Shown here: positions 1-56,479 of the stretch, piece by piece | Layout of the letters: every line of letters begins with the position of its first letter | How positions within the stretch are numbered: the first letter of the stretch is position 1 | IMG/VR virus record: IMGVR_UViG_3300001041_000009 | Coordinates: 62,001 to 118,479 of that record | Source: an uncultured virus (IMG/VR IMGVR_UViG_3300001041_000009) | Lineage: Duplodnaviria; Heunggongvirae; Uroviricota; Caudoviricetes | DNA length: 56,479 nucleotides | Direction: 5' to 3' (one strand) | Notes under the pieces: model-generated | Database searches by the model: none | What the model was told of the DNA's origin: nothing | Seen by the model: only the letters and a program-made list of their open reading frames with translations | Made by a program: the position numbers and the translations under genes

Positions 1-520
1 TATCTTTAAGTAATAACCTTAAATCGTTAATAGTTAGATTTGATCGGGTCCGTATGTCTAAAGTTGTGGAACGTATAAAATCTAAAGGTAACGATCCTCT
101 AGATATCACGTACTTCTTAATGTTTTCATTATATTTATTTATAGTTATTAAGTAGTCAGAATGAATAAATCCATCCTTAGTCTGATACCATGTTTCCGAC
201 TTATTAATAACTTCAAGTTTTTGATCTCTAACATATTGAGTAATCTTTTCGGATTCAATAGACGGTGCACTACGTACATTGAGGATATCAGTATCAACAT
301 AATAAAACTCACTAATTAGTACGGGTTCGGTAATTTTAGGTTCATCCACTTGTGCTATAGTTTGGATTTCAGTAGGTGCATTGTTTTGAGTAGTGGACGG
401 GGACGATATATTATTTGTATTATACCTAAATGATAAAAATATTAAAGATGTGAGAATAATATATGTTATAGTCATTAAAGTTATTTCAATAGATTTATTT
501 GTTTTAATCCTTTTTAACAT
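1..520 (-). CDS. Secreted/membrane-anchored SH3b-domain cell-wall hydrolase (partial, runs off window start)
   Basis: Manual translation from ATG at 520 (AAGGAG RBS): N-terminal TM segment, SH3b motif YVDTDILNVRSAPS..WY..GFIHSDYL, then SNLTINDLRLLL resembling the start of a glucosaminidase domain. Confidence 0.6.
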   Translation of the reverse strand, partial: MLKRIKTNKSIEITLMTITYIILTSLIFLSFRYNTNNISSPSTTQNNAPTEIQTIAQVDEPKITEPVLISEFYYVDTDILNVRSAPSIESEKITQYVRDQKLEVINKSETWYQTKDGFIHSDYLITINKYNENIKKYVISRGSLPLDFIRSTTLDIRTRSNLTINDLRLLLKD

Positions 521-582
521 TATTATAACAGCTCCTTTTAATTTCTTTCTTTATAGATATGTTTTAGATGTAGTAAGTAATA

Positions 583-623
583 AAAATTGTGTACATTCAG
601 ATTTACTGAATGTACACAATTTT
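583..623. terminator. Perfect 18-bp hairpin, intrinsic terminator
   Basis: AAAATTGTGTACATTCAG-ATTTA-CTGAATGTACACAATTTT just past the stop of 626..2563. Confidence 0.7.
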
Positions 624-625
624 AC

Positions 626-2563
626 TTATGCAAGCATAATTGTTTTGAATAATTTCTTAATTCCTAATATTGAATCATGTGATATATTTATTACTAATGA
701 GCCATAACCTCCATCCTCATAGAATTTAGTAAAATCAAATTTAGGATCAACTTTCTGTATTTCTTTCAAATATGTTTTAAAATCATTGATTGCAAAAGTA
801 CGAGCTTTTTCTGCATCTATACGTTGATCATCAGTGATTCTTGTTTTTTTATTGTAAATTACATCACGTTCAATAATACTAATTAGAGCGAATAAGAATG
901 CTAAGTTCTTTTTAGCAGCATCATAGTTTTTAGTTTTTAGATTAACTAATAATAATCGATGATTATCTGCGTACTCATCCATATATGATTTCTTCGGTTT
1001 CATTTCATATCTAATATTACCTTCTTTATCGATGTCTAACCCTTCAGTTAATATATTACTTAATAACAGAGTATTCTCCTTTTCATTCATCAGAATATTT
1101 ATTTTACTTATAGTCATAGGAGTTAATTTACTGGGATCAGTAGTTGTAAAGTTATTCTCAACATTCAGATTCTTACAATCATATAATTTGATCATTATAA
1201 CCTCTCCTGCAATATTAGTTTTACCTAGTATATACAATTTATCTTTATTGATACCAAAATATATATCACTACCATATTTATCATGGGTCATATATATATT
1301 ATCAAGTAAATTTCTTAGGCCTGTAAAGGTTAATAAATCTTTACTATCAAGATACAAACTATAATCTTTATTGTAATATTTAATGTTTCTACTAAGTATC
1401 ATTTCTGGTAAATATTCAATTATATTGAATATATCAATATTATCTCTAGGTACATCTTTTAATAGAAATGTTTTATCGTCATTAAACTGATCTCTAACAC
1501 AACTTATTTGGTTGGTCATCATTATAATATTTATTTGATTTTTAAGTTGATCTTTCAGATTGTTTAAATAATTCTTAGTATTAAGTAGATTCATATCGGA
1601 GGATTTAAGAACAGAATCCATTATCTCTTTTGGAAAACTTAATATCGATAACATAGAAGACTCCTTATCTTTAATAGAACTGAGGAAATCATTTAGATGA
1701 TCTTCCATAGATTTAAGAGTATCGAATGAAATAATTTCTTCACTATTTATACTTAACTCACGCCGATGAATGTAGCAATCAAAGAGAACTTCTTGAACTT
1801 TTCTTTCAATATGAAATATGTTACAGCTAAAATGATCTATTAAGTTTTGCAATATACTAATCTGCGCTTTAATATTTTTATCAGTTCCTGATATTTTAGC
1901 ATACATAGTATAACAGATATCTGATATAATATTGTAGAATATCTCATTATCCTCCTGAGTACTTGGACCTACAATAAAATGTCCATATAGAAAAACCGTT
2001 GTATATTGATTCTGCATTATCATATTTAATAAACGTAGAGGATTCATCATATGTAAACCAGATTCAATATCATTTTTGCATGAAGTGACTAATTGTGGAA
2101 TAATATTTTCTTGTAAGCTTTTTTCAAAATCCAATAATTCTCCTCCACTAGTCATCATTTTAGATTGTATATCATCTAATATTTCAGAAACTTTAGTATT
2201 GATATTACCATATTCAGGAATATCAACTAATCCCTCTAAAGCAAGATGATTAGTTGATCCCAAAGATTCAGTAATTATATGCTTATCTGCATATTTATAG
2301 AATGGATTATCATGATTAATCTTTATTTTCATATTTAGAAGTTTAGCCCTTTTATTGATATTGATAGCTAAAACCTTCTTTTGAAAAGCTGGACAGAACT
2401 TAAAAAACTGAATAGCTTTTCTGATATGATCTTCATCATTTAATGGATATTTTCGTTGCACTGGTAAACCGAAACTATCTTCAGGTAATTCTCTTCTATC
2501 TTTAGCTGATAACAGATTCTCATTAATTCCCATGAAGTTATAAATCTTTTGTTTATCCATCAT
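626..2563 (-). CDS. Hypothetical, probable virion (head) protein
   Basis: 645-aa ORF; N-terminal LSAKDRRELPEDSFGLP..RKYPLND motif; AACA-N6-TA at 2591..2602; ITES/LTEG-type putative processing sites. Confidence 0.55.
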   Translation of the reverse strand: MMDKQKIYNFMGINENLLSAKDRRELPEDSFGLPVQRKYPLNDEDHIRKAIQFFKFCPAFQKKVLAININKRAKLLNMKIKINHDNPFYKYADKHIITESLGSTNHLALEGLVDIPEYGNINTKVSEILDDIQSKMMTSGGELLDFEKSLQENIIPQLVTSCKNDIESGLHMMNPLRLLNMIMQNQYTTVFLYGHFIVGPSTQEDNEIFYNIISDICYTMYAKISGTDKNIKAQISILQNLIDHFSCNIFHIERKVQEVLFDCYIHRRELSINSEEIISFDTLKSMEDHLNDFLSSIKDKESSMLSILSFPKEIMDSVLKSSDMNLLNTKNYLNNLKDQLKNQINIIMMTNQISCVRDQFNDDKTFLLKDVPRDNIDIFNIIEYLPEMILSRNIKYYNKDYSLYLDSKDLLTFTGLRNLLDNIYMTHDKYGSDIYFGINKDKLYILGKTNIAGEVIMIKLYDCKNLNVENNFTTTDPSKLTPMTISKINILMNEKENTLLLSNILTEGLDIDKEGNIRYEMKPKKSYMDEYADNHRLLLVNLKTKNYDAAKKNLAFLFALISIIERDVIYNKKTRITDDQRIDAEKARTFAINDFKTYLKEIQKVDPKFDFTKFYEDGGYGSLVINISHDSILGIKKLFKTIMLA

Positions 2564-2642
2564 ATAACAACCCCTATCATATATTTATTTTAATACATTG
2601 TTCGATAACATGCTTTTAATAGATTTTGTATGATCCCGTAAA

Positions 2643-3063
2643 TTAACTTTTACAAAATCGTATCCAACCAAGTTTGGGTAAACGTATTGTATTATCTTTT
2701 ATAAGAATACTTCTATTCTTATTAGCATTAGTTCGATAACTTTGTTTTGGCCTCTTCTTACTCTTAAATTTTGGAAAATTTGTTTTCTCTTTAAAGAATT
2801 TTTGATAAGCATTATCTAAATCTCTTATTGATTGTTGAAGGGACACAGAGTCAGCTTCTTTCAACCATGGATTAATTTTCTTTAATGCTGTTAATTCTTT
2901 ACTACACATATTATAAGTAAAAGTGGTTTTATTAATCTCATAATATTCAATTTTTAAATTAAGAAAATAATTATATACGAATCGAGTACACCCCATTATT
3001 TTATCAATAATATTACTTTGTTTCATTATTAGGATATATACGAAATTTAAATGATTTATACAT
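2643..3063 (-). pseudogene. tnpB: Truncated, frameshifted IS200/IS605 tnpB remnant
   Basis: GGAGGTG RBS and ATG at 3063 give MYKSFKFRIYPN; a frameshift leads into GCTRFVYN..PWLKEADSVSLQQS..FPKFKSKK..LPKLGW, then a stop; RuvC half absent. Confidence 0.85.
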
Positions 3064-3135
3064 TAATAATATTTCACCTCCACTTTAATTAAGTGTTATT
3101 AATGTAATAACACTTAATTAAAGTTACGTTTCAAC

Positions 3136-3145
3136 TATATATTAT
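3136..3145 (+). promoter_or_regulatory. Early-type phage promoter motif TATATATTAT
   Basis: Same 10-mer upstream of genes at 4140, 5653, 12441, 36916, 37670 (+) and 23885, 33748 (-). Confidence 0.6.
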
Positions 3146-3177
3146 ATGATTGGAATAAATAATTAGGAGGAGTTAAA

Positions 3178-3564
3178 ATGTCAACAAAACTTAAAAATCG
3201 TAATAAAAAAATTATCGATAGGTATAACGCCGGAGAATCTGTTATTGAGTTATGTGAAGCATTCAATCTTTCACATTGTAGGATCAATGAAATAGTTAGA
3301 CAAATGACTTGGGTGAAATTAGATAAGAGTCTAGACAAAAAAGGAACTGGGCCAAATTTCTTAAAATCAACAATTCAAGATTTAAATTTATCTACTTTAA
3401 CTGTAAATAAATTATTCAGACTAGGTATATATACTATTGATGATCTTGAAAGTAAATTACCTGATATCGAGAACGATCAATATCTAAGTAAAAATATCAT
3501 TATTAATATTAAGGGTAGTTTAGAAGTATATAAGAACAATTTAGGTTTAAGAAATGTCACGTGA
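3178..3564 (+). CDS. HTH + RNAP alpha-CTD-like protein
   Basis: N-terminal sigma-r4-like HTH; C-terminal IQDLNLSTLTVNKLFRLGIYTIDDL matches the alpha-CTD pattern. Confidence 0.6.
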   Translation: MSTKLKNRNKKIIDRYNAGESVIELCEAFNLSHCRINEIVRQMTWVKLDKSLDKKGTGPNFLKSTIQDLNLSTLTVNKLFRLGIYTIDDLESKLPDIENDQYLSKNIIINIKGSLEVYKNNLGLRNVT

Positions 3565-3940
3565 TAATTTATATGGGCGAAATTTACAAATATTTAAAAA
3601 ATATAGTTTAGGTGAGTCTAAGGAAAATATTTCTGCTGAATTTAATATAACTAAAATTCAAATTGGATGTATTATTAAACGTATGATTTCAAAAGCAAAA
3701 ACATCTAAGCGATTAAACACAAATGATGATTTACATAAATTTATATCTGGTAGTATATATGAATTAGTAATATCTTCTTATTTAATAGATAAACTAATTG
3801 CATATAATGTATTATATATTGATGATTTAGAAAATGTTTTGATGGATATGAAAGAATTCAATTATTTAAATGAAAAGAATATTATTACATTACGAAGTGA
3901 AATTAAAAGATTTAAAAGAAAGAGGTTATTGTATGAATGA
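3554..3940 (+). CDS. HTH + alpha-CTD-like protein, tandem paralog
   Basis: Same length and architecture as the upstream ORF (GESKENISAEFNIT; IYELVISSYLIDKL..IDDLE). Confidence 0.55.
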   Translation: MSRDNLYGRNLQIFKKYSLGESKENISAEFNITKIQIGCIIKRMISKAKTSKRLNTNDDLHKFISGSIYELVISSYLIDKLIAYNVLYIDDLENVLMDMKEFNYLNEKNIITLRSEIKRFKRKRLLYE

Positions 3941-4192
3941 TGATTATGAGGTTTCTCCGATAGTATGTAGTTTTATGAATAACTGGAGATTTAAAAGCTT
4001 TGCATTGGGAATACATTTATCTAGTGAAAGTTTTGGGACATATAGAGAGTATTATATATTATTATCGCTAACGTTTTGGCAAGTTGCATTAGGTGTCAGG
4101 TTACGAACTCTTTAACAGATAATCATGTTCATTTTCATCTATATATTATACGATTAGTTAGATATAAAAATAAAGAGGAGTGTGGCCCACAG

Positions 4193-4639
4193 ATGAAAAT
4201 CAATTTTAAAGAATTATCCTATTACAAGAACGTAGCTAGACAATTAGGTAACAGAAATGAAATCGTAGAAACTATTCCGGTTTGTTATTCATATGAACAT
4301 ATTTCAAAAATCGCAGTTATGGGAATATTAGGTAGATTACAGCGTATGTTGCAAATCAAGAAGGTTCACTTCTTCATTGAGAGTAACTGGCTGAATGACA
4401 TAAATGGTAAATGTGACTTCGTTATCAATGCAAATCCAGTTCAGGTGGAATCTAAATACAGTTATCAGAACCTCATAAACTATGAAGATTGTTCCATAGA
4501 ATTTGATGAGTCTGGTATAAGTAATCTAAATACCATATTAGCATATGTTGGTAAATGTTTTAAAATTGATGATCATGTTGCAAAAGACGTTAATGCCTTA
4601 TGGGATAAATACATGCGGCATTATGGTATAGTTGAATAA
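4193..4639 (+). CDS. Hypothetical protein
   Basis: ORF track 4076..4639; likely start is ATG 4193 after GAGGAG RBS and the early motif at 4140. Confidence 0.6.
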   Translation: MKINFKELSYYKNVARQLGNRNEIVETIPVCYSYEHISKIAVMGILGRLQRMLQIKKVHFFIESNWLNDINGKCDFVINANPVQVESKYSYQNLINYEDCSIEFDESGISNLNTILAYVGKCFKIDDHVAKDVNALWDKYMRHYGIVE

Positions 4640-4650
4640 ACCTTTACTTA

Positions 4651-4694
4651 AGAGAATGAATAATATGGAATTAATTCCATATTATTCATTCTCT
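4651..4694. terminator. Bidirectional palindromic terminator
   Basis: Perfect 44-nt palindrome between convergent genes. Confidence 0.7.
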
Positions 4695-4768
4695 AATATT
4701 TATTTTTTTTTATAAATCGGGAGTTATTTGTCTAACAATAGCATCTACTTTTTCTTTAGTATAAATCA

Positions 4769-5572
4769 TCAATTTACCTCAATCGATTCCCTGACTATAA
4801 ATATAGGTTTAGATACTTCACCATCTTTGGATTCAATAAAGTTCTGTTTACTTTTCATAAGAAATTCAAAGAAAGGCTCATAATTCTTATTGAGTATTTT
4901 AATATAACTAAATTCTTTTTGGCTCATAAGAATTTCATCTTTTAGTTTCTCCTTGACATCATCCACAGCTTTAATCTTCGGGTGGGCGTTTCTGTTACCC
5001 TCACCCGATTTTATTTCAATCTCAAGATTAAGTGATGGTATAAATACATCCGGAAAATAAAATTTCGTTTGTCCTTCATATTCATAATAATATTGGTGAG
5101 GACTTGGGCTCATAATATCGTTTGAATCCCACTCCATCAATATATCAAGTAACTTTAAAAAGTCTAATTCATAAGTACCAGTATATATCATTTTTGTATT
5201 ATCGGTCCAAATATACTCACCTGATATACTCCTATTGGCTAACATTTTTTTTTGTTGATCTGGACTATTTAATAAATGAATCTTACCGTATTTACCGATC
5301 ATTCTTTGTTTAAATATATCTCGATATTTAATTTTACATTTACGCTCAGGCACATCACAAAACCTATTATATTTACCAGTTATCGGATTCCATCTAGTTG
5401 AGTTTTTACATATTATACAATCACCATGTTCTCTACCAGTTTTCAATGCATAATAATATTGTTGTGGTATATAATTTTTAGGTATAGATTCATTATGTTC
5501 CTCATCAATATGACTATAGACATCTTCCAATTCATTAAATTTACCATTACAGATAGGACATTTTATACTCAT
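4769..5572 (-). CDS. Zinc-finger PD-(D/E)xK (TnsA-like) endonuclease family protein
   Basis: CPIC..H..H finger, CIIC, and YFPDVF..LEIEIKS nuclease motif; late motif at 5602..5613. Confidence 0.6.
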   Translation of the reverse strand: MSIKCPICNGKFNELEDVYSHIDEEHNESIPKNYIPQQYYYALKTGREHGDCIICKNSTRWNPITGKYNRFCDVPERKCKIKYRDIFKQRMIGKYGKIHLLNSPDQQKKMLANRSISGEYIWTDNTKMIYTGTYELDFLKLLDILMEWDSNDIMSPSPHQYYYEYEGQTKFYFPDVFIPSLNLEIEIKSGEGNRNAHPKIKAVDDVKEKLKDEILMSQKEFSYIKILNKNYEPFFEFLMKSKQNFIESKDGEVSKPIFIVRESIEVN

Positions 5573-5693
5573 TAAAAATCCACCATCCTTAGATTTCATA
5601 TTAAGTATTTGTTTTCTACATTTATGGGAATCGTATACTCAATGTATTTAACTATATATTATACTCATAGATTAATAGAAAGAGGTAGTTAAA

Positions 5694-6404
5694 ATGACTA
5701 AAAAAGAATTCTTTAAACGGAGAACTTCCCTACAATGTCTACAAATATTCTTTAATGCTTTTGTATCAATGTCTATAGCTAAATTAATATTCGATAATAT
5801 CATAACAGGCCTTATTCTATTTCAATTAATTCAAATGTCTTCACAAGGAGTATCTTTAATATGGACAACATATTTAACCAATAGTCGAACCCGTTCTCTT
5901 GAATGGCAGAAAAGAATTCTTCCATATTATACTAAAATGAAATATTGTTTAGTTGTACTTAATCTAATATACCTGTCAATCGTATTAACAACTGGGTTTA
6001 AATATTTATTTTTAATGATGTTCATCTTTATGTTTCTCAATCCACTTATGGGTTTAATAAATGGTATTGAATCTAGAGTAGAAACCATAATAATGGATGC
6101 TAAGCATGTTGAAGATGTTACTTACTTATCATCACGGAAAGGTATATTTACTACATTATCAAGTATTGCCGGAACGGGATTTTCTTCAGGTGTATTATGG
6201 TTTACTGGTGCAACTGTATTACCATTATCAGTTTGTGTGATAATACAGCAAGGTATTAATATTATCGATGAAATTGAAATGAGTGGATATATACATAAAT
6301 ATATGAAAGAATTAAATGAATACTATGATACTCAGATAAGTGAATTAGGTGGTAAGAATAAATATAATGAAGTTATTATGAGTGATGAGATTAATATCGC
6401 ATAA
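5694..6404 (+). CDS. Multi-pass membrane protein
   Basis: About 5-6 hydrophobic segments; early motif at 5653. Confidence 0.6.
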   Translation: MTKKEFFKRRTSLQCLQIFFNAFVSMSIAKLIFDNIITGLILFQLIQMSSQGVSLIWTTYLTNSRTRSLEWQKRILPYYTKMKYCLVVLNLIYLSIVLTTGFKYLFLMMFIFMFLNPLMGLINGIESRVETIIMDAKHVEDVTYLSSRKGIFTTLSSIAGTGFSSGVLWFTGATVLPLSVCVIIQQGINIIDEIEMSGYIHKYMKELNEYYDTQISELGGKNKYNEVIMSDEINIA

Positions 6405-6522
6405 AAATAGCTAAGGCTATTTTTTTTGTATTAATAAGCTTAATCCTTAATTCTATCTAATTTCGAATACATATTAATAAATAATACAGTATTTGTATAT
6501 GCTCAGAGGAGGTGATTTTATA

Positions 6523-6942
6523 TTGGCAGGTTTCGGATCGGAAATTGTTTTTGGTCTAGATAATTTTCAACAACAAAAAGTTTTAAGTAGTAAAGATTCT
6601 ATAGTTCAGGTTTTATTAAACTTATTCTTTTTACGTCCTGGAAATATTCCAAGTTTACCATGGATTGGTATTAATATCAGATCATATCTATATAAGTTTG
6701 AAGAACAAATCGATGCCGAAGAACTAAAAGAAAAAATATATAATCAATGTAATGCTTTAGTTCCATATTTAAATCTGGGTGAAGTAAAAGCTTTTGTTGC
6801 ATCTTATAATGAGAAATCTGTCTTAATCATTGTAATTCCTATAATCATTGATGGTGTTACAACTGATGTTCTTTTCGGTTTTGGTAAAAATTCTGCGGGT
6901 GAAACATTGTTTAATTATCAATTTGATAATACCGCGAATTAA
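6523..6942 (+). CDS. Baseplate wedge subunit, T4 gp25-like
   Basis: LNLFFLRPGNIPSLPWIGINIRSYLY pattern; TTG start after GGAGGTG. Confidence 0.6.
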   Translation: MAGFGSEIVFGLDNFQQQKVLSSKDSIVQVLLNLFFLRPGNIPSLPWIGINIRSYLYKFEEQIDAEELKEKIYNQCNALVPYLNLGEVKAFVASYNEKSVLIIVIPIIIDGVTTDVLFGFGKNSAGETLFNYQFDNTAN

Positions 6943-6962
6943 AATAATAAGGGGGATTTAAA

Positions 6963-8495
6963 TTGAGTGGTATGGATGACGAAAATGTATTAAGAGATAC
7001 TGGGATGGATTTAAGCCAGCTAAAAAAAACTGCAACTCAGATAACTAAACCAACTGATACTGATGAGGATCTTACAGTATCCATTGGAAGTGATTGGGCT
7101 TCAGGTATTAAAATACACCAACCAGTAGTTGTTAATACTGATATCCCACAACTGCCTAATGATGGGGTAAGTTTATCTGATAAAAACCAAGAATCATATG
7201 ATGGTCCAGGTCTTGTTATTAACACGAATGAATTGGATCAGCAAGTGCAAAAAGCACCAGCACCTCCTGGCTTATCATACGATGTGATGGATAGTATTGG
7301 TGAATATATGCAGGAATATGATAAAGATACAGCCGAGATTATAGCCAAAAAGGAAGAGGAAGCTAAACAGAAGAAATTAGATGATGACGAAGAGTCGGAT
7401 GAAATGACACAAGATGAATTTGATCGCACTTATAATGAAGCAGTAGTTATTATTGATAAAACCGGAATGGGTAATGTAATTAATTTCACAGATGCTGAAA
7501 GAGATAAACTTGAACGGGCTAAAAAGATCATACTTGAAGAAGTTGAAACGATAAGTCTGAAAACTATTAAGAGTAAAAAGATTAAGAAAAAAGACGGTCT
7601 TGAAACTCTTATCAAAAGACATTCTAATATACATTCAACCCCTATAGTATTATTAGCATCCGGTTATACGGCCACGATACGAGGATGTTCAACGTATGAA
7701 GTAATGGCGTTAATGAACGATTCTCAAAATGCATTGTTAGATACTGAAAAGAAATGGTCATTGATCCATTCTAAAATAGAAGATACCAGTATTGGTAAGA
7801 TGGAATACAATGATTTCCTCCACCATACTGCGGCCATTGATTATAACATATTCTTATATGGTTTACTATGTGCAACTTATCCAGATGATGATAAAATCAC
7901 ATTGAAGTGTGAAAAATGTCCTACAGAATTCAGTCATCTTTATTCGGTAAAATCATTAATCCGGGCTGAGAAAATGACTGAAGCTATGAAGCACACAGTT
8001 TCCAGCACAATTGATGCATCACATTCAGTTGAAAGCGCCAAATCACATTATGCAGAAGCTCCGGTTAGTAATACGAAAACTATTAAATTACCAGTAAGTG
8101 GTATTATAGTAGATGTGTTCGTACAGTCGGCATATGACTTTATTAATAAATCTATCAAGGAATTATCAGAAAATAAAGAGGTTAAATATAATCAAGCCTC
8201 TGTTTTATCATCTGTCGTAAATAAGATGTTTATACCCGATCCAGATAATGAAGAGGAATATTATGAGATTGAAGGGGCATTCGAAATTGCCAAAGTGATT
8301 TATTCCCTTACTGACAATGATATTATCATCTTGACAAAACAAGGAGATTCTATCCTAGAAGGATTGAGTTTCGAATTCGGTTTAATGAATGTTCAATGTC
8401 CTAATTGTAAATATCACACTCAATCCTTACCAATGGATTTAGAAGCCATACTTTTTTACAAATATCAACAGGCAATGAGTACAAAAGTCGAATAA
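6963..8495 (+). CDS. Baseplate hub / tail assembly chaperone-like protein
   Basis: 510 aa, acidic N-terminus, two CxxC pairs (CEKC, CPNC); CTTTTTT slippery site near the 3' end. Confidence 0.5.
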   Translation: MSGMDDENVLRDTGMDLSQLKKTATQITKPTDTDEDLTVSIGSDWASGIKIHQPVVVNTDIPQLPNDGVSLSDKNQESYDGPGLVINTNELDQQVQKAPAPPGLSYDVMDSIGEYMQEYDKDTAEIIAKKEEEAKQKKLDDDEESDEMTQDEFDRTYNEAVVIIDKTGMGNVINFTDAERDKLERAKKIILEEVETISLKTIKSKKIKKKDGLETLIKRHSNIHSTPIVLLASGYTATIRGCSTYEVMALMNDSQNALLDTEKKWSLIHSKIEDTSIGKMEYNDFLHHTAAIDYNIFLYGLLCATYPDDDKITLKCEKCPTEFSHLYSVKSLIRAEKMTEAMKHTVSSTIDASHSVESAKSHYAEAPVSNTKTIKLPVSGIIVDVFVQSAYDFINKSIKELSENKEVKYNQASVLSSVVNKMFIPDPDNEEEYYEIEGAFEIAKVIYSLTDNDIIILTKQGDSILEGLSFEFGLMNVQCPNCKYHTQSLPMDLEAILFYKYQQAMSTKVE

Positions 8496-8716
8496 AACAA
8501 TTCTATGCCTTTCTGGATGAGATGCTTGAACTTTATAAAGGGCAGCTTGATATGGATGATTTTAAATATAAATTATCGTATCGAGAGGCCCTTATTATGA
8601 GGGAAACTAGAATAGAGCGTCTTAAACGAGAACGGGAAGAAATAGAAGAGGAACGAAAGAAAGAAGCAGAAAGGATGAAGAGTGAACAAGCCAGACAATC
8701 TATATTGCGAAAGTAA
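8453..8716 (+). CDS. Putative -1 frameshift extension (tail chaperone GT-like)
   Basis: The -1 frame is open from 8453 into the 64-aa ORF 8522..8716. Confidence 0.5.
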   Translation, partial: FLQISTGNEYKSRIKQFYAFLDEMLELYKGQLDMDDFKYKLSYREALIMRETRIERLKREREEIEEERKKEAERMKSEQARQSILRK

Positions 8717-8757
8717 TATAGATCCCCAGCCTGTTGGTAGTAAAAAAGTAAGGGGGA

Positions 8758-9138
8758 GTGAGAATGGAAAACGATATGATCATTATATTCAATCAATTAA
8801 CAAAGTCTGAATTGTCAGACTGTTCTCTATTTGAAAACATCTTGAATTATCATTATGAGAAATTTAAATTCTTTTATTCATTAATAAGAAATCTATGTTT
8901 AAAAAATGTAGAGAAGATAATCTGTAATGAACAGACTGATAAACTTCTAATATATATACATTTTAAAACAAAACCATTATTAAATAATTTCAATAAGACA
9001 TTAAAAACAGAATTGGGTTCTAATACTTACATTCACGCTAAATATTTTACTCTAGATGTCATTAAGAGTTCAAACAAAATAGATATTTCTATAATGAATA
9101 AAAATATTTCCGAGGAGCAAGAAATATATGAAGATTGA
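8758..9138 (+). CDS. Hypothetical protein
   Basis: 126-aa ORF with RBS, overlaps the RNAP start. Confidence 0.6.
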   Translation: MRMENDMIIIFNQLTKSELSDCSLFENILNYHYEKFKFFYSLIRNLCLKNVEKIICNEQTDKLLIYIHFKTKPLLNNFNKTLKTELGSNTYIHAKYFTLDVIKSSNKIDISIMNKNISEEQEIYED

Positions 9139-12100
9139 TTTAATACCAATTAAGAAGTTTATTCAAGTTAATTCATTACAAGAAATCACTGAAATCATAA
9201 TATTTGAAAAAGGTAGTATACCAACATCTGGTGGTTTACTATCTACAAATATATTCGGTGTATCTGTTAATGAACGACGAGAAACTTATGCTTATATTAA
9301 ACTAAATGGGCACTTCTTACACCCATTTGTTTATAAGTTATTAAAACGTATGAATAGAAATTTTCAATCTATTGTATATGGATCAAAGAATTTTATAATA
9401 GATAAAAATGGACAATTGGTTGAAGCTGAGGAATCTGGTGAGACTGGATTAGAATTCTTATATAAAAATTGGGAAAAAATAAACTTTGAAAAGAATGCCA
9501 GTTCTATACGTAGTGAAAGAATTGACTTGCTGAGATCGTATGATAAAGATACTTTATTTACTGAGTACTGGATTGTAGTGCCAGCATTCTATCGTGATGT
9601 TAATTTACAATCAGCAACACAGGGTAAGATTAGTCATCATGAGATCAATGATAAGTACGCTAAATTATTAAGATTCGCAACTGTGTTGAGGAACTCCAAT
9701 AATTTTGATTTTGTACTTAATGGAACTAGGGCTAAGGTTCAGGAAGTCTTAGTAGAAATTTATGATTTGCTCAAAGGTAGAATAGAAAAGAAGAATGGAT
9801 TAATTAGAAAAAATTTAATGGGTAAATCGGTTGATTTCGGATCGAGGAGTGTGGATTTACTGCACGTAGCTCCTTAATTGTCGGGAATCTCCTTAGAACT
9901 TAAACCACTTAAAGTAACAATGTTTAAGTTTGGACAATCCGCAGCCAAGATTCTATCTAATAGAATAAGGTTCAACGACTATCACACGGAAATATGGTTA
10001 TATTAATTTACCGTGAGTTAGATACATTATTGTATTGAAATGGGAGTTCAGGAATTCTTAATTTCCTGAAGATATAGTCTAGTATCCTAATGAAAATTAG
10101 GGAAGTTCATGAGAGAACTGTATAGAGTTATATTCTATATGAATAAACGAATTTCTGCACCTATATTCAAAGCAAATAAACCATCTGAGATGCAAATAGA
10201 TTTTTATCATGTTGGTATTCCTCTTGCACAAACATGTTCATTATTTACACCATTTATAATAAATTGGGTTAAAAATTTCTTCCATAGAGAATTAGAGAAG
10301 GTTGGTAATAAGTATCCTGTAAGAAATCCGGACGGTTCCATGGGATATGTGAAATTAAAAGATCCCTCATTATATTTCAACGAAGAATATCTTAAAAAAC
10401 AAATTGATAGATTCATATTTAGTGTATCCGATAGATTTACACCAATTGAACTTCCCGTCGAGGAACCTAGATCTGATGGGAAGAAATTATATATGCGATT
10501 TATAGGAAAAGATTATAAACCAGGGGTTCCTGAAACTGAATCTCCCTTAGTACAAAGGAAGGCAACTTGGTGTGATATTTTATATCAAGCGGCAGTTGAT
10601 GTTACATCAGATAAAATGGTATTCGTTACGAGATATCCTATTTCAGATTATTTCAGTAGCTTTCCTAACAAAATATCAGTCCTAAGTACCCACCAAACTA
10701 TACCGATGTTTATTGGAAATAGAGTCTATACGAATTATCCTAGGATCGATCTTAGTTTACCTAAAGAAGAAATATCCACTCTATTTGCAGATACTGTGAG
10801 TATGTCAAATTTATATCTACCTGGTTTAAACGGAGATAAAAGTTGTTGTCTCCCTTTGCTAGAAATAGCTTAGTTAAAAATCCTGTGAACGCTTAACAGG
10901 CGGTGTATGGGTATCACAATACTCATGCTAACGGTAGAAGTGAAATAAGCATTGACGAATAAGCTTCGTAAGAGAACCTAAGGTCCTGAAATATGGATAG
11001 CTGGAAATACCGTGTCAAGCTTTAATTGATTTACGAAATTCATATATTGTAAAAAAATACTTTTATACTAACTTATATATAATAAGGGGGGTTATTATGT
11101 ATAATGATGATCTAATAATTGAATCGAAAAAACATTTTGGTGTAATATATATGTTGAGAAATAATATAGATGGTAAAATTTATATTGGTCAGACAATAAA
11201 TCTACATTCACGACTTAAGGATTATAAGTATAAAAAGCTTAATAGGAAATCGAATTTATATCATATTATAAAAATAGTTAATGAATATGGATTTAATAAT
11301 TTTGATTGCAGTATAATAGACACATGCACCTCTAAAAATGAAATGAACGAAAAAGAGGTATATTGGATATCAACTTTAAAAGCAAATGATCCTAATATTG
11401 GATATAATAAGAAAACAGGTGGGGTCGGTGGAACTATGAATAGTGAGTCTAAATATAAGATGAGTGAAAGTACAAAATTATTTAGACATTCTGAACAAAC
11501 TAAACGAGATAAATCTAAACCTATAATTGCATTTAAAGATGGGTTATTTCATATATTCCAAGGAGCGAAGTCATTTGCTGATTCAATAGATAGTAATAAA
11601 AGTTCTGTAACTCATGCGGTTCGATTTGGACGTATTATTCAAGGATATTTTGTATTCTATTGTGATAAAAATTCCCGTAATGAAATATTGATTAAAATAG
11701 AGTCTAAACTAAATGATACACCCAAAATAAAAACCCCCATGTTAAAATTACAATATGTGAAAATATGTAAATTAATTAGAGAAGATGTAGAGACTAACGA
11801 AAATTACTATCATATAATTATATAGTAGTTAGTAGTGTACTGACTAATTTGTGGGTTAGTTGGGAAGTGCAGGACACCTAATTAATAATTTATTATTATA
11901 CGGTGAAGATATAGTCCATGCCATATGAAAATATGGAGTTTACATGTACGACGGTCATTGTATTGCCGTATTTTCCTTAACTGTCGGGAAACTCCTTATA
12001 GCTTCTTTAATGGAAGATTGGACAATCCGCAGCCAAGTCTCTTATATAAGAGAAAGGTTCAACGACTAGAAGTAATTCGTAGATATAGTTATATATCGAA

Positions 12101-12378
12101 ATGGGAAAACAATAGATTTATTCTATTGAAGAGATAGTCTAATATCCTATATTAATATAGGGAAGTTCATAAGAGAACTGTATGGATTAAATATCTATAT
12201 GAATATTTTGGATCAGGTTACAGTAAAGGGTTTATTTAGTCAAGAAGCTAATAAAGAAGCTATTGAAATTATGACATCTAAAGCTCATATTCTAAATATC
12301 GCTGGTAGTAATATGAGAAAGACAACCAATGAGGGTGTTCATACACTATATATGATGACACGTTTCGAAAATGATTAA
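9128..12378 (+). CDS. Phage multisubunit RNA polymerase beta' N-terminal/catalytic subunit, 4 exons (9128-9852, 10150-10837, 11947-11955, 12211-12378; 529 aa)
   Basis: Spliced product reads GLIRKNLMGKSVDFGSRSV|ISAP, TRYP, and LNGD|YDG|DQVTV (NADFDGD equivalent). Confidence 0.92.
9853..10149 (+). ncRNA. Group I intron (no ORF, 297 nt)
   Basis: P1 GUGU/GCAC with U.G; core TTAATTGTCGGGAA, AATCCGCAGC, GTTCAACGACTA, AAGATATAGTC; terminal G; splicing restores frame. Confidence 0.92.
10838..11946 (+). mobile_element. Group I intron with GIY-YIG homing endonuclease
   Basis: P1 GGAGAU/GUCUCC; core GCTAACGGTAGAA, AATACCGTG, GTAGAGACTA, AAGATATAGTCC; ends ..TACATG. Confidence 0.9.
11097..11825 (+). 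CDS. Intron-encoded GIY-YIG homing endonuclease
   Basis: GVIYMLRN..KIYIGQT..R, E..WI, GYNKKTGG; 3' end overlaps intron P7. Confidence 0.92.
   Translation: MYNDDLIIESKKHFGVIYMLRNNIDGKIYIGQTINLHSRLKDYKYKKLNRKSNLYHIIKIVNEYGFNNFDCSIIDTCTSKNEMNEKEVYWISTLKANDPNIGYNKKTGGVGGTMNSESKYKMSESTKLFRHSEQTKRDKSKPIIAFKDGLFHIFQGAKSFADSIDSNKSSVTHAVRFGRIIQGYFVFYCDKNSRNEILIKIESKLNDTPKIKTPMLKLQYVKICKLIREDVETNENYYHIII
11956..12210 (+). ncRNA. Group I intron (no ORF, 255 nt)
   Basis: P1 ACGGU/GCCGU; P/Q/R/S elements present; ends ..TATTTTG before GAT CAG (DQ). Confidence 0.92.
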
Positions 12379-12418
12379 TGAGATAGAGCTATGTGTAAAA
12401 CATAGCTCTATCTCATTA
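12376..12418. terminator. 19-bp hairpin terminator
   Basis: TAATGAGATAGAGCTATGT..ACATAGCTCTATCTCATTA at the RNAP stop. Confidence 0.7.
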
Positions 12419-13137
12419 TCGTATTTTAAGATAATTAAAATATATATTATACTAATATAAGTATTATAAAATAAGAAAGGATGGTTATAATGTGTCACCA
12501 CAATAATAGTTAACAGAAATGAAGGTGATTATATAGCAAAGCCTTATTATTAACCCTTATCACTAACCTACTATATTATATATAGAAAGGTGGTGAGGCC
12601 CCTCTTAAGTTTGTAACGATACTTAATTAAAGTATTATACAATTCTTACTAGGGAAGGTGGTGAAAAGCTGCATATATTATAATTAATATGTGGAGTTTC
12701 TAACCTCTATACTAATCGTATAAATATCATTTATTCAATTTACTGAGTAGGAAGGGTATATAGTTTAGAGATTGTAATATAAAGTTGTTTAGACGTAGAT
12801 AAATATTTGATATTTAAGACATAATTACTGAACGTGTAGAAGGAAATATAACATAGTTGTTGACGCTCTATATCATGTACAAAATATGTTAGTTTCTTAG
12901 TTTGATATAGAAAACTGATGGTGTGTTTGCCCGCGTATCTACTTATAATATATGTAGCCCTCTATGGATGAAGGCGAAGATATTATTTTAGAAGGCGATA
13001 CTATCGGAGGATTTGAGTAAACTTTAATATTACTCAAATAAAAATGGTTAAAAGTGTTTTAGGTATTTAATACATATTTTCATTAAGATGAGAATATCTA
13101 TTAACAATTTAAATGACCATTATTGGCTTAAACATAA

Positions 13138-13181
13138 AAGAAACCCCATATGTGTATGAGATTACACATATGGGGTTTCTT
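13138..13181. terminator. 19-bp hairpin, bidirectional terminator
   Basis: AAGAAACCCCATATGTGTA..TACACATATGGGGTTTCTT. Confidence 0.7.
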
Positions 13182-13186
13182 TAGTA

Positions 13187-13543
13187 TTATTTTTTTTCTA
13201 TGGCATCGGGTTCAGGTTTTTTGCGCTGGTTGGTGGGTTGTGCGATTGCGATAACCGGTTTAATCTCTTCGATTACAGGAACCACTTCCACTTTTGTCTC
13301 CACGATAGGTTCAACAATCTCTTCGATCACGTCTGGAGTGATTTTGGCATCGAAGTTTTTAGTGTTCAGGACCACTTCAGATCCATCAGAAAGAACCTCA
13401 ACAACTTTTATGTTGCGGGTAATCATGATGAAGATGGTACGAACATCCTCCATATATGGAGTCAGGATTGGACCTGAAATTCCTCCCTTTGGATATATAA
13501 TATCATTAGAGAGGACTTTAACCATTTTATTAGTAACTTTCAT
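13187..13543 (-). CDS. Hypothetical (probable virion) protein
   Basis: Likely start MKVTNK at 13543 after AAGGGG. Confidence 0.55.
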   Translation of the reverse strand: MKVTNKMVKVLSNDIIYPKGGISGPILTPYMEDVRTIFIMITRNIKVVEVLSDGSEVVLNTKNFDAKITPDVIEEIVEPIVETKVEVVPVIEEIKPVIAIAQPTNQRKKPEPDAIEKK

Positions 13544-13568
13544 TTTATATTCAAACCCCTTTCCGTAA

Positions 13569-13814
13569 TTATATTTTTCCTTCAGGTATATATTGTTCTT
13601 CGAGTGTAGCCAGATCGATATCCTCAGCATCTCCATACTCGGGGATTTTATCAATCAGTTTAGTAATTTCAGGATCATCTTCAGCACCATCCATTAAATC
13701 ATCATTTAAGAATATATCTCGTATATCATCATCAGTAGTATGTTTAATTGTAGCTTCAGTGACAAATTCTCTGTTTTGATTCTCTCTGATACTTTTTTTA
13801 AGATTATTTAACAT
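13569..13814 (-). CDS. Small acidic hypothetical protein
   Basis: 81 aa, GAGGTG RBS. Confidence 0.6.
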   Translation of the reverse strand: MLNNLKKSIRENQNREFVTEATIKHTTDDDIRDIFLNDDLMDGAEDDPEITKLIDKIPEYGDAEDIDLATLEEQYIPEGKI

Positions 13815-13870
13815 AATATAATCACCTCACATAATTCACTTATTTATTTAAATGTTTTAGAAAAAAATAA

Positions 13871-15061
13871 CTAATTCGCCATGAATTTATTATAGTACAC
13901 ACGGAGAATAAATAATAGCATAGGAATTAGAATGAATGAATTTAAATCGTACTCAATATAATCGTTCTCAGCCAATGGTCCCATATCAAATGTATCGATA
14001 ACATTCACATTATTATTAAAATAATCAATAATTGTTTTATAACTAACCTTATCTGATGGTATACTATTGATTATGCTATTAATAAGTATATCATCAATAT
14101 ATGGCAAACCAATATCTGAGAAATATATACTCTTTACATATACGTCATTATAGTACCTGAATATAGATGATGTATTAGCTACACTACCAGTTGCATAATT
14201 AATATGCTCTGGAATCATACTCTTTTTATTTTTTTCTAAAATGTGATAAAATGACTTATCGTATTCAAGAGGAAATTTATGATTGTCATCCTCATTTACT
14301 AAAAACAATGTATCATATTCATATCGTTCATTAAATAACTGATGTTTATTAATAAAGAATGTTAGATATTTATCATAGTATTTTATATGGCTGATTTCAT
14401 CAATATACATAAAACTGTTATATCTTATATTATAGAACAATATTTTATATTTTTCACAGATTTCTTTATACATTTCATTCATAAGAATAATTTTCTCGTA
14501 TATATCAGATCGAATTATACATTTCTCCTGCGTTCCTATATTAGTTAGAACACAGTTATATACTTCTTCAACCTGTAATAATAATTGATTTTTAATATCG
14601 GGTGTTAACGATCTAATAACAAATGAAATCTTATAATAGTTATTACTCTTAATGGTATCATAATTAACAGTTGTTACCATAAATAAATAATTACTATCTA
14701 GATATGTTATCGTAAAACAATCATTAGGAAGTGGCCGTATGGTATTAGGTAATATAACTACTTCACCATCATATGAAGTATCTAGGCCTATTTCGTCATC
14801 TGTTAAATCTAGCAGAATTGTATCAAGTCCATAAATTGGAAGATCATCAATTCGCTTAAATCGTATAGGAGAATTATAATCAATAATACGCTCCACATTT
14901 AAAAAACCTGTATCTGTTATAGATGTAATATTATTTATATTGTAATACGTTATAAATGTAGGGGTTTTATCTAGAAATCTTGAGTATTGAGAATTCATCC
15001 TCTCTTCATATTTAAAGATGTTATTGTTTATAAACCTTTTTTCATCAATTAAATGTCCCAT
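13871..15061 (-). CDS. Probable virion structural protein
   Basis: 396 aa; late motif at 15091..15102. Confidence 0.5.
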   Translation of the reverse strand: MGHLIDEKRFINNNIFKYEERMNSQYSRFLDKTPTFITYYNINNITSITDTGFLNVERIIDYNSPIRFKRIDDLPIYGLDTILLDLTDDEIGLDTSYDGEVVILPNTIRPLPNDCFTITYLDSNYLFMVTTVNYDTIKSNNYYKISFVIRSLTPDIKNQLLLQVEEVYNCVLTNIGTQEKCIIRSDIYEKIILMNEMYKEICEKYKILFYNIRYNSFMYIDEISHIKYYDKYLTFFINKHQLFNERYEYDTLFLVNEDDNHKFPLEYDKSFYHILEKNKKSMIPEHINYATGSVANTSSIFRYYNDVYVKSIYFSDIGLPYIDDILINSIINSIPSDKVSYKTIIDYFNNNVNVIDTFDMGPLAENDYIEYDLNSFILIPMLLFILRVYYNKFMAN

Positions 15062-15212
15062 AAATATACACCACCTATTTTAGTTATTATTAGTTAATTG
15101 TTAGAGGTAAAGATATATAACCAATACTTATAAAATAGTATAATTAATCTTCATGTGGTAATGAATTAAACATAATATTAAAATAACATAATACAAAGGA
15201 GTTGAAGTTAAA

Positions 15213-15653
15213 ATGGATAAAATAATTCTTATTGGTGGTGTACCATTTAAAGCTGTAGAAAATCCTGATGGAACGCATTCTGCGGCAGCTATATTAGACG
15301 GAACTGATGCTACTGGTGTATCACAAGCAACTGGGGGTACTGGAGCCAGAGGATGGTTATCTAGTATATATAGAGCATTATGTGGTAGTACGTCATTAAC
15401 TGGGGCATTAAAATTAGTCACTACTGCTGGAACCAGAACTCAATTACCTAATATACCATGTCGGGAGGTAACTGTTATCGGTTTGGATACTAATACAGGA
15501 AGTGTCTTCGCCGGTGGAGTAAATGTTTCATTGGCTGTTTATGGGGTGAAGCTTGGTGCCAAGGAAGCATTCACATTTGCTGTAGCCAATGCTAATCAAA
15601 TCTATATTGATTCATCTATAAGTGGGGAGGGAGTCAGTTATGTCGCAATCTAG
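15213..15653 (+). CDS. Probable tail/virion protein
   Basis: Gly/Ala/Thr-rich, beta-rich; late motif at 15169..15180. Confidence 0.5.
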   Translation: MDKIILIGGVPFKAVENPDGTHSAAAILDGTDATGVSQATGGTGARGWLSSIYRALCGSTSLTGALKLVTTAGTRTQLPNIPCREVTVIGLDTNTGSVFAGGVNVSLAVYGVKLGAKEAFTFAVANANQIYIDSSISGEGVSYVAI

Positions 15654-17802
15654 GTATGATCCAAGTGCTGGTATTAAGAAAGATCTTATGACGTATAAGG
15701 CAGAGAATGTGCAGGAGTTAGCAACAAAAGCACGTCAAGTAGACTTGGATTTAGAAAGCGCAAGAATAACAAATCTTGCAACACTTTCGGCAGGAAGCAC
15801 TACTGGAGATGCTGAGTTAATTGACGGTAGAGTTGGTGCAGACGGAGCAACCTATGCAAATATAGGAACCTCAATAAGAGGGCAGATTGGCAAAATAGAT
15901 AATTTAGTTGGCGATAAGTTGTCTGGCACAGCAACCGAATCTTATGCTGATTTAACAATTGGCACGTTTAACGATGCTGATGGTTCAGAAGTTGTGTCAA
16001 ACATAAGGGCTAGGGTGATACTTGAGTCCGAATTCGTCGCTAACCTGTCCTGCAAGCTAGGTTATCAGTTTCTTATAAAAGGGTGTGATATAAAGGGAAC
16101 TGCTATTACAACAATAGGTGGATGGATTGCGTCGAACGCTGTGTATATAAACCCGTTAAGCCATAAATATTTATACATTATAGTAAAAGATAATAGTGAT
16201 GCGGATATAACTGGGATTGATTTAGATAGCATTTTAAGTGTTATAAGTCATAACACAGTTATATTGTCAAGGGTTGAAACTACTGTTAGGTATGGTGGGG
16301 ATGTCATAAGTGCTTATGCTAATCTGATAACTGGTAATATTGATGCTACTGGTAATAAGTTTATTATCAATACGAGGGCATTTATTGTGCTTCCCACGTA
16401 TAATCTAAGCGGATTTGAGGCGGCAACTGGTTTTCAGCTTGTCGTGAATGCTAATAACGATGGGTATGGACAGCCTTTTGAATTTATACAAGATTGGTGT
16501 ACGGAATACGCTTTTGATAGTGATTACCTATATGTCGCAGTTATTATTAAGGCGATTGACGGTAGTAATGTTACAAATTTAACGTCAAGTCTTACTGTAA
16601 ATTATTATTCTGAGAAAAGAAAACTTGCAGCATATGGAGAAGTGCAAGCACTTTCGCAAGAACTATCACTACAAGGGAATGGACAATACATCGGTAAAAA
16701 TATTTTGTGGTTAGGAACATCAATTCCTGAACAAGGGCACCCTATCCTAGTCGGTACGGCAATTGGAGCAACCGTGACTAATAAAGCTGTCGGTTCGTCA
16801 ATGATGCGTATAGGTGGTTCTGTTTATGATACCTCTGAGTTGGGTGATGACCTTGGAATAACTGGTCTATGGATGGCAAATGTACTGCGTACATTATCAA
16901 TGACACAGGAAGAACGTAGGCGGTTGTTTGATTGCTGGAAAACAACGGATCGTAAAGCCTATCTTATAGCAAAGGGTTATACTGAAGGAGAAGTAACAAG
17001 TGTTATTGGCTATGGGGATATGCTTGCAGATACATATGTTAGTGTAGACCCTGTAACACCTGTTATAGGGATTCCGGCTTTAAAACCAATTGACGTTTAT
17101 GCGAATAATGGTGCAACATATAATAGTATGCGATGGTTGGCATATTCTTACTGTTGGGATGATTCCATGGATATCGAAGGTGATTTAAGCATAACTGGGA
17201 AAATCACAGGTGCTATGCTTGGACGTATTGAGTCATACATTGCTACTTCGGATGCAATTGTTTTCGAGCATTTTAGGAATGATGCCACAGGAGACGCTTC
17301 TGCTTTAACCTATACTAGCGTCCCAGCAACTTCAAATGATAGGCATTATGCTGTGGGTGCGTTTATTTATCTGGTACAACAAATACGTTTACGTAAACCA
17401 CGAATAAAAATACTAATGGTTGGGCATTACGACAATGACGACAGTAGATATCAGTTAGGACATGTTTGGGAAGCAGAGGAAACGGCATCTAATTACTTTG
17501 GATTTCCACTTTATAAGCTATGGGAAGAAAGTGACGTAAGGGCAAGGACACAAATTACAACCACTGGATATTGGGATGTGTCTCATGTATGGCACGATAC
17601 AGGTTATAACGGGTCGAATCATGTGGGTTCAAATCTTGAAAATCTAAACGAAAACCCTCGTCAAGTTGATGGTGTGTGGGTGCATGACTTATCACTTCGG
17701 CAAATATGGATGTACGACGATATACATCCAATGTCCGATTCCTGTAAACAGCACTTTGCAGGCTTGATTTCAGCATGGATGAAAACCCAATCTATATTGT
17801 AG
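15622..17802 (+). CDS. Tail fibre/spike-like protein with C-terminal SGNH-like esterase
   Basis: GSTTGDAELIDGRVGADG tail motif; ILWLGTSI (block I), NKAVGSS, DDIHP (block V); higher GC than flanks. Confidence 0.65.
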   Translation: MGRESVMSQSRYDPSAGIKKDLMTYKAENVQELATKARQVDLDLESARITNLATLSAGSTTGDAELIDGRVGADGATYANIGTSIRGQIGKIDNLVGDKLSGTATESYADLTIGTFNDADGSEVVSNIRARVILESEFVANLSCKLGYQFLIKGCDIKGTAITTIGGWIASNAVYINPLSHKYLYIIVKDNSDADITGIDLDSILSVISHNTVILSRVETTVRYGGDVISAYANLITGNIDATGNKFIINTRAFIVLPTYNLSGFEAATGFQLVVNANNDGYGQPFEFIQDWCTEYAFDSDYLYVAVIIKAIDGSNVTNLTSSLTVNYYSEKRKLAAYGEVQALSQELSLQGNGQYIGKNILWLGTSIPEQGHPILVGTAIGATVTNKAVGSSMMRIGGSVYDTSELGDDLGITGLWMANVLRTLSMTQEERRRLFDCWKTTDRKAYLIAKGYTEGEVTSVIGYGDMLADTYVSVDPVTPVIGIPALKPIDVYANNGATYNSMRWLAYSYCWDDSMDIEGDLSITGKITGAMLGRIESYIATSDAIVFEHFRNDATGDASALTYTSVPATSNDRHYAVGAFIYLVQQIRLRKPRIKILMVGHYDNDDSRYQLGHVWEAEETASNYFGFPLYKLWEESDVRARTQITTTGYWDVSHVWHDTGYNGSNHVGSNLENLNENPRQVDGVWVHDLSLRQIWMYDDIHPMSDSCKQHFAGLISAWMKTQSIL

Positions 17803-17867
17803 TCACAGACAAAGATGATCAATTTAAACTCTAGATAAAACAAAATTATCTAGAGTTTATTCTAATA

Positions 17868-18116
17868 TTGGGAGGTAATAATATGAGTTCTATCGAATCC
17901 CTAACAGAGTATTTAAAAAAACTAGATAGTAAAAAGGAAAACCCGTTTACATTTCGTTTAAGCTCATGTTTTTTAAGTGGTTCAAATTGCAGTTGTTGTG
18001 GTGCATATAAAAATGGTAGATGCACTTATCACGATAATGATAAATCTGAAATTGTCTTAACTAAAGCAATTGAGATATTAGGATTAGAAAATGTATTAAG
18101 TGTGTGCAGATTATAA
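17868..18116 (+). CDS. Small Cys-rich hypothetical protein
   Basis: 82-aa ORF, GGAGG RBS. Confidence 0.5.
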   Translation: MGGNNMSSIESLTEYLKKLDSKKENPFTFRLSSCFLSGSNCSCCGAYKNGRCTYHDNDKSEIVLTKAIEILGLENVLSVCRL

Positions 18117-18137
18117 GAGCCGAAAGGCTCTTTTATT

Positions 18138-18320
18138 ATGGGAAGGTGGGTGAAAAATATTTTGAGCAATAAAAAAATGCAAGAATATTGTTATGCCAAA
18201 AAAGATGTGAAATGTCCGAAACAGGGTGAATATTCACGACGAGGAATTTGTTTATCATGTGAGCATTGTCCCAAAATAATATGGTTTGGTTGCGGAATAC
18301 CTGCAGGAATTGGTGACTAA
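18138..18320 (+). CDS. Small Cys-rich hypothetical protein
   Basis: 60-aa ORF, CLSCEHC. Confidence 0.45.
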   Translation: MGRWVKNILSNKKMQEYCYAKKDVKCPKQGEYSRRGICLSCEHCPKIIWFGCGIPAGIGD

Positions 18321-18729
18321 CTCTGTAAATTCAGATCCATCTTTGGTAGATTTAATGTCGTAGTTGACGCATTATACGACATAATTAATAAATTGTCAAA
18401 TCGTGAATTATTAGTTACTTTCGTGATAACAAATTATTAATTATTTGATAACGAAAGGAAGTAATGATATGATGAATGAATTAATTTTAAACATTTATAA
18501 AGAAGAGATTTTTAATAATATATACGATAAAAATAAATATTTATCTATTGATCCAAGCAATATGGGTTGCATTTGACGGCATTAGTATGGTATACTCTTA
18601 CTAGAAATAGGAAGGAGTTGTGCCATACTATGCCGTCCCTTTATCTTGATTTACTCAAACTTGAGATTTTAGAGAATTTTCCTGAATTGAATACAGATTT
18701 GCAAGTAAATACATTAACTGGTATATTAA

Positions 18730-18880
18730 ATAAATACAATATCTCCATCCTGTCGTGTTAGTAGTACTTGTTAGATACCACAATAACTTAACCGTTAAGG
18801 TTCTTTAAACCGTCCGACCAACGGCGAAATCTCTATTTACGTTAGTTAATAAAGATCCTTTAAATGACTTATAAATATTA
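18730..18880 (-). ncRNA. Putative TnpB omegaRNA (scaffold overlapping tnpB 3' end plus guide)
   Basis: ~133-nt block 18748..18880 repeated at 27429..27561 with an abrupt divergence after ..AACACGACAGGA. Confidence 0.7.
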
Positions 18881-20037
18881 ATAGAAGCATTGTTATCCCT
18901 ACCATCTATATGTCCGCATATTGGACAATTAAAGATTCTTTGAGATAACTTTAACTTAGTTTTAAGTTTATGATTACATTCAGAGCATGTAATGGTACTA
19001 TTAGGTAATGCTAAAATATATTCACTACCATAAAAGTGACATTTATATTTTAACACCTGTGTAAACATAAAGTCACCAACTCTGTGTATACCTCTATTTA
19101 TACGCGTATTACCATCGGACTCTGTTAATAACTCTTTAAAACTAAACTCATCAACTATTACGTTTCTATAAGTCTTAGCTAAGAATGTAGATACCTTCTG
19201 AATATAATCCATTCTGATATTCACTATTTTGACGTGAATATCATTAAGTTTGGTTCTCGCTTTTATATAGTTCTTTGATGGGTTACGTTTATCATACTTC
19301 TTTTTAGAAACTATTACTGAGAGTTTATCAACTTTCTTCTCTAGTTTCTTAATAATTCCCTTCGGAAATTTAGGATTTATGATATCGTTTCCATCAAAAC
19401 AAACTACTGGATTATGTATTCCTAAATCTATACCTACCATATTTTTCTTATGTTTATGCTTTGGGATATCTATTTCATAAGTGAATGATACATAATATTT
19501 AAAATTCTTCATACTAATAGTCATTGTTTTTATATCATAGTGATATAAAAAGCTTATATCTTCAAAAGTTTTCAATGGCATGTGACCGTATTCTCTATTA
19601 ATAATAAAAGAGAATAACTTCTTATCAATAATTTTAACATTACCTTTATTCGTCTTGTATATTCTAAAAGAACCATTTCCATGAATCTTTCTTTTAAAAT
19701 GTAATTTACATCGTTTCTTGTCTTTAATATCTTTAAAGAACTTATTAATAGCTATATTAAAATCACTAGCCACTTCATTCTTTATTGACTTATTATACTC
19801 TTGAGTCCATTCAAATCCCGGTTCCTTTTCTTTCTTAGAGTATATATGAGTAATATAATCAAACTTATCAAAGAACTTCTTTAATGTTTTATCAATAATA
19901 TTACCATTATGCTCTAAAAGGGTATTAAAATATTCTAAAGCATTATTGTATATGAATCTTCTATATCCAAAGCATTTGTTTAAATATATCTCTTGTTCTT
20001 TAGTTGGTCGTATTCTCGTTTTAAAAGTCTTAATCAT
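18805..20037 (-). CDS. tnpB: TnpB RNA-guided endonuclease (free-standing, no tnpA)
   Basis: KTFKTRIRPTKEQ HTH; RuvC GIDLG / VDE / RDNNASINI; CSEC..CPICG zinc finger. Confidence 0.93.
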   Translation of the reverse strand: MIKTFKTRIRPTKEQEIYLNKCFGYRRFIYNNALEYFNTLLEHNGNIIDKTLKKFFDKFDYITHIYSKKEKEPGFEWTQEYNKSIKNEVASDFNIAINKFFKDIKDKKRCKLHFKRKIHGNGSFRIYKTNKGNVKIIDKKLFSFIINREYGHMPLKTFEDISFLYHYDIKTMTISMKNFKYYVSFTYEIDIPKHKHKKNMVGIDLGIHNPVVCFDGNDIINPKFPKGIIKKLEKKVDKLSVIVSKKKYDKRNPSKNYIKARTKLNDIHVKIVNIRMDYIQKVSTFLAKTYRNVIVDEFSFKELLTESDGNTRINRGIHRVGDFMFTQVLKYKCHFYGSEYILALPNSTITCSECNHKLKTKLKLSQRIFNCPICGHIDGRDNNASINIYKSFKGSLLTNVNRDFAVGRTV

Positions 20038-20125
20038 TTATCTTCACCCCCTTTCTTATATTATTTGTTATAAGTATAATAATATCTTATTAGGAATGAA
20101 TTATTAAGACTACTGATTAAGTTAT

Positions 20126-20157
20126 TTCTCTAAGTTTCCTTAAAGCACAGACTATAT
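20126..20157 (-). other. Group I intron remnant (P7'-P9) upstream of tnpB
   Basis: ATATAGTCTGTGCTTTAAGGAAACTTAGAGAA, 32 nt identical to 55215..55246. Confidence 0.85.
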
Positions 20158-20339
20158 AACAAAAGACATATAATTAAAAAAAATAATTATATGTCTTTTG
20201 TTATATATTGGTAAATAATTTACTAAACAGATAATTAAGAAAGGGTAGATTGCTCACTACCTTTTCCCACAGTCCTCCTCTTTTTTATATAAGAAGATGG
20301 ATAAACAATCTTAAATGATCGTTTATCCATCTTCATTTT

Positions 20340-20660
20340 TTATGTCGTTTTAGGAGGTATGAAAGTTGACTTAAGTTCTTTATCCTTTAGCTTATCACAC
20401 CATTCTGAGGTATATGGACATGTGACTAATCCTTCACTTTCTTTTTCATTTATTTCCTCAGTTTTACTCTTATATGTCTCAGAGTCAACAGCCTCCACTT
20501 CACTACTAAGATAATACTTTTCACCGCAGTATTTTATAATTAAGGTATTCAATTCATTTAGAAACGAATCTATTTTAGATGGGACAATTTCTCCAACCAA
20601 TGAGCCTTTTATAAAATATCGTGTTAACTCAGTTATACGTTTATTCATATAATAATTCAC
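20340..20660 (-). CDS. Hypothetical protein
   Basis: 106 aa, coupled to primase. Confidence 0.55.
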   Translation of the reverse strand: MNYYMNKRITELTRYFIKGSLVGEIVPSKIDSFLNELNTLIIKYCGEKYYLSSEVEAVDSETYKSKTEEINEKESEGLVTCPYTSEWCDKLKDKELKSTFIPPKTT

Positions 20661-21685
20661 CTTTCTATTTTTCGTTTGATAATCTTTATTTTATCTTTAG
20701 TAACACCATAATCCTTACCTATTTCATTATAGAATAGATTAATTGTATGTATCCAGTCTTTTAATTCATAATATAACTTCTTATAAAATATAGGTGATTT
20801 ATCTTTATCAGAATAAATATTTACATCCACATTACCAAAGATTCCCATTTGAATAAAATATTTTATTACAGATACAAAACCACAACCATTTACACTAGTA
20901 TAGATAATATTCTTATGTTCCTTTTCGTATAAATGATGATATATACCTAAGATATCAAAAACACCTTCAGCTATATTAATAGTAATTTTATCACGCGTCA
21001 AAAGATCTATTGAGTTTGGTATAGTATAAAACTTTCGAGTGTTATCCAGATTATTATATACGTTATATTTATCATATCTCTCATTTCTTCCAGTAATATC
21101 TCTGAAATTTATAAACTCGTTTCTCGCAGTTAAAAACCCCACATAGTCATTATGTAATAATCTAGCTTTATATTTATTTGTAGTTAAAGTATCAATACCA
21201 TTAAATTTTAAGAATTCTCCTAAATTAAACACAACCTTTAGATTAACCAATTCTTCTATGGTAAATTTTACACCCAGTCTTCCTTCAATATATTTTTGTT
21301 TTAATGAAGTTCTTTCATTATCACTAGGTGTTGGAACTCTTAAATTTAGATTGTTATTATATAAAGTAAAAGATTTGTTATTAGTACCTAAAGATGCTTT
21401 ATTATAAGATAATAATCCACTGTTTAATTGTAAATCATTAATCTTAAATGAACGCAACATAGTTGGTGTGAGAATACCACTAATATCACATCGAAAACAA
21501 TGAAATATTACAGGTTCATCATTGAACATATCTATCTTAACAGAAAAATGCCCATGTGAAAGATCTTTTTGTGAATCTAAACAAACTGGACATCTTAATA
21601 AGATTTGTTTAGGGCCATTTTGTTTGGCAGATTGAATTTGTAATAATTTATTTCTTAAGTGGTTTTTCATCTCAAGATTATTCAT
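20657..21685 (-). CDS. DNA primase (DnaG/T4 gp61-like)
   Basis: CPVC..HCFRC zinc finger; TOPRIM IAEGVFD and YSDKD; KDYG. Confidence 0.88.
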   Translation of the reverse strand: MNNLEMKNHLRNKLLQIQSAKQNGPKQILLRCPVCLDSQKDLSHGHFSVKIDMFNDEPVIFHCFRCDISGILTPTMLRSFKINDLQLNSGLLSYNKASLGTNNKSFTLYNNNLNLRVPTPSDNERTSLKQKYIEGRLGVKFTIEELVNLKVVFNLGEFLKFNGIDTLTTNKYKARLLHNDYVGFLTARNEFINFRDITGRNERYDKYNVYNNLDNTRKFYTIPNSIDLLTRDKITINIAEGVFDILGIYHHLYEKEHKNIIYTSVNGCGFVSVIKYFIQMGIFGNVDVNIYSDKDKSPIFYKKLYYELKDWIHTINLFYNEIGKDYGVTKDKIKIIKRKIER

Positions 21686-21768
21686 AATTTATTCATCTTT
21701 ATATACATATAGAATTCCTCCTTATTAATAGTAGTGAATCGAAAAGATTCACTACTATTAATGATTTG

Positions 21769-23858
21769 TTATAATTGATTCAAGAAATTAAGAAACTCAT
21801 CGGATATCATATCAGAGTTAATATCCAATGTAGTACCCAACTTGTCTCGATTATCATAATCAACACATGTAAATGTTGTATTAAGAATAGTTGATAATAG
21901 ATTAAGTATTAGATTAGATTTCTTTAATTCTTCTAAAGTTGAAAATTTATCTTGCATTAATGATTGATATATAGAAGAATTTTCAATCTTCATTAAGAAT
22001 TTAGTATTTTGAATTGTACGAGTATTTAATTTACCTTCAATGTTACTTGTTAAAACCTGGGGTAAGTAAGTATTTCCTTGGATTTGTAATTTACGTTTAA
22101 GAAGTATTAGTAAGGTTAAATATTGTCTTCGGGTTAATAGATTAAGATCTCGATAATTACCAAAATGTCTAGCATAGAAAAAGAATATGAGACTAACATG
22201 AAATTTATTAATGTGATGATTGATCTTATAATATTCTAATTCATCTTCACTGATCTTAACTTTCATTTTATTCTTAATTCTCTTAATAGTTTTCTTTATA
22301 TTAATCCCAGATAATATAATTAAAGATTCATCAATCTTATTACTGTTAATCTCAAGCTTATCTAATCCTGATAACTTTATATTCATATAGATTATAACTC
22401 TATACAGTTCTCTTATGAACTTCCCTAAATTACTTTAGGATAATAGACTATATCTTCTTCATAATATTATGAAGTTTCTCCACTTCGATTTAGTTATAAA
22501 TCTACGAGTCACACTCTAGTCGTTGAACCTTATTCTTGTATTAAGAATCTTGGTTGCGGATTGTCCAATCTTAAACATTATTACTTATAGTAGTTTAAGC
22601 TATAAGGAAGTTCCCGTCAGTTAAGAGAAAACCGGCTTCTATAAAAAACCGTCGAGATCTTTTTTATTGTTTAACTCAATTAATGAGAATTCATAAGGTT
22701 CTCGTATGAAGTAACCAAGCTGTTTTTCTAAGCATCGTGTTCACATAGGTTGTTAATCTATGCAGTTCTCTTATGAACTTCCCTATAGTTATATAGGATA
22801 TAAGACTATATCTTCTCATCTTAATTAAGATGAGTTTTCTTATTTCAATCTAAACTATAGATCTACGAGTCACACTCTAGTCGTTGAACCTTATTCTTAT
22901 ATAAGAATCTTGGCTGCGGATTATCCAATCTTAAACATTATTACGATTAAGTAGTTTAAGCTATAAGGAACTTCCCGTCAGTTAAAGAAAAGGTGGCATT
23001 AGATTATTTTACCACACTGTTAAAACTGATAATGTTTTTATCAAATGTATATTTGAACATAGTTTCAGAAATTATCTTCTCCTTTAATAGTTTATCAAGC
23101 TCTATTAACGGATCTGTTCCAAATATTTCTCGCTGGTCCCATATAACTCGATGTTTTGTAGCATTCACATTAACTTTAGCCAATGTAGATACCCATAGTT
23201 TATTATAGATATCAACCTCTTCATCATATTTATACATATAGAACAATCGTTCATAAAATTGAAAGATATAATTCGGTTCCTTTAACATAGATGACGAATT
23301 GATAAAATGAAATATGATAGGAACCATTATCTTCATACTCATTGAGATCATCATTAATAGTTTTGCATGTTCATTTGTAAATTCCATTGATTTGGTATAT
23401 TTAATACCATTATGTGAAGTAACATCAACATGGTAATTGTCTTCTACTAAGTGTCGTATTTTATTCTTTAATGATTCTGTAAACAGAATAGAATACAACA
23501 TCTTGATGAAAGATATTAACTTAATAGACTTTTTCTTATTGTCAATAATGTATTTGAGTTTTATATATGACAATAATAACTCATTATCTAAATCATAATA
23601 CTTAATGAAATAATTTAGATAATGACATATACCTTTAGATATAGTGCCATCTTTATTCAGTACATGATCCAAACGTTTCACATATGATTCTTTTTTAATA
23701 ACAAAAGTATTTAAACTTGTTATATTATCCTTGTTAAATATTTTGTCAAATGGTATTATTACTAGTTTTCCATCATGTCGGATAATCACATCCCTTTCTT
23801 CAGGTTCCCATTCATCAACTAATATAACTGAACGTATATCATCATTTGACATTAACAC
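21769..23858 (-). CDS. Putative non-virion RNAP promoter-specificity subunit (AR9 gp226-like), 3 exons (23858-23011, 22732-22648, 22374-21769; 512 aa)
   Basis: Splicing gives continuous FNSVV|LEKQLGYF..KDLDG|LSGLDKLE; early motif upstream; two genes downstream of the chaperonin as for AR9 gp228/gp226. Function is inferred from synteny and size. Confidence 0.55.
22375..22647 (-). ncRNA. Group I intron (no ORF, 273 nt)
   Basis: P1 CGGU/GCCG; P/Q/R/S on minus strand; ends ..ATAAAG. Confidence 0.9.
22733..23010 (-). ncRNA. Group I intron (no ORF, 278 nt)
   Basis: P1 GUGGU/GCCAC; P/Q/R/S; ends ..AACACGATG. Confidence 0.9.
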
Positions 23859-23897
23859 AACTCCTTTTATGTTTTCTTAAAGTAATAATATATAAAT

Positions 23898-24653
23898 TCA
23901 TTTAGATTTTATTTTAGGTTTAGATGACTTACGCGCAACTATCTTCTTAAGAGGTACTATTCTCTTTACAGTATCAGAAACTCTTTCAATTACCTTCTTA
24001 GGTTTTTTAAGTGCATCTTCTTTAATTTTTCTTTTTTCATCCCTAAGACGCTTATCCTCTTTCTTTATATCAATGTCGATTCTATCCGTAGGTCTAATTA
24101 ATTCATTAAACTTCTTAACGTCAAAAGGTTTAGCTATAGAATTAAGATGCATTTTATTTAGGTATTTTCTATTTTCCTCTATATAATGACAAGCGAAATA
24201 TATCGATTTATCGTAGTTAACGACTTCGCCGGGGTTACGAACAAGAGGATTCTGATCTAAAACGATATCTTTATATTTATTAGCCAAATGAGGAATAAGT
24301 AAACCATATTCATTATAAGTATATGCAAATGTATATACGAAATTAGGACTATTGGAAAAGAAGATCATATAGTAATTATTAATGAAATTGTCGTATTTGA
24401 AATCATCTTCACCCATAGTGAAATGTAGTACCACATCATATGTATTAGTTCGTTCGGTTTCACTAGGTATTTTAAAATGGAAATAATATTCATCTTTGTC
24501 TCTGTACACATCAAGAGTTATAGGTTTCTCTTTCACTAATTTAAGAAATCTTCTATTTAGATCATCTCGTATAATTTGTATGTTACCTTGTGCAGTACTT
24601 CCAGGGCCTGCTGGATTTTTAATAAAGGCTTTAAGATTTTGCGCCATATACAT
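23898..24653 (-). CDS. Hypothetical jumbo-phage protein
   Basis: 251 aa, basic C-terminus, AAGGAGG RBS. Confidence 0.6.
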   Translation of the reverse strand: MYMAQNLKAFIKNPAGPGSTAQGNIQIIRDDLNRRFLKLVKEKPITLDVYRDKDEYYFHFKIPSETERTNTYDVVLHFTMGEDDFKYDNFINNYYMIFFSNSPNFVYTFAYTYNEYGLLIPHLANKYKDIVLDQNPLVRNPGEVVNYDKSIYFACHYIEENRKYLNKMHLNSIAKPFDVKKFNELIRPTDRIDIDIKKEDKRLRDEKRKIKEDALKKPKKVIERVSDTVKRIVPLKKIVARKSSKPKIKSK

Positions 24654-24719
24654 AATTAATTTCCTCCTTTAAAAGTAAATAATTGGAGATATGACAAAAT
24701 CATATCTCCAAATTGTTAA

Positions 24720-26531
24720 TTATTCAGTTGGTTGTGGAATAGATATATATTGATTACTAGATATCAGCAAAGAGATTATAGATGTTGATGCTTTTAATAT
24801 CTCAATATCAGTATGGCATGAATTGATGACATCATCGGAGAATTTCTCGTTAATCAAATCCCAACATTGTCTCCGATCAATTGCTTCGTTTACTAAACTA
24901 TTAATATATACATCAGATTCATGAGTATATTTATTCTTTAATACTTTAAAGAATACTTCTTTGAAAGCAGTATCAAATAATCTCAAAACGATTTTATCAA
25001 GTTCAGGTATACCGAAATCATTACATAATAGTTTTTGTATAGTAATAGGGATCGCCAAATTCCCACCAATATTGAATCCATAATTATATGCAGATTCACA
25101 AGATTTAACCGCATCTTCAACAAGGTCGAAGTTACTATCCTTTTCAAGTGTGGAATAACCACCGACGGATATTATTCCCATTTTTCCACGTAATTTAGAA
25201 ATTCGTTGTTTGAGATCATATAGTTCCGAATTAACTACTCCGAGTTGACTGTGAGTTTCTTCAACTCGTTTATATTTAGAGACAGCATCATTCATATATC
25301 TTTGATGTTCGTCAGTATTCATCTTAAAACAATCTTTTATTAAGCTGGTTTTATCGCCGATTGAAATCTTACCAACTTCTCCAACATATTCTTCAAGATT
25401 AATTTTACCTTCAATTATATCCTCAGCCGCAGATTCATTAATCATCATAGCTCCGGTCATCATACAGAAATCATTAAAATATTCATTATGCATATCACTT
25501 ATTAACGCCACTTTTGTATACACAACTGTACATTTTTGAGTTGCTCTAAATTCTATATTACTATTACGACGGATTAGATTTAACAATTGATTATCATAAT
25601 ATGGAGCTATCACAACAATTCTTCTATCGGAATTAAGAGCCTCTTGTATAAGAGGTTGTATTATTTTCTCATAATGAATCATTTCAATCTTATGATTGAA
25701 CATTAACATCATCGGTTTGGTAATATCACATGTACCCGCATCATTAGTAATAAATATCGGGTCCATATAATTTATCATGCATTTGTAACCGTTAACTATC
25801 TCGAAGTTAGTTTTACCCGTTCTGGATTTATTAAATTCGATACTGGAATTTCCCGTATCGGCATAAATAAAGCGTATCATTTCTGAAACCTCTTTATTTC
25901 CATTCGTTGAAATTATAGCAAGTTTATAGATATCAGAAAATTCAGGATCTTTAATAGGATCTATCTTAGTAGAATTAATTAAGATGATACCCGTTATTAG
26001 CTCAACACAATGTTTTACAACATCCATTAAATCTTTGGATCTAATAGTTTTTAATTCCTCACATTTACTAAGATTATTGAAAATTGAATCGGCTGCTACG
26101 ATCGAAGATGTACTTCCATCACCGATTTTTAATATAATTTGCGAGCTTATATTAAATAACAATTGTAAGATATGATTATTAATTTCTTCAGTGAAATGGA
26201 TCTTCTTCAATACCGACCAGCCGTCTTTTGTGATACACATTTCACCAAAACGTTCGATCAAAGTCGTAGATCCATAGGGACCAAGAGTTTTCACTAAAGC
26301 CGATGATACTTGACTAAATACATTGAGTATTCGCTGTTTAAACTCGTCCTCACTCAATATATTCCATTGATACTCTGTATTTTTTTTAACTTCAGGTATG
26401 CCTCGAAACCCGAGTGGAATATATTCACCACCGCCCATTACTACTTCATTACTCAAGATGTTCTCTCCATTTATAATCCTCCGTTTATAACTCTCACCAG
26501 TATAACCACAACCGTCAGTACAATAATCCAT
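24720..26531 (-). CDS. Phage GroEL-like chaperonin
   Basis: KTLGPYG, ITKDGWSV, GDGSTS, VEDAV, GGN motifs. Confidence 0.9.
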   Translation of the reverse strand: MDYCTDGCGYTGESYKRRIINGENILSNEVVMGGGEYIPLGFRGIPEVKKNTEYQWNILSEDEFKQRILNVFSQVSSALVKTLGPYGSTTLIERFGEMCITKDGWSVLKKIHFTEEINNHILQLLFNISSQIILKIGDGSTSSIVAADSIFNNLSKCEELKTIRSKDLMDVVKHCVELITGIILINSTKIDPIKDPEFSDIYKLAIISTNGNKEVSEMIRFIYADTGNSSIEFNKSRTGKTNFEIVNGYKCMINYMDPIFITNDAGTCDITKPMMLMFNHKIEMIHYEKIIQPLIQEALNSDRRIVVIAPYYDNQLLNLIRRNSNIEFRATQKCTVVYTKVALISDMHNEYFNDFCMMTGAMMINESAAEDIIEGKINLEEYVGEVGKISIGDKTSLIKDCFKMNTDEHQRYMNDAVSKYKRVEETHSQLGVVNSELYDLKQRISKLRGKMGIISVGGYSTLEKDSNFDLVEDAVKSCESAYNYGFNIGGNLAIPITIQKLLCNDFGIPELDKIVLRLFDTAFKEVFFKVLKNKYTHESDVYINSLVNEAIDRRQCWDLINEKFSDDVINSCHTDIEILKASTSIISLLISSNQYISIPQPTE

Positions 26532-26605
26532 TAGTTTACCTCCTATTATTTCGTTAGATTCATTAAGACATTGTTTTACCCGTAGTATTTTATAATATTT
26601 TAAGT

Positions 26606-27304
26606 TTATTTAAAATCACTTTTTACAATATCAATTGGCATGAATGTAGCAAATTTAAATATTCTCTCTTTTATAGCGTCATCTAAATTCATTCGAAGAT
26701 TTAACTTATTATCAATATACGTAAAATTGTATCCATAGTTAGCAACTAGAATATTAGTATAAGCTATCTTATCAGTAGCCAATAAAGCTGATACATCCAT
26801 AATATCAGCAAGTATATATGAGGTAATACCATCGATAGTATTAATAACATTAATTAAGTTGCCCGTGACATAATTAACTTTGTCCATATCGTTATAGTTC
26901 ATCTGAATGTCTAAGTGGATTTTCTTATCATATTCTTGACTATGAATATATATCTTCTTAGTAAATTTTTGATGTAGAATAAAGCTCAATGATTTACCTA
27001 TAGTCAATAATTCAGATTCAATAAACATATCATAATATTTATCACTAATTTCTTTCATAGCCGTATTACAATCAAATTCCTTTTTTGCAAGTGTATGAAA
27101 TATATTTTTATGTTGACGTTTAAGACAAAATAAATCAAGTTGTTTCTTATTCAAATTCTCTATCTGGGATAAATCTAAGAAATCATTATAATATGATTTA
27201 TACTTTTGTAATATTTGATTAAGAATAAATGGATTGCGACTCTTAATGACATCATCATATGTTATAAAGATAATTTCATCTTTTGTTGTAAATTCATTTG
27301 ACAA
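26606..27304 (-). CDS. Hypothetical protein
   Basis: 232 aa, GGAGG RBS. Confidence 0.6.
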   Translation of the reverse strand: MSNEFTTKDEIIFITYDDVIKSRNPFILNQILQKYKSYYNDFLDLSQIENLNKKQLDLFCLKRQHKNIFHTLAKKEFDCNTAMKEISDKYYDMFIESELLTIGKSLSFILHQKFTKKIYIHSQEYDKKIHLDIQMNYNDMDKVNYVTGNLINVINTIDGITSYILADIMDVSALLATDKIAYTNILVANYGYNFTYIDNKLNLRMNLDDAIKERIFKFATFMPIDIVKSDFK

Positions 27305-27409
27305 ATAATAACCTCCTTAGTAACAGTAAAAAAATAATGGGCTATATTATTTTATAGCCCATTATTAATTTTATCTAGATGAATTTACTCTTCTTCTTAT
27401 ATCATCGGC

Positions 27410-27561
27410 GGATATTTTAATTCTATCGTCCTGTCGTGTTAGTAGTATTAGTTAGATACCATAATAACTTAACCGTTTAAGGTTCTTTAAACCGTCCGAC
27501 CAACGGCGAAAATCTTTATTTACGTTAGTCGATAAAGATTTTTTACAACTTATAAATATTA
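27410..27561 (-). ncRNA. Orphan putative omegaRNA copy with a different guide
   Basis: Near-identical to 18748..18880 but with no tnpB ORF; hairpin terminator downstream at ~27333..27366. Confidence 0.7.
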
Positions 27562-27614
27562 TTAACAGGCTTGGTTATCGCCACTATTTATAAGTCTCGT
27601 ATTAACACATAATT

Positions 27615-27755
27615 TTACTCAGAATCAGAATATTTTGTGCCGAAAAATGGAATACCTTCCTTCTCGGCTTTTAATCTACCAATTTCATTTTGAGCATCTA
27701 ATAATTGTAACCTAAGATTTTTTTCACGTTTAGATTCAAAACCAAGAAATCCCAT
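27615..27755 (-). CDS. Small hypothetical protein (46 aa)
   Basis: MGFLGFESKREKNLRLQLLDAQNEIGRLKAEKEGIPFFGTKYSDSE, starts right after the upstream stop. Confidence 0.45.
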   Translation of the reverse strand: MGFLGFESKREKNLRLQLLDAQNEIGRLKAEKEGIPFFGTKYSDSE

Positions 27756-27756
27756 T

Positions 27757-28569
27757 CTAGTTTAGAAACTTCTCAATATCATCAATATTACTCAGATTTT
27801 CAACATTAGTCTGAGGTTCAGTTCGAGATGAATTCTCCTGTCTTCCACCATTAGAGAAAATATCTCCACGACCATATGAATTCTTTTGTGGGCCGGTAAT
27901 GGTTATACCAAGTTTACCAGCAATTTCACCGATGTCACTGTTTAATTTGTCTTTAAAGTATTTGTCTACACAACGTGATGCGTGGACTGTTGAGTTTCCG
28001 AGTCCGATAATGGATGTCTTTAAGACATTAAGGAATACCATTAGCTCGGCATTGAGACTAGGTCCCATTTCAAATGCGCCGGTAGTTTCATCGTAGTTGT
28101 CAATGCTTATGTCTGAGTTAAATGAATAATACATACTCATAGAAGGTAGTTTGGTTTTAGGATCAAGAGACTTATGAATTGCAATATATGGCGCAATTGA
28201 TCCTATTAATTTTTTACCGGTTGAAACGATCAACAATGAATCACTTCCAACTGGAATACCAACGGAATGAGCCTCATCTTTTTCAATAGCCGGAAGAATT
28301 TCTTTTTCGATTTTTGTAGCAAGAATAAAAGCTTTTTCAGGAGTCAACGCGGTAGATACTACCTTCTCATAATCAAATTTTCTTGTTTCAGTTTGCTTGC
28401 TCAATTCTAGGGCAGGATGCATCCTCAATGAGATTAGACCATTCCAATACCCGATTAAGAATGCGGCTCCACCATCGTATCCATCTTTGTTAAAGAATGA
28501 AAGTCCTTTAGTGTTAACATTAGCAGCTTCACGTGAATTGTTCTGACCATTATTTGTATTAAACGCCAT
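27757..28569 (-). CDS. Putative single-stranded DNA-binding protein
   Basis: Beta-rich core, G/N/S-rich linker, acidic tail IDDIEKFLN. Confidence 0.45.
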   Translation of the reverse strand: MAFNTNNGQNNSREAANVNTKGLSFFNKDGYDGGAAFLIGYWNGLISLRMHPALELSKQTETRKFDYEKVVSTALTPEKAFILATKIEKEILPAIEKDEAHSVGIPVGSDSLLIVSTGKKLIGSIAPYIAIHKSLDPKTKLPSMSMYYSFNSDISIDNYDETTGAFEMGPSLNAELMVFLNVLKTSIIGLGNSTVHASRCVDKYFKDKLNSDIGEIAGKLGITITGPQKNSYGRGDIFSNGGRQENSSRTEPQTNVENLSNIDDIEKFLN

Positions 28570-28650
28570 TTGTTTTTACCTCCTATTAATTAACTCATTA
28601 TCTTAATATAAAGTTCGTGGTCTAATAAAATATAATACGAACTGATGGAA

Positions 28651-28956
28651 TTATTCTCTCATTCGTATATTTTCAGTTGTACCAAATTCAGATCTTCGAT
28701 CAATAAAGGACGATTCCTTTAATATAGATACAACTATTTCTTTTGTTACAGGATGATAACCGGATATTGAGATCTTATTTAAAATATTATTACCTTCACA
28801 TATATAGATTGATAAACAAGGACCATCCATAATTATAGCATACGGCCTATGTTTATTAATAAATTTATCAGCTATTATTTCAATATCTGTTGTTTCAAAT
28901 ATTTGCTCGTCGTACCTTTCCCATGCTCTATGTTGATTTACTAATAAATATCTCAC
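28651..28956 (-). CDS. Hypothetical protein
   Basis: 101 aa, AAGGAG RBS. Confidence 0.55.
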   Translation of the reverse strand: MRYLLVNQHRAWERYDEQIFETTDIEIIADKFINKHRPYAIIMDGPCLSIYICEGNNILNKISISGYHPVTKEIVVSILKESSFIDRRSEFGTTENIRMRE

Positions 28957-28978
28957 AATTTAACAACTCCTTTAAATT

Positions 28979-29191
28979 TTATAATTCTGCCATTGGACGT
29001 ATATTTATATCATCTCTAATAATTTTATCTTTATCATCTAGAATAAACTCAAATGAGTAAAGCATATTATCAAAAGAACTAACATATTTTTCAGCAAACC
29101 AATTAAGATTAGTTATTTCAAACCGATCAATACTTCCTTTTTCAGTAACGATAATTCTCATATTAATACACCACAGGCGGATAAAATTCAC
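28979..29191 (-). CDS. Hypothetical protein
   Basis: 70-aa ORF in operon. Confidence 0.45.
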   Translation of the reverse strand: MNFIRLWCINMRIIVTEKGSIDRFEITNLNWFAEKYVSSFDNMLYSFEFILDDKDKIIRDDINIRPMAEL

Positions 29192-30176
29192 GATTATAGA
29201 CTATATTACATCTATTACATTTGAGAACATGATTGGTTTTTATAGTTCCATCGAGTACCTCCAATACATCACCACATTGTTTACATGTACTAACTCGGAA
29301 TACCTGATTAAATTCAGCCCTAGTTAATACACTACTGCTAATATGCGCCATTTCACTTTTGATTATATCAAAATCCCTCTTACTTTCCCAATCACGTGTT
29401 AAATGACCATTTGGATGTAATATTAGCTCATAAATAAACCAATCAAATGAATTAGATGGTTCTAGTAAACTAGTTTTCCATATAACTTTCATACCATTTA
29501 TAAGTTGGATTTTAACTCTAGATACTGTATCTGACTTAATATATATCGGTTTGGTATTATTGAATAGGTTCTCTTCTGTTGTTGGGTCGAGTGTCATTTC
29601 AGTTGTTTTAATCTTCTTAAAGCAGATAGATGATGCCCCATGAGATTTACCAAATTCTATATACTCAAGTATATCCCCATGATCATTGAACTGATCTATA
29701 AGAACAGCAGTAAATGTTACATCAATTCCTAAACTATTTAATTTTGAGTTAGTTCTTATTAAAAGCTCACCCGCCGTACTATACCTTCTATTCATTAAAA
29801 GTCCATTTGTTGTAGTATAACGTCTATTCATTATACGTTCATTGATAAAAGTATTAAAATGATGAATACTAATAGAGACATGATCTACTATATCTCCTAA
29901 ATCATCAATAACGTCATACAAGTTAGATCCATTTGTTAATAAAGTTACATCTTTGAATTTAGATTTATATTTCTTTATGAGTTGCAGTAAGTCTTTTAAA
30001 TACGGACTTAAAGTCGGTTCACCACCAGTTAGTTTTAAACTTAGATGACCATCAGGTAACTCACTTATTATGGATTCAACTTTAGTAATATAATTGTCAC
30101 AGGCCTCAGTTTGTTTCCAGAAACAAAAACCACATTTTGCATCACAATCCCCAGGCACAATAATCGAAAAATCCAT
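29163..30176 (-). CDS. Radical SAM protein
   Basis: CDAKCGFC (CxxxCxxC), LTGGEP, TNG; C-terminal CxxC pairs. Confidence 0.9.
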   Translation of the reverse strand: MDFSIIVPGDCDAKCGFCFWKQTEACDNYITKVESIISELPDGHLSLKLTGGEPTLSPYLKDLLQLIKKYKSKFKDVTLLTNGSNLYDVIDDLGDIVDHVSISIHHFNTFINERIMNRRYTTTNGLLMNRRYSTAGELLIRTNSKLNSLGIDVTFTAVLIDQFNDHGDILEYIEFGKSHGASSICFKKIKTTEMTLDPTTEENLFNNTKPIYIKSDTVSRVKIQLINGMKVIWKTSLLEPSNSFDWFIYELILHPNGHLTRDWESKRDFDIIKSEMAHISSSVLTRAEFNQVFRVSTCKQCGDVLEVLDGTIKTNHVLKCNRCNIVYNREFYPPVVY

Positions 30177-30259
30177 TGTTCTTTTCCTCCTCTAAATTTT
30201 AAGAATATTACTAAAGTTTTTTCAATTCTAGATTTATTATATTAGTTACACGATAAGCT

Positions 30260-30964
30260 TTAATCATGTTCATGGATTATAACATCCGATGGGAGATTAA
30301 TTTTAATAAGATACCTATCTTTGAAATATCCGGGTGGTTTCAAAAGCATAGTACTTGGGAATCCTTTACGTAAGCGCCCACTAAAAGTTCCCTTATTTAT
30401 ACCATATTGCTTCGCCCACATACCCATAGTTTTCGTTACTCCATTAATCGTTATGTGCACATTACTTCTAGTATTATTATTTTGCTCGGACGAAGTTGAC
30501 CAACGACAATTAGATGGCTCGTAGTTACCATCATTATTGATTCGATCGATTGATAAATTAGATTGATAACCGCTTCTCATAGCCCATTCAATAAACGTTT
30601 TTAATCCAGTCTTTTCATCTAACCATTCATCACAAATTTTAATTCCTCTACCACCATAATTTTTATATGATATGGTTGAAGTCTTTAAACAACGACTCTT
30701 CATACCATATAATATACCATATAATCTATTGTAGCTAAAACCATGCTTAGTGTTACTTTTTAAAATACTAACTTTTCGCACACATCCACAATTGGTAGAT
30801 ATTCCTCGAACTAAACTATTAGAGCTAACATATCTTCGAGTTTTATCAGAACAACTACATTCACATAAAAATGAAGTTCTCTTTAAATAGTTTATTAACA
30901 TTGGAGAATCAACTATTGTCCATAATCCAAATTTTTCTCCAGGTTTAATATCCAAACGCCTCAT
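30260..30964 (-). CDS. Free-standing HNH homing endonuclease
   Basis: CECSC..SxNCGC; YGGRGIKICDEW; SIDRINNDGNYEPSNCRW. Confidence 0.9.
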   Translation of the reverse strand: MRRLDIKPGEKFGLWTIVDSPMLINYLKRTSFLCECSCSDKTRRYVSSNSLVRGISTNCGCVRKVSILKSNTKHGFSYNRLYGILYGMKSRCLKTSTISYKNYGGRGIKICDEWLDEKTGLKTFIEWAMRSGYQSNLSIDRINNDGNYEPSNCRWSTSSEQNNNTRSNVHITINGVTKTMGMWAKQYGINKGTFSGRLRKGFPSTMLLKPPGYFKDRYLIKINLPSDVIIHEHD

Positions 30965-30976
30965 TTATATACACCC

Positions 30977-32911
30977 CTAAATCTTTAAAATATTAGAAAA
31001 ATACTCATATCTGGATGTCTTAATAGTTTCTAATTGAAGAGACTCAAGAATACTGGTAAATCTTGACAGATTATCATTCACAATAGTATCGACATCAATA
31101 AACACCCTCAACCAATCTGGAATATTTGGAAATGAACGTGGGATAGCAAATGCCTGTACACCTTTTTCTGAAATAGCTTTTTCCGGATTATTAAATACCC
31201 TTTCTAAGAAAATATTATAATAATCTTCATTCACCCCTTTTAGTTTTTCTAATTCAGACAGTGTGCCAAGTTTTACTTTAACAATGTCTAATTTCTCAGG
31301 TAACTGAATCTCCATATCCGGGTAAATGTAATTAAATGCTATAACCGCCCTAAAACCCGTTTCCCTGAATGGGAATTTATATGCAGAAAACGATTTAACG
31401 GACTTTGGCAATAGAAAGTCTTTCTCACCATTAATAAGAGATGTTCTTACAATATCCTCGAATCTTTCCAACTCTCTTAATATTTCAGATATATTGATAT
31501 CTGGACTATCTATCATTTTAGTTTTAACCAAATTAGTAAAAAATACTTTAGTGGCTTCCCTTGTAGTAGACTTCATAAAGTCATGTCCTGAAATAGCAGT
31601 ACGTGGTGGAAATATCTCAACTCCTTCACGGAGTCGTATATTAGTTACGTAGCGCTTTTTTTTAGGTGCTAGGATAACTCGTATTTGGAAAAACTCATTT
31701 TTCATATTAATTTTAGGTCGGTATTTTTTAGGCACATGTGAATATTTACAATACCTAGCTAAAACTAAAGTTATCATTTCTGTCATAAAATAACACATTA
31801 TATTGATAATAATAAATTTCATTTGATCGGGATCTTTATTAAATAATTTAGTATTATTCATAACAATATTACTCTGTATTGCAATAAACCATGGATTTAA
31901 ATGAATGAAATTTGAGTCGGTGTCTATAACTAGTACACTCTTACGAACATCGTTCTTCAATCTTTGAATTCTATCAAAAGCAAAATGGTTGTAAAAAACA
32001 AATTGCCCATAATAATCCCAGAGTTCTTTTAAATCAGATTTAATAATATCTGGTACTTTACTTGGATTTTTAAACTCATCCACTTTTAACATAACTGAAG
32101 TTAACATATTATTTATCTTTCTTAGACTAGAAAATTCATATAAGTTATTCTTAAAATATATTCTATTAATATCTCTCTGATTTAGGTTTAATATATAACA
32201 GAATAGTATATCCTCATATGAATCTTTATAATCCTGGAAATTTGATTTTAATCTCTTTATTAATAACTCTACTGATATATTAGGTAGGAATCTATCATCT
32301 AAAACTTTCTTCTCATGAATAATATTCTCCATGAAATTCATGCAATCATCTAAGTCTATAAATGTTACATTATTAGTTAAGAACGCTTCATAGGCTAACT
32401 CTGTTGTAGATATTATAGATTGGCCAGTAGATGTTGTACTACTGGCCGTATAGAGGTTGAAGAAGTTTGATTTTCGGTTCCCGGAACAGCCATAGAAGGA
32501 ATTTGCGTTGATTTTCTCAGTTCCCTGAAGCCTATCAAATGTGGCATACTCATATGATTTCCTGTCAAATTCTTTAAGTTTGTCCTTATATGATTTTCTT
32601 AAAGTTAGGAAATTATCCAACATTACTGCTGAGGGATTGAGTTCTTGATCCTGATTCTTAAAGAATACTCCAAATCCAGCAGCTATAGGTTTAGTTCTGT
32701 CATACCAATCAATTAAAGTAAGTAAATCAACGTCTATCTCCTTATGGTTATAGTTATTATGAATTTTTCCTTTTGGACTAACTGCTCTTTCCGAAGCAAT
32801 GCTTTTAATGAATTTACTAAGTTCCTTCTCGTTTAAATCAGGGTACATGGTAGAGAATATAGATACATAATGATTTTTCCAATCAGTTAGAAATTTACCT
32901 TGTTTACTCAT
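30977..32911 (-). CDS. Family B DNA polymerase, catalytic part of a split enzyme
   Basis: KINANSFYG (motif B), IDTDS (motif C), KKKRY; no exonuclease or motif A. Confidence 0.88.
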   Translation of the reverse strand: MSKQGKFLTDWKNHYVSIFSTMYPDLNEKELSKFIKSIASERAVSPKGKIHNNYNHKEIDVDLLTLIDWYDRTKPIAAGFGVFFKNQDQELNPSAVMLDNFLTLRKSYKDKLKEFDRKSYEYATFDRLQGTEKINANSFYGCSGNRKSNFFNLYTASSTTSTGQSIISTTELAYEAFLTNNVTFIDLDDCMNFMENIIHEKKVLDDRFLPNISVELLIKRLKSNFQDYKDSYEDILFCYILNLNQRDINRIYFKNNLYEFSSLRKINNMLTSVMLKVDEFKNPSKVPDIIKSDLKELWDYYGQFVFYNHFAFDRIQRLKNDVRKSVLVIDTDSNFIHLNPWFIAIQSNIVMNNTKLFNKDPDQMKFIIINIMCYFMTEMITLVLARYCKYSHVPKKYRPKINMKNEFFQIRVILAPKKKRYVTNIRLREGVEIFPPRTAISGHDFMKSTTREATKVFFTNLVKTKMIDSPDINISEILRELERFEDIVRTSLINGEKDFLLPKSVKSFSAYKFPFRETGFRAVIAFNYIYPDMEIQLPEKLDIVKVKLGTLSELEKLKGVNEDYYNIFLERVFNNPEKAISEKGVQAFAIPRSFPNIPDWLRVFIDVDTIVNDNLSRFTSILESLQLETIKTSRYEYFSNILKI

Positions 32912-33318
32912 TTAACATTACCTACTTTAATAAAGATATAATATCTATTAGGTTCAATATGTTTTAATTTAGGTAAATCTGGTTCATCAAGCATTGTACA
33001 GATATGTAGAGTATATAATTCTTCTGCTGATAAACTACCCCAGTCCCATTCAACATTACCATAGTTCATTCGTATAAGACGATAATCACATAGAGCAAGA
33101 TGTTCTTCCAAATACTCATCCAAAACTATATCCTGATCATCATAATTATCATCAGATTCAATATATAACAATACATTTCCACTGGGTAATAAATAAAGAT
33201 TATCATAACTTTTAAGCAAATTAAACTCATCACTAACAGCATCGTTTGATAATTCTAGTAATATCTTTTCGTAAGCTTCACCTGTTAATAATAAAACAAT
33301 CATATCATTCACCATCAT
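32908..33318 (-). CDS. Hypothetical protein (paralog of 33305..33727)
   Basis: Shared SDExNLLKS, YxLxxG, YRxxxxxxGxV and YYIFI. Confidence 0.6.
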   Translation of the reverse strand: MMVNDMIVLLLTGEAYEKILLELSNDAVSDEFNLLKSYDNLYLLPSGNVLLYIESDDNYDDQDIVLDEYLEEHLALCDYRLIRMNYGNVEWDWGSLSAEELYTLHICTMLDEPDLPKLKHIEPNRYYIFIKVGNVK

Positions 33319-33727
33319 TTATATTAATAAAGATATAATATTTAGTTGGATCAAGTTTTATTGCTTCGGATTTTAAATCAGGCATGACTAAGTGGGTGTA
33401 TGCATATAACTCATGACCATCATTATCACCCATCTCATTAACCCCACCATAACCATCAACTTCAACGAAACGATATTCTTCATCATCAAGAGTTGCTAAT
33501 AACTGCATCATATTACCGACGTCTTGAATATGAGAATACCATTTACTATCTTCAAAGAATAAAATAATATGTCCGGTTTTTAAATAATATACATTACCAT
33601 TACTTTTCAATAGATTATTTTCATCTGAAATAGAGTTATCTTTCATCCATTTTACACCTTTTAAATAAGCGGAACTATTTAATAATATAACTACTGTACT
33701 TCTTTCTGACATATAAATCATCCTCAT
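33305..33727 (-). CDS. Hypothetical protein
   Basis: 140 aa; early motif at 33748..33757. Confidence 0.6.
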   Translation of the reverse strand: MRMIYMSERSTVVILLNSSAYLKGVKWMKDNSISDENNLLKSNGNVYYLKTGHIILFFEDSKWYSHIQDVGNMMQLLATLDDEEYRFVEVDGYGGVNEMGDNDGHELYAYTHLVMPDLKSEAIKLDPTKYYIFININDGE

Positions 33728-33846
33728 TTCTTTATAATACTAAATTAATAATATATAAATTCATATTTATTAAAATGTTAATAAGACATTAATTTGTTAT
33801 CTACTATAGAAATTAGTTTTCATATGGTGGTAAAAATATATTAATG

Positions 33847-33858
33847 AACAATTAAATA
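33847..33858 (+). promoter_or_regulatory. Late-type promoter AACA-N6-TA (AR9-like)
   Basis: AACAATTAAATA; recurs at 15169, 40605, 46886, 49282 (+) and 2591, 5602, 15091, 26564, 36866, 44069, 45894 (-). Confidence 0.65.
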
Positions 33859-33885
33859 AAAAATGTTTATAGGAGTTGAAGAATA

Positions 33886-34359
33886 ATGATTTTTGGTAAA
33901 GACGCTGGACTGGAATCTGGCACTGAAGAAATTAGTACAGAATCTCAAGCCCTCATTATGGAGGCTGCTATGTTAGACGTTATGACTACTGATGAATTAC
34001 ATGCATTTTGTGAAAACCATACAGAAGTTCAAGCGGCATTACGGGATCAAGTCCTTCTCGAAAAAACCATTGTCCGTTTAGACAAAAAGGCTAAAATGAG
34101 TCGTGCGAAAAAGATGGCGATATTTGAAATCGCCAAAGCCCGTAAAGATGTTAAATTCAAAAAATTGATAACTATATGGAGAATTGAACGGGCCTTGGAA
34201 AATTTCCTTGACAAGAAATATGGGGCCCAGGCAGAGCGTATGGCTCGCCAAGCCGTTAGTAACGCCCAGCGAACAAAATCCAATATTGTTAAGAGCGTTG
34301 CCGCTAAAGTTCACGGTGAACTAAATTCGTCCATTCCAGTCCGTGGATCACACAAATAA
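33886..34359 (+). CDS. Probable virion head protein (acidic propeptide, basic C-terminus)
   Basis: 157 aa, late motif upstream. Confidence 0.55.
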   Translation: MIFGKDAGLESGTEEISTESQALIMEAAMLDVMTTDELHAFCENHTEVQAALRDQVLLEKTIVRLDKKAKMSRAKKMAIFEIAKARKDVKFKKLITIWRIERALENFLDKKYGAQAERMARQAVSNAQRTKSNIVKSVAAKVHGELNSSIPVRGSHK

Positions 34360-34363
34360 AACG

Positions 34364-34407
34364 AATAATTAATACTCGATAGATTAATCTATCGAGTATT
34401 AATTATT
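34364..34407. terminator. Palindromic bidirectional terminator
   Basis: Perfect palindrome between convergent genes. Confidence 0.7.
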
Positions 34408-34456
34408 TTAAAATTAGAATTTTACTTAATATCATCTATGTCGTATAATGCGTCAA

Positions 34457-34738
34457 CTATACATCAACTGCGGTTGCTAATTCGGGCAAAGTTTTAAGAT
34501 ATTCATATCCTTGCTTGATAAAATTAAGTGCTGTTTCATCAACAGAAGGAGCAAAGGCAAATGCTTGTTGATTAACCAGACTTTTACCCTCGGCATACGC
34601 CTGCTGAGAAATATATGAGTCTAGCGAGAGCGCCAATAATTCTTTATTCCCGCTTACAGCGCTAATTCTTCGATAGGCATTTTCAACAATAATTCCACTA
34701 GGTAATTCAACGTTATTAATTATAGCCATTTTTTTCAC
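34457..34738 (-). CDS. Tail fibre-associated small protein/chaperone
   Basis: 93 aa following the tailspike gene; NFIKQGYEYLKTLPE. Confidence 0.5.
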   Translation of the reverse strand: MKKMAIINNVELPSGIIVENAYRRISAVSGNKELLALSLDSYISQQAYAEGKSLVNQQAFAFAPSVDETALNFIKQGYEYLKTLPELATAVDV

Positions 34739-34743
34739 TCTCC

Positions 34744-36819
34744 CTAACTAAATATTTTCAGCACAGCAATTGTAAGCGTAAATGTTAACTCGGCGGCTGT
34801 GAGGTTTCTTAGATTAACCTTAACCTGACCAATGTTCGCCGATATATGACTAGGTTCCATTGATAAAATCTGAACATTGTCGCAGGGTGAACAGTATAGA
34901 GATATACTGTCCTCGGGTTTTATTGGGGCATAAAAGATACCATTTATTATAGGTATGGTAACGACTTTTGTTTCAGATGCCAATAGGGTTACTGTGGTCG
35001 GGTATCTATACCCCCGTATTATTCCACTTGATCTATTATCGGGAATGGGTGTGTTTTGGGGTTGGTTAGCCACACGATTAACACCTGTCGCTACTATAAT
35101 ATTATTATTAGTTAATAGTTTTGTTAATAGTGAGTAATCGCCATTGCTAACTAACAATCCTGTTCCAAGTTTTAAATATAAGTCACCATCACAACTATTA
35201 TTCTGAAAGACACACGAGGATTTTTCATTGTCAAACTGTACGGCAGTAGTAGCATAAAACGTACTACCAACCACTATTCCTGCTGCTCCCAAAGGTGCAT
35301 CTACTTCTTGCCACGTAACAGTACCATCAACTACTGTACCACCGGGAGTTGTTGAGAATAATGGATAAGTACCCCCGGAACCTCCGCTTGTCCCAGCCAC
35401 GATACATTTATGAATGTGATATGGCGTAACGTCTGAAACTACGTACGCATTTAGAGCATATACAGTATTTCGAGTCCATAAACCAGGTTGCCTAACTAGT
35501 CTATCCGTGTGCATAGATATCCTATTACCCTTAGTTCCCAATCCATAGTGATACCATTTATTAATGGTGTGTAGGTCGATATCTGCTACCTTATTATGTT
35601 CAAGGTAATTATCTTCAATTGCCCCACCTAAACAACTACCAACTTGTATCGCGATCCCTGTTAATGATTCAATAACGTTATTGGTTATCCTTAAATTGCG
35701 ATTTTGGAACCCAGCGAGTCCTTCCGTGTTACCTATACCATTCTCCCTTAATTCGATCAAAATATCATCAAAGGTACTGTCGTAACTTTCCTTAAACCCT
35801 GCGGCCCAACCAGCACCACCTGTTATATTACCATGAAAAAATTGCATAGATTGTATATATCTATTAGGGGAATAGATAATAGAATCGACGTTTCTGCAAT
35901 TAAAATCATGGGACTTTGTACGAATTATCTTTTCTCCATCCCACACCATAGTCCCAGCCCCTGTTATGCTATGGTATCGCATAGAACTTTCATTTATATC
36001 GCCAACATTTTCCACTATGGACGTAAAAATGAATCCAGCATCATTTTTTATAATGCCCCCACCAACGCCTATTATATATAAAACATTTCTGTCTTGAGCG
36101 TCCGGTAATTTATTAATCAATAATGCTCCTTGTCCTGTTATGTCGTACATTCTAGCAAACTTAACAGCCCTTCTAGGGGTATTAACAACCATCCAAGTTA
36201 CAGCACCGTCTACAATCGTATCTCCAACATTGTTAGGCCACACGATAGATGTACTGAGGGTCGAAGAAGTAGTACCAGCAACTGTACACTTATAAATTGC
36301 AACAGAAATAACGCTACCTATTGTAACCAACTCATTAATGGTGTATGTCGTGTTGGGTAATCTCATTATATTGGTTACTATAGCGTTGTCTAATGCTTGT
36401 TGTACTTTTTGATAATCAGTTCCTGTAAAGATATCTGGACTTATCGCATTGTCTAGTAATTGTATCGCATTATCAGCCTTATACGCATTAAAGGAGGCTT
36501 CAACTAACCCATGCAATTTCATTAAATCATTAGATATTATAGGTTGATTATTGGCATCATATGTTAGTGATATATTTTCAGTAGTTTCAATAGTTATACC
36601 ATCTAATTTATATGATTCAATTTTTAATGTATCATAACTAGGTGAAACTCCACCAGTAAGTGTAGTAACTCTAGCTATTGTATTATCTGGACGTTTATGA
36701 GCCACTATAGTATAAATACCATTTGAATCTACACCAGATTTAGTATGTGTTAAAGTCGTAAGTTTATCTCCTATAGTATGATTTAATTCATGTATACTAA
36801 TCAAACCATTGTCTGACAA
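34744..36819 (-). CDS. Tailspike / receptor-binding protein with beta-helix and two carbohydrate-binding-like repeats
   Basis: DYQKVQQALD, Asn-ladder repeats, two KCxVAGTS..GxTxVDGxVTW repeats. Confidence 0.65.
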   Translation of the reverse strand: MSDNGLISIHELNHTIGDKLTTLTHTKSGVDSNGIYTIVAHKRPDNTIARVTTLTGGVSPSYDTLKIESYKLDGITIETTENISLTYDANNQPIISNDLMKLHGLVEASFNAYKADNAIQLLDNAISPDIFTGTDYQKVQQALDNAIVTNIMRLPNTTYTINELVTIGSVISVAIYKCTVAGTTSSTLSTSIVWPNNVGDTIVDGAVTWMVVNTPRRAVKFARMYDITGQGALLINKLPDAQDRNVLYIIGVGGGIIKNDAGFIFTSIVENVGDINESSMRYHSITGAGTMVWDGEKIIRTKSHDFNCRNVDSIIYSPNRYIQSMQFFHGNITGGAGWAAGFKESYDSTFDDILIELRENGIGNTEGLAGFQNRNLRITNNVIESLTGIAIQVGSCLGGAIEDNYLEHNKVADIDLHTINKWYHYGLGTKGNRISMHTDRLVRQPGLWTRNTVYALNAYVVSDVTPYHIHKCIVAGTSGGSGGTYPLFSTTPGGTVVDGTVTWQEVDAPLGAAGIVVGSTFYATTAVQFDNEKSSCVFQNNSCDGDLYLKLGTGLLVSNGDYSLLTKLLTNNNIIVATGVNRVANQPQNTPIPDNRSSGIIRGYRYPTTVTLLASETKVVTIPIINGIFYAPIKPEDSISLYCSPCDNVQILSMEPSHISANIGQVKVNLRNLTAAELTFTLTIAVLKIFS

Positions 36820-36962
36820 ATTAATCCACCTACCCTCTTTTAAATAAAGTTTGTTTAGAGTATTTTAATAATATGTTTAAAGTTAATATAACGTATATCT
36901 TATATAGATTTTAATTATATATTATTATTGTAGATATAAAAAATATTTGGGAGGAGTTTATT

Positions 36963-37601
36963 ATGACTAACGAGGAATTAATAAAAGCGGATGTATTAAA
37001 CTTTATTGACATTCAAAATCCAACAGAGGACGAACACGTAATGGCTGTTCAATTAAATGGTAATATTATTCAATTTATTAAAGGGGCATCTGAAAGAGTA
37101 CAAATGTACGCTATTATAAGTGAACCTTTAGCTATCAGATATATTGAAAATCCAACTGACTTAATACAAATGATGGCAGTAGTCTGCGAGCCTACACGTA
37201 TTAAATTAATCGATACTCCATGTTATAGTGCTCAATTACATGTTATTAAAACCGATCATAGATTCTTAAATTTTATCAAAAATCCTTTACCTACAATCAT
37301 TGAAATTGCTCTCGAATCAACACCTAAATCCATGTTGTATATTAAAAATCCAACAAAGGAGACTCAATTACTTGCAGTTAAATTAAATCCACATACTATA
37401 AGTATTATCGAAAATCCAACTGACTATGTACAGTTAGTGGCAGTTGAGGGTGACAGCACCTCTATAATGGGTATTAAATCTCCATGTATTAAATGTCAAC
37501 GTATTGCAGTAGAAGATAGATTAGATAATATCTTACTTATTAAGAATCCTGATATTTCAGTTATTGAGTATGTTAAAGAACGATTATTTTTAAAATTATA
37601 A
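36963..37601 (+). CDS. Repeat protein (~22-aa IxNPTxxxQLxAV repeats)
   Basis: About 9 tandem degenerate repeats; early motif at 36916. Confidence 0.75.
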   Translation: MTNEELIKADVLNFIDIQNPTEDEHVMAVQLNGNIIQFIKGASERVQMYAIISEPLAIRYIENPTDLIQMMAVVCEPTRIKLIDTPCYSAQLHVIKTDHRFLNFIKNPLPTIIEIALESTPKSMLYIKNPTKETQLLAVKLNPHTISIIENPTDYVQLVAVEGDSTSIMGIKSPCIKCQRIAVEDRLDNILLIKNPDISVIEYVKERLFLKL

Positions 37602-37722
37602 TTATAAAAAAGAATGCCATCAACGGTATTCTTTTTTTTTGTATGTTCCAATATAAATAAACCTATAAATATATATTATAATAATAGAAAAAACAGTATT
37701 ATAAAAGAAGGAGGTCATATTT

Positions 37723-40544
37723 TTGGATTCGGATGTAGGAAAAATAATCAGTGAGCTATCCAATAAGATCTTTATTATCTCAAACTTAATGGCTACTAAG
37801 AAGGACTACAAAGCTAATCTAGAGTTGTTCTATGATTATTTAAAACGAGGGTTTGAAGTTAAGGAGTTGAGAACATGCCCAGTGTATTTTAAATTTTCAG
37901 ATAAAGAAGGAGAACAAATTCATACTCTCCAATTAAGACATTTCTTAACAAATTATATGTTTTGGTCACCGATGATGAAGTTGGGTTATATTGATAGATT
38001 GAATGAATCTTATATAGTTGATTGTAGTAAGATATCGGCAGATTATATCAAATCATATGTTGATAGAAAGATAGTTTTACCATTTAGAAAGATTATCAGT
38101 AATACTAAAATGAATAAAGTAATTGCAGATATGATCCACAATCTATCTAGAATATCAACTGACTTTAATATGATATTGGGGTTATCAATTAATATTGAGA
38201 CGTTTATTGACGTAAGCGAACGTATACCTAGATTTAACGAAATCATACGAACGGTTATTCCAGACGGACTTCAACCTACGGAAATAGAATCATTACTAGA
38301 TGATCTAATGCATGAGCAAGTTGCCATTTTAGAAAATGATCCTGTTGGAAATATGCTACAGCCAATACTAAAATCTGGTGCTGGGATTAAACATAAACAG
38401 TTAGCAGAGTTCGCAATTAGTGGGGGGCTGAAGCCGGATCTTTCTGGAAATACAATCCCCCATCCGATCAATAGTAACTTCATAGTAGGGGGATTATCCA
38501 ACATCACTAATTACTATATTGACTCCCTAAAACAACTTGGGGCGGCATAGGTGGACTTATGTTGTAAAACTATTTTAATTGACGGGAAACTCCTTAGAAC
38601 TTCTAATTGAAGATTGGACAATCCGCAGCCAAGATTCTTATATAAGAATAAGGTTCAACGACTAGAGCGTGACTCGTAGATATAAAGTTATATCGAAATT
38701 AATGGAATCTTCTATATAGAAGATTGTGATATAGTCTTGTATCCTAATAAATATTAGGGAAGTTCATAAGAGAACTGCATGGATTAACGACCTATGTGAA
38801 AGTATCGTGGTGGAAGAAAATCATTAATTATGAATAAACTGGTTAATTTTTAGCCATTTCTCTTTTAATTGACGGGAAGTTCCTTACTGCTTAAACTACT
38901 AATGTAATAATGTTTAAGATTGGATAATCCGCAGCCAAGTCTCTTTATAATAAGAGAAAGGTTCAACGACTAATTTAGAGCTCAAAGTGAGTGGGTGTGA
39001 AAACTCTTAAATCGAAATGGAGAGACTCATTTAATTAAATGAGAAGAGATAGTCTGGTATCCTATAGAAATATAGGGAGTTCTTTGTGGACTACATTATG
39101 TAACGAATAATGTCAACTTACGTATGGGTAGATCTGGCCATCAATTACAGGTGGCATTATATAGTAATATATAATGAGAAAATTTCTTTAATTGACGGGG
39201 AACTCCTTAGAACTTCTTAATTGAAGATTGGACGATCCGCAGCCAATACTCTTACTAAGAGAAAGGTTCAACGACTAGAGTAAAAGCTCGTAAGTTTATA
39301 GTTAAACTGAAATAAGAATCATCCATCATTGGATGGTGATATAGTCTTGTATCCTATATAGTTATAGGGAAGTTCATTAGAGAACTGTATGGATTTACGA
39401 TCTATATGAAAATACGTTTGCACGATTAGTAATGCTTTTAACATCAGGAATAAAATTAAGTCCTACTGTTAAAACATGTAATAGCATTCATTCAATTCAA
39501 TACGAAATCAAAACTAAAGAGCATTTAAGACGATTACAGGGAAGATATTATCGTCTTGAGAATACTAGAGATTATAACGTCATTGAAGGTCATGAGGAAA
39601 ATATTGTTGGTAAAACTATCTATGTTAAATCTCCAGCAACTTGTTCAGCTAAAGATGGAATATGTTGGCATTGTTATGGGCAACTATATCATACCAATAA
39701 AGGTATCTCTATTGGTGGATATGCTGGATCAAGAATAACAGAACCTGTATCTCAGAGAGTATTATCAACTAAACACCTACTAACAACAGTTTCGGAAAAG
39801 ATAGAATTCAATGCTGATTTCTATAAGTTTTTCACTATTAATGCAAATGAAATTCTTCTTAATATAACTAATGACGACATTAACTTAAATGATTATTCTT
39901 TAGTTATTATTAATAAAAATATTATTAGTATTAATGAATATGATGATACTGATTTCAATACATTTGTAACTATATTCCATGTTAAACATAAAAAATCTGG
40001 TGAGATTATAGAATGTATGGAATTGAATCAGAAAGACTTATATATATCTCCAGATATAGTTGAGTTAATGAATAAGAGTAAATCTCATAAAGACGCTTAT
40101 GAAATTGACTTTGCTAAAATTGATGATGATTCTAAGATATTCGTATTAGAAATTGAGAATAACGAATTGACACGTCCTCTTTATAACATCATGTATTTAC
40201 TTAATAGAAGTGATCATGTTGGATGTAGATCTGTTGATGAGTTATGTCAAAAGATGTTAGATCTATTAATCGAATCTAAAATTGATTCAGATGCGGTTCA
40301 TGGTGAATTGTTGATACACCCTCTATTAAGACACAGTAAGGATATCTTATATAGACCGGATTTCAGTAAGTATGGTGAAAAAGCTGAGTATCAAATAATG
40401 ACTGTTGAATCCGCATTAGAAAAACATCCTTCTGTCTTAATAGGTTTATCCTTCCAGGCATTAGGACGACAACTTATTAATCCATTAACATTTAAAAAGA
40501 GAGAAGCTTCTTATATAGATTCTTTCTTTAAATCCAGACCATAA
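37723..40544 (+). CDS. Phage RNA polymerase beta' C-terminal subunit, 4 exons (37723-38528, 38808-38843, 39123-39141, 39417-40544; 662 aa)
   Basis: Spliced bridge helix YYIDSL|GGRKSLIMNKLV|MGRSGH|FARLV; SPATC..GICWHCYG; GSRITEPVSQRVLSTKH trigger loop. Confidence 0.92.
38529..38807 (+). ncRNA. Group I intron (no ORF, 279 nt)
   Basis: P1 CCCU/GGGG; P/Q/R/S; ends ..AGTATCG. Confidence 0.9.
38844..39122 (+). ncRNA. Group I intron (no ORF, 279 nt)
   Basis: P1 UGGU/GCCA; P/Q/R/S; ends ..CTTACG. Confidence 0.9.
39142..39416 (+). ncRNA. Group I intron (no ORF, 275 nt)
   Basis: P1 GCCAU/GUGGC; P/Q/R/S; ends ..AATACG. Confidence 0.9.
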
Positions 40545-40642
40545 ACTATAAAAAAATAACTAGAGATTTTATCTCTAGTTATTTTTTTATTATACTTCGA
40601 TTTAAACAAGAGAATAATGGTATAAAATGGGGGTGGATAATA

Positions 40643-41158
40643 TTGGACATAAATCGGTGTTCGGGGTGTGGGGGATACATATCAAGGAATGAGATTCTAA
40701 TAAAGCAATTAACTGATGAGAAAAATTTATTACATATTGAAATAGCAAAATTAACAAAGAGTATAATATTATATGATGTAAAAAGTAATGAACCCGACGT
40801 TGTATTACTTAGAACTTTAAGAACTAAACGAAATGAAAAAGTTACATATATTACTAATCTTACAAAGAATTTACAACATCAAATGAAATGTGAAAAATCT
40901 ACTAATAGTGATATCTTTATTAATTATTTAATTAATGAATTGACAAAATCTGGGTATAGTCAAGAACATATTAATCATCTTAGAAAAATGGCACATACTG
41001 ATCATGCTAATAAATTAAAGAAGGCTAAGAAAGAAATACATAGGATTTATAACAAAGCCGATGTTATTTTATCTCACAACGAATGGCGTAATTCAAGTGG
41101 CTGTTTTGATCCAACAGCTAAATTAGCTATAGATTCAGTATCCAAAGGAGAATTTTAA
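40643..41158 (+). CDS. Hypothetical coiled-coil protein
   Basis: 171 aa; late motif at 40605. Confidence 0.55.
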   Translation: MDINRCSGCGGYISRNEILIKQLTDEKNLLHIEIAKLTKSIILYDVKSNEPDVVLLRTLRTKRNEKVTYITNLTKNLQHQMKCEKSTNSDIFINYLINELTKSGYSQEHINHLRKMAHTDHANKLKKAKKEIHRIYNKADVILSHNEWRNSSGCFDPTAKLAIDSVSKGEF

Positions 41159-41263
41159 TATATAATTAACCGTTTAACAAATATTTAATAAAACATGTTA
41201 TGAATAGAAAGTTTTATTTCTATTCATAACATGTCATTTTTTTATTAAGAAAGGGTTGGATAA

Positions 41264-41626
41264 ATGAAGCCTAATAAAACTATACAGAATATGAGTAATC
41301 ATAAATTAATTACTTTATTTGAAAAGGAAATTATATCTCACAGTGGGCAAGAATATGATGAATTAGGGAATCGTGTTCCCATGTGCAGTAAAAATAGACT
41401 TAATATGTTGCGAACAGAAATAAATATCCGTTTGGACAACTCGATAAAATCTATTGAAACTGAAACAATGGATAGCTTAATTGATAATTTAGATGTAATT
41501 GAACCTAAAGAAATGCGAAAAGTTTCTGAAGGTGATCTATCAGTACGGGAATGTATATCTACTATAATTAATTTTGTGAATGATCTTATATTTAATTTCT
41601 GTAATTTCTTTAGAAAGTTGTGGTAG
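41264..41626 (+). CDS. Hypothetical protein
   Basis: 120 aa with RBS. Confidence 0.55.
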   Translation: MKPNKTIQNMSNHKLITLFEKEIISHSGQEYDELGNRVPMCSKNRLNMLRTEINIRLDNSIKSIETETMDSLIDNLDVIEPKEMRKVSEGDLSVRECISTIINFVNDLIFNFCNFFRKLW

Positions 41627-41629
41627 TTT

Positions 41630-43081
41630 ATGAATAAAATAACAGTTAATCATACATCTATTATTATATCAAATTATAATTTAGGAGACAATTTATACTT
41701 AGAGAAAATGTTATCTATATGGAATGATTCATACTTCAGGTATGATACTAAAGGATTTCAGTATGATCCTGAATTAAAACAATTATTAATTCCTAGAGGA
41801 TTAGACTTAAGTTATCTTGAGAAAAGTTTTAATGCTAATATTGAAATTGATTATAAGCCTGATCCATACGAACCAGCTTCATTTCGTTTAAAAACCGAGC
41901 CACGTGATGATATTCAAAGGAAATCTATTTCATATCTATTAGGAGAAATCCCATTTAATTATACAAAGAAATATTCACAGTTATCCCTTAATCTTCAGAC
42001 CAGTTTTGGTAAAACTTATTGTGTAATAGCGGCTTTAACATTTATGAAAGTTAAATCTCTTATTATTACACATAATAATGCTATTAAGAAACAATGGCAT
42101 GACTCCTTATTATCAATGACTGACCTTGATGATTCATATATATGTAATATCGAAGGTAGTTCTGTTATAGAATTGATACTGAAAAGTAAAACATTAAAAT
42201 ATAAAGTATATATGGTAAATCATAGAACTTTACAAGTTTATGGTGAGAAAAATGGTTGGGATAAAATATCCAATCTATTTAAAAAAATAGCTATAGGAGT
42301 AAAGGTTATCGATGAAGCTCATATTGAATTCTATAATACTTTAAAAATAGACTTCTATACTAATACTAAGAAGACATTCTATTTAACAGCTAACTTCGAA
42401 CGTTCAGAGCATAAAGATAACAAACTTTTCAATCTGTGTTTTAAGAATATAGCTAAATATGGCATAGAGACTAAAGATGATAAAAGGAAACATATAGTAT
42501 ATATATCAGTTATCTTTAATTCAAAACCCACCTTAGATATACAAGCATCCATTAAAGGATTACATGGTTTCGATAGAAATAAATATATTGACTATCAAAT
42601 GCGGAATGGTATGATACACGATGTAATATTATATTTATTAAATTATTTTAATGATAAGGAAGGAAAAACATTAGTATTATCATCTAAAATAGAGTCATCT
42701 AAAATCATTGCTGATTATATTCGATCTAATTATACAAATAAAAGTATTGCTATATATAATTCTGAAGTATCTGATAACGATAAGTTGATAGCTTTAACAT
42801 CAGATATCATAAGTTCAACTCCTAAGTCTACTGGAACCGGTTCTGATATCCCAGGTTTGCGTATACTTATAATGACTGAACCTTATTCATCAGCTATAAC
42901 AGCTAATCAAATATCAGGTAGATTAAGGGAATATTCGTCAAGTGAGTACACATTCTATATTGAATTAGTAGATAGGGGGTTCGGCAGAGTATACGATATG
43001 TACAAAAAACGTTTGAAACATTTTAAAACTAAGTGTGTTAAGATACTGGAATTAAAATATAATAATGAAAGGGTTGATTGA
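41630..43081 (+). CDS. Superfamily 2 (UvsW-like) helicase
   Basis: Q motif, QTSFGKT, DEAH, LTA, GTGSDIP, QISGRLR. Confidence 0.88.
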   Translation: MNKITVNHTSIIISNYNLGDNLYLEKMLSIWNDSYFRYDTKGFQYDPELKQLLIPRGLDLSYLEKSFNANIEIDYKPDPYEPASFRLKTEPRDDIQRKSISYLLGEIPFNYTKKYSQLSLNLQTSFGKTYCVIAALTFMKVKSLIITHNNAIKKQWHDSLLSMTDLDDSYICNIEGSSVIELILKSKTLKYKVYMVNHRTLQVYGEKNGWDKISNLFKKIAIGVKVIDEAHIEFYNTLKIDFYTNTKKTFYLTANFERSEHKDNKLFNLCFKNIAKYGIETKDDKRKHIVYISVIFNSKPTLDIQASIKGLHGFDRNKYIDYQMRNGMIHDVILYLLNYFNDKEGKTLVLSSKIESSKIIADYIRSNYTNKSIAIYNSEVSDNDKLIALTSDIISSTPKSTGTGSDIPGLRILIMTEPYSSAITANQISGRLREYSSSEYTFYIELVDRGFGRVYDMYKKRLKHFKTKCVKILELKYNNERVD

Positions 43082-43557
43082 GTATTATGAATGAATTGGA
43101 CGTTTCTAAATTAATACAACTATTACCAATGAGTTATCATAATTTAGGTTTTGGAGTTATTATATTAAAATCCAGATTTAAATATTTATTTCATTTAAAC
43201 ATGTTAGAATATAAGATATCAGAAAACATTGGTTTATCCATTATTAATGTACTAACCGGATATTCAATAGCGCGAATATATTATAAATATAACAAAATAT
43301 ATATTTATAAATTTAACTTCAGTAATAGTAAACATTCAATTACTTATAATAAATTATATATGGTTTTTGCTCTATTTCATGAATTAAGACATGGTTATCA
43401 GCATGTTAGGGGAAAGACCTTTAAGACAAAATTAGATAAAGAGGATGACGCCAATTACTTTGCTAGATGTATGATGTCGAAATATTTTCAAGAAATCTCA
43501 TTAATATTAGAGATCGCACCATTGTATCATAATAGGAGAATGATTAATTTTTTTTAA
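43078..43557 (+). CDS. HExxH metallopeptidase-like protein
   Basis: LFHELRHGYQ..EDDANYFA. Confidence 0.55.
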   Translation: MSIMNELDVSKLIQLLPMSYHNLGFGVIILKSRFKYLFHLNMLEYKISENIGLSIINVLTGYSIARIYYKYNKIYIYKFNFSNSKHSITYNKLYMVFALFHELRHGYQHVRGKTFKTKLDKEDDANYFARCMMSKYFQEISLILEIAPLYHNRRMINFF

Positions 43558-43559
43558 TA

Positions 43560-43599
43560 AAATATATCGGAGTTACTTTAAAGTAACTCCGATATATTT
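43560..43599. terminator. Palindromic bidirectional terminator
   Basis: Perfect 40-nt palindrome between convergent genes. Confidence 0.7.
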
Positions 43600-43604
43600 A
43601 TTTT

Positions 43605-44051
43605 TTAACGTAAACGTTGTCTGTTTTTGAAATGACTCTCTTTTCTAAACCACTGTTGAGATTCCTGCATTTTGTTTACGATAGATGCTGGAATAGTATC
43701 ATATGTGAAAGCCATATCATATAATTTTATCATAATATCAAACATGTTGCCAACTTTTTCAAAACAATCTTTAGAAACAAATGAATCACTACCGTTAATA
43801 CTCATAAATGCAATATCATCATTCTCAAGAATTTCCATAGCTTCATGAAGACTAATCACATTAACACTCAATGATTTACAAAATTCTGCAGTATCATCAA
43901 TAAGATCATTGAAATATTCATAATACCCACCAAGTAATTCATGTACTGGATCGAAATCAAGACCAATGACGTTCCAGTGTAAAATTTTTAGATTATGTTG
44001 AAATAATATTTGCGCAGCCATTAATCGTTGTAAACAATCCAATATTAACAC
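43605..44051 (-). CDS. Dps/ferritin-like protein
   Basis: HWNVIGLDFDPVHELL..IDDTAE ferroxidase motif. Confidence 0.82.
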   Translation of the reverse strand: MLILDCLQRLMAAQILFQHNLKILHWNVIGLDFDPVHELLGGYYEYFNDLIDDTAEFCKSLSVNVISLHEAMEILENDDIAFMSINGSDSFVSKDCFEKVGNMFDIMIKLYDMAFTYDTIPASIVNKMQESQQWFRKESHFKNRQRLR

Positions 44052-44092
44052 ACCACCTAATTATTTTTTATTATAATGTTGATCGTTATAGA

Positions 44093-44818
44093 TTAGATAA
44101 CATAGAAAGCTAGATTATCTAAATGGAATAGATCCTTCATTTTCTCCAACATATCTTTTCTTTCACTAGCGGCAGAAGACCAGTCATCGATTTTTAAATT
44201 AATAGTACCGTATGCAGTTTGAATTTCACTATAATGTTTTAATGTATTATATAAGAATGCCTGTATATCAAAAGTTGCTAATTCATAAAAAGTTTGCCAT
44301 GTAGTTGCTGAAATAGATGATAAATTGGGCGCGTGTTCGACGGCAAAAGATATTGTAACTTCTCCATAACTTGTAGCAAAATTATATAAATACATTATAT
44401 TTGGAGATTCAAATTTGAAAGTAATTGCTGGTGCTGCCATTGATACCAAATTAGCATTAGCTTGGGTCATCATTAACCCCTCATACGAATCGACATTATC
44501 ATCATAAGAGGGAGATAAATAACCATTTCCAAGTAATTTACTTCGAGGACTTACATTTTGGATATATAATATACGCCGATCCCCAAATATATCCGGTAAT
44601 TCATATTTAGATTTAGTATATAATGATTCTAAACATACTAAAGTCTTTAGATCAAAAACCATTTCAAAAATCTGTGGGCTGAATGGACTAAATGTTTTTA
44701 AAGTTTTTAGTTTTATAACATCATATAAAGCTTGATCTGCATTTTTAAAAGGTAATGCTAATCCATAAATGCCCAGATCCATTTTTATAGAAGTCATCAG
44801 TTCACTCAAATTCATCAT
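44093..44818 (-). CDS. Probable head-tail (neck) structural protein
   Basis: 241 aa in the structural cluster. Confidence 0.45.
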   Translation of the reverse strand: MMNLSELMTSIKMDLGIYGLALPFKNADQALYDVIKLKTLKTFSPFSPQIFEMVFDLKTLVCLESLYTKSKYELPDIFGDRRILYIQNVSPRSKLLGNGYLSPSYDDNVDSYEGLMMTQANANLVSMAAPAITFKFESPNIMYLYNFATSYGEVTISFAVEHAPNLSSISATTWQTFYELATFDIQAFLYNTLKHYSEIQTAYGTINLKIDDWSSAASERKDMLEKMKDLFHLDNLAFYVI

Positions 44819-44910
44819 AAATTTATCACTCCTTATCGTTTAGTTATTATAATAATGTAATACATAAAGAATGATATAAGTGATTTAAATCACTTATATC
44901 ATTCTTTATA

Positions 44911-45879
44911 TTAGACCAGTTCGACATGAATAGTGGCCGACGCACCTTGTCCGAAAATCGAATCAACAAGGACCTTCATTTCTACAGCCTCATCAACATC
45001 CACTTCAAAAACTTGTGCATTACTCTGACCACCATCACCAGACAATCTGAGAGTTATTAATGTGCCTTGATGATATTCACCCGAAACTTGATTTAGAAAA
45101 AATGGTACGATGTTCAAAGCCGGAGCGCTCCTGAGATCGGTTACGGACAATTTAACGTAAATAAAAGCCTTGTGTTTATCTACAGTCGATACTGGTGTAA
45201 TGCCAGTATGGCTATATCCATTGTTAGGAACTAGGATTAGGTTGGTGCTCGCAATACCAGTTCCTACCGCTCCCACATTTACAACACCAGCAGCCCCACC
45301 AGCTTCAACCACACCTACTGCTGTAATAGCACATCCGGCCAAACGCTCAGCTTCAGTAATTCGAGCAACCCACAATGGCCCAGCTACATCAGTTGAGAGA
45401 AATATGTCGTAAAACTCTGCATTACTAGACCGTGGAATGGTTATATCTATCGATTTGTCAACTGTTGGAGTAACTGTTACTATGGCACTCGATCCTGCCG
45501 TACCATATCTATTGGCCGGAGCAACAGCAATCCCATGCGCTACAGCAGTTAATAGTCCTGCAACCTCTGCCTGATCGGCGGCAGTTATCGTAATCTTTGG
45601 AATTTTGTCGACTACTGTTATGGCATTGCGATGCGCTACACCAGTATTACGGGCCCTAATAATTGTAGTATCAGTATCAACAACATCATCAATTACATTG
45701 GAAATGATCTCAATATCATTAGATGCAATTATATTCTGGATATTAATGAACTCATCATCAGTATATGTCCTAGTAAAAGGACCGTCCTCAGATCTAAATA
45801 ATTCTCCCAGTATCTCGGTAACTGTATCCGCATTAGGTACAGTAAAGGTTAATATATGTTTCATACCACACAACTCCAT
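44911..45879 (-). CDS. Probable virion structural protein
   Basis: Ala/Val/Thr-rich, beta-rich; late motif at 45894..45905. Confidence 0.5.
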   Translation of the reverse strand: MELCGMKHILTFTVPNADTVTEILGELFRSEDGPFTRTYTDDEFINIQNIIASNDIEIISNVIDDVVDTDTTIIRARNTGVAHRNAITVVDKIPKITITAADQAEVAGLLTAVAHGIAVAPANRYGTAGSSAIVTVTPTVDKSIDITIPRSSNAEFYDIFLSTDVAGPLWVARITEAERLAGCAITAVGVVEAGGAAGVVNVGAVGTGIASTNLILVPNNGYSHTGITPVSTVDKHKAFIYVKLSVTDLRSAPALNIVPFFLNQVSGEYHQGTLITLRLSGDGGQSNAQVFEVDVDEAVEMKVLVDSIFGQGASATIHVELV

Positions 45880-45962
45880 TCATAATATTTTTTTATAGTA
45901 TTGTTTATAATAACGATTATGAAATAATACAGATGGAGTTACACCACCTCTATTATTTCATT

Positions 45963-46796
45963 TTATAAGTGACTCATGAACATATTAATGTCACGTTTGA
46001 TTTTATCATCAATATTTACAAAGAATGTATTACCATTTTCTTTTAAAATAACATGTTTAAAATCTTTAGATAATTGCATTGATTCCATTGATACTTCACA
46101 TACATTAGATATTAATTTAACATTTGTGGATTCCATCTTAATGAAATCTATTAGTTGAGATTCTTTTACGGCAACTGTTAGATTCTCAGTAATAGTATTG
46201 CCAACAGTTCCTAGATTCTTAATAATTTTTTCTATGGGTTTTGTCATATCACGATATGCTCCATTATGACTAGGTAAAATAACTCTATCGTATGTGACAA
46301 TATGTGCTCTAGATCTCATTATTTGAGAACCATCACCTTGTTTTGCTAATTGAGCTAATGCCCTTAGACTAAAGGCCGGTTCTAAACCTTGAAGAATATT
46401 TTTGGTCATCTGAGTTCCGTACATTCCATCATCGAGTGTTTCAATTTCACCCATGAGTTTAATACCATTGAGACTAAATGAATTTATTATATGACTTGTT
46501 AATTTTGGATTTATAGTAAGAATTCGTTTAACTTCATCTGTATCAGGATGACCAGCCTCACCGGCCCATGATCGCTTAAGCATAAGTTCACTAATATGTG
46601 GTGCTTGTAATGACTCCATCATTGGTTCTAAAATATATTTACGTCTGTTTCTATTTAGTATATTAAACTCTTGAAGACATGTTTGGAATCTTAAAAAGAA
46701 AGAATTATTCCGATCAAAGACTTGTAAATTTATTGGTTTAACAGGGTCCATTGTGGACTCCATTACGCAATAAGCTACTACTTGTTGTTTATACAT
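45963..46796 (-). CDS. Prohead protease (T4 gp21-like)
   Basis: NRNRRKY, GEAGHP, SH, FSLRALA, TYDRVILPSH; start after AAGGAG. Confidence 0.85.
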   Translation of the reverse strand: MYKQQVVAYCVMESTMDPVKPINLQVFDRNNSFFLRFQTCLQEFNILNRNRRKYILEPMMESLQAPHISELMLKRSWAGEAGHPDTDEVKRILTINPKLTSHIINSFSLNGIKLMGEIETLDDGMYGTQMTKNILQGLEPAFSLRALAQLAKQGDGSQIMRSRAHIVTYDRVILPSHNGAYRDMTKPIEKIIKNLGTVGNTITENLTVAVKESQLIDFIKMESTNVKLISNVCEVSMESMQLSKDFKHVILKENGNTFFVNIDDKIKRDINMFMSHL

Positions 46797-46915
46797 ATTA
46801 CATCTACTCCTTTCAGTATTACCAGTTTCATTATGATAATGTTTATACTGGCCGATTATAAAGAAGTCTTTATTTTTTAGCATACAACAAATATATAATA
46901 AAAAACTATAATGGG

Positions 46916-48580
46916 GTGTTGATGATGAATGTTAATATCCAGCGTATATTGGATGCTAAAAAACCATCTCAAATTAAACAAAGATTTGATTCATTAAAAG
47001 AAAATTATAGTGTTGTAGATTCTATTAAATACTTAGATTTCATTAGACATCAGGACTTAAAAAGTATATTAGAGAATTCTCAATATATTTATTCAGAACC
47101 CAGATCAGGAGCTGATTTCTTATTAACTGTATTAAAGACAAATGATTTAACTCTAAATGAATTGATAGTTCAAAAAGAGGGATTAACTAAAGTATTTGAT
47201 CTATATAAAACTGTAGAGAGTATAAATACATTAAATCCTGAATTCATATCAACATTAACTGAATGTGGAAGATTACTTGATTCATTGATTAATAACAAAA
47301 CAGATCCATCATATATAATGAAAGAAGCTTTATATAATTTACATTTAAATTTCTTACCTCAACCTATATTAGAATCTTCATTTAATAAAGATATGGATCA
47401 GATCATTCAGAATGTAAATTCAGAACCGCAAGTTATGGATAAATACCAAGAGTTATTGAGGGATATTAAATCAAATAAAAGTAAAGTCACCGCATCGCAC
47501 TTAGTAGGTATACTTATTAGGAATACATTACTAGTTATTGGTCTTACTGTTACTTTGGCGACAGGATCAGTATTATTGATTGTTAGCCTACCTATGGCTA
47601 TAGTCCATAAATTAATCTCCGATAAAATTAACATAAAATATATAGATTCATATATAGCCGTAATTAATAAACAAATTCAATCAATTGAAACTGAGAAAGG
47701 GCCATCGGACGATAATAAAAAGAAATTATTAAATGATTATCAACAATCGTTAATTGAAGCTAAGAAAGTATTACTTGATTATAAAATAAAGAATCTTGAT
47801 ACTACGCAGGTGAAGAAATATCTAAAAGAAAGTTTATCAACTAGTAGTCAAATTATTGGTTATGATGATGATGATTTAGATCTCGACGACGATTTAGAAG
47901 ACGCTGATGAATTTAATACAGAATTATTTATTGATGATAATGACGAACTTGGTACATTAGAACATGCATTCAGTGTGGGTTTTATTACATTATTTGGAGA
48001 TAATGAATCTCAGGTAACTATAGAGAATTTTAATCAATTAATGAGAACCTCTGATAAATATTCTGCTATACTTGAAGAGAGTACTGTCCGTAAACTCGCA
48101 TTAAAACATGAAGAGGGTGTTAAGAAATTAGTTCATGGTGCACGAAAAATTGGATCGGATTTGGGGCGTACCCCTAATATCACAAAAAGAACTGTAGGTC
48201 ACATAGATACCCTTGTTAGTAATACTATTAATGCTGTTAAGGATATGGATAAAAATGAAAGACGTACTCGGATTGTTGAAGGTGCGTTTAAAGCCAAATT
48301 ATTTAAAATATTAAAAAATGGTATTGCTTTAGGTGTTGTATTTGCTGTAAGCCCCGCTATAGCTGTAATAGGATTACTCGGAGCTATAGCGATTGATCAA
48401 AAATTAGATCGTGATGCTAGACAAGAGATTCTGCATGAATTAGAAAATGAATTAAAAATGTGTGATGAAAAGATTGAAGATGCTCGGGGTGATCGAAATA
48501 AAGAAAAGAAATATCAACTAATGCGTATAAAACATAAACTGGAACATGATATAGGAAGAATAAAGTATTATCTAGATTAA
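46916..48580 (+). CDS. Probable virion head/internal protein
   Basis: 554 aa; late motif at 46886; ILES/ILEE sites. Confidence 0.55.
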   Translation: MLMMNVNIQRILDAKKPSQIKQRFDSLKENYSVVDSIKYLDFIRHQDLKSILENSQYIYSEPRSGADFLLTVLKTNDLTLNELIVQKEGLTKVFDLYKTVESINTLNPEFISTLTECGRLLDSLINNKTDPSYIMKEALYNLHLNFLPQPILESSFNKDMDQIIQNVNSEPQVMDKYQELLRDIKSNKSKVTASHLVGILIRNTLLVIGLTVTLATGSVLLIVSLPMAIVHKLISDKINIKYIDSYIAVINKQIQSIETEKGPSDDNKKKLLNDYQQSLIEAKKVLLDYKIKNLDTTQVKKYLKESLSTSSQIIGYDDDDLDLDDDLEDADEFNTELFIDDNDELGTLEHAFSVGFITLFGDNESQVTIENFNQLMRTSDKYSAILEESTVRKLALKHEEGVKKLVHGARKIGSDLGRTPNITKRTVGHIDTLVSNTINAVKDMDKNERRTRIVEGAFKAKLFKILKNGIALGVVFAVSPAIAVIGLLGAIAIDQKLDRDARQEILHELENELKMCDEKIEDARGDRNKEKKYQLMRIKHKLEHDIGRIKYYLD

Positions 48581-48600
48581 CTGAGGGGGTTATAAATAAA

Positions 48601-49281
48601 ATGGACTTTTTGGATATATTGATGGAGGCAAAAACTGGAATATCTTCTAAAAATAAAAAACCTCCTAAAACAATTCAGATTAAACCTGATAAAGAAACTG
48701 ATGATTACACAGATAGTATTGATGATAAACCAGATGACCCCCCTGACACTAATAGTGATGGAGATCCAAATACCGAAGAAGATGATGCAACAGACTATAC
48801 ACAAGATGATGAAGTCGTAGAACCTCAAACTGATGAAGACCCTGATACTACAGATGACGAAACTACTGATTATACGGAAGATGATGGTGAAGGTGGTGAT
48901 GAAAACTCAGATAATCCAGACGATCTTGGTGACGCTACTGATAACCCAGACGAAGAAACACCAGAAGATACTGAAGATGGATCTGAGAATGAAAAGAATA
49001 ACATAATTATGACAGACTTTATAAATTTGTATAATCTAACTAATAATACTATCAGTAAACTATCCAATGTTGATAAAACAAATATCTTTATAAATAAAAT
49101 ACTTACCCAAGTTCTTTCCAATTTAGTATTAATCAAAAGACATATATATAATTTTATAGTGTTTAAGTTTTCTAATAATAAATATGTTAATAATTTATAC
49201 CAATATAACTTTTTTACTGAGGCATTTAGAGTAAATATTGAAATGCTTAAGAAAATAGATGTTTTTATCGCTAATTCTTAA
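48601..49281 (+). CDS. Acidic head scaffold-like protein
   Basis: D/E-rich with TDYT repeats, directly upstream of the capsid gene. Confidence 0.5.
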   Translation: MDFLDILMEAKTGISSKNKKPPKTIQIKPDKETDDYTDSIDDKPDDPPDTNSDGDPNTEEDDATDYTQDDEVVEPQTDEDPDTTDDETTDYTEDDGEGGDENSDNPDDLGDATDNPDEETPEDTEDGSENEKNNIIMTDFINLYNLTNNTISKLSNVDKTNIFINKILTQVLSNLVLIKRHIYNFIVFKFSNNKYVNNLYQYNFFTEAFRVNIEMLKKIDVFIANS

Positions 49282-49326
49282 AACATTTAAATAAAAAAAC
49301 TTAACTGAAGGGAAGTGTTATAGACT

Positions 49327-51036
49327 ATGTACGAATACTTGGAAGCTAAAAACCATACAGCAGTAATCGGCTCTTTTACAGTCGATAAACATTCCGATTT
49401 TAAAAACGGAGTGAAAAGTCTCCTCGAAAGTTTTCGGGGCGCTTATTCGGTAGACGCGATTGATGATCTCGTAAAGATTCTTAAAGTGGACACACTTAAA
49501 GAAGATTATAAACAACGCCTCATTGGAGATGTTTTAGAAGAAAGTTTTGAGGACCCTTACTACGCTATGCTGCCACAAAAATTGGAACAGCTTTTTGAAA
49601 ACTCCGCCTTGGAAATCATTAAAGAGGCATCGTCTGTCGGTAATATGTCACCAATTGTTGGCATTTCATTGCCTATTTTGAAAAAGAACTTCATTGAGTG
49701 TCATTCCAAAGACATTGTGATGACCGAAGTTCCAACCAAACCAATCATCAAAAACGCCTTCGAGCGGAAATTCCTAAAAGACAAAGCAGGTGCCAAGTAT
49801 TACATTCCAGATATTTTCTACGACGACAGTTACAAAACTGTCCTTGAGAAAACAAAAGGTAAGTTGATCAGCACGGCGTTTTACCCAACTGAGGGAACAC
49901 TACCTATTCAGGATCTGGCCATTATGACATTATCAGGCGGGACTATGGAAACCCGTGATTCGCTGGCTTATGACTTCTGTATTGAAGCTGTCAAGATTAC
50001 AGTTCCTGATGAAGCAGGAACTGGGACAGTAAGTAAAGTCATATCAGGGTTAAATATCCAACCAAACTTTGGAGCAAATAATTCATTTGTCTTCAGTGTT
50101 ACGGCCACCGGTGATAATGATGCAATTGTCAAAGACAATATCATGGGACAAGTTGATCAATATTCCGGTTTGGTATCCGTTGCATCTAGTGCTGGTAAAA
50201 TTACTCAGGTAAGATTTGGCGGCCATTTATCCAACGAGAATAACATGGAAACTGTCGAACTCGATCGCGAAAGAGAAACCATGGAGTGGAAGATTCCTGA
50301 CGGACAGAGAATCAACACTGGTTTAACTATTGAGCGAATTAAGGATAACAAAGCTTTGCTTGACTTGGATATCACATCCGAGATCATTGCGGATATGAGT
50401 GAAGTCTTAACTCAGTTCGAAGACAGTACCGTTATGTCATTCATGGATGACAGCCTCGCTAAATGGACAGGTAAAAAGAATCTTCCTTTCGGCTACACTG
50501 AAGGATTTGTTGAAACTTCCTCATTCAGTTGTATTCCTCCGGCGAACGTGTTCGTTACGAACTCTTCGTGGATTGCCACAGAGTTGAAATTTAATCTTAA
50601 TCGTCTTATTGATCGGCTGAAAACTAAGCTGAAAACCACGGACCTCATGTTTGTTGTATACGGCAATCCGAATAACATCAGCCTTATTCAAGATGATGTG
50701 AAATGGGTAATTGACGAAAACACGAAAATCGGCGGCATCCAGTTGGATTACAGTTTCGGTGTCATGACCGGGAACAAAAACCGAATCCATGTTGTTAGCT
50801 CATTGAAAGTTGCTGTGTCTAAGGGCCTTAGGATAATCGCTTATCCATTAAGTAAGGAAATCATTACATTTAAGCATTACAAATACAGCTTAAACATCGA
50901 AAACATTTACCGCAACGCGCTGACCCCATTAACTCCAAACATTATGGGAACTGCCCGTTACTTGACCACGGAAGTCCTTCCAATTCAAGGAGAATTCTCT
51001 TTGACCAACAACGGCTTCTACAGTACCACAGCCTAA
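49327..51036 (+). CDS. Major capsid protein
   Basis: Codon usage typical of high expression; late motif; T4 gp23-like C-terminus (TPLTPNIMGTARY); strong terminator after it. Confidence 0.75.
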   Translation: MYEYLEAKNHTAVIGSFTVDKHSDFKNGVKSLLESFRGAYSVDAIDDLVKILKVDTLKEDYKQRLIGDVLEESFEDPYYAMLPQKLEQLFENSALEIIKEASSVGNMSPIVGISLPILKKNFIECHSKDIVMTEVPTKPIIKNAFERKFLKDKAGAKYYIPDIFYDDSYKTVLEKTKGKLISTAFYPTEGTLPIQDLAIMTLSGGTMETRDSLAYDFCIEAVKITVPDEAGTGTVSKVISGLNIQPNFGANNSFVFSVTATGDNDAIVKDNIMGQVDQYSGLVSVASSAGKITQVRFGGHLSNENNMETVELDRERETMEWKIPDGQRINTGLTIERIKDNKALLDLDITSEIIADMSEVLTQFEDSTVMSFMDDSLAKWTGKKNLPFGYTEGFVETSSFSCIPPANVFVTNSSWIATELKFNLNRLIDRLKTKLKTTDLMFVVYGNPNNISLIQDDVKWVIDENTKIGGIQLDYSFGVMTGNKNRIHVVSSLKVAVSKGLRIIAYPLSKEIITFKHYKYSLNIENIYRNALTPLTPNIMGTARYLTTEVLPIQGEFSLTNNGFYSTTA

Positions 51037-51057
51037 AACTTGTGTGTATAAAAGCAA

Positions 51058-51094
51058 AAAACGAGAACTCTTCTATAAGAAGAGTTCTCGTTTT
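51058..51094 (+). terminator. Intrinsic terminator after capsid gene
   Basis: AAAACGAGAACTCTTCT-ATA-AGAAGAGTTCTCGTTTT. Confidence 0.75.
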
Positions 51095-51124
51095 ACTATT
51101 ACTTTTTAGGAGGATGATTTAAAA

Positions 51125-52366
51125 ATGACAATAGGAAATAAGTCTCAGGATTTCTTACTGATTGAAAAATGTTTTTCGGCTATAAAGGACAAGGTAGATA
51201 TTATTAATAACTTATCAAAGATATCAACTATAATCAAAAGATCATTTGATTTAACATTTAATATCTCTATAGTGGAGAACGATACGAATCAATTTTTTGG
51301 TATGAATATATATCCAACTATTAATACTATCAACTTAATGATTGATGCCATTCTAACTCAAAAATCTCATGCTGATGTTGTTGTTGAAATATGGAATGGT
51401 AACAAAGAATGGTTTGTTGAGATTGATTCCATTATATTATACGACAAGAATCTCAATGCAAATCCAGCAGAAATTACTGCTGTGTTATTACATGAAATCG
51501 GCCATGTAGTATATTCCAATTCTATTCCCCAAAGAGTAAATTCTATTTTGCGTTATCAAATAATGCAAACTGATTATGCCGTTAAGAAATTATGTGAAAA
51601 CAATAAGATCCGTAAATTATTTGATCTAGTAATAGCCGAAGCTTGTAGTTCAAAGAACTTCCATTATACCAACGTACAATCTGAGAGAATCGCAGATAAT
51701 TTTGTTGTTAAAATGGGTTATGGAACTGAGCTTGATAACTTCATCACTAAATTAATTGCAACTAAAGGGAATAGTTTGATTAATAGAAGTTCTGGAGAAA
51801 TGGACGGTGATGTTAAAACTATTATACTATGGAGTGTTGATAATATCACTGAACTTGAATTTAGAAAGAATAAACTAAAACATGCTATACAAACCGAATT
51901 ATATAGAAATCCAAGTCATTTCATTAGGGTTGTTTTTAATTCAATCAAACAAGCTTTTTTTGGTATGGATGTTAATACTTATAAAAATATGGTAACTGAA
52001 CAATTTATCATTGATACTAAACTTAAGATAGTTAATGAGTCCTTCCTTGATTGGTTTGATGTTGCGGGTAATGTCAAAAAGATTAGTCAGATCGATATTG
52101 ACATGATTCTAATTGAAGTTGACAAAATTCAAAATAACGACGACCGCATTTATGTCTTAGATAGAATCTATGATAAATTAGATCTAGTTAATTCATCTAT
52201 TGATATTATTAATAAAGGTGATATCACTAAAGTCAAGCAGTCGAAACAAACTTTGATAAATCTTAAAACTCAACTTGAAAAAACTAGAGAACGTATTATA
52301 CAAATGCAGATCAAAGAAAAGCAATATGGTGTATTTATTAAATATCCAAAAGGATATGAGTCATAA
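51125..52366 (+). CDS. HExxH zinc-peptidase-like virion protein
   Basis: LLHEIGH..ERIADNFVVKMGYG. Confidence 0.6.
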   Translation: MTIGNKSQDFLLIEKCFSAIKDKVDIINNLSKISTIIKRSFDLTFNISIVENDTNQFFGMNIYPTINTINLMIDAILTQKSHADVVVEIWNGNKEWFVEIDSIILYDKNLNANPAEITAVLLHEIGHVVYSNSIPQRVNSILRYQIMQTDYAVKKLCENNKIRKLFDLVIAEACSSKNFHYTNVQSERIADNFVVKMGYGTELDNFITKLIATKGNSLINRSSGEMDGDVKTIILWSVDNITELEFRKNKLKHAIQTELYRNPSHFIRVVFNSIKQAFFGMDVNTYKNMVTEQFIIDTKLKIVNESFLDWFDVAGNVKKISQIDIDMILIEVDKIQNNDDRIYVLDRIYDKLDLVNSSIDIINKGDITKVKQSKQTLINLKTQLEKTRERIIQMQIKEKQYGVFIKYPKGYES

Positions 52367-52384
52367 AAAAGAAGGTGGCTCTTT

Positions 52385-54971
52385 ATGGCTAGAAAATTTG
52401 ATTATGATGTAGACACCAGAAATATATCATTTCTACAGACTGCAATGGATTTACGACAACTTGGTATTAAGAATAATATGTTCTTTTTGAAACTCTATGA
52501 TATGTCATTAAGGGGAGTCGATCCATACTCCCCTTTTTTAACCGACGAACAAATATTCAGAATAATTAATGAGTGTCTTGTTAATCCATGGTATTTTTTA
52601 AGGGAAGTTTGTTTAATCCCAGATCAAGGTGGAACTGGAATTCCGTATCAATTAAATAGGGCGAATTTAGCTGCTACTTGGTGTTTCCTAAATGGAATTG
52701 ATTTATATGAGGTAATTCCACGTCAAATAGGTAAAACACAGTCTGCTTTGGCAATTATTGATTGGAGCTTTTTGTTCGGGACAACAAATTCAGAAATGAT
52801 GTTTTTAAATAAGCGTCAAGAGGATGCTAATGATAATTTGTTGCGAATGAAAAAACAGAGAGATTTATTACCTAAATATTTACAATTTAAAGTTGTTTAT
52901 AATGATGAGGGTAAAAAAGTAGAAGGTGACGACAATGTCAAATCTCTCTCCAACCCAACTAATAATAATAAAATAATTGCCAAACCATCGGCTCGTTCAG
53001 TAGAAGGAGCTGAGGGTATCGGTCGCGGATCAACTCAGCCGATTCAGTACTGTGATGAAGTTGAATTTACCCTTTTTATTAAAACTATAGTTGAAGCATC
53101 GGGTCCAGCATATCTTACAGCCTCTCAAAATGCCAAAAGGAATAATGCCCAATATGGACGTATTTTCACAAGTACACCTTTAACTAGGGCTATGTGATGG
53201 TGATATCACATAGGATTTTCTTTAATTGCGGGGAACCTCTTAGAGTCTAGACTATCAAACTATTATATTTCTATAATAGTGGCTGGGAGTAATTAACCTA
53301 GATTAAGATAATAATGTTTAGAATTGGACAATCCGCAGCCAAGTCTCTGTTTAATATTTAAATAAGATTATACATTCAATTAAACTAATTAATAAAAGAA
53401 GGAGGAAATCGATACTATGCATATTATAATAGCTATGGAAAAGGAAGAATTCAGGCCAGTTACTTATCCGAATATACAAAAAGATAGGTATATGATTAGT
53501 AATTATGGGAAAGTGTTTGATATTAAGAAAGATAAAATACGGAAAATTAATTTTAGAGATAAAAATGGATATGTTAAGATACATTTAAGAGATAATGATA
53601 ATGTCAGAAGATATATAGGTGTGCATCGATTAGTTGCATGGGAATTTTGTAAAGGTTTTGATGAAACTGTCGGGAGGATTATTGTAAATCATAAAGACAG
53701 TAATACTGAAAATAATTATTTTGAAAATTTGGAATGGACAACATATTCGGAAAATAATTTACACGCGGTTGATCATGGGAATAATTATTGTAGAGGAATT
53801 AGTAACAATAATAATGTTTATAGTGAGGAAACAATTAGAGAAATATGTAATATGCTGACACAAAAGTTATCTATGATGAAAATTATGAATTTTTATGGTT
53901 ATAAAGAAAAGAAAGAAAATAATAGTTTTTACGCACTAATTATTGCAATAAAGCATAGGAAACTTTGGAATCACATTAATAAAGAATATAACTATTAAGC
54001 AGAGAAAGGTTCAACGACTAAATAGTAGGGCTCAAGTGAGTGGGTAAAAAAATCCCTTAAATCGAAATAAGAAACTCTCTTATTGATGAGTAATTACTTT
54101 ATTAAGAGATGAAGATATAGTCTAGTATCCTAAAGAAACTTAGGGATGTCCGTATGGACTATATGAATTAACGATTCATATGAATATAAACGGGAGATTT
54201 AGATACTTCAGCAGGTCAGGACGCATTAAAGATTATCGCTACAACTTGTCGTTGGACTGAAAAGTTTTATGATTGGACTAAAGAAGATTTAGATGAATAT
54301 ATTGCAATTAATTCTGAAAGTGGAATCGTCTATATTGAATACCAATATCAACAACTTGGTAAAGATGAAATATGGTTTAAAAGTATCTGTCAGATCTTAC
54401 TGAATAATCCAGTAAAGATTAAAAGAGAGGTCTTCCTTCAAAGAATGAGGGGTTCATCCGAATCTCCTTTCCCCGCAGAAGATTTGGCCACTATTGAAGA
54501 AATGAAGAAGCCAATTAAGGAAGAAATATTTATAAATAAACTATTTAAATTAGATATATATGAACCCTTGAAGAAAGATAGGATATACTTCGTTGGAGTT
54601 GATACCTCTAATGGTTATGGTAAAGATAATACTGCCGTTACGGTATTTGACCCATATACTATAAAACCTGTTGCTGAATTTAAATCACCATATATAGGTG
54701 TAGTTCAGACTATTAAATTTATAACTACTCTTATCAAACATCATATCCCTAAGTCTATATTATGTATAGAACGTAATTTTAATGGTGAAGCCATAATGGA
54801 TTCTTTAAAATTAACAGATATACGCTCTAATTTATACTTTGATAATGATAAAGATCTTGTTTCATCCGGACTTGATGATAAACTTGACTCAGAAGGTATG
54901 TTAAAATTAGAATCAGCTAGACGAAAACTATATGGTGTTTGGACCGGAGATAAGTCCAGAGAAGTTATGAT
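52385..54971 (+). CDS. terL: Terminase large subunit (exons 52385-53179, 54193-54971; further exon(s) beyond window)
   Basis: PRQIGKT Walker A, YCDE Walker B, FTSTP|GDLD, nuclease FVGVD and CIERN. Confidence 0.9.
53180..54192 (+). mobile_element. Group I intron with HNH homing endonuclease in P6 loop
   Basis: P1 CCU/GGG; P/Q/R/S; TCTCTGTTTAATA..TATTAAGCAGAGA brackets the ORF; ends ..TAAACG. Confidence 0.92.
53417..53998 (+). CDS. NUMOD4-HNH homing endonuclease
   Basis: YMISNYGKV; VHRLVA..VNHKDS..NN..NLEW..N..HA. Confidence 0.92.
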   Translation: MHIIIAMEKEEFRPVTYPNIQKDRYMISNYGKVFDIKKDKIRKINFRDKNGYVKIHLRDNDNVRRYIGVHRLVAWEFCKGFDETVGRIIVNHKDSNTENNYFENLEWTTYSENNLHAVDHGNNYCRGISNNNNVYSEETIREICNMLTQKLSMMKIMNFYGYKEKKENNSFYALIIAIKHRKLWNHINKEYNY

Positions 54972-56479
54972 TCATGTATGAGTCACGTTGCATAGTAATA
55001 TGTAATTGAAACTACTTTAATTGCGGGAAACTCCTTAGTGCTTAAACTACAACAAAGTAACAATGTTTAAGATTGGACAATCTGCAGCCAATGATCTATT
55101 TATAGATTTAGGTTCAACGACTATCCGTAAAGGAGTAGGGCTCAAGTGAGTGGGTGAGAATCCCTTAAATCGAAATGGGTGGCCCCATTATAATTATTAT
55201 TATAATGGGTGAAGATATAGTCTGTGCTTTAAGGAAACTTAGAGAATAACTTAACCGTAAGTCTTACTAATTCATTCCTAATACAATTATATTATACCTT
55301 TAACAAATAATATAAGAAAGGAGGTGAATAAAAATTGATTAAGACTTTTAAAACAAGAATACGACCAACTAAAGAACAAGTAACATATTTAAACAAATGC
55401 TTTGGTTATAGACGATTTGTATATAATAATACTTTAGAGTATTTTAATAAGATCCTAGAATTTAATGGTAATATTGTAGATAAAGATTTAAGGAAGTTCT
55501 TTGATAAATTTGATTTTATTACTCATATATATTCTAAGAAAGAAAAGGAACCTGGATTTGAATGGACTGGAGAATATAATAAGTCTATAAAAAATGAAAC
55601 GGTTAGTGATGTTAACTTAGCCGTTAATAAGTTCTTTAAAGATATTAAAAATAAGCAGCGATGTAAACTACATTTCAAAAGAAAGATTCATGGAAATGGT
55701 TCTTTTAGAATATATATTAAGCAAGCTGCTGTTAAGATTCTCGATAAAAATAAATTCTCTTTTATTATTAATAGAGAATATGGGCATATGGAATTAAAAA
55801 CATATGAAGATATAAGCTTCTTATATCATCATGAGATGAAAACAATGAGTATTAGTATGGAGAATTTTAAATATTATGTATCATTCACATATGAAATAGA
55901 TAATCCAAGTCATAACCATGAGAAAAATACTATAGGTATAGACCTAGGGATACATAATCCAGTAGTTTGTTTTGATGGAAAAGATATCATAAATCCTAAA
56001 TTTCCGAAAGGGAAGATTAAGAAACTAGAGAAGAAAACTGATAAGCTTTCGGAAATAGTTTCTAAGAAGAAATATGATAAACGTAATCCATCAAAGAACT
56101 ATATAAAAGCGAGAACCAAGCTTAATGATATTCACGCCAAAATAGTGAATATTAGAATGGATTATATTCAGAAGGTATCTACATTCTTAGCCAAGACCTA
56201 TAGAAACGTAGTAGTTGATGAATTTAGTTTTAAAGATTTATTAACAGAGTCTGATGGTATTAAGCGTATTAATAGGGGTATTCATAGAGTTGGAGCCTTT
56301 ACGTTTACGCAGGTGTTAAAATATAAATGTCGTTTTTATGGTAGTGAATATATTTTAGCAGAACCGAATAGTACCATTACATGCTCTGTTTGTAATCATA
56401 AAGTTAAAACTAAAATGAAGTTATCTCAAAGAGTCTTTAATTGCCCACAATGTGGACATATAGATGATAGAGATAACAA
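54972..56479 (+). mobile_element. Group I intron carrying tnpB (IStron-like; 3' end beyond window)
   Basis: P1 UGAU/GUCA; core TTAATTGCGGGAAA, AATCTGCAGC, GTTCAACGACTA, AAGATATAGTC; P9 hairpin followed by tnpB. Confidence 0.88.
55335..56479 (+). CDS. tnpB: TnpB RNA-guided endonuclease, intron-encoded (partial)
   Basis: TTG start after AAAGGAGGTG; close paralog of 18805..20037; GIDLG, VDE, CSVC..CPQCG, DRDN at window end. Confidence 0.92.
   Translation, partial: MIKTFKTRIRPTKEQVTYLNKCFGYRRFVYNNTLEYFNKILEFNGNIVDKDLRKFFDKFDFITHIYSKKEKEPGFEWTGEYNKSIKNETVSDVNLAVNKFFKDIKNKQRCKLHFKRKIHGNGSFRIYIKQAAVKILDKNKFSFIINREYGHMELKTYEDISFLYHHEMKTMSISMENFKYYVSFTYEIDNPSHNHEKNTIGIDLGIHNPVVCFDGKDIINPKFPKGKIKKLEKKTDKLSEIVSKKKYDKRNPSKNYIKARTKLNDIHAKIVNIRMDYIQKVSTFLAKTYRNVVVDEFSFKDLLTESDGIKRINRGIHRVGAFTFTQVLKYKCRFYGSEYILAEPNSTITCSVCNHKVKTKMKLSQRVFNCPQCGHIDDRDN

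Follow-up and report, generated by a model that had tools for sequence, protein, structure and literature searches.

The group I introns of this AR9/phiKZ-like phage are more alike in their cores within one genome than by insertion site, which points to copying and part-swapping inside one genome. On sequence comparison we consider it probable (about 0.6) that this likeness reflects concerted evolution by recombination, together with some moves of whole copies to sites that fit the guide. In the window, that is the whole stretch of 56,479 nt analysed here, there are ten group I introns. Nine belong to one family, comprising seven ORF-less introns, one with an HNH ORF and one TnpB IStron, and the tenth is an unrelated intron with a GIY-YIG ORF. 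The preliminary description had counted ten introns of one family, seven without an ORF; the count of seven holds, and the tenth intron (10838..11946) belongs to another lineage with a GIY-YIG nuclease. Across the 272.5-kb phage we found at least 49 family introns and two of another type, a total of at least 51 that is a lower bound, with about 40 kb lying outside the sample. Thirty-seven of the 49 are ORF-less and have no nuclease ORF of their own, five carry an HNH-type ORF (two confirmed by Pfam, three by sequence likeness), five TnpB and two an antisense ORF, which supports the earlier view that cargo (none, HNH or TnpB) is interchangeable. The load is specific to lineages. Genomes of the AR9-like clade range from 0 to 51 introns; the nearest relative by RNAP (76%) carries one family intron, and G006 and G013 carry none. 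S-motif matches at 14 extra loci in six relatives yielded no further clear family intron, and a beta-subunit fragment used as query found only one relative.

In the virion RNAP beta′ N-terminal gene (plus strand), an ORF-less family intron without P2 (9853..10149) is inserted after ...GSRS-V, at a site that is also occupied in G003, G004 and G005. The GIY-YIG intron (10838..11946, plus strand, ORF 11097-11825) interrupts the catalytic DxDGD motif and is followed by a 9-nt exon (11947..11955, plus strand) that contributes Tyr-Asp-Gly to the GDYDGD catalytic motif of RNAP, and then by another ORF-less family intron without P2 (11956..12210, plus strand). At this last site G003 and G005 have an intron that possesses P2 and a different core. 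The sigma-like subunit gene (minus strand) contains two ORF-less, P2-less family introns, the first at 22733..23010 and the second at 22375..22647, which are sisters separated by an 85-nt exon. Three ORF-less family introns lie in the non-virion RNAP beta′ C gene (plus strand): 38529..38807, with a site filled in G004 by an ORF-less intron and in G005 by one with an 827-nt loop insert; 38844..39122, without P2 and preceded by a 36-nt exon; and 39142..39416, preceded by a 19-nt exon. The terminase intron (53180..54192, plus strand) carries a NUMOD4-HNH ORF (53417-53998) in its P6 loop and shares its site with the fourth terminase intron of AR9. Downstream, an IS605-type IStron (54972..56479, plus strand) combines a family ribozyme with TnpB (ORF from 55335) and no TnpA; its 5′ exon terminates in ATGAT, and the element runs into the contig end. 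A free-standing copy of its TnpB module (18750..20157, minus strand, ORF 18805-20037) starts at the P7 3′ strand without the ribozyme core, and a further IStron remnant (27431..27596, minus strand) consists of a lone right end, or guide-RNA scaffold.

We class these elements as group I introns, with splicing predicted, on the following features. The segment AGGTTCAACGACTA is present exactly in all nine family introns of the window; GGAYAATCCGCAGCCAA is exact in six and present with up to two mismatches in nine, AAGTTCATAAGAGAACTG is exact in four and within two mismatches in six, and GCTCAA(A)GTGAGTGGGT occurs in three. The first motif as originally written, with two wildcards ahead of CGGGAA, has no exact match in the window; in the true form at most one extra base precedes CGGGAA. 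In the covariance-model check proposed earlier, five of the ten window introns reach the gathering score of Rfam RF00028; the motifs are present in all nine of the family. By a rough script, P3 pairs at five or more of six positions in 37 of 47 introns. P1 forms at least three further pairs with the intron's own exon in 44 of 47, compared with 13% for other exons, a comparison that favours the own exon in that the register was picked on it. Each intron has its own P1 guide, as had been described, and an intact core. One intron has C.A instead of the U.G pair at its 5′ splice site; every complete window intron ends in G. Removal of the introns in silico restores essential genes, giving open frames for the virion RNAP beta′ N (529 aa), the non-virion beta′ C (662 aa) and the sigma-like subunit (512 aa), and opens the terminase frame as far as the IStron; the products are collinear with intron-less homologues at 63–71% identity. 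Subgroup IA introns have extra hairpins, P7.1 and P7.2, between P7 and P3. In all aligned family members an insert separates R from the 3′ strand of P3, and the family is a candidate for subgroup IA2. Four DNA runs compared with positions 37700-56479 gave no intron-less junction among the matches listed, which proves nothing on splicing.

Shared motifs are not in themselves proof of kinship, because they differ little from the Rfam consensus for group I introns and the combined Q and R pattern matches at least 124 viral stretches, giant viruses among them; we therefore discarded the common P, Q, R and S motifs for this purpose. The description of the cores as near-identical applies to these motifs and not to whole cores, which in the nine window introns are 73–89% identical over aligned columns (median 80%).

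Comparison of whole cores between sites and genomes gave a consistent result. At least 14 of the 49 sites are also occupied in relatives, with site labels partly assigned by hand. In 12 of 12 tested introns at shared sites, the best sibling core is closer than the site-matched foreign intron, the reverse of the outcome that had been named as evidence against an expansion within the genome. The same holds for the terminase site shared with AR9, for a 14th shared site (0.85 to the sibling, 0.73 to the site-matched foreign intron) and for 50 of 53 introns clade-wide. In a tree of 150 cores, the phage's 47 introns need six label changes, compared with a mean of 40.4 after shuffling and with none of 500 shuffles as low, and 27 of them form one supported clade, although support values are rough and recombination violates the assumptions of a tree. 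Cores therefore cluster by genome and not by site in the intron phylogeny that had been called for; five of the 47 have a foreign nearest neighbour. The ends of the introns follow a partly different pattern. In four of 12 cases the 5′ segment resembles the site-matched foreign intron more closely than it does any sibling, and in one case both ends do; the 14th site shows the same pattern by eye, and in the remaining 8 of 12 no site-inherited 5′ end is seen. At shared sites, the need to pair with a common exon imposes part of the likeness of P1.

The introns are mosaics, as the preliminary description had suspected from patchily shared peripheral modules. Adjacent segments agree on the nearest sibling in only 4 of 42 and 0 of 42 cases, and a PHI-like test for recombination gives p=0.001. 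Exact tracts of 60–92 nt occur between paralogues at different sites, and four of the six tracts of at least 60 nt link neighbours no more than 3 kb apart with different exon ends (null 0.5, p=0.0014). This effect of proximity was not seen in G008 (p=0.25) or in G005 (p=0.96), the latter with a shared tract of 156 nt. Both signs looked for in concerted evolution, paralogues closer than orthologues and conversion-like tracts, are present.

We propose a sequence of three steps. Introns would first reach and keep their sites through DNA homing between co-infecting phages, for which loop-encoded HNH, TnpB or free-standing nucleases acting in trans would supply the drive; the nuclease would be lost later. 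Ectopic recombination or gene conversion among about 50 paralogues in the replicating genome would then overwrite cores and peripheral modules and move cargo in and out, while P1 remains tied to its exon. Occasionally, a whole sibling may be copied to a site whose exon end fits its guide, or replace the resident there. The five IStrons would move by a separate route to sites ending in GAT, probably with TnpA of the host. Pure intragenomic expansion appears too simple an account. The proposed spread to new sites is retained for some whole copies at guide-fitting sites, and much of the likeness is better read as homogenisation of old residents, because at least 14 of 49 sites are filled in relatives and ends are inherited with several sites. 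The suggestion that splicing gates late genes is unsupported, because family introns also interrupt genes for DNA polymerase, helicases, gyrase and the non-virion polymerase.

A recent expansion by guide-directed reverse splicing is rather unlikely as the main cause, with some evidence in its favour. Intron RNA would enter other phage mRNAs at matches of 4–6 bases and be fixed by a host reverse transcriptase or RNA-templated repair, and shared sites would be independent hits on permissive spots. P2-less introns follow GGT or GGC in 11 of 13 cases, compared with 1 of 34 for the others, a contrast whose p-value overstates the evidence because the P2-less set is largely one clade. Among nearest-sibling pairs in the 3′ half, 8 of 32 have at least four exon-end bases in common (null 2.1, p=0.001), one 94%-identical pair lies in two genes, each time after CGGT, and the closest relative is almost intron-free. 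However, neither the 5′ core (8 of 33, null 6.4, p=0.30) nor the 3′ end (p=0.24) carries the exon-end signal when taken by itself, none of five other genomes shows it between nearest siblings, and a Mantel test gives a weak correlation (r=0.09, p=0.06). Reverse splicing would also lack a visible enzyme, because the reverse transcriptase search that had been suggested found no RVT_1 in G000 or G028, the two records of the phage (219 of 272.5 kb); none was found in three complete intron-rich relatives, and one of ten records (G024) carries a reverse transcriptase. Site-inherited ends around a sibling-type core, and long tracts that join neighbours whose exon ends differ, are left unexplained. 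Concerted evolution with some whole-copy moves accommodates part of this signal in its third step. A bolder combination, which we consider possible and hold tentatively, is that ORF-less ribozymes in AR9-like jumbo phages actively transpose, with the guide picking the site in a reverse-splicing type of reaction that uses no enzyme of intron or phage, and that about 50 copies recombine into a self-renewing pool in which cores and cargo (HNH, TnpB and other genes) are swapped.

Independent homing at each site followed by nuclease loss, with siblings alike through one local pool and a common folding environment and no exchange, is improbable as the whole account, and the tract data weaken it. A loop insert of at least 395 nt is present in one or more carriers at 9 of the 14 shared sites, as expected from ordinary homing and later nuclease loss; the RNAP intron nuclease PhiPA3 gp210 has been shown to drive homing (PMC11620839), and the pools track host lineage in the core tree. 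But exact tracts of 60–92 nt between paralogues at different sites, incongruent segments and shared deletions (the short P5 and the P7.1 form) are hard to obtain by convergence, and cores from one site are less alike than cores from separate sites of a genome.

The phage has five IStrons, all with family cores at sites ending in GAT; their left junctions are TTGAT, ATGAT, TAGAT (twice) and AGGAT, exactly TTGAT in one of five, and the right end ...ACGACAG, which would also serve as the 3′ splice site, is followed by an in-frame exon or start codon in three of three complete copies. TnpB retains its RuvC and zinc-finger motifs and found no relative in a scan of prokaryote genomes. There is no TnpA inside the IStrons, and no Y1_Tnp above the cut-off in G000 or G028 (219 kb of the phage) or in the ten records searched; a weak match in G028 (E 1.2e-4, below the cut-off) lies in a 258-aa ORF without signs of an insertion sequence. 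It is very improbable that the ORF-less introns are non-autonomous elements moved by this machinery, with TnpA acting in trans and TnpB guided from the free copy and the lone scaffold. The five IStrons, the two extra guide loci and the RuvC and zinc-finger motifs speak for it; an IStron left or right end is found in none of the 42 non-IStron introns, however, only 11 of these 42 follow GAT, and neither free guide has, in the sequences compared, a convincing target next to the motif. The guide that follows the free-standing TnpB copy agrees with the S element of the introns at 13 of 16 bases; this match is left unexplained because no GAT precedes the targets and many core positions could match. 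The guide of the lone scaffold matches a relative's beta′ gene at 11 of 12 bases, by our estimate about the level of chance among the sequences compared. Collapsed or chimeric repeats in the assembly hardly come into question as a source of false mosaics or extra copies, since, although cores have stretches in common (median 22, maximum 92 nt) that exceed the k-mers normally used, the 272.5-kb contig agrees with both records without mismatch over stretches of 5–6 kb, Logan contigs from three runs (one of which may be the source) match window pieces with 0 differences, every window intron restores the frame and cultured phage AR9 has tracts of the same kind.

How nuclease-free group I introns spread to new sites and are maintained there becomes testable in this clade, with its many genomes that carry from 0 to 51 introns, its shared sites, and AR9 as a cultured phage that shows the pattern. 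If cores are homogenised, core trees of phage introns would follow the genome and not the history of insertion, and nuclease cargo could shift between sites by recombination. If guide-directed transposition is true, this would be the first system for watching nuclease-free group I introns spread. In these phages, RNAP, polymerase and terminase genes are mis-annotated unless exons down to 6–9 bases are joined.

Intron-rich phages and phage IStrons are already published; our literature search found no paper on homogenisation of cores. Bacillus phage AR9/PBS1 belongs to the same phage group and has the same intron family, with 17 matches to the core R motif at up to one mismatch and about one third of the present load; its terminase is annotated in five pieces, with one site in common with the window, 8 of its 13 parsed cores have a nearest neighbour in AR9, and tracts of 76–79 nt are shared. 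Jug phages, with genomes of 360–402 kb, are described as having a mean of 18.5 group I introns per genome, each about 206 nt long, with splicing shown (PMC12880540), and Zeta crAss-like phages up to 14 introns (PMC7886860), compared with at least 51 in 272.5 kb here. The account of orf142 in Staphylococcus phage Twort (subgroup IA2) gives, as here, three introns in a gene, two of them highly similar with a short exon between, in one gene as opposed to about 50 sites (PMC10136302). Fungal rDNA introns, for which spread by reverse splicing has been proposed, are likewise reported to include relatives inserted at different sites whose flanks fit (PMC1299323), whereas the present introns lie in phage protein genes and recombination between copies is the stronger signal; the reverse-splicing route is treated in review as proposed, with direct experimental evidence lacking (PMC3984707). 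IStrons are reported in phage c-st, and TnpB-only IStrons are listed (PMC4227781). CdISt1/CdiIStron is described as combining, as here, an IA2-type intron with TnpB, a TTGAT-like 5′ junction and non-autonomous copies (bioRxiv 2023.11.20.567912); the present IStrons differ in that no tnpA remnant is found in them, targets vary and the guide changes with the target, and the core is common to ORF-less siblings. Part of the IStron ribozyme core is 73–74% like C. difficile plasmid records.

The window makes up the final 56 kb of the viral record G000, which is 118 kb long. Its genes have matches among multisubunit RNA polymerase subunits, major head protein and terminase; the closest cultured matches (38–44% identity) are in AR9/PBS1-type jumbo phages of Staphylococcus, Listeria and Bacillus. 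From the annotations of these matches, the gene at 9128 encodes the N half of a virion beta′ subunit and the gene at 37723 the C half of a non-virion beta′. A second record, G028, turned up in a scan for the right end of the IS605-type ribozyme–TnpB elements (IStrons). Because one metagenome contig of 272,509 bases matches both records with zero mismatches across the stretches compared, G000 and G028 are two portions of a single phage.

We determined intron boundaries by comparison with intron-less homologues and refined them by 1–2 bases using joined frames. In silico, the joined frames read GLNGD-YDG-DQ and IDSL-GGRKSLIMNKLV-MGRSGH-FAR, the joined frame of a sigma-like protein is stop-free after intron removal, and exons of 9, 19 and 36 bases emerge. 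The ten introns of the preliminary description are confirmed, and its single family becomes nine plus one: core motifs are common to nine, and the tenth (10838–11946), which carries a GIY-YIG ORF, belongs to another lineage. The common motifs lie close to the Rfam consensus and are frequent in other viruses too, so kinship was tested on whole cores.

Across about 232 of the 272.5 kb we count 49 family introns, 16 in G000, 22 + 1 in G028 and 10 in the readable part of the gap, and two introns of the other type, each directly 5′ of an exon of 9 bases that encodes part of a polymerase catalytic motif. Most family introns (37) have no ORF; five carry HNH-type ORFs, five TnpB and two an antisense ORF. 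Judged by homology and known motifs, the host genes include those of the two RNA polymerases, a DNA polymerase, two helicases, gyrase B and the terminase. The DxDGD motif is interrupted alike in both RNA polymerases (window 10838–12210; L280, G028 at about 58.1–59.5 kb), where an other-type intron is followed by a 9-base exon (YDG or FDG) and a P2-less family intron; the second locus has a C·A pair instead of U·G at the 5′ splice site. In DNA polymerase motif A (locus L310, about 3700), two ORF-less introns flank a 6-base exon (Met-Gly). The antisense ORFs (147 and 121 aa; L001:18713–19156 and L002:4067–4432, minus strand) lie in the P6 loop of two beta-subunit introns and have no Pfam match; the 147-aa product may resemble viral hypothetical clusters and Arr-type ADP-ribosyltransferases (model-feature score 0.93), which we treat as a lead only. 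Locus L001 also contains a series of about 15 paralogues (296–15229) whose products carry …IKNP…EVQLAAV… repeats; a further member lies at window 36963–37601.

The catalogue of 146 rows was reduced by 19 that were incomplete, duplicated or mis-anchored, and the introns of G028 and the gap were then added; site labels combine junction scoring with hand curation, and statistics refer to 47 of the 49 introns. Twelve of these 47 sites are also occupied in another phage. The preliminary description had named closer kinship to such site-mates than to siblings as the outcome speaking against it; we found the core nearer to a sibling at 12/12 under both identity measures, with the foreign site-mate still high-ranked at three of the 12 by the gap-free measure. 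At the terminase site common to AR9 and this phage, 40 of 46 siblings are closer in core than the AR9 site-mate, a 14th shared site likewise sides with the sibling, and clade-wide the same holds in 50/53 comparisons. The nearest neighbour lies within the same phage for 42/47 introns. In a core tree excluding eight introns of G025 (a related phage), whose bootstrap is not yet stable, this phage's introns require 6 label changes, where shuffled labels give 40.4.

The introns are nevertheless mosaic. Concerted evolution is an established concept, as is the homing-and-loss cycle of introns. At 4 of the 12 shared sites no sibling is as close in the 5′ segment as the foreign site-mate (at one of them the difference is small). 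In one beta-subunit intron a sibling-type core sits between two site-mate-like ends, with a P9 region that is unusually short, and P2 is missing from the 9853 intron in each of its four carrier genomes. Nearest siblings assigned segment by segment agree in only 4/42 and 0/42 cases, and a PHI-like recombination test gives p = 0.001. Exact tracts of at least 60 bases occur in 6 of 861 intron pairs; in four of these the two introns lie near each other and have unlike exon ends (p = 0.0014, or 0.056 when tracts down to 45 bases are admitted). Elsewhere, a tract of 156 bases occurs in G005 and tracts of 76–79 bases in AR9; the proximity effect is present in G009 (p = 0.03) and absent in G008 and G005. 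A multigene family undergoing ectopic conversion shows just such a pattern, from which we infer conversion itself.

The interpretation first proposed is partly right; simple expansion does not fit the site-like ends, segment disagreement and neighbour tracts. Signs of whole-copy moves are that GGT or GGC precedes 11/13 P2-less introns versus 1/34 others, that eight P2-less introns form a clade (support 82/98), and that a 94%-identical pair in two genes is preceded by CGGT in both; the two introns that retain P2 at GGT sites are long-standing residents whose ends resemble those of their site-mates. When nearest siblings are paired on the 3′ half, which is distant from the guide, 8 of 32 pairs have at least four exon-end bases in common (null 2.1, p = 0.001), with nothing in the 5′ core alone or 3′ end alone and no nearest-sibling signal in five other genomes. 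The overall pattern fits both guide-directed insertion and conversion through P1, where guide and exon end would supply additional homology. Searches for a reverse transcriptase gave no match in G000, in G028 or in seven of eight relatives; the eighth, G024, encodes one (G024:C1:118118–118744, 457-aa frame), and a region rich in introns lies a few kb away. Three genes are candidates for homing in trans (window 2643–3026, 4769–5599 and 30260–30964): one is a second, truncated gene of TnpB type and the others encode free-standing endonucleases.

IStron transposition does not account for the other introns, since IStron ends occur in 0/42 of them. Five IStron copies share a left end, each preceded by GAT, with the guide GUCA at TGAT and GUCU at AGAT and GGAT; three complete copies share a right end. 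No TnpA was found in searches of the phage records, and the elements match non-autonomous IS605 IStrons as described in bioRxiv 2023.11.20.567912 and PMC4227781. One copy (L277, G028 at about 17–18.6 kb) is inserted between the Shine-Dalgarno sequence and start codon of a gene, and splicing would restore their spacing. Remnants lie at window 18750–20157 (TnpB and scaffold, beginning at the intron's S element, then 13/16 S-like sequence) and 27431–27596 (scaffold alone).

Intron and IStron elements are themselves of known kinds. Published work already reports high intron loads (PMC12880540, PMC7886860), tandem similar introns (PMC10136302), jumbo-phage polymerase intron nucleases (PMC11620839) and phage IStrons; PMC3984707 and PMC1299323 (reverse splicing), PMC12350094 and PMC11878797 complete this basis. 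By title and abstract start, with subscription journals thinly covered, we found no paper on homogenised cores among phage introns. What is new here is the number of introns, together with the signs of concerted evolution and guide-linked copying, a variant that deserves testing in AR9.

The exact R motif is present in 22 of 27 records searched (27 copies in G008, 18 in G005, 14 in G009, 12 in G004) and has zero copies in G006, G012, G013, G014 and G023; G001, the closest relative by polymerase (76%), has one. AR9 has 17 matches at ≤1 mismatch, and its terminase gene (L329) holds four ORF-less family introns, two with cores 88% identical. The same intron habit extends beyond the AR9-like clade: an Hsp70-like gene on a 56-kb contig (L303) harbours family-like introns, two of them near-identical copies, and another viral contig (L104) has five within 1.7 kb.

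Follow-up and report, generated by a model that had tools for sequence, protein, structure and literature searches.

How can a phage make the catalytic subunit of an RNA polymerase from a gene in which the codons for the three catalytic aspartates are not contiguous? This question is raised by the window analyzed here, a stretch of 56,479 nucleotides from the record of an uncultured virus (118,479 bases, 64% complete), which also codes for a major head protein, a terminase, a DNA polymerase and several multisubunit RNA polymerase genes. The catalytic Mg2+ of such enzymes is bound by the aspartates of a DxDGD motif (PMC7598289). No contiguous D[FYHL]DGD is found in the six frames of the record and, as the record is 64% complete, a second, intact copy of the gene may exist. 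A preliminary description had proposed that the motif appears, as NGDYDGD, only upon removal of two group I introns and that each aspartate lies on a different exon. Both proposals are correct to the letter and position: Asp1 is encoded by exon 2, Asp2 by exon 3 and Asp3 by exon 4. The motif is indeed assembled from three exons, but the gene as a whole consists of four exons and three introns, the first intron (9853–10149) having been omitted from that description. The following features were assigned:

9128–9852, + strand: exon 1 of the virion RNAP β′-N gene (AR9 gp145-like); phrog_2986 match, open frame on joining.
9853–10149, + strand: group I intron 1 (297 nt, ORF-less); Rfam RF00028 at 65.7 bits, exon ending in U, 4-bp P1, terminal G.
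10150–10837, + strand: exon 2, whose last codon is that of catalytic Asp1; phrog_2986 and tblastn matches to phage records.
10838–11946, + strand: group I intron 2 (1109 nt), inserted at site 0 directly after Asp1; helices and likeness to the intron of locus L023.
11097–11825, + strand: putative GIY-YIG homing endonuclease ORF of 242 aa within intron 2; Pfam PF01541, position relative to the L023 intron.
11947–11955, + strand: exon 3, the 9-nt micro-exon TACGACGGT (Tyr-Asp2-Gly); sole such 9-mer, shuffles, two-intron search.
11956–12210, + strand: group I intron 3 (255 nt, ORF-less), inserted at site +9 ahead of Asp3; Rfam RF00028 and helices.
12211–12378, + strand: exon 4, whose first codon is that of catalytic Asp3, coding for 55 aa followed by the stop; alignable with the C-terminal end of intron-less homologs.
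12373–12425, + strand: putative terminator-like hairpin directly after the stop codon; inverted repeat, with a chance miRNA match in the Rfam scan.

Homology identifies the split gene as that of the AR9 gp145-like virion RNA polymerase β′-N subunit, the catalytic one, of an AR9-like jumbo phage. Exon 1 covers positions 8–250 of the phrog_2986 profile (E 1.8e-53) and exon 2 positions 252–484, and exon 2 yields tblastn matches to AR9 g145, annotated as virion RNAP β′ N-terminus, and to 24 other phage records. The intron-less homolog P0002 matches AR9 g145, BpSp gp212 and Goe21 end to end at 38–43%, so that homology to the gp145 family extends over the full length via P0002 and phrog_2986, and the P0002 motif aligns to NADFDGD of solved bacterial β′ chains. 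The chain ends shortly after the DxDGD motif, which is restored by the joins only, with 55 aa from Asp3 to the stop. AR9 gp145 belongs to the late virion RNAP genes (PMC5312081); by analogy, the subunit encoded in the window would be packaged in the virion and expressed late.

Joining of the four exons gives 1590 nt coding for 529 aa with no internal stop. Comparison with intron-less homologs, the check suggested in the preliminary description, showed that the joined protein aligns without gaps across both motif junctions and that its best full-length homolog, P0002, shares 73.8% identity with it over 527 aa, with a single gap opening. Among 100 homologs, 67 carry an intact motif followed by more than 40 residues, and 64 of these 67 read GDYDGD. 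The last base of exon 2 is T10837, G11946 precedes TACGACGGT, G12210 precedes exon 4, and the exons show no decay. Thus, the micro-exon structure is confirmed at the DNA level, from which we infer splicing itself. Three metatranscriptome runs, searched as contigs, gave no match to 9100–12400 and provide no evidence on splicing either way. Retention of intron 2 or intron 3 can be dismissed, as it introduces stops after 11 and 37 residues, respectively.

Introns 2 and 3 both display the U·G pair in P1, the terminal G (G11946 and G12210), P3, P7 and P10 of group I introns. In intron 2, P1 (10832–10837/10848–10853) has 6 bp including T10837·G10848, and its fold is clearly better than those of shuffled sequences (z −3.76); P10 (10842–10846/11948–11952) has 5 bp and is in register with the micro-exon. 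P3 (10881–10885/11870–11874) and P7 (11792–11796/11912–11916) comprise 5 bp each, and P9 (11921–11926/11931–11936) and P9.0 (11918–11920/11943–11945) were identified by eye. Intron 3 has a P1 of only 5 bp (11951–11955/11965–11969, with T11955·G11965), a P3 of 6 bp (11971–11976/12104–12109), a P7 of 5 bp (12064–12068/12135–12139) and a P10 of 3 bp. A 36-nt fold around its P1 was no better than shuffles (z −0.77), with the U bulged, and a 79-nt fold at the micro-exon was not significant either (z −0.73) and preferred a non-native helix. On the micro-exon, A11951 and C11952 are the only 2 nt common to the P10 strand of intron 2 and the P1 strand of intron 3.

In an E-value scan, intron 3 reached 69.8 bits with Rfam RF00028 (cut-off 50) and intron 2 25.6 bits, below the cut-off and in its 3′ part only; faster scans, among them a gathering-threshold Rfam scan of the window, missed both introns. 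Despite its low Rfam score, intron 2 is well supported as a group I intron by its helices and by comparative evidence. Its core blocks are conserved in four relatives, and its ends are 73% and 69% identical to an ORF-less intron of 331 nt at the same site in L023, in which P3 is changed on both strands in a compensatory manner (by eye). An ORF-less relative of intron 2 likewise scores below the Rfam cut-off (27.7 bits). The size difference between intron 2 and the L023 intron is accounted for by the GIY-YIG ORF (PF01541, E 7.8e-12, 45.8 bits compared to a cut-off of 22.6), which lies between the Q and R elements and whose 3′ end crosses the 5′ strand of P7. The same overlap is described for T4 td/I-TevI, where the 3′ end of the GIY-YIG ORF supplies core elements including P7 (PMC3073962); in contrast, td carries a single intron in a thymidylate synthase gene, and the nuclease in the window is putative.

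No alignment is obtained between introns 2 and 3. The nearest relatives of intron 3 are two ORF-less introns in other parts of its own genome (78–80%), and intron 2 shows similarity to introns that occupy sites +12, +1, 0 and −3 in other loci (sites are counted from the end of the Asp1 codon). These differing relatives fit separate arrivals. We consider it highly likely that two unrelated group I introns separately invaded the DxDGD codons nine bases apart and that their ribozymes restore a normal subunit.

In the transcript, each ribozyme would excise itself by the two-step group I pathway (PMC3984707). Intron 2 would dock the end of exon 2 in its 6-bp P1 and choose its 3′ site via the terminal G, P9.0 and the 5-bp P10 with the micro-exon, and intron 3 would dock the five 3′-terminal micro-exon bases in its P1. 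As P10 and P1 share A11951 and C11952, the two helices probably form in turn. The preliminary description held that the micro-exon must serve both as 3′ exon of one ribozyme and as P1 strand of the next; the pairings agree with this, but the double role applies only in the precursor. Removal of intron 2 would leave the five P1 bases and removal of intron 3 the P10 bases, so that either order should work, since each splice leaves the exon strand of the other helix in place. The predicted outcome of both splices is the normal 529-aa subunit, and the ability to splice in either order would explain why a double invasion of invariant codons is tolerated. Because the catalytic codons are unable to change, they would be lasting targets for homing endonucleases, and inexact intron loss would kill the enzyme. 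Intron 2 is predicted to move by its own GIY-YIG nuclease; the ORF-less intron 3 probably derives from the phage's own intron family and may now be co-converted when intron 2 homes. Flanking markers are co-converted during homing (PMC3984707), so that an intron 9 nt away would stay linked to intron 2.

If these codons are lasting targets, related genes should be interrupted here as well. We examined 178 loci, namely 18 named phage records (of 25 listed, seven near-duplicates being left out) and 160 contig loci from several scans, the last two represented by the best 80 of 101 and the best 80 of 161 matches; a single-protein scan of viral contigs returned the same phage only. Among the matches listed, the motif is intact in 122 loci and interrupted in 54, and two loci end before it, rates that are not population estimates because the query alignment consisted of 19 truncated homologs. 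The interrupted loci listed, AR9 included, use eight intron positions within 18 nt. Single introns in the listed loci are found at sites −6 (2), −3 (3), 0 (5), +1 (8), +3 (12), +6 (6), +9 (10) and +12 (2), and double introns at 0 and +9 (3) as well as at −6 and +9 (3). Forty of the interrupted loci were placed by script and 14 by eye; six of the latter end before the 3′ junction, PBS1 and Internexus are placed by their 5′ junction alone, and L079 shows no convincing P1.

At 90% upstream identity, the listed loci form 89 clusters, 30 of them with an interrupted member and five with mixed states. Site 0 is occupied alone in L023–L027, which represent one lineage, and site +9 alone in phiR1-37, MarsHill, Madawaska, L115, L138, L155 and others. 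Twelve of 23 representative single introns are long. Pfam identifies an HNH or NUMOD4 domain in five of these, a GIY-YIG domain in two, domains of other kinds in two and no domain in three; HNH/NUMOD4 occurs at +3 and −3, and GIY-YIG at +1 and +12. The remaining 11 are short (224–546 nt) and lack a stop-free frame of more than 100 aa. Judged by these comparisons, the micro-exon arrangement is not unique; it is one outcome of an intron hot spot.

A second 9-nt exon, coding for Phe-Asp-Gly, is found in the cultured Staphylococcus phage LY01 (OR836606; L013 5360–5368, record 176622–176630, minus strand). As in the window, introns at sites 0 and +9 surround the exon. In contrast to the window, both LY01 introns are short (181 and 157 nt) and ORF-less; they are 78% alike and do not align to those of the window. 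Given this dissimilarity and a protein identity of 27.6% between the two exons 2, the LY01 and window arrangements appear to be of independent origin. Versions with a 15-nt exon occur in two further lineages. In L141/L142, it lies between two introns above the Rfam cut-off (83.9 and 81.2 bits), with pairings of 5 and 9 bp in L141; in AH12, it was recognized by eye. For the introns of LY01 and AH12, Rfam returned no match at E 0.01; they were identified by core words and by pairings found by eye.

The expectation that standard annotation would miss the active site is confirmed as well. In the window, the mechanically called ORF extends 11 residues into intron 2 before it stops, and Pfam at its cut-offs gives no match in the exons of the RNAP gene; in the GenBank record of LY01, the pieces are hypothetical proteins, and the small exon and the join are unannotated.

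Why such introns persist might have a second answer, which does not bear on splicing and is compatible with the double invasion proposed above. ORF-less introns could act as armour in that the broken target site shields the invariant codons from the homing endonucleases of rival phages, two introns shielding more than one. An intron makes its own allele immune to cleavage (PMC3984707), and an intron nuclease has been described that attacks the RNAP gene of a rival phage (PMC11620839). In line with this, at least three nuclease families are present in introns within the 18 nt, and almost half of the representative single introns (11 of 23) are of the short type without a long frame. However, intact alleles form the majority, and both states coexist in the five mixed clusters. 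Moreover, loss of the ORF after fixation is part of the standard life cycle of homing introns and requires no selection. We therefore regard protection by ORF-less introns as possible but rather unlikely as the cause of their persistence.

A still bolder combination of these elements would make the RNAP motif a battleground of several nuclease families over 18 unchangeable bases. Here, stacked introns would be a selected, layered shield with at least four independent origins, the P10/P1 overlap would force ordered splicing, and an in-frame skip would act as a ribozyme-set switch between live and dead subunits. We consider this scenario unlikely.

The last of these elements, exon skipping, can also be considered by itself. 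Joining of the 5′ site of intron 2 to the 3′ site of intron 3 fuses exon 2 to exon 4, which keeps the frame and yields 526 aa lacking Asp2. This product would be a dead subunit, and if it were still able to assemble, the product ratio would set the amount of active virion polymerase. Tandem group I introns are reported to undergo skipping in Twort and also in SIOphi, the skipped form being the dominant or a near-dominant product in SIOphi (PMC11878797; PMC3073962), and the guide of intron 2 can pair with exon 4 beside the junction. This pairing is limited to 3 bp with two wobbles, in contrast to the 5 bp of the cognate P10, and intron 2 is equipped with a P9.0 and a terminal G of its own. Furthermore, the skipped junction of LY01 lacks any P10, and a dead subunit is costly. 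Control by skipping is evidently not needed, as 122 of the 178 loci among the matches listed have no intron here. Hence, a functional use of skipping seems improbable to us.

Could the micro-exon instead be a chance 9-mer? The 1373 nt between exons 2 and 4 would then be one composite insertion (a twintron or decayed tandem), and the gene would be dead or its protein would lack Asp2. Any 9-mer coding for Y/F/H-D-G is indeed common by chance, occurring in 937 of 5000 dinucleotide shuffles of this gap, and intron 2 stays below the Rfam cut-off. However, TACGACGGT is the only such 9-mer in the gap, and it falls precisely between P9 of intron 2 and P1 of intron 3, in register with both guides. Only 48 of the shuffles contained such a 9-mer with a flanking G and a terminal T, and four remained when a P1 of at least 5 bp was required in addition. 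In the copies L008 and L113, the micro-exon was the sole solution listed in a two-intron search, and a search for a single intron restoring the motif found none. Both copies represent the same phage and hence give no independent support for the micro-exon. Since the layout also recurs in LY01, L141/L142 and AH12 and the exons are undecayed, we consider a chance 9-mer very improbable. An assembly artefact, conceivable for a record of an uncultured virus, has a negligible probability, as the same region is 100% and 99.7% identical in L008 and L113 (one 9-nt gap, in intron 1), though these may stem from the same sample as the window, and as the cultured phage LY01 has the same layout.

Several parts of the arrangement are known from other systems. 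Introns in RNAP genes of jumbo phages have already been described (bioRxiv 10.1101/2020.12.14.422802; PMC11620839; PMC13282480), intron insertion at active sites is an expected pattern (PMC12908238), and small exons together with skipping are known in phages (PMC11878797). The closest case is AR9 g145 (KU878088), which codes for the orthologous subunit and whose GenBank entry joins three pieces. Its second intron, a group I intron (86.7 bits) with an annotated homing endonuclease, lies inside the motif after Asp2. In contrast to the window, AR9 has one motif intron at site +6, with a different intron and nuclease, and no micro-exon. For MarsHill, Madawaska and Machias, intron-broken RNAP genes with boundaries predicted by alignment are described (bioRxiv 10.1101/2020.12.14.422802). 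In our comparison, site +9 is occupied in all three, each with one motif intron; the preprint text, as far as accessible, does not place introns in DxDGD. In PhiPA3, a group I intron with a nuclease is inserted into the virion RNAP gene of gp210, close to conserved aspartates (PMC11620839). Unlike the window gene, this one codes for a β subunit and has a single intron with an HNH nuclease, in a nucleus-forming phage.

Outside RNA polymerases, Twort orf142, phiNIT1 nrd and SIOphi terL carry several group I introns per gene, two of which are separated by a small exon, and undergo exon skipping (PMC11878797; PMC3073962). None of them concerns an RNAP active site, and their introns are described in the accessible text as similar, whereas the two in the window are unrelated. 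Mitochondrial mini-exons of fewer than about four codons between introns are regular and missed by annotation (PMC10352661); these belong to organelle genes and concern neither a phage nor a polymerase catalytic motif. In our search of the mostly open-access literature, we found neither a pair of introns in DxDGD nor the hot spot nor the LY01 exon described. The parts are known; it appears that neither their combination and its repeated independent origin nor a hot spot of eight sites has been described. The 2016 AR9 and 1999 Twort papers and the intron table of a Staphylococcus preprint may bear on this novelty.

The micro-exon is a naturally occurring minimal system for testing the sharing of a 9-nt substrate by two ribozymes, in which an error would be in-frame and lethal, and LY01 is available in culture. 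With at least eight intron sites in 18 nt, the DxDGD codons likewise represent a compact system for studying phage introns as selfish cargo versus weapons or shields. Among the 100 homologs, 33 lack the motif with its tail, and many of these end exactly at hot-spot positions. Gene callers thus lose the active site, and polymerases of this kind can be overlooked or taken for inactive enzymes.

Comparison of relatives of the virion RNA polymerase (RNAP) beta'-N gene, with intron sites numbered in nucleotides from the end of the first aspartate codon of the DxDGD motif, showed that three loci (L136, L137 and L138) have near-identical exon contexts and differ in intron site (+12, +1 and +9, respectively), suggesting rapid intron turnover between close relatives. 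The first intron of the AR9 homolog, g145 (4491-5988 of the locus), is assigned to group II by Rfam (80.7 and 55.2 bits); in GenBank, by contrast, the ORF of this intron bears the note "group I intron VSR". In another relative, L079, site +9 carries a 1780-nt insertion with a poor P1, and an ORF within it (5516-7042) has a weak match to the Mom family (E 2.3e-5, under the cut-off).

In some of these relatives the predicted 5' exon end is not U. In LY01, a third intron (4781-5178 of its locus, L013) lies immediately upstream, leaving a 14-nt exon ahead of site 0, and the sole join that gives a terminal G and restores the homolog sequence places G, not U, at the 5' exon end. At site +9 of Machias, PB50 and AH12, the last base of the 5' exon is C, which by eye lies opposite a guide A, so that C.A replaces the usual U.G pair.

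Several further genes of the record are split by introns:

Window 37723-40544, + strand: second beta'-like gene (phrog_3015), with three tandem group I introns in the Rfam scan
Window 21769-23858, - strand: RNA polymerase-associated gene (phrog_25005), interrupted by two group I introns in tandem
Window 52385-55244, + strand: terminase large subunit gene, interrupted by at least two introns
G000:C1:17400-23200 (outside the window), + strand: probable RNAP beta gene, with at least six group I introns

Across the whole record, Rfam returned 16 matches, 11 of them above the cut-off, a list that omits introns 2 and 3 of the virion RNAP beta'-N gene. In the second beta'-like gene, a 36-nt exon at 38808-38843 and a 19-nt exon at 39123-39141 yield an open frame of 662 aa; these small-exon boundaries were chosen by eye, and a loose filter passed 90 solutions. 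For a short exon in the RNA polymerase-associated gene, the start was placed near 22732, and one terminase intron carries an HNH/NUMOD4 ORF (53417-53998). In the probable RNAP beta gene, a 20-nt exon was read by eye near 19370-19390.

Two further ORFs of the window, judging from their likeness by eye, are presumably IS605 TnpB-like:

Window 18805-20037, - strand: presumed TnpB-like ORF
Window 2643-3026, - strand: presumed TnpB-like ORF

Follow-up and report, generated by a model that had tools for sequence, protein, structure and literature searches.

The 56,479-nt window analysed here, the final 56 kb of virus record G000 (118,479 bp; GC 31%), contains a tnpB gene, copy A, that is bounded by a fragment of a group I intron. 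Has the phage put this nuclease to a new use, or is copy A what remains of a mobile element in decay? An earlier note favoured the first answer, describing a free-standing gene that had escaped from the intron in terL, acquired a new guide and been repurposed as a weapon or regulator, possibly with an altered TAM.

A family of IStrons in one jumbo phage

Close homologs of the copy A TnpB are confined to this phage (four clusters at 84-89%, the next at 43% or less), and none of five related jumbo phage records contained a tnpB relative. The family is an apparently TnpA-less group A (IS200/IS605-type) IStron with seven copies in one 272.5-kb jumbo phage, and an exact search with the right-end pattern placed all seven on one molecule, a 272,509-bp JGI contig. 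Four states of one IStron are represented (Table 1): full (four copies), intron without tnpB (one), miniature (one) and tnpB without intron (one). A 100-kb record (G001) holds three of the seven copies with the same flanks as elsewhere and has no core orthologs in common with G000, and for these two reasons we assign both records to one phage. The terminase piece in the window resembles those of Staphylococcus jumbo phages, and the sequencing runs with matching reads are labelled groundwater metagenome. PF01797, the TnpA profile, gave no match above its cut-off in any of five records covering about 248 of the 272 kb; one weak match scored 18.6 bits.

Table 1. Copy A, its flanks and its six siblings (positions in the window unless a record is named)
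Feature	Position	Strand	Description
Copy A	18750-20157	-	410-aa tnpB, guide-RNA scaffold and last ~40 nt of ribozyme
Ribozyme 3' tip	20126-20157	-	5' boundary of copy A; identical to 55215-55246
Perfect palindrome	20153-20207	.	55 bp, 24-bp arms, 7-nt loop; arm overlaps copy A 5' junction by ATATA
AACAAATAATATAAG motif and ribosome-binding site	20045-20069	-	AACA-N7-TA; invariant in 6 of 6 copies keeping the region
tnpB	18805-20037	-	IS200/IS605-type RNA-guided nuclease, 410 aa; open frame; PF12323, PF01385, PF07282
Right end/omegaRNA scaffold	18750-18870	-	Intron 3' end; ends ACACGACAG; 5' limit approximate
Predicted guide	18730-18749	-	Flank 3' of right end; by analogy with six siblings and ISDra2 reRNA
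Small ORF	18630-18749	+	ATG-initiated, 40 codons; open frame reaches back to 18567; runs into copy A right end
Predicted hairpin	18575-18637	+	Strong; buries RBS-like AGGAAGGAG and ATG of small ORF; from folding
Sibling B	outside window		Intron and tnpB, 1658 nt
Sibling C	54972-56479	+	Full IStron in terL after ATGAT; window end cuts off the rest; 1648 nt overall
Sibling D	27431-27623	-	193-nt miniature, P1 remnant and right end; lies in a small gene, following CTGAT
Sibling E			Intron and tnpB, 1650 nt, in helicase-like gene
Sibling F			Intron and tnpB, 1669 nt
Sibling G	G001:C1 ~18061-18650		591 nt; tnpB lost

The siblings define the boundaries of an intact element. All six non-A copies have a GAT/TC left boundary (TAGAT, ATGAT, TTGAT, TAGAT, AGGAT and CTGAT) and a right boundary at ACAG, and all seven copies terminate in the same right-end sequence. 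Excision of the element in silico gave an open host frame in five of the six siblings (B, C, E, F and D); the sixth, G, lies between the RBS and the ATG of a gene, so that splicing would be needed to join the two. The ribozyme of sibling C, whose tnpB starts at 55335 with a TTG codon, matched RF00028 at 83.9 bits (54962-55244), and those of B, E and F align to it. Pairing between the 5' exon and the internal guide sequence in P1 was present in 30 of 30 cells; covariation at position -4 (A-U/U-A/G-U) was statistically weak, with n=5 and 40 of 500 shuffles scoring as high. The names P1, P7 and P9, like that of the S element discussed below, follow general intron anatomy. The miniature D keeps the full guide scaffold and has a diverged upstream stretch in common with G, and D and G could lend guides in trans to the five TnpBs.

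Group I introns are also abundant elsewhere in the window (9824-12200, 22380-22990, 38519-39420 and 53197-54240). Some are adjacent or nested (38519-39369 comprises three RF00028 matches), some carry HNH or GIY-YIG ORFs, and terL is interrupted by at least two. In a related phage (L059:2020-2934), gyrA is interrupted near codon 186 by an HNH-like group I intron.

Anatomy of copy A

Analysis of the 5' boundary tied copy A to the intron. The reverse complement of 20126-20157 was identical at 32 of 32 positions to 55215-55246, as the earlier note had observed. Of these 32 nt, 30 form the end of the RF00028 match and 2 lie beyond it; we take the segment to be the 3' strand of P7 and P9. The identical run at the copy A 5' end extends for 41 nt with B, 32 nt with C and 32 nt with E. 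The intron core is absent, again as first described: the Rfam search that recovered the terL copy gave no RF00028 match at copy A, no GAT/TC left end or P1-P8 was present upstream, and identity to the siblings begins abruptly at 20157. These observations support an intron-derived tnpB now without its ribozyme. At the junction lies a palindrome that is one of 33 with arms of at least 17 bp in 218 kb (arms 17-25 bp, intergenic in G000 and G001), and the ATATA by which its arm overlaps the junction fits a deletion at microhomology.

Between the ribozyme tip and the gene, copy A retains a promoter-like motif. AACA-N6-TA occurred upstream of 22 of 133 phage genes compared to 5% in shuffles and corresponds to an AR9-type late promoter, as far as the available part of PMC5312081 describes it; the N7 spacing found here was not enriched. 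A promoter scan was uninformative, with 23 sites where 21.9 were expected. No resolvase (PF00239) was matched in G000.

The intron 3' end, common to all seven copies, is also kept; in copy A it ends at 18750, exactly where conservation among the copies stops. A consensus fold of the seven copies predicted three conserved hairpins, mostly invariant and with little covariation, and reading by eye suggested a possible GUCG/CGAC pseudoknot.

The flank, the guide and the search for an empty site

Comparison of the seven copies revealed seven different guides, in each case the flank that follows the right end of that copy on its 3' side. The copy A guide thus does differ from that of the terL copy, as claimed, and its acquisition is trivial, since a different guide is the rule in this family and not an exception. 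By analogy with ISDra2, for which the accessible part of PMC8612924 gives about 16 nt of flank in the reRNA, we predict that these flanks serve as guides. The 20 nt downstream of copy A (18749-18730) were unlike the 3' exon of the terL sibling, taken from other records of the phage, and we rejected that exon as the source of the guide.

The copy A guide is antisense to the last codons of a small ORF that runs into the right end, probably an accessory gene interrupted by copy A. Its frame was the best of six (-0.4, the next -8.2) but scored below 95% of core-gene pieces; this weak coding score resembles that of its small neighbours. Protein searches gave no homolog, and matches in the ESM Atlas at 0.75-0.77 are leads only. 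The region 18560-18660 folds at -37.1 kcal/mol (z -6.15; 0 of 200 shuffles as good), and the hairpin within it, which had no Rfam match, resembles a translation switch. A sigma-70 promoter before the small ORF was considered and rejected, the two hexamers being 12 nt apart.

No empty site of copy A was found, and both its TAM and the step in which the guide matches an interrupted gene are accordingly putative. The region from primase to head-tail joining is hypervariable in five relative loci (G002, two in G006, G008 and G009); none of these contains a homolog of the island in which copy A lies or shares anything with the copy A flanks, so no empty site can be read there. Searches by pattern (AT plus 22 nt) had 0 matches in JGI metagenomes, a protein search with the flank ORF found no empty site, and no joint skipping the element occurred among the 15 joints listed, out of 25, from four DNA runs. 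The same island contains a 726-aa tail-fibre-like gene (15622-17802; GC 39%, compared to 26-30% around it), whose N-terminus is common with a paralog at about 5822-7846 of G000. Record G006 has two primase to head-tail-joining regions (C1:6745-7764 and 234081-235100) that differ in their small genes, and could either combine two phages as a chimera or contain a large duplication.

The TnpB protein

The copy A protein has the features of a TnpB nuclease, with one departure at the active site. It scored 195 bits against NF040570 (cut-off 100) and 178 bits against NF038281, below the cut-off of 425, and its predicted model (pLDDT 82.8) had ISDra2 TnpB (8h1j) as its best Foldseek match (E 1.6e-24, TMq 0.75). 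The earlier description of intact RuvC D/E/D and zinc-finger residues holds for D204, D381 and the four cysteines of the C4 zinc finger (351, 354, 371 and 374) but not for the glutamate: the column of ISDra2 E278 aligns to Asp296, followed by Glu297, in five of five phage TnpBs. All 78 other rows of this first alignment (83 rows, with 78 of the 116 distant homologs listed taken in) have Glu at the RuvC-II column. In a wider set of 147 representatives, taken at the 50% level, Asp occupies this column in 21, nine of the 11 best-scoring among them and mostly in the form D-[D/E]-F, and by this alignment the RuvC-II Asp reads as a trait of the clade and not a mark of copy A. The part of PMC10691335 available to us takes conserved catalytic rearrangements in TnpB as active, and by the same argument the presence of Asp across a wider clade suggests an active variant. 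Literature searches on Asp-Asp-Asp TnpBs and on RuvC-II rearrangements listed no paper on such an enzyme by title or the start of the abstract, though the supplements of PMC10691335, which classify catalytic variants, may cover it.

Evidence for an altered TAM was limited to one residue. Copy A alone has Thr at position 129, where four siblings have Lys; phmmer aligns Thr129 to T123 of ISDra2, listed as TAM-interacting in the accessible part of 10.1101/2025.02.11.637750. This is a weak hint in favour of the earlier proposal, set against a gapped alignment of the loop and siblings that also vary there. Within loops 83-87 and 127-133, B and F (both TAGAT) share NKNKGN, and C (ATGAT), E (TTGAT) and A differ. 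Possibly each nuclease is tuned to its own site, to judge from these five sequences.

Selection and the age of the truncation

All five tnpB genes are old paralogs (pairwise dS 0.41-0.64) under purifying selection, the dN/dS check asked for earlier giving 0.11-0.21 for copy A against its siblings and the same range for all 10 pairs. The N-terminal half was the more variable in 10 of 10 pairs, in line with the clustering of differences reported earlier, but to call the RuvC half nearly identical was an overstatement, with copy A and the terL copy matching at 159 of 198 positions over residues 2-200 (80.3%) and 168 of 190 over residues 201-390 (88.4%). The difference cited as an example, YKTNKGNVKI in copy A and YIKQAAVKI in the terL copy, is real, but the terL copy is the derived one, B and F reading YNKNKGNVKI. 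Nor is the terL copy the closest sibling, which is B, with 345 of 389 residues identical compared to 327 of 388, as well as the longer shared run at the 5' end.

Copy A shows no accelerated change relative to its siblings. It has 9 private residues (the siblings 7, 11, 14 and 15), and its private changes (15 synonymous, 12 non-synonymous; ratio 0.18) are still mostly constrained. The ribozyme tip carries no changes between A and B over 41 nt, though dS between the two is 0.55; by our arithmetic a tip that had been neutral throughout should have gathered about 3 to 11 (from the private synonymous rate of A, 15/215, or half the A-B dS). The intron thus seems to have been lost recently, barring gene conversion or another function that preserves the tip, and in that case the intact ORF mostly reflects the time of copy A as a full IStron and is no proof of domestication.

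A decayed IStron as the probable explanation

We consider it likely that copy A is an immobile, non-splicing, decayed IStron that may still cut empty alleles, a reading that includes the case in which it no longer works. On the observed anatomy, sibling junctions and selection, we propose that a full IStron landed after nnGAT in the hypervariable island, on the strand opposite to the small accessory gene, an antisense placement from which splicing could not have rescued that gene. A later deletion would have removed neighbouring DNA together with the left end and the core of the ribozyme, joining the remainder at the ATATA microhomology; as a variant that we rank less likely, an already truncated piece could have inserted directly after TTAT. 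What would remain is the internal promoter-like motif, tnpB and the right-end RNA. Copy A cannot splice, and, with no left end, it cannot transpose. Transcription of tnpB would start from the AACA motif, and TnpB-A, if expressed, would load the right-end RNA and be steered by the flank to an empty allele (nnGAT plus flank) in a co-infecting relative, where repair from A would copy A, the ordinary "cut-and-copy" maintenance. Other decay forms in the genome favour this reading, with G lacking tnpB and D having lost nearly everything, and so do the seven different guides on one contig, the uniform sibling junctions, a guide that falls in the best-scoring frame of the small ORF, a dN/dS within the family range and the unchanged ribozyme tip. 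Against it stand the lack of an empty site, a small ORF that lacks homologs and scores weakly for coding in absolute terms, the constraint on the private changes of A, the fixation of the element at genome-level depth in three runs of one study, and a near-match of the guide in gyrA that is rarer than expected.

The alternative that survives best, though we think it on balance improbable, is that copy A is dead weight, never expressed or with an Asp-for-Glu enzyme that does not cut, and has simply not yet decayed. It draws on the recent truncation, on a spacer of 7 nt in the promoter-like motif where 6 nt is the enriched length, and on Asp in place of the RuvC-II Glu. The low dN/dS in all copies argues against it, as does the occurrence of this Asp in representatives at under 50% identity, which suggests an active variant. 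This alternative overlaps the decay explanation, which needs no activity today.

The near-match in the phage's own gyrA raises a second alternative, which we regard as unlikely, that the guide is tied to this gene. At G001:23904 (minus strand), CTGAT, the junction of sibling D, is followed by 17 of the 20 guide bases, with mismatches at 1, 15 and 18 and 13 contiguous matching bases. The copy A guide, the one named in advance among seven put to this test, stood out, the best sites for the other six in the phage genome having 5-8 mismatches. Three controls at 20 nt, run on 218 kb of phage DNA, gave a gyrA-grade match in 0.4-0.65% (43 of 8494 control guides). With 5-14 mismatches to the guide, all 10 gyrA loci of relatives, at 8 distinct sites, fit it less well than the phage's own, and this excludes the simple idea of a guide aimed at a competitor's gyrA allele. 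Under the alternative considered here, copy A could descend from a copy formerly inserted in gyrA at CCTGAT/TATGG that moved with part of its 3' exon and later gained self-protecting mismatches, or could be kept as an RNA-guided binder or weak cutter that tunes gyrA.

Several observations weaken this case. The chance rate depends on window length, at 12.6% (12 nt), 1.5% (14), 3.1% (16, the known length of a mature guide), 4.0% (18), 0.5% (20) and 27% (24), and a second site with three mismatches exists in the phage without GAT. The guide spells common codons (D-G-D-I-V-F) and has seven unrelated exact matches in IMG/VR as well. One mismatch falls on the TAM-proximal base, and for another TnpB a position-1 mismatch reduced cleavage at a weak TAM, according to the portion of PMC11043419 available. 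The site lies inside coding sequence rather than a promoter, and none of the relatives carries an intron there, the sole gyrA intron seen being 27 codons upstream. There is accordingly only a slim chance, in our estimate, that an Asp-Asp-Asp-clade TnpB without its ribozyme has been kept with a gyrA guide, as the trace of a former gyrA IStron or as an RNA-guided gyrase dial; a former gyrA IStron may have moved with its 3' flank and be self-tolerant through the seed mismatch. If true, this reading would catch an early step of TnpB domestication in a lytic phage, and a functional match would mean that a phage had directed a selfish nuclease against an essential gene of the phage itself.

That copy A has been domesticated to attack the host or a phage competitor, as proposed in the earlier note, appears more doubtful still. 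The intact ORF under purifying selection, the retained promoter-like motif and scaffold, and the private Thr129 aligned to a TAM-contacting residue are consistent with it, and there is a precedent in gp210 of the jumbo phage PhiPA3, which, per the part of PMC11620839 available, is an intron-derived nuclease with the potential to act on phages infecting the same cell. Unlike copy A, gp210 is an HNH, protein-guided enzyme with a demonstrated competitor target in that account; none was found for A. Exact matches to the 20-mer guide in IMG/VR (seven non-self, unrelated) were never preceded by GAT, and all diverge within about 2 nt of the guide end. GAT plus 20 nt had one match in 185,579 GTDB genomes, in an ABC-transporter ATPase gene of a Spirochaetia MAG; it diverges immediately past nucleotide 20, and we dismissed it as chance, at about the IMG/VR chance rate by our estimate. 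GAT plus 18 nt with up to three mismatches was absent from four of four related jumbo phages, a fifth having three 16-mers with two mismatches to the guide, and exact matching against the GTDB genomes revealed no host promoter as a target. The guide also fits the conserved S element at 12-13 of 16 positions in four places within introns, never after GAT, and this too was treated as chance. With no convincing target in related phages, IMG/VR, JGI metagenomes or GTDB and no acceleration in the protein, the idea of a weapon or regulator retains the gyrA near-match as a lead. From one known occurrence of A, the conservation that marks domestication cannot be seen.

Finally, an assembly artefact joining a unique flank to the repeat is very improbable: the 32-nt piece is indeed a repeat, which the left-flank unitig enters by 30 nt, one short of the bridging rule, but a second IMG/VR contig matches at 100% along 7230 bp that span copy A, the 272.5-kb contig has both the same junctions, and unitigs of three runs cross the right junction by 75 nt with even, flank-level depth on both sides, agreement that may stem from one study.

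Relation to known systems and implications

Comparison with published elements suggested that the family is closest to CdISt1/CdiIStron of Clostridioides difficile, in the portions of PMC4227781 and 10.1101/2023.11.20.567912 available to us. Both systems fuse a group I intron to an IS605-type tnpB, have a T-ending 5' exon that doubles as TAM and a 3' CAG that serves at once for splicing and as the omegaRNA terminus, include ORF-less and partial copies and restore the host frame on removal; the published members lack TnpA, and none passed the cut-off in the phage records searched. Unlike CdiIStron as described there, with TTGAT, ATTAT or TTTAT junctions and TCAG ends, the phage family has a looser, degenerate nnGAT junction, ends in ACAG, lacks a tnpA fragment and has the RuvC-II Asp. 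The host here is a jumbo phage, and the phage IStrons tabulated in the accessible part of 10.1101/2023.11.20.567912 are of group B. By sequence, siblings B, C, E and F match group A IStrons, with ribozyme, T-ending junction, CAG end and four of four spliced frames open. Copy A itself, with no ribozyme and no left end, is a derivative of a group A IStron and not a full member.

Copy A resembles ISDra2 TnpB in fold, HTH-WED-RuvC-ZnF layout, 3'-flank guide and GAT-ending motif, and differs from it in sequence (about 24% identity), in the Asp at the E278 column and in having no transposase in the records searched. As a phage-borne tnpB without tnpA or left end it is also reminiscent of the TldR repressors, which the part of 10.1101/2023.11.30.569447 available defines by at least two RuvC mutations, new gene associations and promoter targets. 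In contrast, copy A has one conservative, family-wide RuvC change that also occurs in its mobile siblings; its right end can be identified, and no promoter target was found. Compared to a free-standing homing endonuclease with a target in a gene next to it in relatives, copy A lies in an island without a homolog in the five relative loci, and gyrA is not its neighbour.

As a decay product, copy A is ordinary, and the phage that carries it offers a tidy natural series of one IStron. With four states that share one scaffold and a loose nnGAT, this family lends itself to direct tests of how broad the TAM is, whether guides are shared in trans and whether a RuvC with Asp in place of Glu is active.
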